From: Sphyrna mokarran
Taxonomy: Eukaryota
NCBI GenBank assembly: GCA_024679065.1
Contig: JAGIQG010000009.1
Coordinates: 86,614,001-86,678,000, forward strand
Reading direction: 5' to 3'
DNA: 64,000 nucleotides
Within the stretch, counting starts at the first letter, position 1; the number at the start of each line of letters is the position of its first letter. The notes below the pieces were generated by a model that worked only from the letters and a program-made list of their open reading frames with translations, had not been told where the DNA came from and did not search any database. The position numbers and the translations under genes are program-made. Below are positions 1 through 64,000 of this stretch, piece after piece.

Positions 1-1460
1 ACAACGTGAAGCACTAGGCAACTCCTGAAGCAACCTCCAAGAGCAGCTTGCCGCATGCATGCCCCTTGTTGGTCAACAAGGTGGACCGAATTGCCTGCGG
101 AAACAAATAAGACTTAATTAAACATGCTAAAAAAAAAACTAAGACATTCCCGAGACGAAACTAAAAGATAGTCTACTACTATTTGGTCCTCCCGATATTC
201 AAACAGTCCTGCTATATCCCTCTATCTGCAGACCGCTCATGTGGCTGTCCAAGAGACCCTTAAACAACCCTAGCGTGCCTGCTCCCACCACCTTACTCGG
301 CAGTGCATTCCACACCCCCACTACCCTTTGTGTGAAAAACTGGCCTCTAATATTCGTCTTATACATAGCCCCCCTCACCCTGAGCCCGTGACCCCTCGTT
401 CTATCCATTTCTAATGGTGGAAAAAGCTTACCACCATTTACTCTATCTATACCCCTCATAATCTTATATACCTCTAAAAGATCCCCTCTCAGCCGACGTC
501 TTTCAAGGGAAAACAACCCAGTGTTTTCAATCTTTCCTCGTAAGACAGCCCTTCCATACCAGGCAGCATCCTGGTAAATCTCCTCTGCACTCTCTCCAGG
601 GCCTCTACATCCTTCCTGTAGTACGGCGACCAGAACTGGATGCAGTACTCCAGTTGAGGCCTAACCAACGTTCTATACACCTGCAACATCAGACTCCTAC
701 TCTTGTATTCTATACCCCTTCCTATGAAGGCTAACATACCATATGCTTTTTTTACCACATTCTCTACCTGCACTGACAACTTCAGAGTCCTGTGAACTTA
801 CACCCCCAGGTCTCTCTGCATCTCTATACTCCGGATAGTTTTATCTTTTATCCTATAACTCCCCTCTATATTATTCCGGCCAAAATGCATCACCTCGCAT
901 TTATCCGGATTAAATTCCATTTGCCATCTATCTGCCCAATCTACCAGCCTATCTGTGTCATGTTGTATTGCCAGGCACTGCTCCTCAGTACCCGCCAATC
1001 CAATCATCTTAGTGTCATCAGCAAATTTGCTGATCACACCACCTACCCCCTCTTCCAAGTCATTTATATACACCACAAATAGAAGGGGTCCTAGTACAGA
1101 GCCCTGTGGCACACCACTAGTGACAGACCTCCAGTTGGAAAAAGAGCCTTCCACTACTACCCGCTGTCTCCTCCTCCCAAGCCAGTTCTCAACCCATCTA
1201 CATACCTGGCCCTGTATACTATGCGCCTTCACCTTTTCTATCAGCCTACCATGAGGGACCTTATCAAACGCCTTACTGAAATCCATATAGACGACATCAA
1301 TGACTTGTCCTTCATCAACCGTTTTTGTCACCTCCTCAAAAAATTCCACTAGATTCGTAAGGCACGACCTCCCCTTAACGAAGCCATGCTGTGTATCCCT
1401 GATCAGATTGCAGTGCTCCAGATGCTCATACATCCTGTCCCTGAGAATCCTCTCCATCCC
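1..1460 (-). mobile_element. CR1-clade LINE, 5'-truncated RT plus long 3' UTR (frameshifted)
   Basis: [67 protein letters not shown] motifs. Confidence 0.95.
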
Positions 1461-1518
1461 ATTGGTCCTGCCAAAATGGACCACCACACATTTATTTTTT
1501 ATTTTTATTTTTTTTTTA

Positions 1519-2030
1519 AGCAACACAGCACGGGAAACAGGCCCTTCGGCCCAACGAGCCCGCGCCGCCGTCATACTATATAGTAGCAAATCCATTATCC
1601 TATTTTAATATTCCTATATAATAATATATATATTATTCCTAATAATAGGAAAATTCTCACCATAGGGACAATTTGTTTCCCAATCAGCCTAAGAGCGAAT
1701 GTTTGGGTTGTGGGAGGAAACCGGAGTGCCCGGAGAAAACCCACGCAACCATGGGGAGAACGCGCAAACTCCCGCAGACACCGGCCCAATTCCAAGTGTC
1801 TGCACAGCCACATCGATAGTCTCTGAGCTGTCATGATGCCCTTCAGATGGTCCACATAAAGCACTCATTTACGACATGAGGTACCAGGCAACCCATGAAT
1901 CAACATCCAAGAGCTGTACCCGCACCACCTGCCGAATGCATGCTCAATGTTGGTCAAGTATGGACCGAATTACCTGTGGAAAAAAGCCGTAGTTAAACAG
2001 TCCTAATATATCCCTCTATCTGCATACCGA
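1519..2030 (-). mobile_element. 3' UTR of the long-UTR CR1 family (hairpin plus captured SINE plus tail)
   Basis: Homologous to the 3' UTRs at 23197-24463, 40348-40885 and 56773-57309. Confidence 0.8.
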
Positions 2031-2034
2031 TACT

Positions 2035-2730
2035 TTATCTGCGTTGAAGTCCATCTTCCACTTCTCCGCCCAGTCTTGCACCCAGTTTGTCTCGCTGCAA
2101 CTTCAGACATCCCTCCAGACTATCCACAACACCACTGACTTTCATATTGTCGGCAAACTTACTAACCCATCCCTCCACTTTCTCATCCAGGTCATTTATG
2201 AAAATGACAAACAGCAAGGGTCCTAGAACAGATCCCTCGGGCACTCCACTGCTGACTGACCTCCATGCAGAAAAAGACCCATCCACAACTATTCTCTGCC
2301 TTCTGCAGGCAAGCCAGTTCTGGGTCCACAAGGCCAAAGCCCCTTGGATCCCATGCCCTCTCACCTTCTCAAGAATCTTGCATGGGGGACCTTATCAAAC
2401 GCCTTGCTGAAATCCATGTAAACCATGTCCACTGCTCTTCCTTCGTCAATGTGTTCAGTCACATTTTCGAAGATCTCAGCTAGGCTCGTAAGGCACAATC
2501 TGCCCTTAACAGAGCCGTGTTGCCTATTTCTGATCATATTGAACTTTCCTAAATGCTCATAAATCCTATCTCTCAGAATCCGTTACATCAGCTTACCGAC
2601 CACTGAGGTCAGACTCACTGGCCAGTAATTGCCCGGGCTATCTCTGTTCCCCTTCTTGAAAAAAGGCACCACATCCGCAATCCTCCAATCTTCCGGAACC
2701 TCTCCCATCTCCATCGACGACGCAAAGATA
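2035..2730 (-). mobile_element. CR1 RT fragment
   Basis: NYWPVSLTS-like, FSKAFDK and SGVPEGSVLGP motifs. Confidence 0.9.
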
Positions 2731-3289
2731 ATGAATTACCCAGCAGCTCTTCACATAGCATTGGGCAATTATTTTGAAATGGAACATTTAGAGATATCTG
2801 TTTCAAACAGGCGACATGGGCACAAGGGACTATAGTATCTGTGATGGACATGCAAGTTGATGTTTCTAATGGTTTTGAATCTTGAACCTCAAGATCACAA
2901 AGAGCTAAAGGAAGCAGTCTATCTTACCGCTACACTGCAACAAAGTATGGACAGCAATTAACATGAATGCCTTCCCGTCTCCGTGGCAATCATGCGATCA
3001 ACCAAGCGATATGTTCAAAATATTCAGTATCAGAGTCAGCTCACAGAGATGTTTGATGCATCTCGAGAATTTGAGGCAATAGCATTTATTCTGATCGCAT
3101 GTTGAGCAGGATCCTGAGAGCGAATTTTGTCCCAATTAACTAATCATTTGATACTGCGCTTGCAGTAGCAAAAAACGACCCCTAATCTGAATCAGGAAAG
3201 AAAAATAATGAACAAAAAAATACTTTGAATCAAATGACTCAAAATGTTTCTACTGCGTGATAAGTTTACTAATAAGAAGTTGACCTGGC

Positions 3290-4095
3290 TACCTGCAGTT
3301 AGAGTTACCCGGAGATGTGGCAGATAGAGTTTAACATAGAGAAGTGGGAGGTAATGTATTTAGAGAGGTAAGGCAGCTGCAGGAAATACACAATAAATGA
3401 GAATATACTAAGAAGGGACGATGAAGTGAGCTCTCTTGGCATGCAAGTACAGTAATGCAACAGTTCAAATAGACAAGGTTGTAAAGAAGGTATATAGAAT
3501 GTTTTCTTTCTTTGGCAGAAGTATAATATACAAATAAGGATATAATGGTGGAATTATATAAAACACTGGTAAGGCCACAATTGGAGCAGTGTGTGCATTT
3601 CTGGTCACCATGTTACAGGATGAAAGTAATTGCTCCAAACAGAGTGCAGATAAGGATTACAAGAACATTATCCAGGCTAGAAAAGAGGGGAGATGGATAG
3701 TTTGAAGTTATTTTCTTTGGAACAAAGAAGCTGACGAGTGACTTGATAGAGATTTATAAAATTATGAGGGGAAGAAATAGAGCAAATATGACAAAAATGG
3801 TACCCTTGCTAGAGATTTCTAGACATAGGGAAGATCGATTCAAAGTAACTGGCAGAAGATGTAAAGGGGAAATGAGAAAGAACTTTTTACACATATGATG
3901 ATGGTGTCTGGAATTCAGTGCCTGGGTTGGAGGTGGAGATTGAGATCTATGTTATTTGTTAAAGCACCGGAATCTGTACCTTATGTGCTGTAAACTGCAG
4001 AGCTATGGGCTGGATGCAGGAAAATGATTGGAACGGAATGGGCATGAAATAGATAGGCCGAATGGCCTCCTTCTGAGCTGTACTTTTCTTTGGTG
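3290..4095 (+). mobile_element. Old decayed CR1 3' fragment
   Basis: Degenerate WQIEFN, LVRPQLE and CR1 tail ggccgaatggcctccttct. Confidence 0.75.
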
Positions 4096-4667
4096 CTGTG
4101 TGAAAACATTGCATCCACGGTTGATGTTCAGAATACTTATATTTAAGAAATCTGTCTCTCCAAAATCTTTTTCTACTCTCAAACACGTCCGATAGAAATC
4201 TGAGGAATTGTCTAATGTTAACCTCTTAGACCAATGTGCATCCAGCTGCCTGCCTCGTAGATTTCCTTGTACAAAATCATACTGAATACAGGATCATGCT
4301 TACTGCAAACACATAATCCATTAAGTAAGCATGTCACCAGAGCTCTTGTAATGCAATGTACTCATTCAATTTAAAATCAGGGTCATTTTAAACGAATTCC
4401 TTCATCCAGTTCAACAATACTGATTGTAACTTTACTTTAAAAAAAATGTATTTTTCGTTCGGCATTCACATTTTAATGTGTTACATTTTGCACAGGTCCC
4501 TGAGGTAAACATGTTCGTCAAATATTGTTCAGTGCGATATAACTAATTCCCAGACTCGGATTGCCTCCACATCAGTCTCCCTGAAGATTTTTCCATGGTG
4601 TATATAGAGGGTTTTTTGCTAAATTCTCCACATTCGCAACGTCAGACGACGGTGCTTTTATGGAGAA

Positions 4668-4737
4668 ATGGAATACCCTGTAATTTATCAGATTGATCTA
4701 ATTTTCTACCCGGTTCTTGCGGCAGTCGGTATTCCTG
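4668..4737 (+). CDS. Orphan GPCR (GPR139/GPR142-like) coding exon 1: MEYPVIYQIDLIFYPVLAAVGIP
   Basis: ATG at 4668, 23 codons plus 1 nt, then donor G|GTAAGA at 4738. Encodes the start of TM1 (YPVLAAVGIP) and joins exon 2 in phase 1. Confidence 0.85.
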
Positions 4738-5269
4738 GTAAGAGAATTGCGAGAGAGGATTTGAAAACTGAGGTGTGACTGTTCATGTTCTTTATTCGCG
4801 AGTGATTGGTTTCAGCTCAACTTTGTTTTATCATTGTGATTTTTAATCTGGAATAAAAACTGGCCTAACAATTTCACCAAAACTTTGAAACAGCCACTAC
4901 TTTTCGTGTTTAATGTAAAAACGCCTGCAGAAAAGTAACATTGAAATAAATCATCATTGTTTTTTCAAATATCACGAGTTTTTTTTAAAGACGTTACCAG
5001 AGTCGATTTTAATATTTATGCATTTTAAATACTATTTCCTCATTAAATGGTGTTTCACTACAGGTTTTTCTCTTATTACTTGGACTGCATTCCAGAGTTT
5101 ATTTGACTGTCTTTTTAAATGGAAGTTTCAATAGAAGTGTTTGTCTGGCCATTTTTACCGGGGCTGATATTCCACTCAGAGGATTTTCCACTTTGTATGT
5201 GTCTTGCTTTTTTTTAGATGTGCTTTTCCCCATCATTTGATCCAACATTAACAAATCAAAGAAGGAAGA

Positions 5270-5945
5270 GCAAAACACTTAGGAAAGACGCTTAGGTCTT
5301 CCAAGCCTGCACCAATCATGATGCCTGCCTAAAACCATATTCACTTCAGTATCCTTCTATTCCCATCCTATTCATGTATATGTCTAATTGCCCCTTACAA
5401 GTCACAACCATATCTGCTGCCATCATCTCCCCAGGTAGTGCATTCCAGACATTCACCTCCCACTGTATAAAAACATGCCTCGCACATCTCCTCTAAACTT
5501 TAAACCAATGTCCCCTAATACTTGACTTTGCTACTTTAGGAAAGAGCATCTAACTATCCACTCTGTACATGCCACTCATAATCTTGTAGACTTCTATTAG
5601 GTAGAGCTCTATTATGGTTCTACCAGTTACTGTATAATTCTATATGCATTGGACCTTCCAAAATGCATTATCTCACACTTGTCTGGATTAAACTTCATTT
5701 GCCATTTTTCCACCCAATTCTCCAATAGATCTATACCTTGCTGCATCCTCTGACAATCCCCTTCACTATCCACAAGTCAACCAATTTTTTTGTCATCTGT
5801 GAAGTTACTAATCAGATCAGGTATATTTTTCTCCAAATCATTTGAACATACTACAAACAACAAAAGCCCCAGAATTGATCCCTTTGGAGCATTGCTAGTC
5901 ACAGCTTTCTATTTAGAAAAACACCCCTGCACTGCTTCCCTCTGG
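5270..5945 (-). mobile_element. Old decayed CR1 fragment in the GPCR intron
   Basis: Degenerate RT and 3' end motifs. Confidence 0.7.
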
Positions 5946-6619
5946 TCTAGTTGGACCAATTTTTGGAATTGGAAAAAAGAAAAAACCAAACCAAGGTTTG
6001 GAGGGCTGAAGGATCTGTTTCCTGTGCTGTACTGTTCTTTGTTGTTTGTTGTTTGTTCTGTGTTGTATGCCATGCTAGTTCTGTATCCAGTAATCTATAC
6101 CTAGCTGCAACTGTTCTTCAGAACCTTGACAGAACTTGTTACCTGACTGCAGTTAATTGAAAGATGTAGAGAAAAGTTTTGTCTTTGGGTTAAAGAGAGG
6201 GAGTAGTGACAGCAGATCCACAGTTAGCATCACATCTCACCCGATTCACACAATAGTAAAATGTTGAAATATACCCCAGTACCTCAATGCTATTGAGGTC
6301 ATTGTCCAACTATGCTAAAGTACACTCTCCATGCTGGTTAAGAAATTTCCATTGTGGTGCAAGAATAGTTTCCATCTTGGAGTTGGCGCTATATCTGGTA
6401 AAAAAGAAATAAGCCAAGAGACAGGAGTGCACATTGATGGTTTACAAGCCAATACGCACCAGAGCGAACTTGATTCCTGGATACTTCACTTTGGGACCAC
6501 TAACCCCTTTCAAAGGAACCTATGTGTCTTTCATACACTCTATTCTTTCAAAATGCCAGAATATTATTTCAGCACTAGAAACTTGGACTAAATCTGAAAT
6601 GAAATTATTTCCTTCATTT

Positions 6620-7555
6620 AGAGTCATAGTCATAGAGTCATAGAAGTATACGGTATGGAATAGATAGGGTGGACTCTCAGAGACTATTTTCCCGAGCTGA
6701 AATGGTCACTACGAGAGGACACAGATTTAAGGTGCAGGGAAGCAAATACAAAGGAGATGTCAGGGGTAGGTTTTTCACTCAGAGGGTGGTGAGCGAATGG
6801 AACCGACTGCTGTCGGAGGTTGTTGAGGCAAACTCAGTGGAGTCTTTTAAAAGACTTCTGGATGAGTACATGGAAAAGAATAGAATAGAGGGTTATAGAT
6901 AGGTCTGTGGATTGGTAGTTGTGATCAGCGCAACTCGTGGGCCGAAGGGCCTGTTTGTGCTGTATTGTTCTATGTTCTATGGAAACAGGCCCTTCAGCCC
7001 AACTTCTCTACGCCACCCTTTTTTTTAAAACCTCTAAGCAAACTTCAATTGCTCACATTTGGCCCATATTCCTCTATATCCATCATAACCATGTAACTAT
7101 CTAAATGCTTTTTAAAAGACAAAATTGTACCCACCTGTACTACTACTTCTGGCAAATTGTTCCAGATACTCACCACCCTCTGTGTGAAACAATTGTCCCT
7201 TTGGACACTTCTGTATCTCTCCCCTCTCACCTTAAACCTATACCCCCTAAATTTACACTCCTCTACATTTGCAAAAAGATATTGATTACCTACCTGACTT
7301 GTGCCCCTCATTATTTTATCGACTTCTATCAGATCACCCCTCAGCTTCCTATGCTCCAGAGATAAATGTCCCAGTTTATCCAGCCTTTGCTTATAACTCA
7401 ATCCATCAAGTCCCAGTAGCATCCAAGTAAATCTTTTCTGCCCTCTTTCTAATTTAATAATATCCTTTCTATAATAGGGTGACCAGAATTGCACACAATA
7501 TTCCAAGTGTGGCCTTACCAATGTCTTGTACAACTTCAACAAGATGTTCCAATGC
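6620..7555 (-). mobile_element. CR1 3' fragment in the GPCR intron, hosting a nested CR1
   Basis: [22 protein letters not shown] 7045..7542; its tail at ~6620-6660 is interrupted. Confidence 0.9.
6661..6980 (+). mobile_element. Nested CR1 3' fragment
   Basis: TRGHRFK...FFTQRVV, (ATGTTCT)n tail, TSD TATGGAA at 6654-6660 and 6978-6984. Confidence 0.9.
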
Positions 7556-7760
7556 TAATTTCAACTGAATGTGCATATTTCCATTCCACATTTACTACAA
7601 GCTTCTCTGCACGTCAAATGAGGTCCTTGATGCAACATTTTCCTTTAATTCATAACTAGTATTTGGATAGTTCAATACTGTCTAAATCGGCTGCATACAT
7701 CTTTGAAACAAAAATTTTGGAATTATCTCCAGGTAATTTTATGTTTCCTGTTACTTACAG

Positions 7761-8698
7761 TCAATTTGGTGGCAATTGTGATACTAGCTCGAGGGAAATG
7801 TGGCCTGTCCAAATGTATCACTCGATACCTGATTGCCATGGCAGTGGCGGATCTAACAGTGGTCATTGTTGATGTGGTGTTACACCGGATCAATAACATG
7901 TATTTTCCCTTGAATTATTTGTTTCTGACTCCTGTGTGCATTTTAAACTTTGTCATGTATATTGTAGCTGTTGACTGTTCTGTCTGGTTTACTGTTGCCT
8001 TCACTTTTGATCGCTTTGTAACAATTTGTTGTCAGAAACTGCAATCAAAGTTTTGCACGGAGAAAAGAGCAACGGTGGTTATCGCCACCATTTTTGTGTT
8101 AAGTTGTGTGAGAAGCATTCCATTTTATTTTGCAGATGAAGCTGCCTATATTAATGACAACCTGCCATGGCATTGTGTTCCTACAGCTGCCTATCTCACT
8201 TCCCCTTTGTGGAAAACATATGAATGGATTGATAGCCTCATAACGCCTCTATTGCCATTCTGTTTAATTTTATTGTTCAATGCTCTCACTGTTAAACATA
8301 TTGTAGCAGCAAATAAAGTTCGGATGCATCTCCGGCGAAGCAATGAGAATCACGAAGATCCAGAGATGAAGAATCGGAGAAAATCTTTGATTTTACTTTT
8401 CACTATTTCTGCAAATTTCATACTGCTATGGATGACGTACGTTGTGCATTCGGTAAATTGGCCAGTGATGAATTTTAATTATACAGACAAATATTACAGC
8501 AACTCGATATACATAACCCAACAAGTTGGATTTATGCTGCAGCTTCTTTGTTCCTGCACCAACACATGCATCTATGGCCTGACTCAAAGGAAATTCAGAG
8601 TGGAGCTGAAAAATGGAATCAATTACCTGCTCACACTGAATGGAAAAATATGTAAACAAAACAGAAAGGACATCGACTTGATGGAACTTCATGTTTAA
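7761..8698 (+). CDS. Orphan rhodopsin-class GPCR (GPR139/GPR142-like) coding exon 2; full CDS join(4668..4737,7761..8698), 335 aa
   Basis: Acceptor ttcctgttacttacAG at 7760. Uninterrupted 7TM frame: VNLVAIVIL, YLIAMAVADL (TM2), AFTFDRF (TM3), LLPFCLILLFN (TM5), FILLWMT (TM6), SCTNTCIY (TM7), RKFR helix 8. AATAAA at 8827. Confidence 0.9.
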
Positions 8699-9543
8699 AA
8701 ATCACTGCCTTCTAAATTTCTGTTGCCATGGAGAGCAGAGAAAATAGTAAATTGGTAATCCTCAGTGACATTTGATATGATTATGTGAAACTGACCAAGT
8801 ATTATGAATGGATATCAGTGATTTTAAATAAAGGCAAAATCCCAAGAAAAGTACAACAGAGAATAGTCAGACATTATTTTTAATTGTTCTTTTAATGAAC
8901 TTAGAATAAGAATAGATTACCACAATGAAATCAATTAATTGCCCCTTGAAACATTATCAACATTGAATGCCATTTTCTGCAGCTGTAGAGCATGCTAATT
9001 CATGGTTCTGCTAAAAACCAGTAAAATTCACATTTGGATAAATGCATTAAAAATGTTTCCGCAACAATGTCACTCATTAAGAAAAATATATTTGCATGAA
9101 AATATTTTCTGACAAAAGAGTTTAAAGCGCTGTCAAATATTGGAAAAAAATCTTTTTGTCTTTGTTACCCTTATATTTTGAGTTCCTGATGGGATCTCAG
9201 GGTAGGCAAATATTCAGTCAGTCACAAAAATATAAGGCAATGAGACTTGAGCATATGGGTTGCACAGTTGGATCATGCTGGATCACCTGAAGCAGACCTT
9301 ATATTAGTGCTTAAGTATTCAGATTTTCACCACTGAATTTACAATTAAACTCGACTATCAACATTCCATTTACATCTCTCTCAATTCCTCCCCCTTTCTC
9401 ATTACCAACATCAAGTTTGCAAAAAAAGGAACTTTTTCTTTTACCACCAGTACTGAGACCGTTCATTACACTTCTATCTCTATTCAGTTCTTCAGAAGAA
9501 TCATACAAAATTGATCGGTTCGTGATCTCAGACTTGAAAAAAA

Positions 9544-9850
9544 GGGCGGCATGTAGGAAAATGGTTAGCCCTGTTGACTCACAGCACCAGGGACCTAGGT
9601 TTGATTCCAGCCTCACTGTCTGTATGGAGTTTGCACATTTTTCTCACACCTGTGTGGTTTTCTTCCAGATGCTCTGGTTTCTTCCCACAGTCTGATGTGC
9701 GAGTTAGTTTGATTGGCCATGCTAAGTTGATTCTTAATGCAAGAGGGTAAACAGGGTAAGTAGACTATGAAGAGAAGGGTTGGTAGGATTATGGTTGGTG
9801 CAGACTCAATGGGTCGAATGGCCTCCTCCTGTACTGTAGGGTTTCTATGG
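9544..9850 (+). mobile_element. tRNA-derived SINE with CR1-type tail
   Basis: A/B-box-like tggttagc...ggtttgattcc, central gagtttgcac...ggtttcttcccac, tail gggtcgaatggcctcc. Confidence 0.8.
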
Positions 9851-10535
9851 AATCAAATCATTTCTGATTCTCTCTTCACAGATGCTGTCATTTCAGCTCA
9901 GCTTGACCAACCTTTTTTGTGTTGATAGACTGAGACCACCCATTCCTCTGTTTCTGTGGAACTCTTCTTCCCTTGGTTTCCAAATCAGACATATCCCAAA
10001 TTCCCTGTGCACAGGCCGTGAGCAGAACTGCTTTACTAAATACTCTCCAATATCCTTCCATCTGTATTTGAGGAATTTGAATGAGCTGGCTCGCACAATT
10101 TACTCCCTGTTTCCTTGACTTTATTTTTACTCACCAAAAAATCATTCAGCTTCTCCATTCCCCTGTCCTAAATTGGATATGACAACCAATATACTCTAAG
10201 TAACAGTGCAGTTAATTATTAAATGTGCCTCAACAGAAATATGCAGGTGAATTGAGATTGACTTAACAACAGATGCACGGCAATGTTCTCAAGTTATATT
10301 TTTGCTTTATAATGATCCAAGATGCATACAATTACAGTGAATGACCATTTCATAAGTGAACCAAGTTAGTTACTCGGTAGATTGAACATGGTAATGGAAA
10401 GACAAAATACATCATTGCAAGTGATGGCAAATAGACATTGTTGAGGACTAAAAATGTAAAATTGTTAGAACTTACTGTAAATTTGACAACAAAAATACAG
10501 GTTATCATGCTGCAGTTAACGGATTTATTGGGACA

Positions 10536-11478
10536 TGAGAACATAAGAAATAGGAGTAGGAGAAGGCCATTCAGCCCCTCGAGCCTGCCCCACCATTCAG
10601 TAAGATCATGGCTGATTTGTAGTGGTTCAGTATCACTTTCTTGTTTTCTCCTCATTACCCTTAGTTCCCTTGTCAATCAAAAACCTATCCACTCTTGACT
10701 TGAACATATTCAGCAAGGAAGCCTCCACCACCTCATCAGGCAGAGAATTCCAAAGATTCACCACCCTTTGCGAGAAGAAACTTCTCCGCAATGCTGATCT
10801 GAACCGCGACCCCCCTCCCCCCCCATCCCAATCTTGAGGCTGTGCCCTCTAGTCCTGCTATCTTTGCTAAGCAGGAAGAGTCTGTCAACCTCTACCCTAT
10901 CCATCCCCTTCATTATCTTATACGTCTCTATAAGATCCCCTCTCAGTCTTCTAAACTCCAAAGAGTACAAACCTAGCCTATTCAGTCTTTCCTCATAATC
11001 CAATGCCCTCATCTCTGGTATCAGCCCAGTGAACCTTCTCTGCACCCCCTCCAAGGCCAATATATCCTTCCTCGAATGTGCCGCCCAAAACTGCACACAG
11101 TACTCCAGCTGCGGACTTACCAGACCCTATACAGCTGCAACAGAACCTCCCTATTTTTATATTCGATCCCCCTCGCTATAAAGGCCAACATTGCATTTGC
11201 CTTCTTAATCACCTGCTGCACCTGCATACTGTGTTTTTGCAATTCATGCACAAGGAACCCCAGGTCCCTCTGCACCATCGCATGTTGCAGCTTTTCGCCA
11301 TTTAAATAGTAATCCTTCCGACCATTATTCCTATCAAAGTGGATAACCTCACACTTGCTAACATTATACTCCATCTGCCAGGTCCTCGCCCACTCACTCA
11401 ACCTATCCAGATCCCTGTGCAGGCTTTCCACACCTTCCACGCAATTTGCTTTTCCACTCATCTTCGTGTCATCAGCAA
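10536..11478 (-). mobile_element. CR1 3' fragment
   Basis: FADDTK...WQMEYN...LEGVQRRFT...LEFRRLRGDL, AGAACATA tail. Confidence 0.9.
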
Positions 11479-12174
11479 AGATCACAACATAGATAAAGGC
11501 CGATTTAATGATTTTAATAATTTCCAATAAGAAATATGCAGGAGAATAAATTTAAAATAATTTTTAATTCAAATTTGCCAACATATACTCGAACAAAAAT
11601 TGCTATCTATCAATTAATCATGATGTTGGCTCCCAGAACACAGCCATGCATGTTATCTTTAAAAAAGAAACATCTAATCTATAGATAACAGAATGCTATT
11701 GTTGTTAATTGGTAAATTTAACAGAGTGAATAGTACACAAGGGGACACAATTAATTACTACATTGACAATTATAACGAATATGCAATGTAGAAACTTGGA
11801 TTTCATTGTTAGTTGATATAATTAGGCAATATATGACATAAAATTGCCATTATTTGGGACTAAAATTGAATTGACAATTAGTACCCAAGTGGAAATGTTA
11901 CTGTTAATGCTTTTATCCTCTCAATTGTTGCATTGAGTTTAATACTCTAAAAAAAAACCATCAGATTGGTTAGTTCTCAATAGAACTTAGTGTACAATAT
12001 ATATATATTTAGAGGGATAAAGTTAGAGTCAATGATGTTGAATAATTTTAAACTTTGTCTTATTGGCCTGTGCTTTGTGTTCAAAGACAAAGTTAACTTT
12101 AACATTATAAATGATAACGGAAAAACATTGTAGTAAGATTATAATTCAATGGGGAATTTGATCTCAGACATTTT

Positions 12175-15100
12175 AATTCATTTGTGGGACATGGGCGTCG
12201 CTGGCTGGCCCAAAATTTATTGCGCATCCCTAATTATGCTTGAGAAGGTAGTGGTGAGCTGCCTTCTTGAAACGCTGCAGTCTGCGTATGGGGTGACCCA
12301 CAATTCTGTGAACAGGGGAATTCCTGGATTATGGTCCAGTGATTACAAAGAAATGGCAATATATTTCCAAGGCAGGATGGTAAGTGGTTTGGAGGAGAGC
12401 TTGCAAGTGGTGGCGTCCCCATATTTCCGCTGCCCTGGCCTTCTAGATGGAACTAATCATGGGTTTGGAAGTTGCTGCCTAAGGATCTTTGGTGAACTGC
12501 TGCAGTGCATCTTGTAGATCGTAAACACTGCTAGTACCGAGTGAAGATGATGGAGGGAGAGGATGAGTGAATTTGGTGCCAATCAAGTGGGCTGCTTGCG
12601 CTTGGATGGTGTCAACCTTCTTAAGTATTGTTGGAGCAACACCCATCCAGGCAAGTGGGGACTATTCCATTACATTCCTAACATGCACCTTGTAGATGGT
12701 GGACAAGCTTTGGGGGTCAGGAGGTAAGTTACTCGCTGCAGTTTTCCTAGGCATTGGAAAGGGTGCAGAGGAGGTTTATCAGGATGTTGCCTGGTATGGT
12801 GGGAAGGTCTTATGAGGAAAGGCTGAGGGATTTGAAGTTATTTTTGTTACAGAGAAGAAGGTTAAGAGGTGACCTAATTGAGGCATACAGATGATCAGAG
12901 CGTTGGATAGGGTGGACAGTGAGAGTCTTTTTCCTCGGATTTATGCAGGGGTATAGCTTTAAATTAAGGGGTGGTAGTTATAGCATGGATATCAGAGGTA
13001 GGTTCTTTACTCAGAGGGTAGTAAGACTGAGGAATGCCCTGCGTGCAGCAGTTGTAGACTCACCAACTTTAAGAGCATTGAAATGGTCAGTGATAGACAT
13101 ATGGATAATATTAGAATAATTTAAGTTAGAGGGTCATTAGACTGGTTCCACTGGTTGGTTCAACATTGAGGGTCGAAGGGCCTGTACTGCGCTGTAATGT
13201 TCTATGTTCTAGACTCTGACCTGCTGTTAATGTGGTGAACACAGTTGAGTTTCTGGTAAATGGTGATCCCAAGGATGTTGACACTGAGGGATTCAGTGAT
13301 GTTAACATCTTTGTATGTCAGGAGACATTGGTTACATTTTCTCTGATCGGTGATGATCATTGTTGGGGCAAATTTTACTTGCCTCTTGTCCGGATATGGT
13401 TGTATGCATTTGAACATAGACTGCTTCAGTACCTGAGGAGTTGTGAATAGTGCTGAACATTGTGCAATCATGGGTGAACATCCCCACTTCTGACCTTATG
13501 ATGGAGGGAATGTAATAGATGAAACAGTTAAAGATCTGAAGATGTTAGGCCTGGGACACTACCCTGAGGGACTCTTGCAGACATATCCTGGGACTGAGAT
13601 AATCACCACGAAACCTGCTCCCCCCCCACCACCCCCCCACCCCACTTCCCTCCACAAGCACAACTATCTTCCTATGTGCCAGGTATGACTCAAACCAGAT
13701 AAAGACGAATATTATGGATGCTGGGATCTGAAATAGAAACAGAAAATGCTGGGAATACTCATCAAGACTGATGGTATCTGTGGAGAGAGAATAAAACCAA
13801 TGTTTCTGGTCTGATCCTCATCCAGATGGAAATGTGGCTCTGTGACTTCAACCAGTTTGCCCCCTAATATCCATTGATTCCAGTTTCGCTAAGGCTTCCT
13901 CATGCCACTGTCCATTGAATTCAGTCTTGATGTCAAAAGTTGCACTCTCACTCCCCGCTGTAATTCACTTCTTTTGCCCATGTTTGAACCAAGGCTGTAT
14001 GAGGCCAGTTGCTGAGTGATCCTGCTGAAACCCAAACTGGGCATCACTGAGCAGGTTATTGTTGAGCGGGTGCTGCTGGATAGCACTGTTGATGACCCTC
14101 TACTTCACTTTACTGATGGTCCAGAGTAGACTGATGGAGTGGTAATTGGATAGATTGGATTCATCCTGCATTTTGTCTACAAGACATACCTGGACAACTT
14201 TCCACATTGTTGGGTAGATGCCAGTGCTCCTCCATCCTGAGTGTTGTAACTCTACTGGAAGAGCCTGGGTAGGGTAGCAGCAAGGTCTGGAGCACAATTC
14301 TTCAGTACTTTTGCGGGAATGCTGTCAGGGCCCATCACCTTTGCTGTATCCAACATCTCTTGATATCATGTGGAGTTAATCCAATTGGTTGGAGACTGAC
14401 ATCTGTGATGCTGGGAACCACTGGAGGAGGCCGAGATGGATAATCCACTTGGTACTTCTAGCTGAAGATTGCTACCAATGCTTCAGCCTTATCGTTGGGA
14501 CTGATGTGCTGGACTCCTCCATCATGACGAAGGGGATGTTTTGAAGCCTCCTCTTGCAATATATTGTGTAATTTTCCACCAGCATTCACAGCTCAATGTG
14601 GCAGCATCATAGAGCATTACTCTGATTGGTTTGTTATGGGATTGGTATTTTATGCCATTTGGCATGCAATTAGTCGTGTTTGGTAGCTTGACCAGATGAA
14701 CACCTCATTTTTATGTGTGCCTGGAGTTCCTCCGGACATGCCCACCTGGATTCTCCATTGAGCTAGGGTTGGTTTAATGGTAATGGTTGAATGTGGGATA
14801 TGCCAGGCCATGAGGTTGCAAATTGTACATCAACTTGCTGTTGATGACCTACAATGCCTCATGGGGGGCCATTTTGAGTTGCTAATTCTGTTCAAAGTCT
14901 GTGCCATTTAGCACCTGATAGTGATATATAAAATGATGCAGTTTATTGTCAATTGGAAGGTGCGACTTAGTCGCCATAATGACTATGCATTGGTCCGTCT
15001 TACTGATACTGTTGTGAACAGATGTATCCTGCAGCCGGCAGATTGCTAAGAATGAGGTTCAATATGTTTTTCTCTCTTGTTTGTTCCCTCACTATATGCT

Positions 15101-15790
15101 GCAGACCCAGTCTAGCAGTTATATCCCTTGGAACCCGACCAGCTCGATTAGTAGTGCTTCTGCCGTGCCACTCTTTGTGCTGGACATTTAAATCACCCAC
15201 CTGAAAAACAGTTTGCGCCCTTACCACCCTCAGTACTTCCTCCTAGTGTTGTTCAACATGGAGGAGTACTGATTCATCAGTTGAAGGAGGATGTTGCAAC
15301 CAGTAACAGATTTCCTTACCCTTGGTTAACCCAAAGCCGTAAGGCTTAATGGAACCAGAGTCAATATTGAGTATTCCTAGGGCAACTCCCTCCTGACTGC
15401 ATACTGCTGTGCTACCACCCCTGTTCATGGGTGAGACAGTACATATTTAGGGGTGGTAATGGGGGTGCCTGGATCGTTATATGTAAGATATGGATCCATG
15501 AAAATGATTAGGTCAGGCTACTGCTTGACTAGATTGTGAGATAATTCTCCCAATTTTGCCACTAACCTGCAGATGTTAGTAAAGAGAACTCTTCAGAATC
15601 AACAGAGCTGTTTGTTTTGCCATTGTGTTTCCTGGTACTGAGGTCAATGCCAGGTCCAGTTTCATTTATTTGTTGAAGCTTTGTCGCCATTGATAAAACT
15701 GAGTGGCTTGCTGGGCCATTTCAGAGGGCAGTTGAGAGTCAACCATATTGCTGTGGCTCTGGGGCCACATGTAGGCTAGGCCAGGCAGAA
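12175..15790 (-). mobile_element. Decayed second-family non-LTR retrotransposon (APE plus RT; CR1/L2-group), with nested fragments
   Basis: VGDLNVQHKEW and REKNILNLILSN (APE); WKVVQVC...SNYHSISLL, QFGF, VPQGSV (RT); distinctive 3' end near 12180. Confidence 0.75.
12750..13212 (+). mobile_element. Nested CR1 3' fragment
   Basis: [15 protein letters not shown] and the ATGTTCT tail. Confidence 0.85.
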
Positions 15791-17147
15791 TTCTTTCTCA
15801 AAATTACAGTCATGAATAAATCAACGGTCTAGATAATGGAAATGGTCCTAAGATCTTTTGGTTAGGTGAATTGACTATACTACCTTAGTGTCCAAAGTTG
15901 TGCAGACCAGGTGGATTAGCCATAGTAAATGCACGGGGTTATGGGGATAGGGCGGCGACTTTATGGGTGTGAGTTGGGTGGATCTGGTTTAGAAAGAATG
16001 CTTTCTATGGTATATTTGTAAAATTTGGTAAGAGTCGCAACTAACATGCCAAATATGCTTAGCTTTCTGAGAAATTAAAAATGTTGGTATACTTTCTCAA
16101 CTATAATGTCAGCCTGGGTGGGAAGGGGTGGTGGGGTGCGTGGAGCTTGGACAGGTTGCTGATGATCTGTAAAAATTTGAAGGTCCCAGCCATTTCTAGT
16201 TTATCCCCATTGATGTAGAGAAGAGCATGTTCTCCACTACACTTTCTGAAGTCGATGACAATGATAGTTGGCATTAATTCACAAATTTGACATGATAATT
16301 AATGCACAGAAAAATATGTTACGATGGATGTTGCATTAAGCGTTATGACCAATACCAAGTTAGAAAGCGATGCAGTTAAAGACAAAATTGAGCTTGATAA
16401 TGAAAGCAAAGGGTAATAACTTTACATTGAACTGGAGTTTAACAGCCATTGCATATCATAATAAAATCATTGTTGTTTATTATTAAATTGGCACTTAAAT
16501 GACCCAGTCACTGAATACATTCTTCAATTCATTGAGTTCAATGCAGTGACTCAGGCTAAATCAAAGAGGGAATGATATATATTATTCTTTTATGCATTCA
16601 TGAGACATGGGCATCGCTGGCTGGTCAGTATTTATTGCCCATTTCCAGTTGTCCTTGGGGGGCAATTGAGAATCAACCACAACACTGTAATCTGGAGTCA
16701 CATACAGGCCAGACCAAGTAATGATGATAGATTTCCTTCCCTAAAGAGCATTAAATATTTGATTGGGGTAATTAAGTTCAGGGTTTCTCAAAATTAAAAC
16801 TGCAAACACTTTGGAGGGTTTTTGTTTCTTGATGTTTTCCAGGAATTCCATTCACTAGTACAGCCTTGAAAGACAAAGATAGTGAGTACTCCTGATAGGG
16901 AGGGATTCCAAGACTTATGTCATTTACTTTCCAGCTATGACAACACTTTAAATTCTCTTAAAACTAAAGGTGAAACAGACAAATAAATCAAAATGATTTC
17001 TAATTAATCACTGACTATCATTTACATTTCTTTAAATTTCCAGAGTAATTGAGGCATCTGCTTTTAAGAAAACCAACTGTTGATGATCAATGATTGCTTT
17101 GTAACAGTATTTTTAGTTGGCAGTTGGCAGGGAGACGGTGACATAGT

Positions 17148-17472
17148 GACGCAGTGATACAGACATTAGCACTAGTGCCTCACTGCGCCAGAAACCCATG
17201 TTCAATTGGGTAACTGTCTGTTTGCAGTTTGTATGTCCATCCTGTGTTTGCGTCGGTTTCTTTGGGGTACTCCCACACTCCAATGATATGTAGATTCGGT
17301 GGATTGGCCATGTTAAAATTGCCCCTTCATGTCCCAAGATGTGTAGGTTAGGGTGATCAGCAGGATAAATATGTGGAATAACAGGGATGGGGCCTAGATA
17401 AATGCTGTATGGGAGAGTCGGTGCAGGCTTGATGGGATGAATGGCCTCCTTCTGCACTGTGGGATTCTATGA
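17148..17472 (+). mobile_element. tRNA-derived SINE with CR1-type tail
   Basis: Same head, core and tail as 9544-9850. Confidence 0.75.
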
Positions 17473-17649
17473 GTCTGTGTTTGAATTGCAAAGGCTTAAT
17501 AACATAAAAATCCTTCCTTATCTCAGAGTTAACACAAAGCGGCTTTTTTACCTTTCCAGCTTATTACAATGAAAGTAAAATGAAATCGATCTGTTCTTGG
17601 CTGTTTTACACAAAAATCTTGTAACTTTTTACCTTAGAGATGTCATACC

Positions 17650-17895
17650 CCTCACTCCTGTTCCCTCTGATCCAGATTAATGGTGTAGGGATAAGGAGCA
17701 GGAACCTGTGCTGATGTCTCTTTCTAACCCAAGGTTACAATGTCGAGTCCAGGAGCAGGAACCTGTGTTGATTTCTTTTTCTATCCCTGAATAACTAATT
17801 GGAGATCAAAGCAGGAAACTTTGCTGATCTCTCTCTCAACCCAGCATAACTGTATAGAAATCAGGAGCAGGAACATGTGCTGATTTCTCTCTATT
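17650..17895. repeat. Degenerate tandem repeat, ~57-60 bp unit
   Basis: Four copies of (agg)agcaggaacctgtgctgat at ~17694, 17751, 17810 and 17862. Confidence 0.75.
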
Positions 17896-18254
17896 ACTTG
17901 GGAATCCGTATTTCACTGCATCATCTTCTTCATTAAGTAACAAAGGCCAGAACTGCCAACGGGACATTCTATCCATTTTCCTTTCCATTTGGTTAAATGC
18001 CCGGTTCCCCCAAGATTGGGAAAGAAATATAATTTTAATCTGTTGAAACAATTTTTATTTCTCCTATGAATTAGCACTCTACTATTATATCCCCGTAATT
18101 TTTATTGCAGTTGTGAAATCCACTGTTGATTTTTTTGTAGTGGAGTCTGGCTGGATTAAATCCATTAATTAATTAAGTCACAAAGTTTCAAATTTCAATC
18201 TGAAGTTTCTACTCGCAGACTCAGAACTTCCACACTTTTTCCTTGTCCCTACGG

Positions 18255-18480
18255 TCAACTTCGTGATAATTGTCATCTGGTCTTGGAGTAATTGTAGACT
18301 CCGCAAAACTGACAGTTGTAACCTGGCGGTGGCTGTGGCTATGGCTGATTTATTGATCCTTATCCTTGATCTGATTCTGAGCCATAAATCTATTGTTTAT
18401 TGTGTGCTGTATGTTGTGGTGTGCTGCAGAGTTTGCCACAAAGACAGTCTCAGCCTTTGGTTTACTCATTGTTCGCCCTC
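18255..18480 (+). pseudogene. Decayed paralogue of the GPR139-like receptor (TM1-TM3 remnant of exon 2)
   Basis: Reads VNFVIIVIWSWSNCRLRK...AVAMADLLILILDLIL, matching VNLVAIVILARGKCGLSK...AMAVADLTVVIVDVVL of the intact gene. A later SLWFT resembles SVWFT. The acceptor reads tacGG|tcaac versus tacAG|tcaat in the intact gene. The rest of the receptor is not recognisable. Confidence 0.7.
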
Positions 18481-19429
18481 CATCGTGCACAGTATCATCA
18501 ATCACATCTTTGTTTATTTGAATTTTAGCGGGCAATGACATTTCAAGATGTGAGAGGGAAACAGTCAAGATGACTGTGCCCCTGGGCATTGATTCTGTAA
18601 GGACTACACTTTACTTATCCAATGTTTCCATCAGCAGAGTGAAAGATCCAGTGAGAAATTGCCAGCAGCCCAAGATCTCTATACTTTCACTGAACAAAAG
18701 TTTCATTCTCGGGAAACAGGCCCTGTTCGATGGTTTTTATTATCTAATCACTGACTTTGTATTTCTGCTGTCTGAATAATTGGTTGTAATCGGAAATAAA
18801 ATTTACGATATTGATCACTGCTTCATATCCCTGTTTTGTTTCTCTTTCCGATCAGGTAAAAAAGGTGCCTGAGGTGGAATGAGGCTGGGAACAGATGTGG
18901 GAATTCCAGGAAATGGGAAGGGGAGGTCAGTGCAGGGAAGCACAAAGTTCAGAATGACCCTTTTAGAAATGGACTGATATTAGATAGGAGTCCCACACTA
19001 TTAGCACTTTGTCCAAAGTTCAAGTTATCTCACAAATACCGTAGTGTGGAGAAGGATTTGAGGGTTTAGACACGGTTGAAGATTCCAAGGAGACTGATTC
19101 AGAAGCCGGGAAGTTGTTTCAGGATACAGGGAAGGGATTCATAGGGAGGGTAAGATGTTCACCAGGCAGACCAGTTTCATGGACAGAGCAATGATTTCAA
19201 TGGCTGAGAAAATGATTCAGGATGTGAAGATTCAGAGGGTGGGGAAGGGTTCAGTGGGAGGAGGGGGAGGGTTAATCTATGAGAGGCGTGATAAAAATGG
19301 GTGAAAAAAAGTTCAGTGTTTAGAGAAGGGTTTTGGTGGATGGTTAAGTGGTTCATAGTGAATGGATTGATGAAGTAAGACGTTTCTTTCATAGAGAAAG
19401 TACTTTTGTATCACAAAAGATTTAATAGT

Positions 19430-19855
19430 ATGCCAAAATTTCACAGTGTGCAGAGGGAAAGAGGGTCAGGATGGTGAAGTGGATAGTGTATTGGGGAACA
19501 TTTTTCAGCTCGTGAAATGATTGGAAGACAGGATATGATTTAGTGGGAGTGGAAGGAATCAATGGAAGGATGAAATAGATCAGGCATTGGAGACATGGAT
19601 CAGTGGGTGGGAAAATGGGTTAATGGCCGTAGGATGGATGTCAGAGTGGCGAACATGATCAAGAGTTGGGAAAATGAGTTTGGGGCAGGGGAAGGAGATC
19701 ACAGGAGCAGAGTTGGCGGAGGATCAGAGGGTGTAAAACTGATCAGTGGGTGTAAAATTGATCATTGGTGAGAAAGGAAATCAAGAGGTGTGGAAGGGGA
19801 TCAGGGGCTAGGGAATGAGATCAGGAATGGGAGCTGAAGGATGGAGGAGTGAATC
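19430..19855. repeat. Degenerate purine-rich ~20-bp tandem array (GATCAG core)
   Basis: Recurrent gatcag/gatcaa followed by G/A-rich runs. Confidence 0.6.
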
Positions 19856-22705
19856 AGAGTTGCCTCAAATCTGATCTTTCGGAACAAATTCTCCACCAAA
19901 GACTGATTAAAATCCAACCAGGATCTCACTAGCAAGAAATATTAGTTGGATGAATATTAAAGTGCATGGGGAAAGAGAGATTTGATCTACTTGTCTCTCA
20001 GAATCAGGCAAGAGAAATTGACACTGTCTCAATTTCTTCAGGTCAATTTATTTGTCTCTTTACTCGCTGTCACATTTTAAGTCTTGCTCCCTCTCTTTCT
20101 CTGCTTTATCAGCCTGTCACCCTGCCAAATTCCCTCATTTTCTCTCTCACTCTGGTACAGTATATGTTTTTCTTGTTTTTTCAATTTAATGACTTTACTA
20201 TTCCTCTCCCCCCTCTCTCTCTCTCTCTCTGTCCCTCGCTTGGTCCCCACCCCCGGGTCACATTCCCTCATCCTTTGATCTCTTTCCCAATCCCTATCAC
20301 CCTTGCCCAATCCGTGATCTCCGCCCCCCCATGCCCTGATCTCCTTCCCCATCTCTGATCTCATTCCCCAACCACTGATTTCCTTCCCCCAAGCCCATGA
20401 TCCCTTCAACACCTTGATCCGTTTTTCAATCCCCTCTCTCTGTAAATCTGTCTCATTCTGTTCATTGCTCCCATTCACTTTATGTTTCTGTCTTCTGCTG
20501 GATTACTAAATCCACATTTCCCCCTCTCTTATTTTTGTAAATATGTCATTACATTTCATATTACGTTATACTGACATAACCATATCATGATATTCTTCAT
20601 GACTGTGACTCTATATCCTCAATCTTCTGAATCATGTGTTTTCCAGTTAATTTTGTCAGCCAATGTCCATAACTGAGTCAGTTTTTAGCCATTTTATTCA
20701 GTAGATTTCGAGCAGAAGTCTATCTCCATCAACAATCAGAGGCTGATCAGATCAGAAAAGGCTCCTCGCTGGATCTGTACACAATCCACATTCACTCCAA
20801 TCCATAATGTGGATCATCCATTAGAGCAATGAGTCAAGATTCCTTCAACACTTTCTGAAATGATGAAATCTGTCACCTGGAAGCACAGGAGCAGCATAAT
20901 CTGCAACTTACTGTACGATCTACACAGAAATTTAACATATCCTCACTCCTATATCATTACTGGGTCAAAGCTGGAAATTCCCTGCCTTGTGACATTATGG
21001 ATGTCACCGAACCAAGTAGACTGCAGCAGTTCAGTCAAGCAGTCTCAACAGAACAGTCTCAACAACAAATGTGAGTGGGAAACCAATTCTTGCTGCGAGA
21101 AGGCAGCCCAAATCTCTTGACAACAATTAAAGACCGAAGTTGGAACAATTTGTCAATCATTTGTTGGCAATCTGTTTTGCCATGAATGAAACAATGTCAC
21201 TCAAAAGCAAGGGTACCAGTATATCAAAAATCACACTTTTAAGATCATGCCATAAAGGAAGAGAGGCTGAGGGGGTTGGAAATGTAAATAAAATATGAAA
21301 TGTGAATAAAGTATGGCAGCAGCTTCAAGACAGATTTCAACTATTCCTCTCACAAACTGGAACTAAGAGATGGGAAAAGGGCAAGTGAAATGAAGCATCT
21401 AACATCTGTTCAGAATTAATTTCTTTGTCACTATGTAAGAAAGAATTGGTAACAGATATTTAATTGGAAGTCAATACTAACTAGTAAGGAGGGTAGTCTG
21501 GAGACAGGGCTATAGCATAAAATAACCTTTAAAGGAATATTGATAAGAACATAGAACATAGAACACTACAGCGCAGAACAGGCCCTTCGGCCCTCGATGT
21601 TGCGCCGATAAAGACAACAGTAAAGGAAAAGCTAAATTTAATTAATTAAGGTACAGATAGCTTTGAGAGAGTGAAAATGGAAATAATGAAGAAATATTGG
21701 AAAAATGTCAACATATATATTTATACAACAGCAATGCTTTCTTTGACTCAGTGACAGTAAAGAAATAGTAATATATACAACTGAACATTGAATTCAACAA
21801 ATTCAGAGCATAAATTCTCTTCTTCACTTCACTCCATTTCCATTTATTTTATTTCATTGTGTTTCTTCTCATCTCATTCATCCAGTTTTATCATCCTTAG
21901 TTCTCACTTCATTTTTTCCATTTCTCCATTCCTGATCTCCATCTGTCTCCCTTCACCACCCCTTTTAGGGTAACTGTCTTAACTATCTGTACCTCTGTTA
22001 TACCATACCCAGATTCTGAGCAATTAATGGACACTTTTAGCACCTTGCTCAGTCTTGTTCATCTTCAGTTACATTTGCTCTTCTGATCACATGTTCATCC
22101 TTGGCCTTTTGCAATGCTCTAAGAACCCCAAAGCAAACTGGAGGACTAGCACTTGATCTTCCGATTGGCACCTTTATCAGACTTCTTCACCTTCACTTGC
22201 ATTTCCTTTGTCCAATTACAGCCCCCACCCTCATAGTATAAATCGCTCTTGATTTGCTTTGGTCTTAACTCTGATGAAGAGTCATCCAAACTCAAAATGT
22301 TGGCTCTATTCTCTCTCCACAGATGAGAGCCAACCATTGAAGGTAAGTAGTTCAGGGTCTTTGAGTTTCTCCATGTCCTTCATGATGTATCCAACCAGAT
22401 TAGTTATATTTTCTGAAATATTTGGTATGTACATGAGAACATAAGAACATAACACACAACACACTGATCTGGTTACTGCACATGTCACTCCCTTTGCTAC
22501 CAAGATATAATGCAATGCCATTCTATGTTCAAGTACCACAGTATACATAGCAACCACCTCATCATTGATCTTAACAAAGACAATTGCTATATCATTGGCA
22601 ATTTGTTCTAAAATGGAGTGCACACCACAATCTCTCCTTTTGTTTTAGCCATTCCATATTAGGGAACTATTATGCCAAAAAGCCATTCTCTCTGTAATGG
22701 TCTTT

Positions 22706-24463
22706 AATGTTGCAGTGTATAAAACGTTGGTTAGACCTCATTTGGAATATTGCGTCCAGTTCTGGTCGCCTTACTACCGGAAAGACGTGGAGACTCTGGA
22801 GAGAGTGCAAAGGAGGTTTACCAGGATGCTGCCTGGTACAGAAGGTCTGAGTTACGAGGAGAGGTTAGGCAAATTGAGGCTGTTTTCCTTAGAAAGATGT
22901 AGACTTAGAGGAGATCTAATAGAGGTGTACAAGATTATGAGGGGTGTAGATATAGTAAACAGCGTTAAGCTTTTTCCTAAGATGGACTCAAATAGCACGA
23001 GGGGTCACGGGCTTAGGGTGAGGGGGTAAGGTATAATTTGGATGCTAGAAGGAGTTTTTTCACACAGAGGGTGGTGGGGATATGGAATGCGCTGCCAAGT
23101 AAAGTGGTGGAAGAAGATACTCTGGAGTTATTTAAGAAATACTTAGATGGGCACATGAACAGAATGGGGAATGGAGGGATATGGAAAACTGATTTAAAAT
23201 AGGGATCATGAGCCTTGGGAGTCCCTGGGAAGTGTGTAAATAGATGATGATATTGATATACTTGTTTTTATCCTACAGGTACTTTGGTCCACCGTATTGT
23301 CTAACAAGGGGCATACACGCGATGGGTCGCGAGAGGGCTGCTCTTGGATTTTGAGTATCATAGAACATACATAGAACAATACAGCACAGAACAGGCCCTT
23401 CGGCCTTCGATGTTGTGCCGACCAAAATAAAAAGCAATGCCCCTCCTAACTAAACCATTCCCTTCTCATCCATATACTTATCAACTAACCTCTTAAACGC
23501 CACCAAACTTGGCGCATCTACAACAGCTGCAGGCAGGGCATTCCACTCCCTAATCACTCTTTGAGTAAAGAACCTACCTCTGATATCCGTCCTATAACTC
23601 ATACCCCTTAATTTAAAGTTGTTTCCCCTCGTGCTAGCTTTCTCCATCCTAGGAAAAAGGCTATCACTGTCCACCCTATCTAAACCTCTAATCATCTTAT
23701 ATGCTTCAATAAGATCCCCTCTTAGCCGCCTCCTTTCTAACGAAAACAACCTCAAATCCTTCAACCTCTCTTCATAGGACCTGCCCTCCATACCAGGCAA
23801 CATCCTGGTAAACCTCCTCTGTACCCTCTCCAATGCCTCCACATCTTTCTTATAATGTGGCGACCAGAACTGCACACAATACTCCAAGTGCGGCCGCACT
23901 AGAGTTTTGTACAGTTGCAACATGATGCTGCGGCTCCTAAATTCAATCCCCCTACCAATAAAAGCTAAGACTCCATATGCCTTCTTAACAACTTTATCCA
24001 CTTGACTGCCTACTTTCAGGGATCTATTGACACATACACCAAGATCCTTCTGTTCCTCAACACTATTAAGAGCCCTACCATTAGCCCTATACTCTACACA
24101 TTTATTGTTCCTGCATTTATTATCCTAGTGCTTCACGTCATTAGTTGTACGCCTGACCTGGACCATTTGATGGGCAACACAACAGCTCAGTGACTATCGC
24201 TGTGCTGTGCAGATACATGGATTTGGGCCTGTGTCTGTGGGAGTTTGCGCATTCTCCCCATGCTTACATGGGTTTCTCAGGGTGCCCCGGTTTCCTCCCA
24301 CATCCCAAAGATGTGCTCTTAGACTGATTGGCAGAACAAATTCTCCCTAAATTGTCTCAAATTTGGTTTCAATTCATAGATCTATAAATGTAGACAGGGA
24401 TCACGGGAAGGAGTGGGAACATCGAGGTGGTGGCACAGGCTCATTGTTTTGTTCTTTGTTTTT
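22706..24463 (+). mobile_element. Long-UTR CR1 family 3' fragment inserted at the env SU/TM junction
   Basis: [21 protein letters not shown], long 3' UTR, (TTTGTTC)n tail; hosts a nested CR1. Confidence 0.9.
23360..24115 (-). mobile_element. Young CR1 3' fragment nested in the UTR of the previous element
   Basis: Intact 183-aa ORF2 C-terminus and AGAACAT tail; near-identical to 55540-56280. Confidence 0.95.
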
Positions 24464-25646
24464 TGTAATAGCTTGTTGGTGTATTGGCAGATGAGAGAGT
24501 TCAGGAACATGACATATGCACAGAATTATACATCCAACAAGATCCTTCCATCCAAGCCAAGCATATGTTCTATCTCCACAAATCCAATACGTACCATTTA
24601 AAGTTGGATAAGTGTTATATAATGAATGACTGGGCATAACTTGGTGGAGTCAGGCATAGCACACTCCTTGGGCTTACCGTCTAATTACATTCGCTTACAC
24701 CTAAGTTTTTCCTAGGCCCTCCCAAATTCTCTATGCAATAGATTCCTCGTGGTTTTGGCATTGACTGTTTTAAAGCTAGATGAGGAGCTGATCTTATTTG
24801 GTTATTAACTGGTGTATACCCCTCCATATAGTTTTCTGAACAGGCCTTACCATTGTGAAACTGCTCTCTTACCTCCCAACTTGAAAAGCCTGGTATGTAG
24901 TGTTCTGAATGTTTGTCCTCTTCAGCTGTTTGATCTGCTATTATCAATTTGACACATCTCTGTATCTAACAAATGAATCCCATCTTTAATTCTGTCCTAC
25001 TCTGTGCACTATCATCTCTTCTATAATGTCTCTGTTATTACCCTGCTCACTTCCCTTTAGTGTTCATTTATTCTATTGGATTATTTCCCTTTGAGCCTAA
25101 ACTGTAGTGCTTATAAGCTTCCATATTCAAAATTTACACCAGTTGTTTTAAAGAGGTGAATATAAACTCAAACTTCTCCTCCCATTTTATCTTATGTAAC
25201 CCTTCACTAAATCTACTCCACCCCTCTGCTAGATTTTGATTTGAGATAACAATGCAAATTTTTAAAACACAAAAGCAAACTGTCTGGGACAGAATGGGTT
25301 AATTATCTGTTTATTTCTACAGGGGCAATGTAAGTTTTCTCAAATAGACATCATGATGTCATCATTGTTTTCTTGGTAAGCACTCAATACTCCATACTGA
25401 CTCCCTTCTGAAAACCTAATTCTAAAATTATGTTTTCATTGCTAATTGTACCATAATTCCAAAGCAAGATTTATTTTTCACTCCTAAACCAGTCTAAACT
25501 TTAAATTTACATGTTTAATTATTTCTACCATTCTGCTCTCAGGCTTGGAATGATATAAATCAAATAAATTTTTTGCTGAATAGCTAACTCTTGTTATCAC
25601 TTTTCAGATGTAACAAAACACCATTGTGAAATTGATCTGCTCATAA

Positions 25647-26140
25647 TGTGGAAGCTATTGAAAGAGTGCAGAGGAGATTTATAAGGATGTTGCCTGGATT
25701 TGGAGGCATGCCTTATGAAGATAGGTTGAGGGAGCTGGGACTCTTCTCCCTGGAGAGACAAAGGTTAAGAGGCAACCTGATGGAGGTTTATAAAATGTTG
25801 AGAGGAATAGATAGGGTGGATTCTCAGAGGCTATTTCCCCGGGCTGAAATGGTTGCTACGAGAGGACACAGATTGAAGGTGCAGGGAAGAAAATACAGAG
25901 GAGATGTTAGGGGTAAGTTTTTCACTCAGAGGGTGGTGAGTGAATGGAATCGGCTGCCGTCAGTGGTGGTAGAGGCGAACTAGCTGGGGTCTTTTAAAAG
26001 ACTTTTGGATGAGTATATGGGAACTAATGGGATAGGGGGTTATAGATAGGTCTGTGGCTTGGTAAGTATAGATGTGATTGGCACAACTCTTGGGCCGAAG
26101 GGCCTGTTTGTGCTGTAGTGTTCTATGTTCTATGTTCTAT
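25647..26140 (+). mobile_element. CR1 3' fragment
   Basis: IERVQRRFIRMLPG, FFTQRVV, (ATGTTCT)n tail. Confidence 0.9.
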
Positions 26141-26714
26141 AAATTTCCTTTTCCAACGTGGCAGAGTTCAAAACTTTGTCAAAATATTATCTTTTCTTTT
26201 GAAATGATCTTGGCCATTGGCCGTTCTCAAAATTAAGGAATTTCAAAAACTTATTGGATTTTAACTCTGCGTCAATCTCACTGTCATAAAATCTCAACTG
26301 AGGGGACAGTAATTTATTATACTTCCATAAATAAATGCAAATAAATAATATTTAAGGTAATATTACTTATCTGTGTTTAGTTGTGAGAGTATAATAAGTT
26401 CACTTTTTTTGTCAAACCAATAATTAACTACTGACAGAATTACACTACCTGCCGTATTCCACTTCAGGATGGCGCTCCAGACTAACCAATCTCACAATCT
26501 CTCAAAAAGCTCATTTCCTGCTTGTTTCTTTAACCCTTTCTTCTCTGAACTCATAGCTCCTCTCTTCAGAAATTAATATGTTGAAGCCCTTAGCCACTTG
26601 CTGAGTGATACCTGCCTCTCACTACTCTTCCTGCTCCTCTCCCAAGTCTGTCAATAAGAACTCCTATTGTTAATCTGGGATGAACACCGTCCCTTCACTT
26701 CACATTTTTTTCTA

Positions 26715-26800
26715 CTCACCTGATGAAGGAGTAACGCTCTGAAAGCTCATGATTCCAAATAGACCTGTTGGATTTTAACCTGAGGTTGGGAAATTCTAAC
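26715..26800 (+). mobile_element. Penelope-like terminal repeat fragment carrying a minimal hammerhead ribozyme motif
   Basis: tcac-CTGATGA-a-GGAG-taacg-CTCT-GAAAGCTC-atga, followed by sequence shared with 61648-61730. Confidence 0.6.
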
Positions 26801-26806
26801 TGAGGC

Positions 26807-27066
26807 TGGCACACTTGCACAGTGGTTAGAACTGCCTCCTGACAGATTCAGGGATCCCGGGTCAATTCCTGTGGAGTTTGCATATTCTCCTGGTGTCTGC
26901 ATGCGTTTCCTCTGGGTGTTCCAGTTTCCTCTCACACTCTGAAAGACGTGCTAGTGAGGTGCATAGATTGAACAATTAGCAGAATGTGGCAACTATGGGA
27001 ATTTCACAGTAACTTCATTGCAGTGTTAACGTAAGACTCACTTGTAACTAACAAATAAACTTTAAC
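26807..27066 (+). mobile_element. tRNA-derived SINE with alternative tail
   Basis: Same head and core; tail ...ttcacagtaacttcattgcagtgttaa...aataaacttta. Confidence 0.8.
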
Positions 27067-27224
27067 TTTACTGTGCCCATCCTAGTCCAACATCAGCATC
27101 TCCACATCATGGCATTTTTTTAATCCTTCATGAAGGATTCTTGCGCCTTTGTACAGTCTGATCCTTCAAGTCTTTCCTTTGTCATACAGCTTTCTTTGGT
27201 CTTCTCCATTAGCTGGTTCGAGAG

Positions 27225-29960
27225 TCATAAAAGCACAGAAACTAGAAGCGGGAGTGGGCCATTCAACCCTTCAAATCTGCTCCATCATTCATTTTGATCA
27301 TGGCTGATCATCAACTTCAGTACTCTAAGCCTCCTTCCTCCTATATCCCTTGATCCCTTTAGCCTATAAATAATTTCATCTTGAAATCAGTCAACTTTTT
27401 GACCTCAACTACATTCTGTGGTTGTGAATTCCACTCACTTACCACTCTCTGGGTGAAGAAATTTCTCCTCACCTCTCTCCTAAAAGGTTTACTCTTTATC
27501 TCAAACTATGACTCCTAGGTCTGGATTCCCCCACCAATGGGAGCATTCTTTTTGAATCCCCTCTATCTAACCCTGATAGAATTTTATATGTTTCTATGAG
27601 ATCCCCATTCATCTTTCTAAATTCCAGTGAGTATAATCCTAATCAACTTAGTTTCTCCTCATATGACAGACTTACCATCCCAAGAATTAGCCTGGTAAAC
27701 CTTCGCTGTACTCCCTCTATACCAAGGATATCGTTCCTCAGATAAGGACATCAAAACTGTACACAATTCTCCAGGTGTGGCTTGGAGGTGTACAATTGCA
27801 GCAAAACATCCCCATTTCCATTCTCAAATCCTCTTGTTGTGAAGGCGAATTGCTCTCTTTACTGCCTGCTGTACCTGTGTACTTACTTTCAGTGACTGAT
27901 GCATGAGGACACCAAGGTTTTGTTGAGTATCCACCTTTCTCAATTTACACCCAATCAATTAATAATCTGCCTCCCTATTATTGTTATCAAAGTGGATAAC
28001 CTCACATTTATCCACACCATACTGCGTCTGCCTTACAGAATCATGAAGCATTTCTGCATCCCCCTCACAGCTCACCTTTCCACCCAATTTTGTCTCATCT
28101 ACAAATTTGTAGATGAGACAATCAGTTCCCTTTTCAAAATCATTAATATATAAAGTGAACAGTTGAGATCCTAGCACAGATCTCTGCTGAATCCCAGTAG
28201 GCACTGACTGCCAATCAGAAAAAGACCCATTCATACCAACTCTTTGCTTCCTATCTGCCAACCAGCTTTTTAATCCATCTCAAGATGTTACCTGAAACCC
28301 TATGTGCTTTAACTTTACAGTCATCTGTTACATGAGCCCTTGTCGAAAGCCTTTTAAAGTCTAAATAAATCACTTCCACTGATTCTCCCCAGTTAACTTT
28401 ACTTGTGACATCCTCAAAAAATTCCAATAGATTCATTAAGCATGATTTTCTTTTTGTAAATCTGTGCTGACTTTATCTAATTATAATACTGCCTTCCAAA
28501 TGCCGAATTATGAAATCCTTGATAATAGACTCGAGCAACTTCCCCATTACCAACATTATGCTCACTGATCTATATTCCCTGTTTTCTCAATACCTTACTT
28601 TTTGAATAATGGGATTACATTAGCTACACTACAATTTGTAGGAACTATACCAGAGTCTAAAAAAGTTTGGAAAATAACCACCAATTAATCTAATATTTCC
28701 AAGGCCACTTTGTTTAGTACTCTGGGATGAAGATTATCTGGACTTGGAGATGTATCCACCTTCAATTTCCCTGAAACCATTTCTCTAGTAACATTAATTT
28801 TCTTCAGCTTTTCACTAAAACATGTTTCTTTTAGCACTTCTGGTACATTATTCATGTCTTCCTTTATGAAGACTGCAGCAAAGTACAAATTTATTTCCTC
28901 AGCTATTTTTCTACTTGTTATGAAATTTGTAAGGGGCCTACATCCAAAGATGTGTGGGCAAGGTGGTTTAGCCAAGCTAAATTGTCCCTTAGTATCAGGA
29001 GGACATCTCGGGTAAATGCATGAGGTTATGGGGATAGGGCCTGAGTGGATTGTGATTGGTACAGATTTATTGGGCCAAACAACCCTTTCTGCACTGTAGG
29101 ATTCTACGATTCTTTGATTCTACATTCATTTTTGTCAATTTTTCTCTCCCTATATATCTATAGAAACTTTTACAGCCAGTTTTTATATTCCCTGTTAGCT
29201 TACTTTCATACTCCATTTTTCCCTTCTGAATCAATCCCTTCATTCTCCCTTTGCTGAATTTTAAACTGCTCCAAATCCTCAGGCCTATTGCTTTTTCTTG
29301 CCAATTTGTGTGCTTCTTTCTTGAATCTGAAACTCTAATTTCCTTGTAAGCCATAGTTTGGTCATAATTCTCTTACCATTCTTGCACCAATCAGGATTAA
29401 ACAACTTTTGGAGTTCACTTATTCATTCCCTAAATGTCTGCCATTGCCTGTCCACTGTCTTTCCTTTCAGTAATGTTTCCCTGTCTGTCATGAACAATTT
29501 GTGCCTCATAATTATCTTTATTGCAATTCAGGGCCCTGCTTTCAGAATCAACAACATGATTATTCACTTTGACAAATAATTGTATCATATTATGGTCACT
29601 CATGCCCAAGGATTTTCTCACAACTCAATTTCTCATTGGACAACACCCAGTTGAATATGGCCTGATCCCTTGCTGGTTCCTCAATGTATTGCTCCAGAAA
29701 ACTATCCAGTATGCATTCAGGAAATCCCTCTTCTATTGTACTGTGCCTAATTCAACCTTCTCATACTATATGCAGATTAAAGTTGCCTGGAGTCACAGAT
29801 GTTCCTTTAACAATGCAGATATCTGATTTCCTATCTAATGCTTTCCCCAACATTACAATTAGTTTGGTGGTCTGTATATCACTCCCACAATGTCTTTTGC
29901 CCCTTATTTTTTTTTTAACTCGACCCATACAAATTCCACATCATCTATGTTAATCTTTTT
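27225..29960 (-). mobile_element. Old decayed CR1 spanning late APE to 3' tail
   Basis: LGMSDHNMI, SPSPDNLHPRVL, NLLEFFEDVT, FVDETKLGG remnants. Confidence 0.8.
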
Positions 29961-30059
29961 TTTCAATATTGTATCAATATCATCTCACTCAGGCACTATG
30001 GTCGGTGCAGAGTTGGAGGTCGGAGGGCCTGTTGCTATGCTGTAATTTTCTTTGTTCTA

Positions 30060-30337
30060 CAAATAGACTTACATTCAGACTGCAACAAAGTTATTGCAAA
30101 ATTCCCTGGTCACCACGCTCCTGTGCTTGTTTGGGTACACTGAGGGAGAATTTAGCATGGTCAATGCACTTAACCAGCACATCTTTTGGACTGTGGGAAG
30201 AAAGCAGAACACCCAGAGAAAACTCATGCAGACATGGAGAGAATGTGCTACTCGACACAGTCACCCAAGGTTGGTATTGTACTTATTCCTGCCGCTGTGA
30301 AGTAGCAATGCTAATACTGTGCCAGCATGCTGCCCAC
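30060..30337 (-). mobile_element. tRNA-derived SINE with alternative tail
   Basis: Reverse-complement match to 26807-27066. Confidence 0.7.
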
Positions 30338-31299
30338 AATGCTCCTGGCTCTTCTGATCTGTGTAGGTAGTTTTGAGGTGGTTAGAATTAGATTTTAATT
30401 AAAAGAGTCAGGCTTATTAAAATAAATCAATGGAAGACATGAGTCTTGGTTGAATTAACATTACAAAGTCAAAGAATCCATCTTCTTTTGTAATGGTTTC
30501 TTCAATTTTGCAGCATCAGGAAAAGGAAAATCATGTTAAACCAATTTATGAAAGTTTTTTGAAGGTGACATATGCTGTGGATGTACTGATTTAATTTTAC
30601 CAATGACATTTGATGAGATGCCACATGAAACATTATTGCCAAAAATAAAAATTATGAAGTGACGCAACAAAAAGGGTGCAATTACTGTGATGGGATAATA
30701 TTGTAGGCCCCTCAACTGCCACCGGGACATCGAGGAATGAATATGTAGGCAGATAATGGAAAGATGCAACAACAACAACAGGGTTATCATAGTGGTTAAC
30801 TTCCCCATTTGGAGGTCCTTCACCGGTGGTAACTGCAAGCTAATTCTTGGATTTGCTTTTCTTTCGTTACCTCAAGCAGCTGTTTAACTATGAGATGATA
30901 CTGTTTTCCCAGCATTTAGAATGCACAGAGGATGCCAGTGGAGGAGGTAGGGGGGAGTAGGAGGGAGAGCACAGCGTGGCACTAGAGCACAAGGAGACAG
31001 AGGGTCATTTGAAATACTTAGAGGGTGAAGATCATGTGAAGGGTGGGGACCTTTGACCTTTTCCTTTAACTAGTGTCCCACAGCACTGAGGCAGGCCTTT
31101 TGAACATCTGCTCTGCGCACAGCAGCCCCTTGTTGGCTAGATCGACCTCAGCTCACAGCTGGCTGCCAACACCAATGGATTCGAATTTTCCCCCCTCGGC
31201 CTTCCCTGGCTGCTTCAAGGATAAAAATCCAGGTGGATACTTATTCCGAAAAATTTCAAATCGCAGGGGCTGCTACAACATGAAGGCCAGAATTAAGCA

Positions 31300-31510
31300 T
31301 AAAAGTAGAAAATGTTGGAAAGATTCAGTGGGTCTAATAAGTAGTATATGTGGGGAAAGAAAACAATTAACATTTTGAGTTCAAATAGATATTTAGAGCT
31401 CAAATGTCAATTCTTATTTCTCTCCCCACAGATACTATCAGACATGCTGAGTTTTTTTGAGCAATTTCTGTTATTTCAGATTTCCAGTATTGGCAATATT
31501 TTACTTTTTT
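31300..31510. repeat. Imperfect inverted repeat of a Penelope-like terminal fragment
   Basis: tgtggggaaagaaaacaattaacattttgagttc versus gagctcaaatgtcaattcttatttctctccccaca. Confidence 0.55.
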
Positions 31511-31799
31511 ACCAGAATTAGATTGGTGCAGTGTTTATTTAGTAACTGAACCTGGTTACATTACCAAATATTGTTCATTTACTCTCATTTGTAGAGATTG
31601 GGAGGGTCACCAATGAAGTGATCTCTGACACTAAGCTCATGAAAAGTATCAGAGGAAAACTTGATTAGGCTCTTAATACTAATAATATTATATACTGTCG
31701 GGTTAGACACCTACTCTTGTCACTTACTTGTTGCACATCTTTGCATTTAATTGATTTTTTTGTACCTTTTGGTACTTTATTCCCAATCAAAAATCCAAT

Positions 31800-32050
31800 T
31801 CAAAATAGATCCAAGCTAACAAGACAGGTCATACTTCCTATCTTGGGCTCAATCAAACACGATCCAAGCTGACAGAATAAGACATTACACCCCCTCCTGG
31901 GCTCGACCTGATCTTCAGCTTAACCAAAAGGCCCAGATGGTTTTTAAAATTTTGCTTCAAGTGAAGCCTCAGTATGACCTCATTGGCCAAGACTTGATTT
32001 TAGCCATAAGATCGAGAAGCGATAAGGATGAGACCAAGCTGGATCAAGCT
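31800..32050. repeat. Degenerate tandem repeat with GATCCAAGCT core
   Basis: gatccaagctaacaagaca...ctgggctc recurs about every 50-60 bp. Confidence 0.45.
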
Positions 32051-32844
32051 GTTTGTTTATTGACAAACGGGTCACAGTTGAATGAAGTTTATGCAATTTC
32101 AAAACAACTGATAAATTACAGTTGGCTGATGGAATATAGAAACGTGTTGCAATTATAGAAAATTCCTTTTGTTGAACATTAAAATTCAAATTTTTTTTTA
32201 AAACACAAATTCAAATTTCAGCATAAAATCTTTCAGACATGGCTGTTCATTATTTTGCCATTCATGCCTTTTCTGGATCCATCTTTTGTTTATTTACTTG
32301 TCCCATTCTGATTCCACTCGGTTCTGACCCACCAACTCTTTTTGTCATTTAATGTCTCCTACTTCTGCCTTGTTACAGACCTTCCTTTTTGTCTCTTCCT
32401 CCCTCCCCCACTTGATCTTCCTGAAAACTATATTTTCCCAATTCTCAAACTTTTCAGAATTTACTGTTTTTAATCCAAAAAGCTCATGTTTTGATGCTGG
32501 TCTCAGCAACATTATTCCAGCATCTGTACCAGTTACTGAGTGCTCTGCAGACCTTGTATTCAGTTGGTATCTTCGTCTATGAAACTGAATACTGCTCACA
32601 ACATCGTAGTACAATTCTCTCACATTGGTTTGTAAGAAATGGTGGTTCTCCATTTGTTCAGTCTTCTGCTCCAATGATATTCAGCACAGTGTTGTGAGCA
32701 CTCCCTGTTTGTGCCACTGCAGTGGACACCACCCCACAGCCACACAGCATTATGTATAATTTAGCAGCAGGACCAGTAGGGAAGACTAATGATTCTCCTA
32801 GCAATATTCTTCTTGCAATATTTAACTCTTTCAGTCTGTAAAGC

Positions 32845-33125
32845 AAAGTAAAGTTTATTTATTAGTCACAGGTAAAGCTCACATTAACAGTAACTTCACT
32901 GTGAAATTCCCCTTGTTGCCACAATCTGGTGCCTGTTTGGGTCAATGCACCTAACCAACAGGTCTTTCAGAATGTGGAAGGAATCCAAAGCACCCAGAGG
33001 AAACCCACATAGACACGAGGAAAATGTGCAAACTCCACACAGATGGTGACCCAAGCCGGGAATCAAACCCGGGTCTCTAGTGCTGTGAAGCACCAGCGCT
33101 ACCACTGTGCTAATGTGCTGCCCCA
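32845..33125 (-). mobile_element. tRNA-derived SINE with alternative tail
   Basis: Reverse-complement match to 54131-54424. Confidence 0.8.
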
Positions 33126-33390
33126 CCAGATGATTCTCTTACCAATATCCTTCCTCCAATCCTTTCAGTCTGATCATTTGTAATGATAAAACTTACAATT
33201 TCTTAAAGTTATTTCAATTTCTTGTTTAAAGTTCTGTGAGTAAATTTTTTGGACTGAAAATAAAAGGTATCGATGTCTCCAGTGGATTTTATATCTCATC
33301 GCCCAGTCTCTCTCTTTAAATGTCTTAATAGTACCAGCCATGGAATTCTCATTATTTGGAGGTACTAATTATATCCTTGAGAACATTCCA

Positions 33391-33622
33391 TGGGGCTGCA
33401 CAGTGGTTAGCACTGCTGACTTTCAGCGCCAGGGACCCGGGTTTGATTTCCAGCTTGGGTCGCTGTGTGGAGTTTGCGCATTATCCCCATATCTGTGAGA
33501 GTTTCCTCTGGGTGCTCCGGTTTCCTCTGGATGCTGTGGTTAAGGTGTGCGGATTAATTGGTTGGCCATGCTAAATTGCCCCTTAGTGTCAGGTAGACTA
33601 GCCAGGATAAGTGTATGGGGTT
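33391..33622 (+). mobile_element. tRNA-derived SINE (3'-truncated)
   Basis: cagtggttagcactgct...cgccagggacccgggtttgatt head and core. Confidence 0.8.
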
Positions 33623-34161
33623 ATTCTTTCAGCCAATCTTTCTCAAAATGTGTGTTTTCTATATCAATAATACTCATCAAAAATGTCTATTTCCTTCAAA
33701 TGTAACAGCCTTTGATATTTTGCCTCATATGCTTCACATTTTCCACTCCTCATTCTTTTCCTCTCATTATTTGAACGCTGAAAGAAAATATATTTCCAAT
33801 TCTATTTTGATAAATGGCTTCTCTTTTAATATAATTAGGAAAAGTTTTTCAGATCTTTCTTTCCCTTGTGAACAAAGCTGGTCATCATCATCTATTTCAA
33901 TTCCTATGTTCCTTGTAAATACTGCCAGTTCTTCCAGACTCCTGGATACTCTGACTAGTTATTTCCAGGGCGTTTTCAATGATGATCATAACGTCTTAGT
34001 AAACTCTACATTGTTTCTCCTTCCTTGTAGCTGGTTAAGTGTTCTGTAATATTGTTATCTAGATTACATTTTACTGTATCAAGGTCAGAGACATTATTTG
34101 CAGCATTTGAAGTGTCTGTTTGGAAGGAACTCTTGTTCTTGTTTAGTTGTGGTTTTGTTAC

Positions 34162-34308
34162 CTTCCATTGGGATATGTGAACTTTTTAACCCACTCGGAA
34201 AAGGCTCCAGGGTGAGATGAGGGTCAGATTTGCTCAGATCCAGTTCCACTTTATTATCCATAGCTTCTGGATGATGGTGAGATGGGTTGGTCTCCAAAAA
34301 CAGTTCTG
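34162..34308 (-). CDS. Candidate cytoplasmic exon of the MHC class I-like gene (or an exon of an adjacent NLR-like gene)
   Basis: Acceptor gtgtgtgtttcAG, 147-nt open phase 1-1 frame AELFLETNPSHHHPEAMDNKVELDLSKSDPHLTLEPFPSGLKSSHIPME, donor G|GTAAC. Non-repetitive sequence; no homology recognised. Confidence 0.4.
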
Positions 34309-34667
34309 CTGAAACACACACCCAGTACAGAGGCATTAAAAAAGATGGATTTGAAGACATGAAGGAAGCAATCAATAAAAGAAAGCACGTGAGAACTACG
34401 AAACTAAATTAACAAAGAACATAAAAATAATTTGAGGTTTTTCAGGAACTGATCACAGAAGGAAAATCAAGAAAGGGACAGGACAGAAAAAGGGCCACTC
34501 GGAATACACATGACTAAGGGTCAGTAATGTTGAATAATTACTTTGTCTCTGTGTTTATCAGGGAAATTAAAAGGGAAAAGACCAAAATAGAAATCAAGAT
34601 ATTGAAGATGAAAGGTGGGAAATAATTGGTAAACAAATCAAATTTAGGATAAACTGGTCTGAATGGA

Positions 34668-34990
34668 TGGGGCGACACCATAGCACAGTGGTTAGCACTG
34701 CTGCTTCACAGTTCCAGAGACTTGGGTTCGATTCCAGCTTGGGTCACTGTCAGTGTGGAGTTTGCACATTCTCCTCACGTCTGTGTGGGTTTCCTCTGGA
34801 TGCTGTGGTTTCCTCCCACAGTCCAAAGATATGCAGATCAAGTTTTCTTGTCATGCTAAACTTGCCCTTAGTGTCCTGAAATGCATAGGTTAGAGGGATT
34901 AGTGAGTAAATATGTAGGGATATGGATGGAATTGTGGTTGATGCAGACTTGATGGGCCAAATAGCCTCTTTCTATACTGTAGGATTTATG
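34668..34990 (+). mobile_element. tRNA-derived SINE with CR1-type tail
   Basis: cagtggttagcactgctg...gggttcgattcc head, core and tail. Confidence 0.82.
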
Positions 34991-37874
34991 TGATTATATC
35001 CATATATATTATGAGAAATTAAGATTGCAGAGACACTTTATAATTACATAAGAACTCATCAGCAAATGGAATAATGCCAGAGGACTGAAGGATAACTATC
35101 ATGATTCCAATACACAAAAGAAGGCATTAGAATATGTCCAAGGATCGAAGGAACAGTGAGTTTATGATACACAATAAAGATAACCCTTACTCAAAGATGT
35201 GGTTTAAAAAATGCCTAGACTAGGATTTTCTTCTCCTGTACATGTAGGAGGGGTTTGGCAAAAAACTTTACAAGAATATCAAAGTCGCATTTCACATTAA
35301 TGTCAAAGCAGGAAGTGATTATGTCAGTGATAGGCTGCCTTTCCCATTGGTCAGGTGTTGGGAACTTCATTTTAATATATTTGCATACCATTTTTGGGTC
35401 CATGTGCTAGAATCATACCCCCCTCTTCCACCTCCAGTCAAAAAAATCCATCCATGATGGCATGATGTCAGAATGGCATGATATATCTGGTGAGAAATAT
35501 TCCAAGAGGAACTCAGATGAGTGCAGAGCTCAGCTGGGAGAGGAAAAGTTAAAAATGCCAGGGTAATGCTGGTGTAAGGTACTAGTTTTGTACTAGAGGG
35601 TGCAGTTGGATAGAGAATATTGTTGGTGTGCTCATGATGTGTTGGGTGGCCCTTAAAAATGGCACCCAGGTCATCAAAGTGGTGGACTGATGTTGGGGCA
35701 GGTGAATCAGAAGCTGCCTACCAGCAATGCAACTTGAAACCCTTGCTTTCCATTCTTCAAAGTCCTGCACTGTATGGTGGAAAATGTCACCATTGCCATC
35801 AGGGGGCTCAACACCACTTTTCATGCCTGACACCAGACTTTGTCAATAGCAGAAAAAAATCCCACTCCAAAAAACATGTAGTTTACATGGATTTCAAATG
35901 CAAATGTAAATTTCTGATCAATCTTATTGACATTTTTGAAGAAGTAATAGAAATTGTGAAATTGTGTATTTGAATTTTCCAGAAGTCTTCAATACAGTGG
36001 GCAACATTTTCTGGCCATTCACACCAGCAAGTTCTTTCAGTCCCGCCTATGGTGCACCCCTGCCATAGGTTTCATGGCAGTGAAGAGTGCTTTCAACGGG
36101 GAACTCCAGGGTAGGACAAGATTCATTCGCCAGTCAATGGTGGGCCACTTCCTGCACCATGAAACATGCAGCAGATTGTTCAATAAATCCATCCAATGTT
36201 AACATTTGGAAATCTCAAAACTTGGACCAGTGCATGTAAAGTCAAGGTATAGTAGAAAAGTGGATAGTAAAATTAAACAGAAAACAGAGAGTAAGGGTTA
36301 TAGGCATCAAGAATAATTTAGATGTTTCAGAAAATAACTAAGTTTTAAGAATATAGCTTTTATGTTGCTGGTTAAAAAGTTTAATTGTAGAGGAATAACA
36401 GCATCTGGCTAAGAAACTGCAAGCAACCCTGAAGTCAATGTATTTCAAACCAGCTTGAAGTTAATTACACTTCAAAGTTAACCAGTATTTACCTTGCAAG
36501 ATCAGAGCAATGGGTGTAACGATTTCCATAGAAACCCTACAGTGCAGAAAGAGGCCATTCAGCCCATCGAGTTTGCACTGACAACAGTCCCACCTGTATT
36601 TACCCAGTAATCCCTCTAACTTACGCATATACTAAGGGGCAATTTAGCTTGGCCAATCCACCTAACCCACACATCTTTGGACTTTCAACAGTGGATGCCC
36701 TATTGTTAAGCTTCAAGTGTTGCTGAAGTGTCTTTACCTGCGTCAATAAAAGATTTATGTTTGGTATGAAATTTTCAGATAATAGGAAACTGAAAAAAAG
36801 ATTGACAAAGACGAGAAATTCTTCGTAGGTCAGAGTCTGGAGAAAACACACCATATTCATGTGCAACATATATATGTTCATGGGATGTGGCCATTGCTGA
36901 CCAGACTGGTATTTATTGCCCATCACTAACCACCATCAAGAAGATGGTGGTGAACCATTTACCTGAAATGTTGCATGTGGTATAGCTACAGCCACAGTGC
37001 TGAAAAGGAAGGAGTTCCAGGATCTTGACCTAACGACAGTGATGGAACAACAATACAGTTCCAAGTCAGGATGGCGATGGATTGAGGGGAAATTATAGGT
37101 GGTGGTGTGCCCATGCATTCAGTGTTCTAGCCCTTCTAGGTTATAGAAGTTGTAGGTTTGAAAGACTCTGTTGAAGGAACCTTGGTGAGTTGCTGTTGTA
37201 TATCTTGTCGATGATATACACTGCTGCCACTGTGCGTCTTCGATGGTATCATGTGTCTCGATTTTTGGTGCAGCTGCATTCATATAGGCAAGTGAAGAGT
37301 TTTTCATCACTCCTGGCTTGTAGCTTGTAGATGGTGGACAGGTTTAAGGGGATCAGAAGGAAGTTGCTCTCTGCAGTAGTCCCAAACTCTGACCTGCTCT
37401 GGTAGCCACAGTATTTAATGGCTAGTCCATGTTCATTTTCTGATTTAAGCTAACCCCGAAGAAATTGACAGTAATTCAGTGATGGTAATGTCAAGGGCAA
37501 TGGTTAGATACTCTCTAGGTTAGTTTAGATGGATTAGCCATGGTAAATTTGTGGGGTTACGGGGTAAGATATTCTGTCAGAGAGCTAGTATAGACTTGAT
37601 AGGCTGAATGGCCTCCTTCTGCACTGTAGGGATTATGTGATTCTATGAAATCACCTAGGTTTATTTTAAGAGAAATACAACTGAAAATTGGGAAGCTATG
37701 TTAAACTAATACACATCCTTGTTTCGATCACAAAGAACAGAGCACATAATCCTAGCCTTCATATTCAATAAAGTCAATTCATTCACACTGTTCACCTCAG
37801 TTCTACATTCCCTTCTTTTTCACTCTCTCCTCTGTGTTACATATTCCAAGTATTAGAAATTCTCCATTCCTCAC

Positions 37875-38039
37875 CTGATTCCCCAGATCCAGATTCTCCA
37901 TTCTCTGATTCTTTTTCGCCTGTCTGTGGCCTTTTCCAAATGGCTATTGCAATTATTCCCAATATAGCAGCCAGTATACTGATTACTGATCCAGCTATAA
38001 TTGCAAGTTGTGAGTGCCCACCACTGCTTTCTGGTACTT
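37875..38039 (-). CDS. MHC class I-like heavy chain exon 5 (connecting peptide, transmembrane, start of tail)
   Basis: Acceptor atgtttttcAG, phase 1. EVPESSGGHSQ-LAIIAGSVISILAAILGIIAIAIW-KRPQTGEKESENGESGSGES, then donor G|GTGAGG. Read-through would stop at 37837..37839 (356 aa total). Confidence 0.8.
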
Positions 38040-38494
38040 CTGAAAAACATTGAAATGATATCAGTAATGTCTTCGTTTATTAGCAGTTCTATGATAGAAT
38101 AAAGACAAGAGGTAACCAGACTATGTCCCAAGATTTAAAGTAAAGTTTTGAAGTCAGTGTCACAGTGTTTCTTATCTGCTGACAGAAAACACCCAATTTT
38201 CATTGAAATTAAGGCTGGTATTATACATTTGCAGCAAGTTAAAAAATGATTGTGGGTCTCAGATTGGAGTAAAAGGTAGTGAAGAGGATAACAGGATCCA
38301 TTGACAGGCAGCAATGAGCACACTACAGGCACGCATCAGCCCCGAGTGCAGAATCTAGGTTCTCACTATACTGCAACTCAGAGGAACATCAGTCAATGCT
38401 GAGGGAATGCTGCACTGTTAGAGACTCAATACTGAGGGAATCCTGTACTTGTCGCAGGGTCAATACTGAGTGTGCTGACTGTAGGAGCATCAAT

Positions 38495-39580
38495 AGAAAC
38501 ATAAAAACTAGAAGCAAAGAGTAGGTCATTTGGCCCTTCAAGCCTGCTTCACCATTCATTTTGATCATGGCTGATCATCAAATTCAATATCCTGGTCCTT
38601 CTTCCTTCCATATCCCATAATCCCTTTAGCCCCTAGATTTCTTCTTGAAATCAGACAACTTTTGGAACTCATTTCATTCTGTGGTAGTGAATTCCACACA
38701 TCCAACACCCTCTGGGTGAAGAAATTTCTCCTTACGTCAGGTCTAAAAGATTTATCCCTTACCCTCAAACTATGACCCCTAGTTCTGGACTCCCCCACCA
38801 TTGAGAGCATTCTTTCTTAATCGAACATGTCTAACCCTGTTAGAATTTTATAAATTTCTGTAAGATCCTCGCTCACTCTTCTAAACTCCAGTGAATATAA
38901 CCCTAACCAACTTAGTCTTTCCATATACAACAGATATGACAACCCAGCAATTTGACAGACCTGTTAAAGTAGCCTGGTAAACCTTCACTGTACTCCCTCT
39001 ATAGCAAGGACATTGTTCTAAGGACACCAAAATTGCATACAATACTCCAGGTGTAACTTCAACAACACTCTATTCAATTGGAGCAAAGTATCCCTATACT
39101 CAAATCTATCTCTATGAAAGCCAACATACCATTTGCCTTCTTTACTGCCTGCTGTACTGTTCGCTCACTTTCAGTGACTGATGCATGAGGACACTGAGGT
39201 CTTACTGAGTATCTATCTCTTTCAACTTACACCCATTCAAAGTAGTAATTTGTCTCCCTAATATTGTTGCCAAAGTGGATAACCTCACATTCATCCGCAT
39301 AAAACTGCATCTGCTATGCTTATGCCCAATCAGCCTATCCAAATTATGCTGAAGCATCTCTGCATCCTTCCCACAGCTCACTCTTCCACCCAACTTTGGA
39401 TCATTTGCAAATTTGGAGGTAATACCTCTAGTTCCCTCTTCCAAATCATTAATATGTAACGTGAACAGTTAGTGTCCTAGCACAGATCCTTGCACATCCC
39501 CACTAATCATTGACTGCCATGTGGAAAAAGACCCATTTATGCCAACTCTTTGCTTCCGATTTGCTAACCAGCTTTCTATC
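38495..39580 (-). mobile_element. Old decayed CR1 inserted into a minisatellite array
   Basis: SKFANDPKLGG, RTRGHSLRV, FFTQRVL remnants and tail. Confidence 0.8.
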
Positions 39581-39589
39581 TGTTTTACG

Positions 39590-40180
39590 ACTCAATGCTG
39601 AGGACATGCTGCACTGTCGGTGGGTCAATGCTGAGGACGTGCTACACTGTCAGTGAATCAATGCTGAGGGAGTGCCGCACTGTCAGAGGACCAATGCTGA
39701 GGGAGTGCTGCATTGTTGGGAACAGTCAATACCAAGGCTCTTCTCCGCTGTGGAAAATCAATTTTGATGGCGTGCTGCACGGTCAGATAGCGTGCTGCAC
39801 TATTAGTTAACCAGTGCTGAGGGAGTGCAGCACTCTGGGAGGGTCAGTGCTGCGGGGATGCAGCGCTGCCAAAGAAACTATGATGATGCAGTGTTGAACC
39901 TTAGCACAACGTTGAAGGAGGGCTGCACTGTCAAAGAATCAGTTCTGACAGAATGCTGCACTGTTGGATGGTCAATGCTGGGGCAGCGCTGTGCTGATGC
40001 AGAGTCAAAGCTAGGGGAGTGAACTGTTAACAGACAGTATCATGTAAGAGTGTAATTAGACAGAGATTTTGTAAGTGTGAACATCTGGTATGCTGGACAG
40101 TGACAATGGGCCTAGTGTTAGGGGTGGCTGGATGGTGAGTGCTGCATTGCCAAAGAGTCAGTGCTGCGCAAGTGCTGCCG
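39590..40180. repeat. 32-bp minisatellite (TCAATGCTGAGGGAGTGCTGCACTGTCRGAGG); further units at 38330-38492
   Basis: More than 10 degenerate units; the array is split by the CR1 at 38495-39580. Confidence 0.85.
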
Positions 40181-40189
40181 TGCCAAAAA

Positions 40190-42990
40190 ACACAGAACAC
40201 AGAACAGTTCAGCACAGTATAGGCCCTTAGGCCCTCAAAGTTGTGCCAAAGTTGTGTCCAAAACCGAGATCAAGCTCTCCCACTGCCTATCATTCTGGTG
40301 TGCTCCATGTGCCTATCCAATAACCGCTTGAAAGTTCCTAAAGTGTCAAAGAATAAAGAACAAAGAACAAAACAACACGAGAAACAGGCCCTTTGGCCCA
40401 ACGAGCCCGTGCCACCACCTTGACGTTCCCACTTCTACCCGTGATCCCTGTCTACGTTTATAGATCTGTGGATTGAAACCAAATTTGAGACAATTTAGGG
40501 AGAATTTGTTCTGCCAGTCAGCCTAACAGCACACCTCGGGATGTGGGAGGAAACCGGAGCACCTGGAGAAAACCCACGCAAGCACAGGGAGAATGCGCAA
40601 ACTCCCACAGACATCGGCCCAAATCCATGTATCTGCACAGCACAGCGATAGTCACTGAGCTGTCATGATGCCCACCAAATGGTCCAGGTCAAGCGTACAC
40701 TAACGATGTGAAGCACTAGGATACTCTCGAAAAATGCAAGAGCAGCCCTCTCACGACCCATCGTGTGTACGCCCCTTGTTAGACAACAAGGTGGACCAAA
40801 GCACCTGTAGAATAAAAACAAATACATCAATATCATCGACTATTTACACACTTCCTAGGGACTCCCAAGGCTCATGATCCCTATTTTAAATCAGTTTTCT
40901 ATACCCCTCCATTCCCATTCTGTTCATGTGCCCATCTAAGTATTTCTTAAATAACTCCAGAGTACCTGCCTCCACCACTTTACTTGGCAGCGCATTCCAT
41001 ACCCCCACCACCCTCTGTGTGAAAAAACTCCCTCTAGCATCCAAATTATACCTTACCCCCCTCACCCTAAGCCCATGACCCCTTGTGCTATTTGAGTCCA
41101 TCCTAGGAAAAAGCTTAACCCTGTTTACTCTATCTATCTCCTTCAAAATCTTGTATACCTCTATCAGATCTCCTCTAAGTCTACGTCTTTCTAAGGAAAA
41201 CAGCCCCAATTTGTCTAACCTCTCCTCGTAACTCAGAACTTCCATACCAGGCAGCATCCTGGTAAACCTCTTCTGAACTCTCTCCAGAGTCTCCACGTCC
41301 TGGACGCAGTATTCCAAATGAGGTCTAACCAACGTTTTATACAACTGCAACATTAAACGCCAGCTCTTGTACTCTATATCCCTTCCTATAAAGGTTAGCA
41401 TACTATATGCTTTCTTCACAACCTTCTCCACCTGTTCTGCCATCTTCAGAGACTTGTTCACCTGCACCCCCAGGTCCCTCTGCGTTTCTATACTCTTAAT
41501 AAGTCTACCCTTTATCATATACTTCTCCCCTACATTCTTTCTCCCGAAATGCATCACTTCACATTTATCAGGATTGAATTCCATCTGCCATCTATCTGCC
41601 CAAGCTACCAGCCTGTCTATGTCCTGCTGCATCGCCTGACAATGCTCCTCACTATCCGCAAGTCCAGCCATCTTTGTATCATCTGCAAACTTGCTGATCA
41701 CTCCACTTACTCCCTCTTCCAAGTCATTTATATATATTACAAATAGAAGAGGTCCCAGTACCGAGCCCTGCGGCACACCACTAGTGACTGACCTCCAGCT
41801 AGAAAAACACCCTTCCACTATTAGTCTCTGTCTCCTATTACTAAGCCAGTTACTTATCCATCTAGCTACCTGTCCTTGTATCCCATGAGCCTTGACCTTT
41901 TCAACTAACCTCCCATGAGGGACTTTGTCAAACGCCTTACTGAAATCCATATAGACAACATCAAGGGCTCGCCCTTCATCCACCGTTTTCGTCACCTCCT
42001 CAAAAAATTCTACCAGATTTGTAAGGCATGACCTCCCTTTAACAAAGTCATGCTGCGTATCCCTAATCAGATTGCAACGCTCTAAGTGCCTATACATCCT
42101 ATATCTCTGTCTGACTCCATTATCACAGCAGGCAGTCCTTTCCACACCCCAACCACTCTGAGTAAAGAACGTACGTTGGGCATCCCTCCTATATCTCCCA
42201 CCATGAACTTTATAGGTATGCCCCCTAATAACAGCTACATTCATCCAAGGAATTAGTCTCTGAATGTCGACTCTATCTATCCTCTTATAAACCTCTATTA
42301 AGTCACCTCTCATCCTCCTCCGCTTTAAAGAGAAAAGCCCAGCTCCCTCAACCTTTCCTCATAAGATATACCCTCCAAACCAGGCAGCATCCTAGTAAAT
42401 CTCCTCTGCACTCTCTCCAATGCTTCCACATCCTTCTTATAATGAGGTGACCAGAACTGCACACAATATTCCAAGTGGTCTCACCAAAGTCCTGTACGGT
42501 TGCAGCATAACCCTACGGCTCTTAAACTCAAACCCCCCTGTTAATAAATGCTATCACACTATAAGCCTTCTTCACGGCTCTATCCACTGGAGTGACAACC
42601 TTCAGAGATCTATGAATATGAACCCCAAGATCCCTGTTCTTCCACATTCCTCAGAACCTTGCCATTGACCCTGTAATCCGCCTTCAAATTTGTCCTACCA
42701 AAATGAATCACCTCACACTTATGGGTTAAACTCCATCTGCCATTTTTCGGCCCAGCTCTGCATCCTATCAATGTCTCTTTGCAGCTTACAAGAGCCCTCT
42801 ACCTCATCCACTACTCCACCAATCTAGATGCCATCAGCAAATTTACTAACCCATCCTTCAACCCCTTCCTCCAAGTCATTGACAAAAGTCACAAATAGCA
42901 GAGGACTCAGCACTCATCCCTGTGGTACACTGCTGGTAACTGGCCTCCAGTCTGAAAATTTTCCCTCCATCACCACCCTCTGGATAATTA
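40190..42990 (-). mobile_element. CR1 3' fragment (40190-40347 plus 42107-42990) split by a nested younger CR1
   Basis: Tail at 40190; sequence resumes at ~42107 with a shared TGTC at both junctions. Confidence 0.8.
40348..42106 (-). mobile_element. Young long-UTR CR1 (RT domain open, 24-nt in-frame deletion) in MHC intron 4
   Basis: Full RT motif set within ORF 40886..42313; FWSPYYRK missing; (AAAGAAC)n tail. Confidence 0.95.
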
Positions 42991-43119
42991 ACTGGCTATC
43001 TCATAGAAGACAATCAGCCAAATTTCCTTCTTTCCCACACCTCCTTACTTTCTTCATGAGCAGACAATTGGTGGTAGAATCAGTGCTGGGGCGGGGACAG
43101 GACCTGATGCCGAGGGTGG

Positions 43120-43525
43120 GAACGATGATGTTTGTGTAGTGGGTGACAATGGGGTGGTTCAGTGGTGATGTTGGGTGTAATATAATGAGATATGATTGGT
43201 TTTGTATAGAGGATAATGATGGGCTTAGTGTAGAGGATGGTGATGTGTAATGGATAATGAAGAGAGTGATGATGAGCTTAGTGTAGGAGATGATGTAGAT
43301 TGTGATAATGGGGGTAGTGTAGGTGATGATGGATAGGGTGATGAAGGGGTAATGATGGTGTAGAGTGTAGGGTGTTACCATAGGAGTGATTTATGGTGCA
43401 GCGATGGGTATAGTTTAGGGGTCGATGATGGGGTTTGCTTGGTGTAATGGTGGGGGAGTGTAGAGGGTGATGATGGGATTAGGAGTGATGATGCAGATAA
43501 TGCAGGAAATGATTATGCGGTTGTG
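43120..43525. repeat. Low-complexity G/T-rich degenerate tandem array (GTGATGATGGG/GTGTAG)
   Basis: Recurrent gtgatgatg and gtgtag motifs with very few C. Confidence 0.7.
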
Positions 43526-43529
43526 TAGC

Positions 43530-44565
43530 ATAGAACATAGAGCATATGATGGGAGATATTCATCGTGGAGTTCGGTGACAAGTGGTGTACCTCAGGGGTC
43601 TGTTTTGGGGCCCCTGCTGTTTGTAATTTTTATAAATGATCAGGATGAGGGTACTGAGGGATGGATTAGTAAATTTGCAGATGACACGAAAGTCGGTGGA
43701 GTGGTAGATAGTGAAGAGGGGTGTTATAGTTTGCAGAGGGACTTGGACAAGTTGCAGAGCTGGGCCGAGAGGTGGCAAATGGAGTTTAATGTGGAAAAGT
43801 GTGAGGTAATGCACTTTGGCAGGAATAATAAATGTGTAGAGTATAGGGCTAATGGTAGGATTCTTAATAGTGTTGATGAACAGAGGGATCTTGGTGTATA
43901 TGTGCATAGATCCCTGAAAGTAGGCAGTCAAATCGATAAGGTTGTTAAGAAGGCATATGGAGTCTTACCTTTTATTGGTAGGGGGATTGAATTTCGGAGC
44001 CGCAACGTCATGTTGCAACTGTACAAAACTCTAGTGCGGCCGCACTTGGAGTATTGTGTGCAGTTCTGGTCCCCACATTATAAGAAAGATGTGGAGGCAT
44101 TGGAGAGGGTACAGAGGAGGTTTACCAGGATGTTGCCTGGTATGGAGGGCAGGTCTTATGAGGAGAGGCTGAGGGATTTGAGGTTGTTTTCGTTAGAAAG
44201 GAGGCGGCTAAGAGGGGACCTAATCGAGACATATAAGATGATTAGAGGTTTAGATAGGGTGGACAGTGATAGCCTTTTTCCTAGGATGGAAAAAGCTAGC
44301 ACGAGGGGACACAGCTTTAAATTAAGGGGTGATAGTTATAGGACCGATATCAGAGGTAGGTCTTTACCCAAAGGTGGTTCGGGAGTGGAATGCCCTGCCT
44401 GCAGCAGTTGTAGATGCGCCAAGTTTGGTGGCGTTTAAGAGGTTAGTTGATAATTATATGGAAGAGAAGGGATGGTTTAGTTTGGAGGGGCATTGCTTTT
44501 TATATTGGTTGGCGCAACATCGAAGGCCGAAGGGCCTGTTCTGTGCTGTAATGTTCTATGTTCTA
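43530..44565 (+). mobile_element. Young CR1 3' fragment
   Basis: [24 protein letters not shown]; ATGTTCT tail; tail-to-tail with the next element. Confidence 0.95.
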
Positions 44566-46220
44566 TTACAGTGCAGTACAGGCCTTCGGCCCTCGATGTT
44601 GCGCCGGCCAGTGGACCCTCTAACCTAAACTATTCCAATATCATCCATATGCCTATCCACCGACCATTTGAATGCCCCCAAAGTAGGCGAGTCCACAACT
44701 GCTGCAGGGAGGGCATTCCACGCCCTCACCACCCTCTGGGTAAAGAACCTGCCTCTGACATCCATCCTATAACTACCACCTCTTAATTTAAAGTTATGTC
44801 CCCTCGTGCTGGTCATCACCATCCGAGGAAAAAGGCTCTCACACTCCACCCTATCCAGTCCTTTGATCATCTTATACGCCTCAATTAGGTCACCGCGTAA
44901 CCTTCTTCTCTCTAATGAAAATAACCTCAGGTCCCTCAGCCTTTCCTCATAAGGCCTTCCCACCATACCAGGCAACATCCTGGTAAACCTCCTCTGCACC
45001 CTTTCCAATGCTTCCACATCTTTCTTATAATGCGGCGACCAGAACTGTACGCAATACTCCAAGTGCGGCCGCACCAGAGTTTTGTACAGTTGTAACATAA
45101 CCTCACGGCTCCTAAATTCAATCCCTCTACCAATAAAAGCTAACACACCGTACGCCTTCTTAACAACTTTATCAACCTGGGTGCCAACTTTCAAAGAGCT
45201 ATGTACTTGTACCCCAAGATCCCTCTGCTCGACAACACTATTAAGGGTCCTTCCATTAGCCCTATATTTCATATGCCTGTTATTCCTACCAAAGTGAATC
45301 ACCTCACACTTATCCGTATTGAATTCCATTTGCCACCTCACGGCCCAGCTCTGCAACCTATGTCCCTCTGCAAACTGTAACATCCATCCTCGCCGTCTAC
45401 AACTCCCCCCACTTTGGTATCATCAGCAAATTTACTAATCCAACCCTCTACACCCTCATCTAGGTCATTTATAAAAATGACAAACAGCAGTGGCCCTAAA
45501 ACAGATCCTTGAGGTACACCACTTGTAACTGCACTCCAGGTTGAATATTTCCCATCAACCACCACCCTCTGTCTTCGATCAGCTAGCCAATTCCTAATCC
45601 AAACTGCTAAATCACCTTCAATCCCATGCATCTGCACTTTCTGCAGTAGCCTACCATGGGGAACTTTATCAAACGCTTTGCTAAAATCCATATACACTAC
45701 ATCAACTGCCTTACCCTTATCTACCTCTTTGGTCACCTCCTCAAAAAACTCAATAAGGTTTGTGAGGCACGACCTACCCTTCACAAAACCGTGCTGACTA
45801 TCCCTAATCAATTTATTTCTCTCTAGATGCTTATAAATCCTATCCCTTATAATTCTTTCCAAGACCTTGCCCACAACAGAAGTCAGGCTCACCGGTCTAT
45901 AATTTCCAGGATGGTCCCTACTCCCCTTTTTGAACAAAGGGACAACATTTGCCATCCTCCAGTCTTCCGGCACTATACCTGTAGCTAACGACGACATGAA
46001 GATCAAAGCCAAAGGCTCTGCAATCTCCTCTCTAGCCTCCCAGAGAATCCTAGGGTAAATCCCATCTGGCCCAGGGGACTTATCAATTTTCATACCCTCA
46101 AGATTCGCTAACACCTCCTCCTTATGAACCTCAATCCTGCCCAGTCTACAACCTGGTATCGCAGTATTCTCCCCGACAACATTGTCTTTCTCCTGCATGA
46201 ATACTGACGAAAAAGCATGC
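44566..46220 (-). mobile_element. Young CR1 with nearly complete RT domain (single frameshift near 45360)
   Basis: [30 protein letters not shown]; ORFs 45338..46531 and 44625..45383 overlap in different frames. Confidence 0.95.
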
Positions 46221-46234
46221 CATGGGGAGGTCAT

Positions 46235-46980
46235 ATTTAAAAACGGAAAAACATTATGAAAGTAAGACAGCAGCAAACATGAAAACTGGTTGTACATATC
46301 TATATAAACTTTTGCAAAGAAAAGATCGACAAAAACAAATGTAGGCCCCTTACAGTCAGAACTGGGAGAATTGATAATGGGGAACAAAGAAATAGCTGAG
46401 GAACTAAATTTGGAATTTGCTTCTGTCTTCACAAAGGAAGACATGAATAACGTACCAGAATTTCTGAGAGAACTACATTTTCGTGAGGAGTTAATGGAAT
46501 TCAGCAGTAGTAGAGAAATGGTTTTGCACAAATTGATGAGATTGCCAATAATAGAAAGACAGATGTTTACTTTAAAGTGTGTAAATTGAGAATGGTGGAT
46601 ATTCAGTGAGACCTTGGTGTCCTCCTACATCAGTCACTGAAAGTAAGTGTGCAGGTACTGCAGGCAGTAAAGAGAGCAAATGGTATGTTGGCCTTATTGG
46701 GGAAAGGGTTTAGTACAGGAATAGAGATGTCTTGCTGAAATTGGTCAGGACATTCATGAGGCTACACCTGCAGTATTGTATGCAACTTCAAAATCCTTAT
46801 CTGAGGAAGGATGTCTCTGCCATACAGCGGAAATAGCAAAGGTTTGCCAGGTTGATTCCTAGGATGTCATATGAGGAGATTAAAAAAAACTGGTTAGGGT
46901 TACGTTCACTATAATTTAGAAGATTCAGAGAGGATCTCAAAGAAATTTTTAAAATTCTAAGAATTAGACAGGGTAGTCTA
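46235..46980 (+). mobile_element. Old decayed CR1 fragment
   Basis: [17 protein letters not shown] and degenerate downstream RT motifs. Confidence 0.7.
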
Positions 46981-48540
46981 AGGAGTGATAATGCAGATAG
47001 TGTAAGGTGTGATAATGAGAATTATGTAAGGAATTATGATGTGATTTGTCCAGCGGGTTCCAATAAGAGAAGTTCACTTTGTTTTTCACATCTTATTGAG
47101 AATGACTGCCACAGATAAAAACAAAATAAAATGAGAAAAAAAAAGAGGGATGCTCAAAGACCAAAACTGGAAGGAAAACCATTCTTGTATTCTTCCATCC
47201 AGATTTTGGTGTTCAAGTACAATCTGTGAGAAATTAAATCATTGATTGTGTTTACTGACATAGTTGACTGGAGAACTGAAAAAAGCTGTACTGAATTAGT
47301 CTCAAAATACGTGAATTCACAATAGAACTTTTCTATCAATTTTGTTCCAACCTTCTGTTCAGTCTTTATGAAGATTAAAGTCCTCCATGATTAGTACATT
47401 ACTTTAGTTAGAGGACTACAAATTTTATCATACCGATCCGCCCAACTACATAAATTTTGTTTGGGGCCCAGAAACATCTCCAATTGGCTCTTCTCTGATT
47501 CTTGCTATTCCTAATCTCCCCCCAATACTGCTTCCACTTCTGAGCCAAGATTCATTCTTTCTTTCATGTGTCTGTAATTCTTTACTACATGGGCTCCTCC
47601 TCCTTTTCCATTCTGCCTGTCTTTCAAAACGTGGGGTACCATGCAATATTTATTTCCTGATATTGATCATCTGATAACCATGTTTTTATAATTGTGATTA
47701 TATCAAATCCATTTATCTCTATTTGTTTTGCTAGTTCCTTCATCCTTTTACAAAGGTTTTGTGTGTACTATTCCATAAATGAAGTCTATACACTGTTGCA
47801 TGATGGCTGTTAAACAGTCTTGTCACCTTCTGTCCAACCTGTTTGTCATAAGCCAAACCGCCTCAACTCCTCTCTCTTTCTAAATTTCCCTTCACCCGCT
47901 CGGTCCCACAATTTGCAGACAAGACACACACCGCTATTTCTCTCAAATTTTAGTTATTTATTTGATTTGTTAACTATTTGTTCCCAATTCAGTAACATAA
48001 TAGCATTTTTAGGCTCTGAGTTTGAAAACAGAGAAAGAACACTCATTACAGATGCCAATCAAAAATACTCTGTCCTCTAACTGCTGAGTCCTCAGGCAGG
48101 CATGCTTTTATGAAGGATCCAAGCCATTGTAATATTAAATGTGCATTTGTCAGCATAGTATTTAAGAATCCCATTACCCAAATTGAAGATTTGGGGCAAT
48201 GGGATTGAAAACATTGCACTTTCAGTCACCTCAAAGAACTGAGTGATGTTAACCACTTGTTTGATAAATTTACGTGAACAACTATATAACGCTGTAAACC
48301 TATTCAAAATTGGTTTCCAATTCAAAGAACAAAGAACAAAACAGCACAGGAAACAGGACCTTCGGCCCAACGAGCCTGCGCTGCCACCCCGATGTTCCCA
48401 CCTCTACTCGCGATCCCTGTCCATGTTTATAGATTCAAAATTGGACTGTGCAAAATACACAGCCTCAGAGTTTCCTTGTCTCCCTCTGTCATTACATGTT
48501 CTTTGACACATGCACAGACACATCCAGTTCGATTGCTTAC

Positions 48541-48819
48541 CCCACTGATGGATCTTGGGCTCTGCCAGGCTGCTGTGTTCAATTTGACAGGAATATTGAT
48601 TCTCATCTCCAGCATTAATTTCAATCACTTTCTGGATCTGATGGGTGTCATTGTGGTTCGGTCGAACCCCTGAGGATAGTGTCTCAGACATTACCTCTCC
48701 ATTCCTTAGCCAAGTAACCTCAATGTCTGCAGGATAAAATCCAGTAACCAGGCAGGAGAGAGTGAACAGCTTATATTGACCAATGGGCTCATTTCTCGTG
48801 ATGAAGACATCAGGCTGAA
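48541..48819 (-). CDS. MHC class I-like heavy chain exon 4 (alpha3, Ig C1-set)
   Basis: 279-nt phase 1-1 exon: VQPDVFIT...LSCLVTGFYPADIEVTWLRNG...GVRPNHNDTHQ...YSCQIEHSSL...W. Donor G|GTAAG. Confidence 0.92.
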
Positions 48820-49004
48820 CTGAAATGGAATGAGCGAAAGCACAAACAATATAATAGATATTAAATGGAATGGGATTTTTACAGTATCTTCATTACCATG
48901 TTAATGTAAGATTACTTCTGACACTAGTAAATAAACAAAAATAGAATGGTTTAATTGATCAGTGAAGTTAGATCAGAATGTGGGATTAAAACTGAAATAA
49001 ATAC

Positions 49005-49280
49005 CTTTCTTATTGAGATATTCTTTTCCAAAATATAGACGTGATTTTAAACGTTCAACAAGTTCTACTTCCATCAACCATTTCCAAAACGTGTTCCAGG
49101 ATTCATCAAAATCCCATTTCTCCTTAGTCTTCACTGCATTGTGATGTGTTGCGACCCATCTCATTCTGTCTGATTCTAAACTAATATAGTCCTTTCCATC
49201 AAATCCAACACTCATCGATCTCTTAATGGAGCCATCTTCACTGACCTCAACGTTCCTTATCCATTGCAGAACGTGTATTC
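49005..49280 (-). CDS. MHC class I-like heavy chain exon 3 (alpha2 domain, cysteine-free)
   Basis: 276-nt phase 1-1 exon with AG/GT ends. GIHVLQW...EDG...GFDGKDYISL...WVA...AVKTKEKWD...LKSRLYFGKEYL aligns to class I alpha2 motifs. Confidence 0.9.
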
Positions 49281-50352
49281 CTGTCATTGATCAGAGAAAA
49301 AGATTAGATTGTAAATGGAAAAGGGTTCTTATTTCATTAGTGGATTTCTCAATGGGTTCAGTATTGTCATATATTATAATATTGGACACATTTCTGGGCT
49401 CAGTATTACAGGAATAAAATGCATTCTGGCAACAATATTACAATCTATTACAATAAATCCATCCATGAGCTCAGTATTACAGGAATTTTTCTGTGGGTTC
49501 TGTATTATATAATAGGTATTTCTATGGGTTCAATAATATTTTTCTTAATTTTATAGAATGTGGACATCACTGACTGTGCAAGCATTTATTGCCCATCCTG
49601 AGTTTCCCTTGAGTAGGTTTGGTGGATTGTCTTTTTGAGCTGCAGTAGTCCTGGAAGTACAGGTACATCCACAGTGGTGTTTGGGTGGGAATTTCAGGGG
49701 TTAACCAGAGATAATGAAGGAATGCAACGTACTTCCAAGTTCGGATGGCGAGTAACTTGGAGCAGAACCTCCAGGTAGTGGTTCCCAGGTATCTGCTGCC
49801 CTTGCCATTCTGGATGGTAATGGTCATGGGTTTAGCAGGTGTTCCCGAAGGAACCTTGATGAATTCCTGCATTTTGTAGACGGTACACATAGCTGCTACT
49901 GTTCATCAGTGATGGACGGAATGATGGAAGGGATAACAATTAAGTGGTGCTTTGTCCTGGATAGTATGAAGCTTCTTGAGTGTTATTGGAGCTGCATTCA
50001 TCCAGTCAACTGAAGAGTATTCCATCACACTCTTGGCTTGTAGGTTTTGGGTAGTCAGATCAAATACTCGGTGCAGGGTCCCTAGCCTCTAACCTGCTCT
50101 GGTCGCCATATTATTTATATGGCTAATCAAGTTCAGTTTCTGGATCAATAGTCAACCCCCAGCATATCGGTAGTGTGAGATTTGCGATGATAACATCATT
50201 CAACGTCAAGGGGCGACGGTTAGATTTCTTCTTGTTTGGGATGGTCATTATCTGGCCCTTACGTGATACAAAATGTAACTTGTCATTTATCAGCCCAAGC
50301 CGGGATATTGCCTAGATCTTGCTGCATTTGGACATGAACTCCTTCAGTATCT

Positions 50353-50555
50353 TGTCAGGGTATGAGATCAGAAACCCCAAGATATATTATGATATTAGTC
50401 CAGACCCCAACTATTGGCTATTTTGGCATTAGTGTGGTGATATGATGTTTCACTCTAGGTGTGATTCTACTGACAATCTGGAAAGCTTTTTTCAAAACAA
50501 ACTTTACTTAACGACACAGTTAAACTATAATAAATTAATGGTGGGGGGAGGGGGG

Positions 50556-50589
<34 letters not shown>

Positions 50590-50957
50590 GACACTAGTCT
50601 TCTGACAACCCCCAACAGCACATCTAAAGAGAGAGACAGACAGACAGATAGAAAGACACTTCTTGCTTCTTTCAGAACCGGACAGAAACTGTTTAAAACA
50701 CCATCTCACCTGCAAGCTTAGCTCCACCCATTAACATATGACTCTGTCAATCAACCTAATCAACACTTTATTCTGAAACCCCAAAGGAAACCTAAGCAAA
50801 TACCAATGCATTAACTCTTTTTAGACAAACACACTGTTGCTAATATCAGTCATTATCCTGCATTCTCAGCAGAGCACAAATCAGCGCTCCAAAATATAGT
50901 TGAATTTTAAACATACTCCTTATAAGAAGCATATATAAAAGACACAGTATCATCACA
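50353..50957 (-). mobile_element. Solo LTR inserted into an older LINE
   Basis: TG...CA termini, near-matching 4-bp flanks atct/aact, internal (GA)n tract. The host LINE sequence resumes on both sides. Confidence 0.5.
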
Positions 50958-51309
50958 AACTAAGGAGTCATGAATCATACCAAACATTGAGCAGTCATCA
51001 GCAAACATTCCCACTTTTGACCTTTTGGAGGAAGGAAGGTCACTGATGAAGCAGCTGAAGATGGTTAGGCTGAGGATAATACTCTATTGTGATGTCTCAA
51101 CACTTGGCATTGTCGGGACTGTAAATTTGACTGGATTGGAGGATAATCTATTTTACAAAGTTCACTTACATGGGAACTGAACTTTATGTTACCCATTAGC
51201 ACAATCAAAGATCAAAACAGCACGGGAAACAGGCCCTTCGGCCCAACGAGCCTGCGCCGCCACCCCGATGTTCCCAGCTCTACCCGCGATCCCTGTCGCA
51301 GGTAAGGGC

Positions 51310-51835
51310 AGCAGGAGTGATTGTGCAAAGAATAGGAATCATACTGTTTGTGAACTAATAGTCCTGGGAAACAACACTTCAAAAGCACTGGAGGCTGTTA
51401 ACCAAGGAATGGCTGAACTGAGATTATGTACACAACAGACACTGTACACAGTGGGCTACCAGTTATCACAACAACAATTATAGGCAATAAATGCATAACC
51501 CATGTCACAGAGAGTCTTATAACATTACACAAGTCGTCAATAACATCAGAGAACAACTTGATAGCTTCAGACAGGGACCAAAGAAAGGAAATAACTGGCT
51601 GGAAAGGCTAATGAAGAGGGGGGTCCTTGGAATCTTATTTATTACATGGATTGGTCATACTCATTTCAATTGTAATTATCTAATTGTTGGCTGCCTAAAA
51701 GCCTGCTACAAGGTTATGGTAATGGAAATTGTGCCAAGAGCCAGTGTATTCATTGAGGGAGAACCCATGATGAAGATTCCCGAAGACATCAGAAGAAACG
51801 AAGAAGGAAAGAAGAAAATTGACCATTACATATAA
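51310..51835 (+). mobile_element. env: Endogenous retrovirus env remnant 2 (TM subunit, frameshifted) in MHC intron 2
   Basis: Heptad LGNNTSKALEAVNQGMAELRL, ISD-like QQTLYTVGYQLSQQ, IIGNKCITHVT, ESYNITQVVNNIREQL, then a hydrophobic anchor; followed by a purine tract and an LTR. Confidence 0.7.
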
Positions 51836-51885
51836 AGATGCAACTGTTGGTCTAGGTATTATTAAAAATAATAAGAGAGGACGAT

Positions 51886-52494
51886 AGTGGGAAAAATCAC
51901 AAGGATGACTACATGACATGTAAAAATGTTACCTGGGAGAGAGACATTAAGCAGGCACTGACTTTTAGCACAGACAGCTACTTGAAACTAAGAACATGTA
52001 GGACAGACAGTTATTTAAAGTTAAACATGCAAGAATCAGATACTGCAGGAAGCCAGTAGAGAACTTGAGGCACTTCTAAGATAAGGATAGACCAAGGACA
52101 ATAAGGAGATTAGCCATAAATGGGAACGGAAATACATAAATGCAGGAAAACCAATTACTGTATGTATAGACGGAATTAAGTTATTAATAGTCACTGATAG
52201 AGGAAACATATCCATTCTATGAAACAATGCAATGTTAAATGTCAATGTCTGTATATCTCTGGTTGTAACGATGTGTTGAATATCGATCCTACTCAACTAT
52301 AACCATGTGTTAAATGGCTAATGTCCAGACTATCCATTGTCTGAAAGGTATAAAAATAAACCGCTCCTATTGTATTATTGAGAGAAGGTAGCTGCCCATA
52401 CTGCAGAGTGCCAATGTCTTTTCTCCACAAAGCTTTGTTAAATGGAACTGTTTGTTGCACTCCAAGTCTGACTCCGAAGTGGTAATTTCCCACA
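51886..52494 (+). mobile_element. 3' LTR of ERV remnant 2
   Basis: Follows purine tract aagagagg. Imperfect inverted termini (a)gtgggaaa...tttcccaca. Overlapping TATAAA/AATAAA at ~52349-52360. Confidence 0.65.
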
Positions 52495-54130
52495 GCAGCA
52501 CCAAGATGATTGACCTGCAACCATCATAACCATCTTCCTTCGTGCCAGATATGACTCCAACCAATGGAAGATTTTTCCATTGATGCTATTCCTGGAATGC
52601 TCTCCTGCATTCTTCATTGGCCAGGATTGATCCCCTGGTTGTAATGATAGAGCGGGGAATATGTCAGGTCATGAGATTATAGATTATGATTGTGTACAAT
52701 TCTGAAGCTGCTGATGGCCCACAACACTTCATGGATATCCAGTTTTGAGCTGCTCAAAGTCTATCCCTTTTAGTGAAAGTGCCACACAACCAAATGGAGA
52801 CTTTCCTCAACATGAGGCCAAGACTTCATCTCCACAAGGACTGTATGATCTTAACTTCTACCCATATATCTGTAGCAGGCAGGTTGGCAAGGCTGAGGTC
52901 AGGTATGATTTTCCCTTTTGTTGGGTCACCAGCTGCAGACCCAGTCTATCAGTTATGCTCTTTAGCACCTGCTCAATCTGTGGTGGTACTACCAAGCCAC
53001 TCTTGGTGATGCACATTAAAATCGCCCACCCAGAGTACATTCTGTCCCCTTGCCATGCTCAGTGCTTCCTCCAAGAGAAGGAGAACTGATACATCAGCTA
53101 AAGAGGGGTGGTGTGGTCATCGGTAGGAAGTTTCCTTGCCCATGTTTTTAAATGTATTTGTATTCAAAATTTTAACATTTTTACAAACAACACAAACTCT
53201 AGGAAATTCCCAAAACCTAGTACATTGTAGAGTGATCATTATTCCACTTTTACATACAGAAAAGACCAGCAAATACTCAGACCAATGGCTCACATGCCAA
53301 GGACTCTTACCCCATGCCAAGATTGCAGTACAACAGACTTCACCTATCCCCAGACAAATCAGAGGCCCTGTCATCACTGTAACAAATCACAGCCAGTAAT
53401 AACATCTCATGTAATAGCATTTCGTTAATAGATGCCAGACAAAAAACATACCAGGAACAGAATCTCATAAGAAACAGGATATTGCACACCACCACCACCA
53501 CCACCACCCCCCCCCCCCCCCCCCACCACAAACACCCCAGGGGAGACCAAATCTTCAGAAGGAGTGTAGTCCAGAAGCACCCTAAAGGGAACATCTCAAG
53601 GGAGGGTCATTTACTCCTCCATCTGATCCAGAAAAGCTCAATTACTACTGCCCCAACCTACTCAACCAAACTAAATTAGGGTCAGCAATGTATTAAAATA
53701 GGGGCCAACAGGCTAATGATACTCACATCACTATACATTGAACAAAACAAATTACCCCTATTTCTAGATACTCCAATGACAGAAAGAAAATAACTCATCT
53801 TGACCAGGATACATGTACCAGGTCTGTACCTTCCCTGGAGACAAGCAATGATTCCACATTCTAAAATAACAGAAGTACAAAAAAAAAGTGACAATAATAA
53901 GTTATAATGGGAATTTTCTTCACCCACAATGAGGGCTTGTCAGGCCAGACCAACCACCTCTATACCAAACCACCTACCAGCTACCCTGCTGTAGTATTAC
54001 TCATCTATAAAGGAAGTGAAGTGTACAAAAAAAAAGTACTCTCTCAGCATAAAAGTAAGGATTACAGAGTATGAAAATAGGTAAATACTGCACAACACTT
54101 TTTCCACACAGTACAACAGAATAACATATA

Positions 54131-54424
54131 ATGGCACAGTGGTTAGCACTGCTGTCTCACAGCGCCAGGGATCTAGGTTCAATTCCTGGCTTGGGTCACT
54201 GTCTATGGAGTCTGCATGTTCTCCCTGGGTCTGTGTGGGTTTCCTCCAGGTGCTCCAGTTTCCACGCATAGTCCAAAGATTTGAAGGTTAGGTGGATAAG
54301 TTATGCTAAGGTCTCCTTCAGGGTACCCGAACAGGTGCTGGAGTGTGGCAACCAGGGGATTTTCACAGTAACTTCATAGCAATGTTAATGTAAGCCTACT
54401 TGTAACACTAATAAATAAACTTTA
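54131..54424 (+). mobile_element. tRNA-derived SINE with alternative tail
   Basis: Well-preserved head, core and ...aataaataaacttta tail. Confidence 0.85.
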
Positions 54425-55539
54425 AAATAAACTCTACCGAGGAAATTACCTTCTCAACTGACAAGATTCTCATCTCCACTTTTTCCAATATCTTTAGGAT
54501 GTCTCATAGTTCATCAACATGAGCATCAACAATCTGTTGTGGAGCCGAGACCATTGTCCACAAATTCCCCCAGAATGGTAGCAATCAACTCATCACCAAT
54601 GGCATTGCTGAAGTGTGGACACAATCACCAGTGAAACCGCCACTGCAAACTGAGTCCCTCACTGGCTGTATCCGACTACCTCAATCAAACAAGGAACTCC
54701 CAGACTTAACTTGGCTCCCCACTGCCAAAATTTAACCAGAATCTTCCAAGAACATAGCACAGATTACACACATCAGGATCAAATAATTGTGTGTTGAACG
54801 TCAGGATAAAACAAAGGTTTAAAAAAATGAGTATACCAGCACTCGCAAAAATGCAGCCTCTCGCACATTTACCTCACTTGACTCCACCTCCTTGCCCATA
54901 TTTGAGACTTCTTGGCATCCAGAGTCAATTTGAGGACTCACAAGGTAGAACATAGAACATAGAAAATACAAAAAGTACAACACAAACAGGCCCTTTGGCC
55001 CACAAGTTGCACCGATCATATCTCTACCTACTAGGCTTACCTATAACCCTCAATCCTACTAAGTCCCACGTACTCATACAGAATGAGGTAATCCTTCCTG
55101 ATTACCAATGTGCCACCGCCAGCTCTGCTAGATTTGTCCTGCTGATGGGATAGGACATATCCAGGAATGATCATGATTGTGTGTAGGACTTTGTCTGTAA
55201 GATAGACTCTGTGAACATCAGGCAGTTACTTCACTGTCTATAGGACAAGTCTTCAAATTGTGGCAGTAATCCCCAAATGTCAGGAGGTTTACTAGGTTAT
55301 TTAATATTAACAACATTGCTGTGAGTCTGTGAGCAGGCCAAACTAGATAAGAATGGCAGGCTTCCTTCCCTAAAGGACATTTGTGAACCAGTGGTATTTT
55401 ACTTCAATCGAGAATGGTCCATGATATTTTATCCAGTTTTAAAGAAAATTTACTATTCAAATCTGGATCCCCAGAGTATTGCCCTGGGTCTATGCATTAC
55501 TAGTTCAATGACAATTGCACTGCACTACTGCCTCCCCAT

Positions 55540-56280
55540 TAGAACATAGAACATAGAACATTACAGCACAGAACAGGCCCTTCGGCCTTCGATGTTGTGC
55601 CGACCAAAATAAAAAGCAATGCCCCTCCAAACTAAACCATTCCCTTCTCTTCCATATACTTATCAATTAACCTCTTAAACGCCACCAAACTTGGCGCATC
55701 TACAACAGCTGCAGGCAGGGCATTCCACTCCCTAATCACTCTTTGAGTAAAGAACCTACCTCTGATATCCGTCCTATAACTCATACCCCTTAATTTAAAG
55801 CTGTGTCCCCTCGTGCTAGCTTTCTCCATCCTAGGAAAAAGGCTATCACTGTCCACCCTATCTAAACCTCTAATCATCTTATATGCTTCAATAAGATCCC
55901 CTCTTAGCCGCCTCCTTTCTAACGAAAACAACCTCAAATCCTTCAACCTCTCTTCATAGGACCTGCCCTCCATACCAGGCAACATCCTGGTAAACCTCCT
56001 CTGTACCCTCTCCAATGCCTCCACATCTTTCTTATAATGTGGGGACCAGAACTGCACACAATACTCCAAGTGCGGCCGCACTAGAGTTTTGTACAGTTGC
56101 AACATGATGCTGCGGCTCCTAAATTCAATCCCCCTACCAATAAAAGCTAAGACTCCATATGCCTTCTTAACAACTTTATCCACTTGACTGCCTACTTTCA
56201 GGGATCTATTGACACATACACCAAGATCCTTCTGTTCCTCAACACTATTAAGAGCCCTACCATTAGCCCTATACTCTACA
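55540..56280 (-). mobile_element. Young CR1 3' fragment in MHC intron 2
   Basis: 183-aa ORF nearly identical to 23450..24001. Confidence 0.95.
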
Positions 56281-56772
56281 GTAATGACTTGTAATATACA
56301 TTACAGTAATGACTTGATGGTATTGGTGGCCTGGGGATATGCCAGGCCATTAAGTTACAGATTTTCATCGAGTACAATTCTATAGCTGATGGCCCATAGT
56401 AACTCATGGGTCTTTCCCATTTGGCATGATGGTTGTACTATAAAGCACAGTGGAAGATATCCTTAGCTGAATACCAGTCTTGGTTTCTACAAGGATCGTA
56501 CTATAATCACACCTACCAATACTGTCATCAGATGCATCTGCACATCATGCCCAGATTTCTGAGGCCCTGCACCTTCTTTATAATTGTACATTTCATTTTA
56601 TATTGTTGTTCATTCTCCAAAAATACATCAGCTCACATATTTAGCATTAAATTTAATCTGCTATTTGCCCATCCATTCTATTGGCCGTTGGTCTTTATCC
56701 TTTTGAAGTCTATCCTGAATCTCCTCACTGTTCACAATACTCCCAAGTTTTGCGTCATTTGCAAGCTTTAAA

Positions 56773-58017
56773 ACAGAGAACAAAGAACAAAACAGCACGG
56801 GAAACAGGCCCTTCGGCCCAACGAGCCCGCGCCGCCACCCCGATGTTCCCACCTCTACCCCCGATCCCTGTCCATGTTTATAGATCTATGGATTAAAAAC
56901 GAAATTTGAGACAATTTAGGGAGAATTTGTTTTGCCAATTAGCCTAAGAGCACATCTTTGGGATGTGGGAGGAAACCGGAGCACCCGGAGAAAACCCACG
57001 CAAGCACGGGGAGAATGCGCAAACTCCCACAGACACAGGCCCAAATCCATGTATCTGCACAGCACAGCGATAGTCACTGAGCTGTCATATTGCCCATCAG
57101 ATGGTCCAGGTCAAGCATACACTAACGATGTGAAGCAGTAGGATACTCTCGAAAAAGATCCAAGAGCAACCCTCTCACGACCCATTGCGTGTATGCCCCT
57201 CGTTGGACAACAAGGTGGACCGAAGCACCTGTAGGATAAAAACAAGTACATCAATATCATCATCTATTTACACACTTCCCAGGGACTCCCAAGGCTCATG
57301 ATCCCTATTTTAAATCAGTTTTCTATACCCCTCCATTCCCATTCTGTTCATGTGCCCATCTAAGTATTTCTTAAATAACTCCAGAGTATCTGCCTCCACC
57401 ACTTTACTTGGCAGCGCATTCCATACCCCCACCACCCTCTGTGTGAAAAAACTCCCTCTAGCATCCAAATTATACCTTACCCCCCTCACCCTAAGCCCGT
57501 AACCCCTCATGCTATTTGAGTCCATCCTAGGAAAAAGCTTAACCCTGTTTACTCTATCTATCCTCTTCAAAATCTTGTACACCTCTATCAGATCTCCTCT
57601 AAGTCTACGTCTTTCTAAGGAAAACAGTCCCAATTTGCCTAATCTCTCCTCGTAACTCAGACCTTCCATACCAGGCAGCATCCTGGTAAACCTCCTCTGC
57701 ACTCTCTCCAGAGTCTCCACGTCCTTCCGGTAGTAAGGCGACCAGAACTGGACGCAGTATTCCAAATGAGGTTTAACCAGCGTTTTATACAACTGCAACA
57801 TTAAAGGCCAGCTCTTGTACTCTATACCCCTTCCTATAAAGGCTAGCATACTATATGCTTTCTTCACAACCTTCTCCACTTGCTCTGCCACCTTCAGAGA
57901 CTTGTTCACCTGCACCCCCAGGTCCCTCTGCGTTTCTATACTCTTAATAGGTCTATCCTTTATCATATACCTCCCTTCTACATTCTTTCTCCCGAAATGG
58001 ATCACCTCACATTTATC
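56773..58017 (-). mobile_element. Young long-UTR CR1 3' fragment in MHC intron 2
   Basis: 238-aa ORF 57310..58026, long UTR, (AAAGAAC)n tail; closely similar to 40348-41570. Confidence 0.95.
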
Positions 58018-58669
58018 AAAAAACATTTTCCATTTGCACCCAAGCCTAGGTCATTAACGTATATCAGGAAAATTAATGATCCAAAGACCCAGGATCTCCA
58101 CTGTATTGCACGGTTATCTGAATAAAATCATTTGGGCTGACATGTCAGGATGAGAAACTGATTAAAAAGAAGTATTTCAGATCCTGGGGCTTATATATAC
58201 TGATATAGATCACAATTTTCCACATCCCACTTAGATGTTTCATTTTGGTAGAGACTGCCCGCCATTGACTGGTGGCAGGATCTTCTGTCCCTCCGCTGGT
58301 AAAAGGGTCTCATCATTAGGAAACCCACAGCAGGGATTCATCATCGGTGGGACCAGATGATTCCCGTCCAGTAAGAGCGGCTGAAGAATTCCACTCAGTG
58401 TGCCAAAGCAATACAAAAGATAAACCTTTACAAAATAACTAATTCACACTCAACTGGAGTACTCTGTTCAATTCTGGGCACAAATTATAGGAAAGATATT
58501 AGAGAGGGTGTAGAAAATGTTTACAGAACACTTTTTTCAGTCACATGGAATAATTGGACCTGGGTGTATCTATGTGCATTGATCATTGAAGGTGACAGGA
58601 TAAGTCGCGAGAGCAGATAATAAAACGTAAAGTATTCTGGGCCTTGTTAATAGAAGCATAGAGTACAAG

Positions 58670-58999
58670 AATCTTAGAATTCCTACAGTGCAGAAAGAGG
58701 CCATTCAGCCCATTGAGTCTGCACCGACCACAATCCCACTCAGGCCCTACCCCCATATCCACCCACTAATCTCTCTAACTTATACATCTCAAGACACTAA
58801 GGGCAATTTTAGCATGGCCAATCAACCTAACTCACATATCTTTGGACTGTGGGAGGAAACCGGAGCATCCAGGGGAAAATCATGCAGACACGAGGAGAAT
58901 GAGCAAACTCCACACAGACAGTGACCCAAGCTGGGAATTGAACCTAGGTCTCTGGAGCTGTAAAGCAGCAGTGCTAACCACTGTGCTACCGTGCCACCC
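58670..58999 (-). mobile_element. tRNA-derived SINE with CR1-type tail
   Basis: Reverse-complement match to 34668-34990. Confidence 0.82.
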
Positions 59000-59550
59000 T
59001 ATAAAAATAAGGAGGTTGTGCTTAACTTACACATTAGTTAAACCTCAGCTGCAATATTATGTACAGTTCTGGGTGTCACACGATAGGAACAATGTGAAAA
59101 CAATGGACAGAGTGCAAACGAGGTTTACAAAGAATGGTTCCAGTGATGAGAAACTTCAGTTATGAGAACAGGTTGGACAGGTTGGGACTGTTCATCTGGG
59201 AGAGAGAAAAAAAACTAACAGGAGAGTTGATAGAGCTATTCAAACCATGAGGGGCTGGATAGAGCAGAAAGGGAGAAACCGCTCCCCTTTGTAAAAGGGT
59301 CAAGAAGGAGAGGACACAGACTTAAGGTGATTTTCAAAAGAAGAAAACTATTTCATGCAGCAAGTGGTTGGAGTCTGGAATGTACTGCCTGGAAATGTAG
59401 TTAAAATATGATTCAGCTGAGGTACTTAAGAAGGCATTATCTGAATAAAAACAATGTTCAGGGGTACAGAGGATGGTACTAAGTCATGAGGTTCCTTTAG
59501 AGAGACGGTATGATATGATGGGCCAAATAATCTTCTTCTGCACGCTAACA
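58990..59550 (+). mobile_element. Old decayed CR1 3' fragment (5' part from ~58550, interrupted by a SINE)
   Basis: LVKPQLQYYVQFWV, DRVQTRFTK remnants. Confidence 0.7.
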
Positions 59551-59789
59551 ATTCTATTATTTTGTGAATTAGGCTTGTTCTCCTCACAGAAGAATGAGAG
59601 AAAAGAAAGTTGCGCTTTGATAGAGATGCACAAAACCTAGAAGGAGTCTAGATACATGGAGAAAGTGCTTCCACTGGTGGAAGGATGAAACCAACACCAA
59701 TTTTAAGGCAAAGCAACCAATAGCAAACACAAGGAAAAATCTGGGCCAGCCATGGCTACATTATTGCAGTCTTGTATTTCAATCACAAA

Positions 59790-60130
59790 GTTTTGAATTC
59801 AAGTTCCCTCTAGGGCTTGAGCTCAAAAATCCAGGTTGACACTCCAGCACTGAGTGTGATGCACTGCTGGAGATACCACTTTTGGATGAAATGTTAAACC
59901 AGGCCTCATCTGCCTACTCAAATGGATGTAAAAATCTGATGGCAGTATTTTGAAGTCGAACAGGGGAATTAACCCAAAATTTAACCCTGAATCAACATCT
60001 ATGACAAGATTATCTGTCGTGATCACATTATTGTCTGTGCCAATAATTCCAGCATTTGTTGCCATATTTCCTGCACTTCAAAAGTATTTAATTAACTGTA
60101 AAGTGCTCTGAGACATCTGGTGCTCATGAA
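59790..60130 (+). mobile_element. Old Deu-domain SINE (SacSINE1/AmnSINE1-like)
   Basis: ggatgaaatgttaaaccaggcctcatctgcc...ggatgtaaaaatc...ggcagtattttgaag...caggggaatt resembles the Deu domain as recalled. Confidence 0.6.
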
Positions 60131-60585
60131 CATCTTCATTTATGTGCCAAATCTTTCTTTTTAAAAACTTTGTTACAAAGTGTATAGTTTGAGTCTTCCT
60201 GAGTATATTGGAGGCTAATACAATCAAAGCTTTCAAAAGGAATTAAGATCATTAACTCAACAGAAAAAGCCAATATGACTACGTCAAAATGGTCAGGGAG
60301 TGGGAATTAGCAAAGTTGTTCTTGCTTTGAGCTGATTCTGACACAACAGGCTGAATAACTTCCTTCTCTGTTGCAATCAATCCATGATTGCCACACTTCT
60401 GGTATATAATTAGCCTGTCCACCATACTGGGTGCATGGGTATCTGTTTTATACATATATGACAGATGTGGCTAGGATGGTCCAAGCACTGTACACCTCTG
60501 TACACTTGCAGTAGAACTGTGGTTAGGTAAATATCTGATATCAGTTAAGTAGACAGTTAATGAGATCCAGAATCACTAATCTTAC

Positions 60586-60846
60586 CGGATGTTTGGTTTG
60601 TCCCCTTCATTATTGTCCTCAGATTTTCCTTAGCCATGGCAGACAGTTTATTTCCTTGGTTTGTAAGATATTCCCAGTACTCCCCATCAAAAGAGTCTTC
60701 CATCCACTTCTGCCGGGAGACTGTACGGTGGGTACTACTGTCATAAGCTGTCACTGGCACGCCATTGATCTTACTTACACCAAAATACTCAGGTAACTCA
60801 GCAATGCCAGATGTTGCCACAAACACCGTGGTAATGGAATTACTGT
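60586..60846 (-). CDS. MHC class I-like heavy chain exon 2 (alpha1 domain)
   Basis: Acceptor tgtttttcgtacAG, 261 nt, donor G|GTAAG. DSNSITTVFVATSGIAELPEYFGVSKINGVPVTAYDS...RQKWM...EYWE...NQTSG carries alpha1 motifs (PE, YDS, RQxWM, EYW, N86 glycosylation site NQT). Confidence 0.9.
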
Positions 60847-61174
60847 CTGTACGAAAAACAACAAAAGAGACAAGTTCATTTACATTTATAAACATCACCA
60901 CCGATCAGGTGAAGTTAATTCACAAATCCCAGAAACATAAAAACACAGAGACAAAAGAAGGAAAGGGGGGGAGAGAGAGAGAAAGAAAGCAACAGAGAGA
61001 AATAGATAGAGGAACAGAGCCAGGCGGATCCAGGAAATTAGATACAAAAATCTCTATCAGTTTAATATTGCGACACATATTCGGGTTGGGACACGCGTTG
61101 TTTTCCTAATTTACTGCATTGATCCTGAGCTGTAACAATGACAGAGGGAACGGGAGGCTGAATTCAGCCCTTAC

Positions 61175-61226
61175 CGGAAGAGATGCAGGAAAAACACAAA
61201 GAGATGTAGAAAAGGACCAGCAACAT
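61175..61226 (-). CDS. MHC class I-like heavy chain exon 1 (signal peptide MLLVLFYISLCFSCISS)
   Basis: ATG at 61226, hydrophobic 17-aa leader plus 1 nt, donor G|GTAAG. TATAAA about 40 nt upstream. Confidence 0.85.
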
Positions 61227-61262
61227 TCTGGAAATCCCTGTTCCAAGGAATAACAACTGCTG

Positions 61263-61458
61263 TTTATAGACCGAAAACGTTGATCAAGACTCCGTTATCA
61301 TCCAACGTGGCGTGTGATCATTTCCTGAATGCAATCCGCAGAGCCGGAATGATTGGTTAGTCCCGAAAAAAAATACCCAATTAAAAGTCTAACTAGTCGT
61401 CTGTCACCAGTTACCAGGGAGATTAAACTCAGTCAGAATGAGATTGAAACAAGAAACT
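61263..61458 (-). promoter_or_regulatory. MHC class I proximal promoter: ISRE, X1/X2, Y box, CCAAT, TATA
   Basis: Sense-strand order: AGTTTCTTGTTTC (61458-61446), CCTGGTAACTGGTGAC (61418-61403), ATTGG (61381-61377), CCAAT (61356-61352), TATAAA (61268-61263), ATG (61226). Confidence 0.75.
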
Positions 61459-61769
61459 CGAATGACAGTGAAAAGGCCTCGCCTAATAACTGCCCAATGT
61501 AAACAGAGAGACTGGGATCACAATAAAAACATTGTTCTGAATTTCAGTCTTTCTTCATAGGACAGTGCCGCCACCCTGAAAACAAGAATGTTGAATTCCC
61601 TCTATAGCAATAACATCCTTAAAGTCCAACAGGTTTATTTATAAATCAAATAAACCGGTTGGACCTTAACTTGATGTTGTGAGACTTCTTACTGTGTTTA
61701 CCCCAGTCCAACGCCAGCATCTCCACATCAATAACAGAGGGAATATTGATGAGACTGAGAACAACGAGG

Positions 61770-64000
61770 TTAGTTCCCGTGTAGGTAAGGACTGTAGACA
61801 GTACGAGGGGGGCGGGCGGGGGGGTGTTAGACGGGTGGTGGAGAAGGGAAATGTCCAGACTGAGGGTCTATTTTAATGCCAGGAATGTAGTAAATAAGGT
61901 AGATGAGCTTAGGGTGTGGATTGCTGCTTGGGAATGTGATGTGGTGGCCATTACAGAGACTTGGTTGTCTCAGGGACAGGACTGGGTACTTCAGGTGCCG
62001 GGTTTCAGATGCTTCAGGAGGGACAGGGTTGGGGGCAAAAGAGGTGGTGGAGTGGCACTGTTGATCAGGGACAGTGTCATGGCTGCAGAGAAGATGGATG
62101 ACGTGGAGGGAATGTCTACGGAGTCCCTGTGGGTGGAAGTTAGGAACAGCAAAGGGTCAATAACTTTGCTGGGTGTATTCTATAGGCCACCTAATAGTGA
62201 CAGGGAAGTTGAGGTGCAGATAGGGAAACAGATCCTAGAAAAATGCAGAAATAACAGAGTTGTCATGATGGGAGAATTCAATTTCCCAAACATCGACTGG
62301 AATATCCCAAGGGTAAGGGGTTTGGATGGGGAGCAGTTTGTTAGGTGTGTTCAGGAAGGTTTCCTGACACAGTATGTGGATAAGCCTCCGAGAGGAGAGG
62401 CTGTACTTGACCTGGTGCTGGCTAATGAACCAGGACAGGTGTCGGATCTCTCGGTAGGAGAGCATCTTGGGGATGAAGATCCTAATTCTATCTCCTTCTC
62501 GATAGCAATGGAAAGAGATAGGATCAGGCAGGCTAGGAAGGTGTAAGGGTCTGGAGTAAGGGGAAATATGAAAACATTAGGCAGATAATTGGACAAATAA
62601 ACTGGAAGGAGGCATTTTGGGGGAAAAATACAGAAGGAAAGTGGCGGATATCAAGGAATGTTTGTCTGGGGCTCTGCAAGACAACGTTCCGAGGAGTCAA
62701 GGAGGTTTTGGTAAGATGCGGGAACCGTGGTGCACGAAGGTTGTGGTGAACCTAGTCAGGAAGAAAAGGAAGGTATATAAAAGGTTCAGAGAGCTAGGAG
62801 ATGTTAGGGATCTAGAGGAGTATAAGATGTGTAGAAGGGAGCTTAAAAAGGAAATTAGGAGAGCCAGAAGAGGTCATGAGAAGGCCTTGGCGGGTAAGAT
62901 TAAGGAGAATCCCAAGGCCTTCTACAAATTTGTGAGAAGTAAAAGGATGAGAAGAGAAGGGATAGGACCTATAAAAGGTGAAGGGGAAAAAATCTGTGTG
63001 AATCTGGAAGAAATGGCAGAGGTGCTTAACAAGTACTTTGCCTCGGTATTCACGGTGGAAAGTGATCTGGGAGGTTGTACTGCAGGTTTGAGGCAAATGG
63101 AAAAGATTGAGTATGTGGATGTTAGGAAAGAGGATGTGTTAGAACATAGAACATTACAGCACAGAACAGGCCCTTCGGCCTTCGATGTTGCGCCGACCAA
63201 TATAAAAAGCAATGCCCCTCCAAACTAAACCATTCCCTTCTCTTCCATATACTTATCAACTAACCTCTTAAACGCCACCAAACTTGGCGCATCTACAACT
63301 GCTGCAGGCAGGGCATTCCACTCCCGAACCACCCTTTGGATAAAGAACCTACCTCTGATATCCGTCCTATAACTATCACCCCTTAATTTAAAGCTGTGTC
63401 CTCTCGTGTTAGATCTGTTAAATTCTATCAAGATAGACAAGTCGCCGGGACCGGATGGGATGTACCCCAGGTTATTGTGGGAAGTGAGGGAAGTGATTGC
63501 AGAGCCCCTGGTGGTGATCTTTGCATCGTCCATGGAAACGGGAGAGGTTCGGAGAATTGGAGGATTGCGGATGTGGTTCCTATTTTTAAGAAAGGGAACA
63601 AGGATAGTCCAGGAAATTACCGACCGCTGAATCTGACCTCAGTGGTTGGTAAGCTGATAGAGAGGCTTCTGAGGGACAAGATTTATGAGCATTTGGAGAA
63701 GTTTAGAATGATCAGAAATAGTCAGCATGATTTTGTCAAGGGCAGGTCGTGCCTTATGAGACTAGTTGAGTTCTTCGAAAATGTGACTGAACACATTGAT
63801 GAAGGAAGAGCAGTGGACGTGGTGTACATGGACTTTAGCAAGGCATTTGATAAGGTCCCCCATGCAAGGCTTCTGGAGAAGGTGAGAGGGCATGGGATCC
63901 AAGAGGTTTTGGCCTCGTGGATCCAGAACTGGCTTGACGGCAGAAGGCAGAGAGTGATTGCGGATGGGTCTTGTTCTGCATGGAGGTTGGTCACCAATGG
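61770..64000 (+). mobile_element. CR1 ORF2 (APE endonuclease, linker, RT start), disrupted, running off the window
   Basis: YFNARN, AITETWL, GGGVALL, GVFYRPP, GEFNFP (GDFN mutated), LDLVL, then KSPGPDGMYPRLL and [10 protein letters not shown]; stops and frameshifts present. Confidence 0.92.
63141..63408 (-). mobile_element. Short young CR1 3' fragment nested in the CR1 ORF2
   Basis: AGAACAT tail; TSD GTGTTAGA at 63136-63143 and 63406-63413. Confidence 0.92.

Follow-up and report, generated by a model that had tools for sequence, protein, structure and literature searches.

The window analysed here, 64,000 nucleotides of the Sphyrna mokarran genome (contig JAGIQG010000009.1, positions 86,614,001 to 86,678,000), carries the exons of an MHC class I gene on its minus strand, and the remains of a GVIN1/VLIG gene lie downstream of them in the same orientation. 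The MHC exons are as follows.

61175..61226, minus strand: signal-peptide exon of an MHC class Ib gene, with an ATG at 61226; matches the N-terminus of the Mustelus model P0003
60586..60846, minus strand: alpha1 exon (Pfam MHC_I, E 7e-07), with AG and GT bounds
49005..49280, minus strand: alpha2 exon (Pfam MHC_I, E 2.5e-14), whose translation is without cysteine
48541..48819, minus strand: alpha3 (C1-set) exon (Pfam C1-set, E 1e-15)
37875..38039, minus strand: transmembrane (TM) exon with a lengthened 3' end and a phase-1 GT donor; Mustelus P0003 has the same extension

The signal peptide, alpha1, alpha2, C1-set alpha3 and TM segments of a class I heavy chain are thus all present, on phase-1 exons and in an open frame. 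The TM exon at 38039-37875 and its phase-1 GT donor, both proposed in the first-pass annotation, were borne out by the sequence; the donor site of a paralogue reads GC in the window copy, and a new GT donor follows directly after 37875. Classical MHC class Ia chains have alpha2 disulfide cysteines as a feature. The alpha2 exon found here lacks cysteine and therefore cannot form this disulfide, which sets the gene apart from class Ia.

The gene is likely a member of the UEA family; none of its hits carries a UEA label. According to a 2021 study, UEA reportedly occurs in sharks and not in rays or chimaeras, and all named hits of the window gene were sharks (50 of 51 hits were named, in a word-limited search). 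The UEA lineage is described as a multicopy shark class Ib lineage within the UDA/UEA cluster (PMC10751288; PMC12562908). Like that lineage, the window gene follows the standard exon plan and belongs to a class I family with many copies on the MHC contig, with 17 close alpha2 matches (63-74%) in the class Ib cluster at C1548:90.98-91.73 Mb. Unlike the cluster copies, it lies ∼4.3 Mb away from them, and its subgroup has a long VLIG-derived tail, whereas the cluster type has a short Ser/Thr tail.

We then analysed the region downstream of the TM exon, in which the following features were recognised.

34162..34308, minus strand: 147-nt cytoplasmic exon, the start of the putatively captured VLIG exon; aligns to residues 58-109 of P0069 and is found in contigs of runs X1 (0 mismatches), X2 and X17
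34028..34161, minus strand: rest of the VLIG linker, with a 1-nt insertion near 34140 that shifts the frame; skipped in the contigs
33777..34027, minus strand: VLIG residues ∼464-550, the end of the URGCP domain (tblastn E 4.5e-10; Pfam URGCP E 0.022)
33624..33776, minus strand: VLIG residues ∼1385-1449, following the second deletion
33398..33602, no strand given: high-copy SINE-like insertion in the relic, where contig depth is very high and both edges have loose ends
33141..33384, minus strand: VLIG residues ∼1484-1559, decayed (tblastn E 0.001)
32849..33120, minus strand: SINE-like insertion with a duplication of ∼70 nt on its flanks (51 blastn matches in 400 kb plus the window)
32042..32835, minus strand: last exon, consisting of one codon, the stop and the 3'UTR; covered by X1 contig record 353-1146 with 0 mismatches and similarly by X2 and X17; AATAAA at 32061

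The GVIN1/VLIG proteins are interferon-induced very large GTPases, and human GVIN1 coats cytosolic Burkholderia, as described in a recent preprint (bioRxiv 10.1101/2025.03.24.645074). A frameshift-aware alignment showed that the relic at 34310-32475 is collinear with these proteins on the same strand, with 228 of 418 residues identical to a horn-shark VLIG and a score of 584, as against 39-56 for shuffled sequences (n = 6) and 43 for the reversed one. In agreement with this, the tblastn matches on the minus strand of 34396-32475 follow the order of the protein (VLIG residues 28-149, 464-537, 1488-1562 and 1548-1676), so that the homology takes in the URGCP-domain, helical and C-terminal Cys/His regions (Pfam URGCP PF25496, URGCP_GTPase PF25683). 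The ∼420 collinear residues are homologous to a shark subfamily on the MHC chromosome (P0069, P0072 and P0192). When the tail-coding linker was left out, eight of the ten best VLIGs still scored 393-467 and the remaining two 329-359. The CARD-bearing shark VLIGs that were tested reached 93-113, and three MHC controls 34-41. Conversely, the tail of a horn-shark MHC protein used as query matched three proteins among 79 candidates, namely two MHC isoforms and the VLIG P0069 (89% identity, E 2e-43).

Unlike a working GVIN1/VLIG gene, which has an intact URGCP_GTPase with its P-loop in one long frame, the relic is broken by six stops, ∼14 frameshifts and two SINE insertions, and ∼50 linker codons, predicted to be translated inside another gene, are all that would still be read. 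A deletion of ∼312 codons joins VLIG residue 151 to ∼464, and a second one of ∼830 codons (residues ∼551-1384) took out the GTPase domain together with the P-loop, which lies at residue 762 of P0069. A paralogue at C1548:91.03 Mb has the same arrangement and aligns across the first deletion join; its relic ends at VLIG residue ∼549 within the 8.5 kb examined.

The first-pass annotation had read this region as an NLR-derived module, with death-fold-like and then LRR-like text, entered by a splice from 34162 to 34058. It is true that the text at 33958-33770 looks helical and that other VLIG subfamilies carry CARD or PYD domains. However, no death-fold, NACHT or LRR family of Pfam was matched by any of the 25 minus-strand stop-to-stop pieces outside the SINEs (E ≤ 10), there is no CARD in the donor subfamily, the contigs skip 34058, and the same bases align to VLIG with 50-55% identity: the ‘death-fold-like’ and ‘LRR-like’ stretches correspond to VLIG residues 464-550 and 1560-1676, the latter lying in the 3'UTR. 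The 63-aa piece at 33958-33770 gave no death-fold chain in the PDB at E ≤ 10 (a chance match to CYLD at E 1.5 was the only one), and its 0 matches at E ≤ 0.001 among 1.84 billion representatives are uninformative for a piece so short and decayed. An NLR origin, ruled out by tblastn with VLIG, the frameshift-aware alignment and the Pfam search, retains virtually no probability, and the relic shares with NLR (NACHT-LRR) and death-fold proteins nothing beyond being an intracellular innate-immunity gene. What stands of the proposal is that the MHC-I gene is joined in frame to the beginning of a decayed intracellular immune gene of the same orientation. The locus is an MHC-I/VLIG chimera and, as judged by homology, the partner is a GVIN1/VLIG giant GTPase rather than an NLR.

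Evidence for splicing came from contigs of sequencing runs from three different studies (X1, X2 and X17), which are presumed to be RNA, none being recorded as such. Contigs from three of the four runs hold the open 147-nt phase 1-1 exon at 34308-34162, as predicted earlier, followed by the last exon at 32835. In X1 contig 1, record 206-352 lies on 34308-34162 and record 353-1146 on 32835-32042, with 0 mismatches; X2 shows the same join, and X17 has both pieces on one contig. The 34162>32835 join was read from the alignment pieces of the contigs and is absent from the 15 joints listed. The previously suggested path through a 103-nt intron to 34058 does yield a computed protein of 410 aa, but the contigs join 34162 to 32835 instead, the acceptor has 8 pyrimidines in 20 positions as against 12-16 in six other acceptors, and the horn shark, catshark and epaulette shark models treat the stretch (34028..34161) as coding. 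As the main route the 34058 acceptor is thus ruled out by the contigs and its poor pyrimidine tract, and it may serve a minor isoform; X1 and X2 do not cover 33728-34099 and X17 covers a little of it, contigs being prone to drop rare forms.

The contig comparison covered a stretch without the TM exon, and we infer the splice from the TM exon to 34308 in this species from ortholog proteins, which are predicted RefSeq models. The relic could be a mere neighbour, in which case the MHC transcript would read through from the TM exon to a nearby stop (356 aa), and the contigs with the splice would stem from a separate or TM-less transcript. The read-through frame and the lack of an overhang at the 34308 acceptor in X1 are compatible with this. 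Since X1 shows no overhang, the 205 letters upstream in it may come from a different exon, and models that skip the TM exon occur in relatives (P0006, P0012 and P0015). On the other hand, X17 extends past the acceptor by four letters, as expected from the end of the TM exon, the models of seven galeomorph genera including Mustelus join the TM exon to the 147-nt exon directly or via one small exon, and the window yielded no short-tail exon like that of the cluster genes. A search of the intron between the TM and tail exons for a short-tail or small extra exon gave no match better than E 0.057. We consider such a neighbour-only arrangement improbable, and the earlier alternative of an unrelated pseudogene that simply lies downstream does not hold, because two of the exons in the spliced contigs come from the relic.

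With the TM exon joined, the path to 32835 predicts a product of 394 aa, which is identical to Mustelus XP_078074009 at 352 of 393 residues and ends at the same point. The 147-nt exon supplies ∼16 codons ahead of the VLIG start Met and then the acidic N-terminal VLIG linker, while the VLIG C-terminal remains (residues ∼1560-1676, the Cys/His region) form the 3'UTR. From its sequence, the product would be a single-pass MHC-Ib chain of the ordinary kind. Its tail of ∼70 aa is acidic and rich in Ser and Glu, and no GTPase, death-fold or Tyr motif was found in it. The tail exon differs at 10 of 145 letters in X2 and 16 of 151 in X17, without gaps, and the UTR, where gaps occur, at 68 of 719 in X2 and 53 of 577 in X17, indicating that constraint on the tail exon is weak at most. 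The tail would probably act as a spacer under weak constraint or a trafficking tail rather than as a signalling domain. A comparison of 3' ends showed that the T-rich 3' end of the SINE-like insertion at 32849..33120 contributes to the pyrimidine tract of the acceptor at 32835, and a SINE-derived acceptor likely made the present last exon of the window copy.

The same VLIG-derived tail ends the MHC-I models of six other galeomorph genera, which form one clade (100/99); 15 of the 16 VLIG-tailed rows of the tree fall in this 17-row clade. Tails of the horn shark, catshark and epaulette shark terminate in VLIG residues ∼465-480 read in a shifted frame, and the window DNA contains this stretch in two frames. 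One row inside the tail-bearing clade, P0005 from Heptranchias, has an ordinary short tail, and so either the capture was confined to galeomorphs or the tail was lost in P0005. The tail label takes four changes on the tree, two of them forced by starred branches. We infer one capture in the common ancestor of the galeomorphs, followed by repeated shortening of the tail.

Taken together, the results make it very probable that a non-classical shark MHC class I gene has here a 3' end built from a GVIN1/VLIG gene of the same orientation with a deleted GTPase domain, the VLIG first exon having likely become the MHC tail when splicing read through to it from the TM exon. Intergenic splicing is a known route to terminal-exon capture and pseudogene exaptation, and splice acceptors made by SINEs are known as well. 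As in those cases, the upstream gene would splice in frame into an exon of the downstream gene and take its 3' end. Unlike the usual case, an MHC-I chain would gain a tail from an innate-immunity GTPase, and this tail is common to several shark orders.

The captured exon may have belonged to a VLIG that was then still intact, in which case a galeomorph ancestor would have made a working receptor of ∼2000 aa (MHC-Ib ectodomain, TM, complete giant GTPase), retained in some sharks and truncated in the window. This is compatible with the exon capture proposed above and differs in the order of events. The candidate is the epaulette shark RefSeq protein XP_060706692 (P0192, 1932 aa), which has MHC_I, C1-set, TM, URGCP and URGCP_GTPase with an intact P-loop, joined nearly as in the window. 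In the two intact VLIG models P0069 and P0192, from different orders, the frame stays open from the acceptor through to the VLIG start Met, with a length difference that keeps the frame, and VLIG accessions lie beside or among MHC-I accessions in basking, horn, bamboo and epaulette shark. VLIG N-terminal modules do swap: the 120 hits listed include 34 with CARD, nine with fn3, three each with PYD and RING and one with an Ig V-set, and a TM-like segment is present at the N-terminus in four of 129 long proteins, including a turtle IgV-IgC-TM-VLIG (P0139). However, MHC_I occurs in none of those 120 hits, which are representatives only. P0192 has no signal peptide and only half of alpha1, the tree places its MHC part beside P0002 and not within the tail-bearing clade, and its annotation contains merged-looking tandem MHC-MHC models (P0002, P0067 and P0204), so XP_060706692 may be a prediction merge. 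Five intact VLIG models of the cluster from the bamboo shark C. punctatum have no MHC part, and four of them begin at the linker Met, each with several accessions for the same protein, suggesting stand-alone genes. In the S. mokarran genome a stricter scan of the MHC contig revealed no intact VLIG; intact or near-intact copies of other subfamilies were found on C1 and C960 (counts being lower bounds). An atlas search with P0192 returned ordinary VLIG clusters only (0.75-0.78), a lead at most. That such a receptor evolved and persists is a tentative reading, and on the predicted sequences we would sooner doubt it than accept it.

Our literature search found no report of a VLIG-tailed shark MHC-I or an MHC-I/VLIG fusion; it did not cover the 2021 UEA lineage paper, which may already note the long tail. 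The main text of PMC10751288 has 0 mentions of GTPase, gvin or urgcp, and VLIG-like genes in its supplementary spreadsheet are confined to the reedfish sheets (14 of 14 rows). The GTPase subfamily appears to sit among shark class Ib genes, and we found no description of this in the same search. Normally the tail of an MHC class I chain is short and native to the gene, whereas here an innate-immunity GTPase gene would have supplied a whole shark MHC-I subfamily with its tail and 3' end. Should the fusion model prove to be a prediction merge, the locus would still be a clear and old exon capture of modest functional effect. The finding also points to a candidate MHC-I-giant-GTPase fusion receptor that can be tested directly and which, if real, would be an MHC-I chain with its own cell-autonomous effector, parallel to the turtle Ig-TM-VLIG models, and, if expressed, would place antigen or ligand display and cell-autonomous antimicrobial defence on one polypeptide.

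The window, from a genome of 2.77 Gb, carries one MHC class I gene, with the following exons:

61226-61175, minus strand, signal peptide exon
60846-60586, minus strand, alpha1 exon
49280-49005, minus strand, alpha2 exon
48819-48541, minus strand, alpha3 exon
38039-37875, minus strand, transmembrane (TM) exon

The alpha2 exon contains no cysteine; a Mustelus model matches it at 92% identity, and in a protein search 50 of its 51 hits were named shark class I proteins. Every one of the 34 alpha2 matches in the genome lies on the MHC contig (C1548), and 17 of them are close paralogues at 90.98-91.73 Mb. A multicopy class Ib UEA family is described as a known part of the shark MHC (PMC10751288); this pattern fits it, and the window gene is likely a member. 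The gene lies ∼4.3 Mb from its own cluster, and other class I lineages on C1548 (85791443-85816343, 89629569, 93317299 and 95.58-95.84 Mb) show alpha2 identities of 27-38%. At the TM exon (37930-37795) a GC replaces the ancestral GT donor, and a Gly/Glu/Ser repeat extends the exon as far as a new donor at 37875; a similar tandem Gly-Glu-Cys repeat is found near a paralogue (C1548:91450046-91450153). The window also contains an intact single-exon rhodopsin-family GPCR reading frame (7649-8698, plus strand, 349 aa; 7tm_1 E 1e-20), of which 18173-18538 may be a decayed relative.

The first-pass annotation had proposed that this gene runs into a decayed NLR-type death-fold and LRR module. We used the horn-shark MHC tail as a query, and it matched its two own isoforms and one other protein, P0069 (XP_067865890), an interferon-induced very large GTPase (GVIN1/VLIG) of 1725 aa (89% identity, E 2e-43). 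Matches of P0069 to the window (tblastn) were confined to 34396-32475, in four collinear blocks on the gene's strand. A frameshift-aware alignment covering residues 56-151, 464-550, 1385-1559 and 1560-1676 (228 of 418 identical, 6 stops, 14 frameshifts) scored 584; six shuffles scored 39-56, and the protein in reverse 43. Relative to P0069, two deletions of ∼312 and ∼830 codons leave little of the URGCP domain and nothing of the GTPase domain (P-loop at residue 762), and the remainder is broken by two SINE-like elements. By this alignment, the supposed death-fold text corresponds to the final part of the URGCP domain, and the LRR-like text to VLIG's C-terminal region with its Cys and His residues. 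Outside the SINEs, none of the 25 stop-to-stop pieces of the minus strand matched death-fold, NACHT or LRR families, and the best family match among them was URGCP (E 0.022). When 29 VLIGs were scored against the relic, the top ten (393-584) all belonged to a single shark subfamily, and nine of these are either placed on chromosomes bearing these MHC-I models or linked to such chromosomes by accession; CARD-bearing shark VLIGs scored 93-113. The locus is a real, old gene chimera as proposed, but its partner is VLIG and not an NLR; its probable origin is a variant of exon capture, a process already known.

Residues 1-56 of P0069 resemble a signal peptide and TM segment and align weakly to the intron before 34308; either this VLIG is anchored in the membrane, or its model runs into the intron for lack of the true upstream exon. 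P0075 (Scyliorhinus canicula, a low-quality model), of the same subfamily, has an N-terminal AIG1/septin-like GTPase.

The donor at 37875 and the 147-nt exon (34308-34162) held when checked on the sequence, and the arithmetic of the proposed 410-aa product was reproduced. The predicted splice from 34162 to 34058 fared differently when contigs of four sequencing runs, presumed to be RNA (X1, X2, X17 and X18), were compared with window 31000-34700. In a 1146-nt X1 contig, letters 206-352 correspond to 34308-34162 and letters 353-1146 to 32835-32042 with 0 mismatches, and an X2 contig has the same join (letters 59-203, then 204-922). One X17 contig carries both exon pieces with 138 unlisted letters between them, and one piece from X18 (a 2.4-Gb run) covers 34134-34627 unspliced. 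An AATAAA lies at 32061, shortly before the end of the X1 contig. Pyrimidines fill 8 of 20 positions at the 34058 acceptor, compared to 12-16 of 20 at other acceptors, and models of horn shark, catshark and epaulette shark treat the supposed intron between 34162 and 34058 as coding sequence. The last exon contributes one codon and a stop, and with the TM exon spliced to 34308 the predicted product has 394 aa, identical at 352 of 393 positions to Mustelus XP_078074009 and with the same end point. For this predicted TM joint, which lies beyond the compared range of 31000-34700, a 4-letter overhang in X17 at the 34308 acceptor is compatible with the TM exon end; X1 has no overhang there and does not confirm it.

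Intact VLIGs of the donor subfamily have their start Met ∼16 codons into the 147-nt exon, so that the MHC tail comprises the leader of the VLIG exon and an acidic linker. Seven genera have models with VLIG-derived tails: Mustelus, Scyliorhinus, Carcharodon, Cetorhinus, Heterodontus, Rhincodon and Hemiscyllium. An alpha1-alpha2 tree was built on 55 rows, made up of the window, the second unit of P0067 and 53 database proteins and omitting most redundant isoforms and partial P0011, P0042, P0047, P0050 and P0051; in it, 15 of 16 VLIG-tailed rows fell in one 17-row clade (support 100/99). The two remaining rows of that clade are a Cetorhinus protein whose tail is frameshifted and a Heptranchias protein with a short tail. 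In three orders, long-tail forms terminate in a shifted-frame reading of VLIG residues ∼465-480, and the alignment of a paralogue at 91.03 Mb crosses the same first-deletion join, indicating an old first deletion that these genes share. The VLIG exon was found in one of 11 paralogues within the 400 kb examined, and a genome-wide DNA search returned 2 loci only, the window and this paralogue. Horn-shark MHC tails are 89-90% identical to P0069, compared to ∼40-50% across orders, which suggests gene conversion within the cluster. The alpha2 of the paralogue (C1548:91043747-91044013) has two stops, and its Mustelus counterpart P0010 is intact. Further VLIG relics lie at C1548:91011006-91012015 (plus) and 111725772-111726751 (minus), the former a C-terminal piece on the strand opposite to the paralogue's relic 18 kb off, possibly through inversion.

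Human GVIN1 is described as coating cytosolic Burkholderia and blocking actin tails (bioRxiv 10.1101/2025.03.24.645074). Our literature searches found no description of VLIG linked with the shark MHC, though an earlier paper may have remarked on the long tail; the text of PMC10751288 does not mention GVIN1/VLIG GTPases, and its spreadsheet has VLIG-like genes in reedfish only. That a full-length MHC-I-VLIG receptor works, or once worked, appears doubtful. The epaulette shark model P0192 (XP_060706692, 1932 aa) does combine MHC_I, C1-set, TM, URGCP and URGCP_GTPase with an intact P-loop, and its junction is at nearly the same point as in the window gene, but the model lacks its N-terminus, its MHC part falls outside the tail clade in the alpha1-alpha2 tree, and the annotation that holds it also has apparent MHC-MHC merges. 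VLIGs do accept N-terminal modules (among 120 listed, CARD 34, fn3 9, PYD 3, RING 3, Ig 1), and an N-terminal TM-like segment occurs in 4 of 129 long proteins, one being a turtle IgV-IgC-TM-VLIG; however, MHC_I occurs in 0 of the 120 listed representatives, and bamboo-shark VLIG models are stand-alone. This turtle model, P0139 (Trachemys scripta elegans, 1926 aa, 4 members), has a signal peptide, IgV, IgC, TM and complete VLIG, a B7/butyrophilin-like receptor-GTPase architecture that parallels the shark case, and P0094 (Chelonia mydas) has a TM-like segment ahead of VLIG.

The product of the window gene is most likely a class Ib chain of the ordinary single-pass kind, with a predicted acidic tail of ∼70 aa that cannot signal as a GTPase or death fold. 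After capture of the VLIG exon the tail would have been shortened repeatedly; in the window gene, a 1-nt insertion near 34140 disrupts the long form, and the donor at 34162 is joined to the 32835 acceptor, whose pyrimidine tract derives in part from a SINE 3′ end. The predicted tail has neither Tyr nor a dileucine motif. In other sharks, the long tails terminate in an acidic Leu-Leu stretch, which by its motif we take to be a candidate sorting signal. In the run contigs, divergence of the tail exon between species is about that of the UTR, but the exon shows no gaps, pointing to weak constraint. Models that skip the TM exon, from horn shark, catshark and whale shark (P0006, P0012, P0015 and P0053), would, if real, represent secreted class Ib chains bearing a VLIG-derived tail. 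In P0192 there is a candidate for a new receptor architecture that can be tested.

What the first reader, a model, noticed from the sequence alone, without database searches (positions are those of the whole stretch)
37875..61226. Apparently intact nonclassical MHC class I gene with a disulfide-free alpha2 domain and a half-dismantled peptide groove
Seen in sequence: five open exons with GT-AG phase-1 introns encode leader, alpha1, alpha2, alpha3 and TM. The alpha2 exon contains no cysteine. By manual alignment, C101 is V (WIRNVEV) and C164 is L (EVELVERL). N-terminal peptide anchors are mostly replaced (Y7>T, Y159>L, W167>R, Y171>R; Y59 kept), and R/Y84 is G. The C-terminal anchor set T143/K146/W147 (TKEKW) and the N86 glycan site are retained. 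The alpha2 helix is Trp/Phe-rich (WNTFWKWL). Established: the C101-C164 bond is nearly universal in class I folds, and sharks have several nonclassical lineages (UBA to UFA). Inference: the paired loss of both cysteines in an otherwise undamaged gene suggests selected remodelling toward a non-peptide or open-ended ligand rather than decay. I cannot assign the lineage.
Basis: partly seen in the sequence, partly recalled or inferred. Interest (0 to 1): 0.82.

Follow-up and report, generated by a model that had tools for sequence, protein, structure and literature searches.

The report
Shark nonclassical MHC class I gene
This is an intact, transcribed shark MHC class I-like gene whose missing alpha2 disulfide bond is real but is shared by a whole large shark gene family, so the gene is an ordinary member of an unusual family.

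Summary
On the minus strand lie leader, alpha1, alpha2, alpha3 and TM exons with AG/GT borders and phase-1 introns. They give Pfam MHC_I and C1-set matches. Contigs of three runs carry the exact alpha2-alpha3 splice, one with no mismatch.

The trait is not special to this gene. The gene's orthologue is a Mustelus asterias RefSeq protein, 91-92% identical per ectodomain exon. It belongs to a multigene family found in 13 shark species. In that family position 101 is Cys in 0 of 80 aligned members, against 65 of 65 other class I proteins.

The family is most likely the published UEA lineage. I infer this; no named reference sequence and neither primary paper could be read. Ligand and function are untested, and dN/dS was not computed. 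This scan had already noted, unchecked, a cluster of class I genes lacking the alpha2 disulfide elsewhere in this genome (s1-886598). Verdict: new member of a known kind, moderate interest.

The parts
61175..61226 (-). Exon 1: start codon and leader peptide (52 nt, ends in phase 1)
   Evidence: ATG at 61226 and GT donor after 61175. The leader is 76% identical to that of Mustelus P0162.
60586..60846 (-). Exon 2: alpha1 domain (261 nt)
   Evidence: AG/GT borders. Pfam MHC_I 1.1e-6. 92% identical to P0162. Pairs with P0162 in the exon tree, support 99/94.
49005..49280 (-). Exon 3: alpha2 domain (276 nt), no cysteine; V at position 101, L at position 164
   Evidence: 92% identical to P0162. Exon tree support 100/99. 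Contigs of X1, X2 and X17 stop matching at 49281-49283, at the acceptor.
48820..49004 (-). Intron 3 (185 nt), shown to be removed in contigs
   Evidence: Joint 48819|49005, skipping 185 nt, with ends CT..AC on the + strand (GT..AG on the minus strand). It is present in X1 (0 mismatches on both sides), X2 and X17.
48541..48819 (-). Exon 4: alpha3 Ig C1-set domain (279 nt), both Ig cysteines present
   Evidence: Pfam C1-set 2.8e-16. 91% identical to P0162. Exon tree support 100/97.
37875..38039 (-). Exon 5: connecting peptide, transmembrane helix and first part of the cytoplasmic tail (165 nt)
   Evidence: AG/GT borders and phase 1. 84% identical over 38 residues to P0162.
34094..34308 (-). Exon 6: acidic cytoplasmic tail and stop codon.
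   Evidence: AG acceptor at 34310-34309; in phase with exon 5; TAA at 34096-34094. 41 of 48 residues identical to the P0162 tail. No Pfam family matches it.
33979..34140 (-). Out-of-frame remnant of the distal tail that is coding in Heterodontus and Scyliorhinus relatives
   Evidence: The tblastn match of P0001 residues 349-399 lies in another frame than the exon 6 reading frame. That frame carries an internal stop.
38040..48540 (-). Intron 4 (10.5 kb), filled with LINE-type reverse-transcriptase ORFs
   Evidence: ORFs at 40886-42313, 43467-44438, 44625-45383 and 45338-46531 read as reverse transcriptase (judged by eye from the translations, not scanned against Pfam).

Best explanation
The locus is one intact, transcribed, six-exon gene for a nonclassical MHC class I heavy chain. 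By exon arithmetic the product is about 415 residues: leader, alpha1, alpha2, alpha3, TM and an acidic cytoplasmic tail.

Family and lineage. The gene is the orthologue of a Mustelus asterias RefSeq protein (P0162). It belongs to a large class Ib multigene family found here only in sharks, most likely the lineage published as UEA. Within that family it sits in a conserved, low-copy, long-tailed sublineage seen in Heterodontus, Scyliorhinus, Mustelus, Carcharodon, Cetorhinus, orectolobiforms and Heptranchias.

The missing disulfide. The lack of the C101-C164 bond is an old, fixed trait of the whole family. Val is nearly invariant at position 101, and position 164 is mostly a hydrophobic residue. 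It is not a lesion of this gene.

Shown here:
- exon structure and domain identity;
- removal of intron 3 in contigs;
- orthology to P0162;
- the family-wide cysteine census;
- a confident class I fold predicted for the orthologue.

Inferred, not shown:
- The chain pairs with beta2-microglobulin and reaches the membrane as a normal class I-shaped molecule. Hydrophobic packing of V101 against L164 would replace the disulfide.
- Four of the five residues checked that hold the peptide N terminus are replaced (T7, L159, R167, R171; Y59 is kept), and position 84 at the C-terminal end is G. The alpha2 helix carries an aromatic W-x-x-F-W-x-W run. So it probably does not hold peptides by both termini as classical molecules do.
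- It probably binds a different, likely hydrophobic, ligand, or none, for recognition by innate-like T cells or NK-type receptors.
For: Gene structure and domains.

Cysteine and anchor residues: one search gives HMMER alignments to PDB class I chains. One search gives all 13 positions checked against classical Triakis UAA (P0058).

Transcription:
- The exact intron-3 joint is in contigs of X1 (0 mismatches over 141 + 200 nt), X2 and X17.
- Depth is 0-0.5 in the first 240 nt of intron 2 in those runs. X18 covers all 30 bins.

Orthologue: P0162 is 92/92/91% identical to alpha1/alpha2/alpha3. Each window exon pairs with it at 99/94, 100/99 and 100/97 support. The tail exon is 85% identical.

Family: 100 of the 108 hits come from 13 shark species. 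The next best hits are two ray proteins at 36-37% identity.

Family-wide trait:
- Cys at 101 in 0 of 80 family rows against 65 of 65 others; Cys at 164 in 6 of 80 against 62 of 65.
- The same picture by BLAST HSPs: 0 Cys at 101 among 93 covered HSPs of at least 45% identity.

Sublineage: P0162 lies in a starred 17-row clade, SH-aLRT 98.

Fold: in the AlphaFold2 model of P0162 the 10-residue blocks of the ectodomain have pLDDT 91-98. The best Foldseek matches are chicken BF2 at TM 0.92 and shark class I 6lup at 0.90.

Literature passages: sharks have two expanded class Ib families. UBA is derived from UAA; UEA is older. UDA, UFA and UGA are single copy (PMC12562908; PMC10751288).
Against: - The name UEA is inferred. 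No sequence carrying that name was reachable; all family hits are RefSeq 'F10 alpha chain-like'. The two primary papers are not held.
- Selection was not measured. No orthologue DNA could be fetched, so there is no dN/dS.
- The runs are only guessed to be RNA, and contigs show presence, not level.
- Only the intron-3 joint is shown directly for this gene. The alpha1-alpha2 junction is inferred from contigs that end at the acceptor. The alpha3-TM and TM-tail junctions rest on the orthologue's annotation. The loose ends at 48541 come from paralogues: by my eye about 23 of 30 letters match the window's TM exon start.
- The P0162-type copy has a longer end branch than the conserved Mustelus copy P0156 (0.15 against 0.036). 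The distal tail is out of frame in the window. Both would fit relaxed constraint.
- The structure model was made for the orthologue alone, without beta2-microglobulin or ligand, and says nothing about what is bound.
Confidence: 0.8

Rival explanations
1. The gene is a young duplicate on its way to becoming a pseudogene. It is still open and still transcribed, but no longer under protein-level constraint.
For: - Longer end branch of P0162 (0.15) than of the conserved Mustelus paralogue P0156 (0.036).
- The distal cytoplasmic tail, coding in Heterodontus and Scyliorhinus relatives, is frameshifted and carries a stop in the window.
- Its contigs have depth of about 32-37, while paralogue contigs in the same run reach hundreds. 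Contig depth is a poor measure of expression.
- No dN/dS was obtained.
Against: - Six open exons with canonical splice sites.
- An exact spliced contig.
- The Mustelus orthologue is also open, at 91-92% identity in every ectodomain exon.
- The states that mark the sublineage (V/I101, L164, R167, R171, T143, K146, W147, Y59, N86) are all kept.
Confidence: 0.07
2. The gene belongs to a shark class I lineage that has not been described, distinct from UAA through UGA.
For: - No named reference sequence was available, so the placement in UEA is untested.
- The long-tailed, low-copy sublineage forms its own starred clade.
Against: - The family is multicopy, found only in sharks here, and far from classical UAA (about 36% identity to Triakis UAA). 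That fits the only expanded, old shark family named in the passages read.
- The 13 shark genomes that hold it are annotated and several have been surveyed for MHC. An overlooked family of this size is unlikely.
Confidence: 0.08
3. The gene belongs to one of the other described lineages: UBA, UCA, UDA, or the CD1-like UFA/UGA.
For: - The alpha1 exon's best solved-structure match is 9ch4_A at 5.7e-8. That is an unnamed 'Ig-like domain-containing protein' and might be one of the new shark or ray class Ib structures.
- MR1 chains also rank high for alpha1.
Against: - For the whole orthologue 9ch4_A is only rank 7, level with bird class I.
- 9ch4_A is closest to a ray protein (P0248, 5.4e-54) and keeps both alpha2 cysteines in that alignment.
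- UDA, UFA and UGA are single copy and UBA is UAA-derived, unlike this divergent multicopy family.
- The MR1 ligand-binding lysine (identified as K43 from recall) aligns with T in the orthologue.
Confidence: 0.05

Closest known systems
Shark nonclassical class I lineage UEA (Almeida et al., J Immunol 2021; paper not held, content recalled from its abstract; passages on UEA read in PMC10751288 and PMC12562908)
   Same: - A multicopy family found only in sharks, covering both galeomorph and squalomorph species.
- Far from classical UAA.
- Most residues that bind the peptide termini are replaced, and the groove looks hydrophobic.
[quoted passage not shown] This fits the MHC linkage reported for all shark class Ib genes.
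   Different: No difference is shown. Membership could not be tested against named sequences. Whether the family-wide loss of C101, or the conserved long-tailed sublineage, is described in the paper is unknown to me.
Classical shark class I UAA (Triakis scyllium alleles, cluster of P0058; solved shark class I 6lup)
   Same: - The same exon-per-domain layout and the same predicted fold (TM 0.90 to 6lup).
- The N86 glycan site, the alpha3 Ig cysteines, and Y59, T143, K146 and W147 are kept.
   Different: - About 36% identity.
- No alpha2 disulfide.
- Y7, R84, Y159, W167 and Y171 are replaced.
- A long acidic cytoplasmic tail.
MR1 and CD1 (mammalian class I-like molecules for small metabolites and lipids)
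   Same: - Nonpolymorphic-type class I-like molecules with remodelled, aromatic or hydrophobic grooves.
- MR1 chains are among the better sequence and fold matches.
   Different: - From recall, both keep the alpha2 disulfide.
- The MR1 Schiff-base lysine aligns with T in the orthologue.
- No evidence of orthology, and no ligand data.
9ch4_A, an unnamed solved 'Ig-like domain-containing protein' closest to ray class I-like proteins
   Same: It is the best solved match to the alpha1 exon, with a shared stretch around the start of the alpha1 helix.
   Different: - It keeps both alpha2 cysteines.
- Over the whole chain it is no closer to the family than bird class I.
- Its identity is not known to me; no paper naming it was found.
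Xenopus XNC (mhc1-uba) multigene class Ib family
   Same: An expanded nonclassical class I family in an ectotherm, linked with innate-like T cells in the review read (PMC12562908).
   Different: A separate origin in amphibians. I did not examine its sequences here.

Membership tests
MHC class I heavy chain | alpha1/alpha2 superdomain that matches Pfam MHC_I | tested here: met
   alpha1 exon 1.1e-6 (28.8 bits, cut-off 28.3); alpha2 exon 1.2e-13. Orthologue P0162 1.2e-24.
MHC class I heavy chain | Membrane-proximal C1-set Ig domain with its cysteine pair, followed by a TM segment | tested here: met
   C1-set 2.8e-16. Both Ig cysteines are visible in the alpha3 translation. The TM helix is predicted in the orthologue model.
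MHC class I heavy chain | One exon per domain, phase-1 introns | tested here: met
   Intron 3 removal is seen in contigs.
MHC class I heavy chain | C101-C164 disulfide in alpha2 (nearly universal, not strictly defining) | tested here: not met
   V and L at these positions. Among the 65 non-family class I rows, Cys occupies 101 in 65 and 164 in 62.
MHC class I heavy chain | Association with beta2-microglobulin | not testable with these tools
   Only a single chain can be modelled here.
Classical class I (UAA) | Conserved residues that bind the peptide termini (7, 59, 84, 143, 146, 147, 159, 167, 171) | tested here: not met
   Four of nine are kept (Y59, T143, K146, W147) and five are replaced. 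Triakis UAA (P0058) has all nine.
Shark UEA lineage | Multigene family with several genes per shark genome | tested here: met
   100 cluster representatives from 13 shark species; the counts include isoforms. Within a species nearly all lie on the same long contig.
Shark UEA lineage | Present in sharks, not detected in rays or chimaeras (recalled from the abstract) | tested here: met
   The best non-shark hits are two ray proteins at 36-37% identity that keep C101 and C164. The search is word-seeded, so distant members could be missed.
Shark UEA lineage | Groups with named UEA reference sequences in a tree | not testable with these tools
   No protein carrying the name was returned. The primary papers are not held.
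Shark UEA lineage | Linkage to the MHC | not tested
   Only unchecked scan notes bear on this. They place a classical class I gene 0.8 Mb away and class II genes about 3.5 Mb away on the same piece. The window itself holds no other MHC exon.
CD1-like UFA/UGA | Single or low copy; CD1-like binding region (PMC12562908, PMC10751288 passages) | tested here: inconclusive
   The gene's family is multicopy. The only candidate structure, 9ch4_A, is not specially close and keeps both cysteines. However, its lineage is unknown.
MR1 | Ligand-binding lysine in alpha1 (K43, recalled) | tested here: not met
   In the HMMER alignment of P0162 to an MR1 fusion chain, the MR1 lysine aligns with T. The window has T at the same place.

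The most novel reading that the evidence does not exclude
The whole shark family has replaced C101 by a nearly invariant valine. That would make it a rare large class I family that keeps a classical-looking fold, glycan site, alpha3 and TM but has no alpha2 disulfide, and this may not have been pointed out in print.

Within the family, the long-tailed sublineage would be an ancient low-copy gene, kept at 78-87% identity across shark orders, with a fixed L164/R167/R171 and W-rich alpha2 helix that serves one particular non-peptide ligand.

The window's gene would then be a triakid-side duplicate that is changing its groove (T7, L159) and shedding its distal tail.
Probability: 0.2. Interest if true: 0.55.

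Novelty: new member of a known kind. Interest (0 to 1): 0.35.

Why it matters
Sharks are the oldest living vertebrates with an MHC, and the function of their expanded class Ib families is unknown.

This gene shows that the missing alpha2 disulfide is a fixed, ancient trait of a whole family rather than damage to one copy. A class I fold can therefore dispense with a bond that is otherwise almost universal.

The conserved low-copy sublineage, with its long acidic tail and aromatic alpha2 helix, is a sensible first target for ligand and structure work. For this one locus the result is mainly a clean annotation: six exons, an orthologue and transcripts.

Tried and rejected
- **Paralogous exons in the window.** tblastn of the five exon peptides against the window found only the exons themselves. 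There is a single gene here.
- **NLR or death-fold module downstream (scan note s1-887074).** Pfam found nothing in the tail exon or in the two ORFs tested in 32348-34046. The downstream exon is the conserved cytoplasmic tail of the orthologue.
- **UFA/UGA or MR1 kinship.** This was suggested by the alpha1 hit to 9ch4_A and MR1. Whole-chain ranking, the cysteines of 9ch4_A and the missing MR1 lysine argue against it.
- **Lineage names from databases.** Three cluster look-ups returned only automatic RefSeq names, plus Triakis 'MHC class I antigen' for the classical control.
- **Literature.** Searches found no open text on alpha2 cysteines in shark class Ib, and none naming 9CH4. Passages of PMC10751288, PMC12562908 and PMC9586880 were read. 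The word searches in PMC10751288 and PMC9586880 found no mention of cysteines. The supplementary gene lists of PMC10751288 might settle the lineage, but supplements are closed. I make no claim that the trait is unpublished.
- **dN/dS.** Not done. The orthologue's DNA could not be fetched, and the differences listed by read laying are truncated and mix paralogues.
- **Joined model.** The joined spliced model was neither built nor searched. Exons were searched one by one. The natural Mustelus protein P0162 served for whole-chain searches, alignment and folding.
Full report
**What is there.**
- leader, 61226-61175;
- alpha1, 60846-60586;
- alpha2, 49280-49005;
- alpha3, 48819-48541;
- TM, 38039-37875.

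Each is bounded by AG and GT, and all introns are in phase 1. Searched one by one, the exon translations give Pfam MHC_I (alpha1 1.1e-6, alpha2 1.2e-13) and C1-set (alpha3 2.8e-16). No second copy of any exon lies in the window.

**The residues.**
The alpha2 exon has no cysteine. HMMER alignments to solved class I chains align V with C101 and L with C164, without gaps nearby. In alignment A1 the classical Triakis scyllium class I protein (P0058, identified) has Y7, Y59, R84, N86, C101, T143, K146, W147, Y159, C164, W167 and Y171. The window has T, Y, G, N, V, T, K, W, L, L, R and R at those positions. The alpha3 exon keeps both Ig cysteines.

**A sixth exon.**
The best relative of all exons is P0162, a Mustelus asterias RefSeq protein of 393 residues. 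Identity is 92% in alpha1, 92% in alpha2, 91% in alpha3 and 84% over 38 residues of the TM exon. Its tail continues past the TM exon into a stretch that matches window 34308-34094. That stretch has an AG acceptor, is in phase with the TM exon's GT donor, and ends at a TAA at 34096-34094. It shares 41 of 48 residues with P0162.

The gene therefore spans 61226 to 34094. The six coding parts add up to 1248 nt, or 415 codons plus stop.

Further downstream, 34140-33979 still resembles the distal tail of Heterodontus and Scyliorhinus relatives. It lies in another frame and has a stop. No Pfam family matches the tail. I found no support for the NLR or death-fold idea of scan note s1-887074.

**Transcripts.**
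Twenty-two runs were listed, none on record as RNA. I laid four of them on 48000-49800.
- A joint 48819|49005 skips exactly the 185-nt intron 3, with GT..AG on the minus strand. It is present in one contig each of X1, X2 and X17.
- The X1 contig has no mismatch over 141 + 200 nt. The X2 and X17 contigs differ at 7 and 11 places, so they come from related species.
- Contigs of the same three runs stop matching at 49281-49283, the alpha2 acceptor.
- Depth in the next 240 nt of intron 2 is 0-0.5 in these runs, while X18 covers every bin.

These runs therefore behave as RNA, although that is a guess on record, and contigs cannot show level or absence. The alpha3-TM and TM-tail junctions are not shown for this gene. 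The loose ends at 48541 in X2 and X17 resemble the TM exon start only in part, and come from paralogues.

**The family.**
A full HMMER scan with the alpha2 exon found 320 proteins at E up to 0.001, 5 of them at E up to 1e-30. The closest single-domain hits (53-75% identical) are shark proteins. A search with the Heterodontus protein P0001 (residues 18-290) gave 108 hits. Of these, 100 come from 13 shark species of both galeomorph and squalomorph orders, all named automatically 'class I histocompatibility antigen, F10 alpha chain-like' or similar. The next best hits were two ray proteins at 36-37% identity.

In a tree of 88 alpha1-alpha2 segments, P0162 lies in a starred clade of 17 rows with one or two members per species. 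In per-exon trees each window exon pairs with P0162 (99/94, 100/99, 100/97), and the alpha1 pair lies inside that clade (99/97). P0162 has a longer end branch (0.15) than the other Mustelus member of the clade, P0156 (0.036).

**The disulfide is missing in the whole family.**

| Position | Family rows (80, at least 45% identical to P0162) | Other class I rows (65) |
|---|---|---|
| 101 | V 72, I 2, A 1, gap 5; Cys 0 | Cys 65 |
| 164 | L 27, F 19, Y 7, C 6, S 6, D 5, G 4 and others | Cys 62 |

These counts come from alignment A1 (145 rows). A census by BLAST HSPs agrees. Among HSPs of at least 45% identity, none of the 93 that cover position 101 has Cys there, and 10 of 100 have Cys at 164. Among HSPs below 45% identity, 143 of 188 have both cysteines.

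N86 is invariant in the family (80 of 80) and W147 nearly so (78 of 80). The sublineage shares L164, R167, R171, T143, K146, W147 and Y59 across Heterodontus, Heptranchias and Mustelus. These are old, kept states rather than recent damage. Counts on an unrooted set cannot tell which cysteine went first.

**Which lineage.**
Passages of two open papers say that sharks have two expanded class Ib families. UBA is derived from classical UAA; UEA is more ancient. UDA, UFA and UGA are single copy, the last two CD1-like and unpublished (PMC10751288; PMC12562908). A divergent, multicopy family found only in sharks fits UEA and none of the others.

This is inference. The two primary papers are not held, and what I know of them is recalled from abstracts. 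No protein with a lineage name was returned. Supplements that may list the genes are closed. The solved chain 9ch4_A, best for alpha1 alone, is only rank 7 for the whole orthologue. It is closest to a ray protein and keeps both cysteines.

**Fold.**
AlphaFold2 on P0162 with alignment A1 gives pLDDT of 91-98 in the 10-residue blocks of the ectodomain and the usual class I secondary structure. Foldseek ranks chicken BF2 first (TM 0.92), with shark class I 6lup at 0.90 and MR1 at 0.87-0.88. The fold is therefore predicted with confidence without the disulfide.

**Reading.**
The gene is an ordinary, working-looking member of an unusual family. How it works is inferred:
- It forms a class I-shaped membrane glycoprotein.
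- Val 101 and Leu 164 pack where the disulfide used to be.
- Of the N-terminal peptide anchors only Y59 is left.
- Part of the C-terminal set (T143, K146, W147) is kept, perhaps for structural reasons, since it is conserved in the family.
- Aromatic residues line the alpha2 helix.

A non-classical, probably hydrophobic ligand is the most likely use, but it is untested. The main rival, early pseudogenisation of a duplicate, is not excluded, because no dN/dS could be computed.

**Context from the scan (unchecked notes).**
The same sequence piece is said to hold a classical class I gene 0.8 Mb before the window and class II genes about 3.5 Mb beyond it. It is also said to hold, 4.7 Mb beyond, a tandem cluster of class I genes lacking the alpha2 disulfide (s1-886598). 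These notes agree with MHC linkage and with a family-wide trait. I did not test them.

Noticed in passing
window 7703-8698 (+): An intronless 331-residue ORF of the rhodopsin-type GPCR family (Pfam 7tm_1, 7.1e-21). A shorter, similar-looking fragment lies at 18263-18538; Pfam found nothing in it.
   Followed up: partly
window 33979-34140 (-): The distal part of the cytoplasmic tail is coding in Heterodontus (P0153) and Scyliorhinus (P0154). In the window it is recognisable but out of frame, with a stop just before the conserved S-L-L end. The annotated Mustelus orthologue also ends early.
   Followed up: partly
proteins P0171, P0156, P0174 (Mustelus, Stegostoma): In the per-exon trees the alpha1 of P0171 groups with P0174 in one main branch (98/95). 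Its alpha2 groups with P0156 in the long-tailed clade (99/90). This looks like exon exchange between paralogues.
   Followed up: no
alpha3 exon, window 48541-48819: Alpha3 is 81-88% identical to many paralogues whose alpha1 is only about 50-69% identical. This suggests homogenisation or much stronger constraint on alpha3 within the family.
   Followed up: no
window 48305-48426, 48854-48975, 49525-49646: Three short stretches in introns 4, 3 and 2 have very high contig depth in all four runs, up to 1.2 million in X18. They are probably interspersed repeats.
   Followed up: no
window 40886-46531 and 61824-62546: LINE-type reverse-transcriptase ORFs fill intron 4 (judged by eye). An endonuclease-type ORF lies just upstream of the gene (Exo_endo_phos, 2.7e-13).
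   Followed up: partly
protein P0241: One family member (228 residues) comes from a 1146-nt contig of a JGI metagenome and carries no name. Shark material seems to be present in that sample.
   Followed up: no
PDB 9ch4_A: This solved 'Ig-like domain-containing protein' is closest to a Mobula class I-like protein (P0248, 5.4e-54) and keeps both alpha2 cysteines. It may be one of the new elasmobranch class Ib structures. No paper naming it was found.
   Followed up: partly

What the first reader, a model, noticed from the sequence alone, without database searches (positions are those of the whole stretch)
61263..61458. Classical-type ISRE-X1/X2-Y-CCAAT-TATA promoter driving a nonclassical class I gene
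Seen on the sense strand: AGTTTCTTGTTTC, then CCTGGTAACTGGTG, exactly 23 nt, ATTGG, exactly 20 nt, CCAAT, then TATAAA about 40 nt before the ATG. CATTCT sits 16 nt upstream of X1, where an S box is expected. TTC(N4)GAA (61241-61250) and GGGATTTCC (61230-61238) lie next to the start codon. Established: mammalian MHC promoters use an SXY module bound by RFX, CREB/ATF and NF-Y with NLRC5 or CIITA, and it is spacing-sensitive. As I recall the HLA promoters, the X-Y and Y-CCAAT spacings here match; this needs checking. Inference: the enhanceosome geometry is conserved in this lineage, and the gene is probably live and interferon-inducible.
Basis: partly seen in the sequence, partly recalled or inferred. 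Interest (0 to 1): 0.7.

Follow-up and report, generated by a model that had tools for sequence, protein, structure and literature searches.

The report
Conserved MHC promoter module in shark
This intact, transcribed shark immune gene carries the same precisely spaced X-box and Y-box promoter module as the shark's classical MHC gene and a mouse MHC gene, so it is likely switched on by the well-known MHC enhanceosome, although its S box is degraded and the proposed TATA box lies inside the one transcript seen.

Summary
All listed motifs are at the stated places. The X1/X2-23 nt-Y-20 nt-CCAAT core is real. A matrix trained only on other shark class I lineages ranks it first in the window (0 of 20,000 random promoters reach it). 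The X-Y gap equals that of this genome's classical UAA-type gene, 9 of 9 UBA-cluster modules and mouse H2-K. So the module is the general shark class I promoter, not a peculiarity of this gene. The gene is an intact six-exon nonclassical class I (likely UEA lineage); one public contig shows it spliced with no differences. That contig reads 39 nt through the 'TATA'. The GAS and NF-kB words are common and absent from 23 paralogous units. CATTCT sits in the S slot but is a degraded S box (AACCT in UAA, most paralogues and H2-K). The ISRE has a 3-nt spacer and is missing from paralogues, though it lies where H2-K's does. Interferon induction is untested. It is a known kind of element; my searches found no paper on shark MHC promoters. 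An earlier scan note saw this family's promoter and leader exon on a neighbouring lineage's gene.

The parts
61446..61458 (-). ISRE-like element, two GAAA half-sites with a 3-nt spacer; begins 40 nt before X1 (H2-K ISRE: 39 nt); not in paralogues
   Evidence: (counted by hand)
61435..61440 (-). S-box slot, degraded: CATTCT where UAA has TAACCT/CAACCT and 8 of 13 X-bearing paralogous units have GAACCT
61403..61418 (-). X1/X2 box (predicted RFX and CREB/ATF sites); first 14 nt are 13 of 14 identical to the distal UAA module
61377..61381 (-). Y box (inverted CCAAT, predicted NF-Y site), 23 nt after the 14-nt X box
61352..61356 (-). Downstream CCAAT, 20 nt after Y (19 in UAA, 18 in paralogues and most UBA modules; none after the two class II alpha modules)
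61227..61307 (-). Transcribed 5' leader (minimum extent; the contig starts at 61307); holds the TATAAA, the GAS-like and kB-like words and a 5-codon upstream ORF at 61301-61284
61263..61268 (-). TATAAA, inside the transcript seen; probably not the main TATA box
61175..61226 (-). Exon 1 coding part (signal peptide)
60586..60846 (-). Exon 2, alpha1 domain (Y7 and R84 anchors lost)
49005..49280 (-). Exon 3, alpha2 domain (both cysteines, Y159 and Y171 lost)
48541..48819 (-). Exon 4, alpha3 domain
37875..38039 (-). Exon 5, transmembrane
34097..34308 (-). Exon 6, cytoplasmic tail (open frame to the stop; matches the tail of P0003)

Best explanation
This is the proximal promoter of an intact, transcribed shark nonclassical MHC class I gene (likely UEA lineage), built on the X1/X2-Y-CCAAT module that this genome's classical and other class I genes also carry, and it is likely driven by an RFX, CREB/ATF and NF-Y enhanceosome as in mammals. 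Shown: the motifs, their spacing, their conservation across lineages, the intact frame and a spliced transcript. Inferred: factor binding, and a start site some tens of bases downstream of the CCAAT (at or above 61307) that does not use the TATAAA. The S box is degraded in this copy, so recruitment of NLRC5 is predicted to be weak. Any interferon response would more likely run through the variant ISRE than through the GAS-like word.
For: Matrix from UAA/UBA modules only finds 61418 as the top hit in the window (15.5 bits; the only other hit over 6 bits scores 7.0 and recurs identically in other fetched regions), beyond chance. UAA-type gene (alpha2 best PDB match 6lup, E 4.7e-37) has two modules, each AACCT-16-X-23-ATTGG. 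9 of 9 UBA-cluster modules have gap 23. Mouse H2-K primers printed in PMC4374748 give TAACCT-16-X-23-ATTGG and H2-Eb gives GGACCT-16-X-22-ATTGG (counted by hand); the two shark class II alpha modules have gap 22. 13 of 23 paralogous exon-1 units keep a recognisable X with Y, and 10 of those 13 the CCAAT. A genome-wide pattern gave 13 hits, 8 in this MHC stretch, against 1 for the reversed control (the pattern was written from the window and UAA, so those two match by design). An NLRC5-type CARD and an RFXAP domain are in the genome. A contig of run X1 joins exon 1 to exon 2 with no differences and runs on into exon 3.
Against: No binding or reporter data. X2 reads TGACAG, not the CRE-type TGACGC of H2-K or the TGACT of UBA and proximal UAA. 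Of the 13 paralogous units with an X box, 12 have gap 24 and 1 has gap 22, so spacing is not rigid within this family. In a salmon cell line the authors found no RFX5 transcripts and suggested the enhanceosome does not drive interferon-gamma induction there (PMC7573153, passages). Expression rests on one contig at 100% identity, plus partial exon-2 contigs in three other runs (1 to 16 differences); contigs cannot fix a start site. The UEA label could not be checked against named sequences.
Confidence: 0.8

Rival explanations
1. One reading: a complete classical-type promoter with working ISRE, S box, TATA, GAS and NF-kB sites, inducible through NLRC5 like HLA-B.
For: All words are present. The ISRE lies at the H2-K position (40 vs 39 nt before X1, by hand), and UAA has an IRF-type word in the same slot. 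TATAAA is shared by 9 of 13 X-bearing paralogous units. 3-nt-spacer ISREs occur in IRF3-dominant sites (PMC6954429, passage).
Against: The transcript contig covers the TATAAA and 39 nt beyond it. GAS, kB and ISRE words are in 0 of 23 paralogous units. The GAS-like word spans a 36-nt gap relative to paralogues. The S slot differs at 3 of 6 letters from the paralogues' GAACCT, and the S region was decisive for NLRC5 in mouse reporters (PMC4374748, passages).
Confidence: 0.12
2. The module is an inherited but decaying relic; the gene's transcription comes from other elements and the boxes no longer matter.
For: Degraded S box and imperfect X2. 10 of 23 paralogous exon-1 units lack a recognisable module (one of them truncated in my extract), and the nearest in-cluster sister gene is broken with a decayed promoter. 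In run X1 this gene's contig depth (32) is lower than a paralogue's (298), though depth cannot rank genes.
Against: X1, Y, CCAAT and the 23-nt gap are exact although the whole promoter aligns to paralogues at only about 70-76% identity. The transcript's 5' end lies 45 nt below the CCAAT. The gene is intact and 90% identical to a Mustelus protein.
Confidence: 0.07
3. Chance arrangement of short words.
For: ATTGG, CCAAT and TATAAA are frequent (108, 86 and 31 times on this strand).
Against: 0 of 20,000 and 0 of 100 in random sequence; the same module stands in other class I lineages.
Confidence: 0.01

Closest known systems
Mammalian MHC class I SXY module (mouse H2-K; NLRC5 enhanceosome; PMC4374748, passages and printed primers)
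   Same: S slot 16 nt before X1; 14-nt X box (9 of 14 letters identical) then 23 nt to ATTGG; ISRE-like AGTTTC 39-40 nt before X1 (all counted by hand).
   Different: S box degraded here; X2 is TGACAG rather than TGACGC; ISRE has a 3-nt spacer; no enhancer-A kB site was seen upstream of the ISRE by eye; binding untested.
Teleost classical class I promoters (salmon and trout UBA; PMC1971071, PMC7573153, passages)
   Same: ISRE, W/S, X2/site alpha and Y/enhancer B boxes are already reported in bony-fish class I promoters.
   Different: This is a cartilaginous fish and a nonclassical gene; no sequence-level comparison was possible (their alignment is a figure).
Classical UAA-type and UBA-cluster promoters of the same shark genome (G000:C1548, 85.80 and 95.58-95.84 Mb)
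   Same: X-23-Y-(18-20)-CCAAT; X box 13 of 14 identical to the distal UAA module.
   Different: UAA has two tandem modules with intact AACCT S boxes; this gene has one module with a degraded S slot.
Elasmobranch MHC-Ib UEA lineage (PMC10751288, PMC12562908, passages)
   Same: Multicopy family next to the class II region and a divergent single gene; all 50 named homologues among 51 hits are sharks.
   Different: This copy lies about 4.3 Mb outside the family cluster and about 0.85 Mb from the UAA pair; the lineage name was not confirmed against named sequences.

Membership tests
MHC SXY promoter module | X1 (RFX-type) box upstream of the gene | tested here: met
   15.5 bits with a matrix from other lineages; 9 of 14 and 10 of 14 identity to H2-K and H2-Eb (by hand)
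MHC SXY promoter module | X2 box (CRE/AP-1-like) abutting X1 | tested here: inconclusive
   TGACAG keeps TGAC but is not a full CRE; shared with most X-bearing paralogues
MHC SXY promoter module | Y box at fixed distance from X | tested here: met
   23 nt, equal to H2-K, UAA and UBA by the same X definition
MHC SXY promoter module | S box 16 nt upstream of X | tested here: not met
   Slot is homologous but reads CATTCT; ACCT absent at 13-19 nt. File as an XY module with a degraded S, not a full SXY
MHC SXY promoter module | Module lies upstream of the transcription start | tested here: inconclusive
   Contig 5' end at 61307 is downstream of the module, but contigs cannot show a start
MHC SXY promoter module | Bound by RFX, CREB/ATF, NF-Y and transactivated by NLRC5 or CIITA | not testable with these tools
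   NLRC5-type CARD and RFXAP domains are present in the genome; binding needs experiments
ISRE | GAAANNGAAA consensus (2-nt spacer) | tested here: not met
   3-nt spacer; that variant is reported in IRF3-dominant sites (PMC6954429)
TATA box | Lies about 30 nt upstream of the start site | tested here: not met
   For the one transcript seen, the TATAAA is inside it; additional downstream starts are not excluded
Classical MHC class Ia | Peptide-anchor residues and alpha2 disulfide | tested here: not met
   Against the genome's UAA: Y7, R84, Y159, Y171 and both alpha2 cysteines replaced; Y59, T143, K146, W147 kept (numbering recalled)
Shark UEA lineage | Multicopy, MHC-linked, shark-restricted class Ib family beside UDA | tested here: met
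   16 relatives at 63-74% alpha2 identity (15 full-length, one partial) at 90.98-91.73 Mb; homologues only in sharks (shark restriction recalled)
Shark UEA lineage | Clusters with named UEA sequences in a tree | not testable with these tools
   Defining papers not held; no hit for UEA in the supplement searched

The most novel reading that the evidence does not exclude
The class I (16/23) and class II (22) enhanceosome spacings were fixed to the base before sharks and mammals split, and this displaced nonclassical gene has been rewired: it lost the NLRC5-specifying S box but keeps or regained an ISRE that its cluster paralogues lack, so it would be an NLRC5-independent, directly IRF-induced class Ib gene.
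Probability: 0.25. Interest if true: 0.55.

Novelty: new member of a known kind. Interest (0 to 1): 0.33.

Why it matters
The SXY module is already described as conserved across vertebrates (PMC7281430, passage) and reported in teleosts, so finding it in a shark is expected. What the data add is base-level spacing shared between shark and mouse, and a natural series in one genome: double module in UAA, intact S in most paralogues, degraded S here. That series makes the unsolved S-box/NLRC5 specificity question testable in the oldest lineage with an MHC.

Tried and rejected
TATA, GAS and NF-kB as functional sites: rejected or unsupported. Direct comparison with HLA-A/B/DRA: no tool supplied those promoters, so the Y-CCAAT spacing was compared only within the shark. 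Orthologous promoters in other sharks: no such genomes available, so conservation of the ISRE and of the degraded S box across species is open. No listed sequencing run is on record as RNA; the spliced joint, not the label, shows RNA. The 5' ends of paralogue transcripts were not mapped; loose ends of 91-148 nt hint that they also begin upstream of their TATAAA, but were not aligned. Class II beta family search found nothing and its control was blank too. No module was found for the second UAA-type copy (85.82 Mb) or the 89.63 Mb gene in the stretches fetched, nor for the class II alpha gene at 90.55 Mb. Literature: searches shark+MHC+promoter+Y box+X box (0 papers), MHC class I+promoter+X box+Y box+teleost+conserved (0), SXY/shark/NLRC5 set and nurse shark/promoter/NLRC5/CIITA set gave no paper describing shark MHC promoters; subscription journals, theses and figure-only supplements are not covered.

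Full report
Observation.

The gene. Six exons, all five introns GT-AG. The first five exons read without a stop over 344 codons and the sixth continues to a stop. The protein is 90% identical over 328 residues to a Mustelus asterias protein, P0003. All 50 named homologues among 51 hits are sharks. In a tree of alpha1-alpha2 (the window gene plus 40 of the 51 hits; 11 fused, partial, redundant or unnamed ones left out) it sits in a 12-row clade (99/94) with members from five shark orders. Against the genome's classical-type gene it has lost Y7, R84, Y159, Y171 and both alpha2 cysteines (numbering recalled), so it is nonclassical. The window lies at 86.6 Mb on a contig with a UAA-type pair at 85.8 Mb (alpha2 best match PDB 6lup), class II alpha genes at 90.0-90.5 Mb and 16 close relatives at 90.98-91.73 Mb. 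That arrangement fits the multicopy UEA family described in PMC10751288 (passages), but the defining papers were not held, so UEA is a likely label only.

The core module is real. An X matrix built from 2 UAA-type and 5 UBA-cluster modules, none from this gene's family, scores 61418 at 15.5 bits with ATTGG 23 nt on. It is the best of two hits over 6 bits in the window. Random sequence reached this in 0 of 20,000 500-mers and 0 of 100 64-kb sequences. A pattern search of the 2.77-Gb genome gave 13 hits, 8 of them in this MHC stretch, against 1 for the reversed control; the window and UAA hits match by design, and the five off-MHC hits lack an S box and score 10 bits or less.

It is the general shark class I promoter. 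The UAA-type gene has two tandem modules 103 nt apart, each AACCT-16-X-23-ATTGG, with CCAAT 19 nt after the proximal one. Two class II alpha modules have a 22-nt gap and no following CCAAT. The reporter primers printed in PMC4374748, counted by hand with the same 14-nt X, give 16/23 for mouse H2-K and 16/22 for H2-Eb.

Paralogues separate conserved from private words. Of 23 paralogous exon-1 units caught by one pattern (three more divergent ones are aligned), 13 keep a recognisable X with Y (gap 24 in 12, 22 in 1). Of these 13, 10 keep the CCAAT, 8 have GAACCT at 16 nt, 3 have GATCCT, and 9 have TATAAA. Seven units have no X, and three have no Y in range (one truncated, one displaced by an insertion). 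None of the 23 has the ISRE, the GAS-like or the kB-like word. The GAS-like word spans a 36-nt gap relative to paralogues. GAS-like and TATAAA words each occur in 60 of 426 window tiles.

S box and ISRE. CATTCT occupies the homologous slot but differs at 3 of 6 letters from the family's GAACCT. In mouse reporters the S region decided NLRC5 response (PMC4374748, passages); the swapped fragment there also contained the ISRE, so the mapping to the hexamer is not exact. The ISRE has a 3-nt spacer instead of the consensus 2; such variants are reported in IRF3-dominant sites (PMC6954429, passage). It begins 40 nt before X1 (H2-K 39), and UAA has an IRF-type word in the same slot. That position argues for function; absence from paralogues and a 4% background rate per 300 nt argue for caution.

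Expression and start site. A 496-nt contig from run X1 matches 61307-61175 and 60846-60585 with no differences, skips intron 1 and continues into exon 3. The gene is therefore transcribed in at least one sample. The contig starts 45 nt below the CCAAT and 39 nt above the TATAAA, so that transcript does not start from this TATA. Contigs cannot fix a start, and further downstream starts are not excluded. Three other runs hold partial exon-2 contigs with 1, 9 and 16 differences. The 5' ends of paralogue transcripts remain unmapped.

Mechanism. Inferred from mammals (PMC3987962 and PMC7281430, passages): RFX on X1, CREB/ATF on X2, NF-Y on Y, forming a platform for NLRC5 or CIITA. An NLRC5-type CARD and an RFXAP domain are in this genome, and whale shark has NLRC5 and CIITA (PMC8455134, passage). 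Against over-reading: HLA-G shows that nonclassical promoters can keep box look-alikes without responding, and a salmon study doubts an enhanceosome role in interferon-gamma induction there.

Novelty. The module is textbook, described as conserved across vertebrates and reported in salmonids. Four searches found no paper on shark MHC promoters within the held library. All papers were seen as passages only; for PMC10751288 the supplement was also searched for two terms. Verdict: new member of a known kind, interest 0.33.

Noticed in passing
G000:C1548:85799765 and 85799662 (minus; loci L051, L102): The classical UAA-type promoter has two complete tandem S-X-Y modules 103 nt apart; only the proximal one is followed by CCAAT.
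   Followed up: partly
G000:C1548:90334169 and 90054187 (minus; L083, L085): Class II alpha modules have a 22-nt X-Y gap and no downstream CCAAT, like mouse H2-Eb (22), against 23 in class I.
   Followed up: partly
G000:C1548:91.04-91.06 Mb (L023, L074, L092): The in-cluster sister gene (closest to Mustelus P0010) is broken: changed start codon, disrupted alpha1, two stops in alpha2, decayed promoter. The displaced window gene may be the surviving intact member of this conserved sublineage in this genome.
   Followed up: partly
G000:C1548:91.45-91.67 Mb (L003/L013, L005/L018, L006/L019, L008/L014, L015): Several paralogues have a second leader-exon copy 0.7-1.4 kb upstream whose promoter lacks the X box; some have lost the splice donor.
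   Followed up: partly
G000:C1548:91745402-91754325 (plus; L016, L050, L055): A divergent class I gene with alpha2 cysteines (UDA-like, label not tested) has a promoter and leader exon nearly identical to this family's.
   Followed up: partly
G000:C1548:91395005 (plus; L104): An X-Y-CCAAT module of this family in reverse orientation with no recognisable leader exon after it; it also has a non-AACCT S slot.
   Followed up: partly
window 61301-61284 (minus): Five-codon upstream ORF in the transcribed leader; many paralogues also have short upstream ORFs at a similar place.
   Followed up: no
G000:C1548:93326282 (minus; L059): A UAA-like gene at 93.3 Mb has a weaker X (8.1 bits), gap 24, with CCAAT 19 nt after Y and no ACCT S box.
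   Followed up: no
window 38039-34308: Introns 2, 4 and 5 are long (11.3, 10.5 and 3.6 kb) and hold many retroelement fragments.
   Followed up: no
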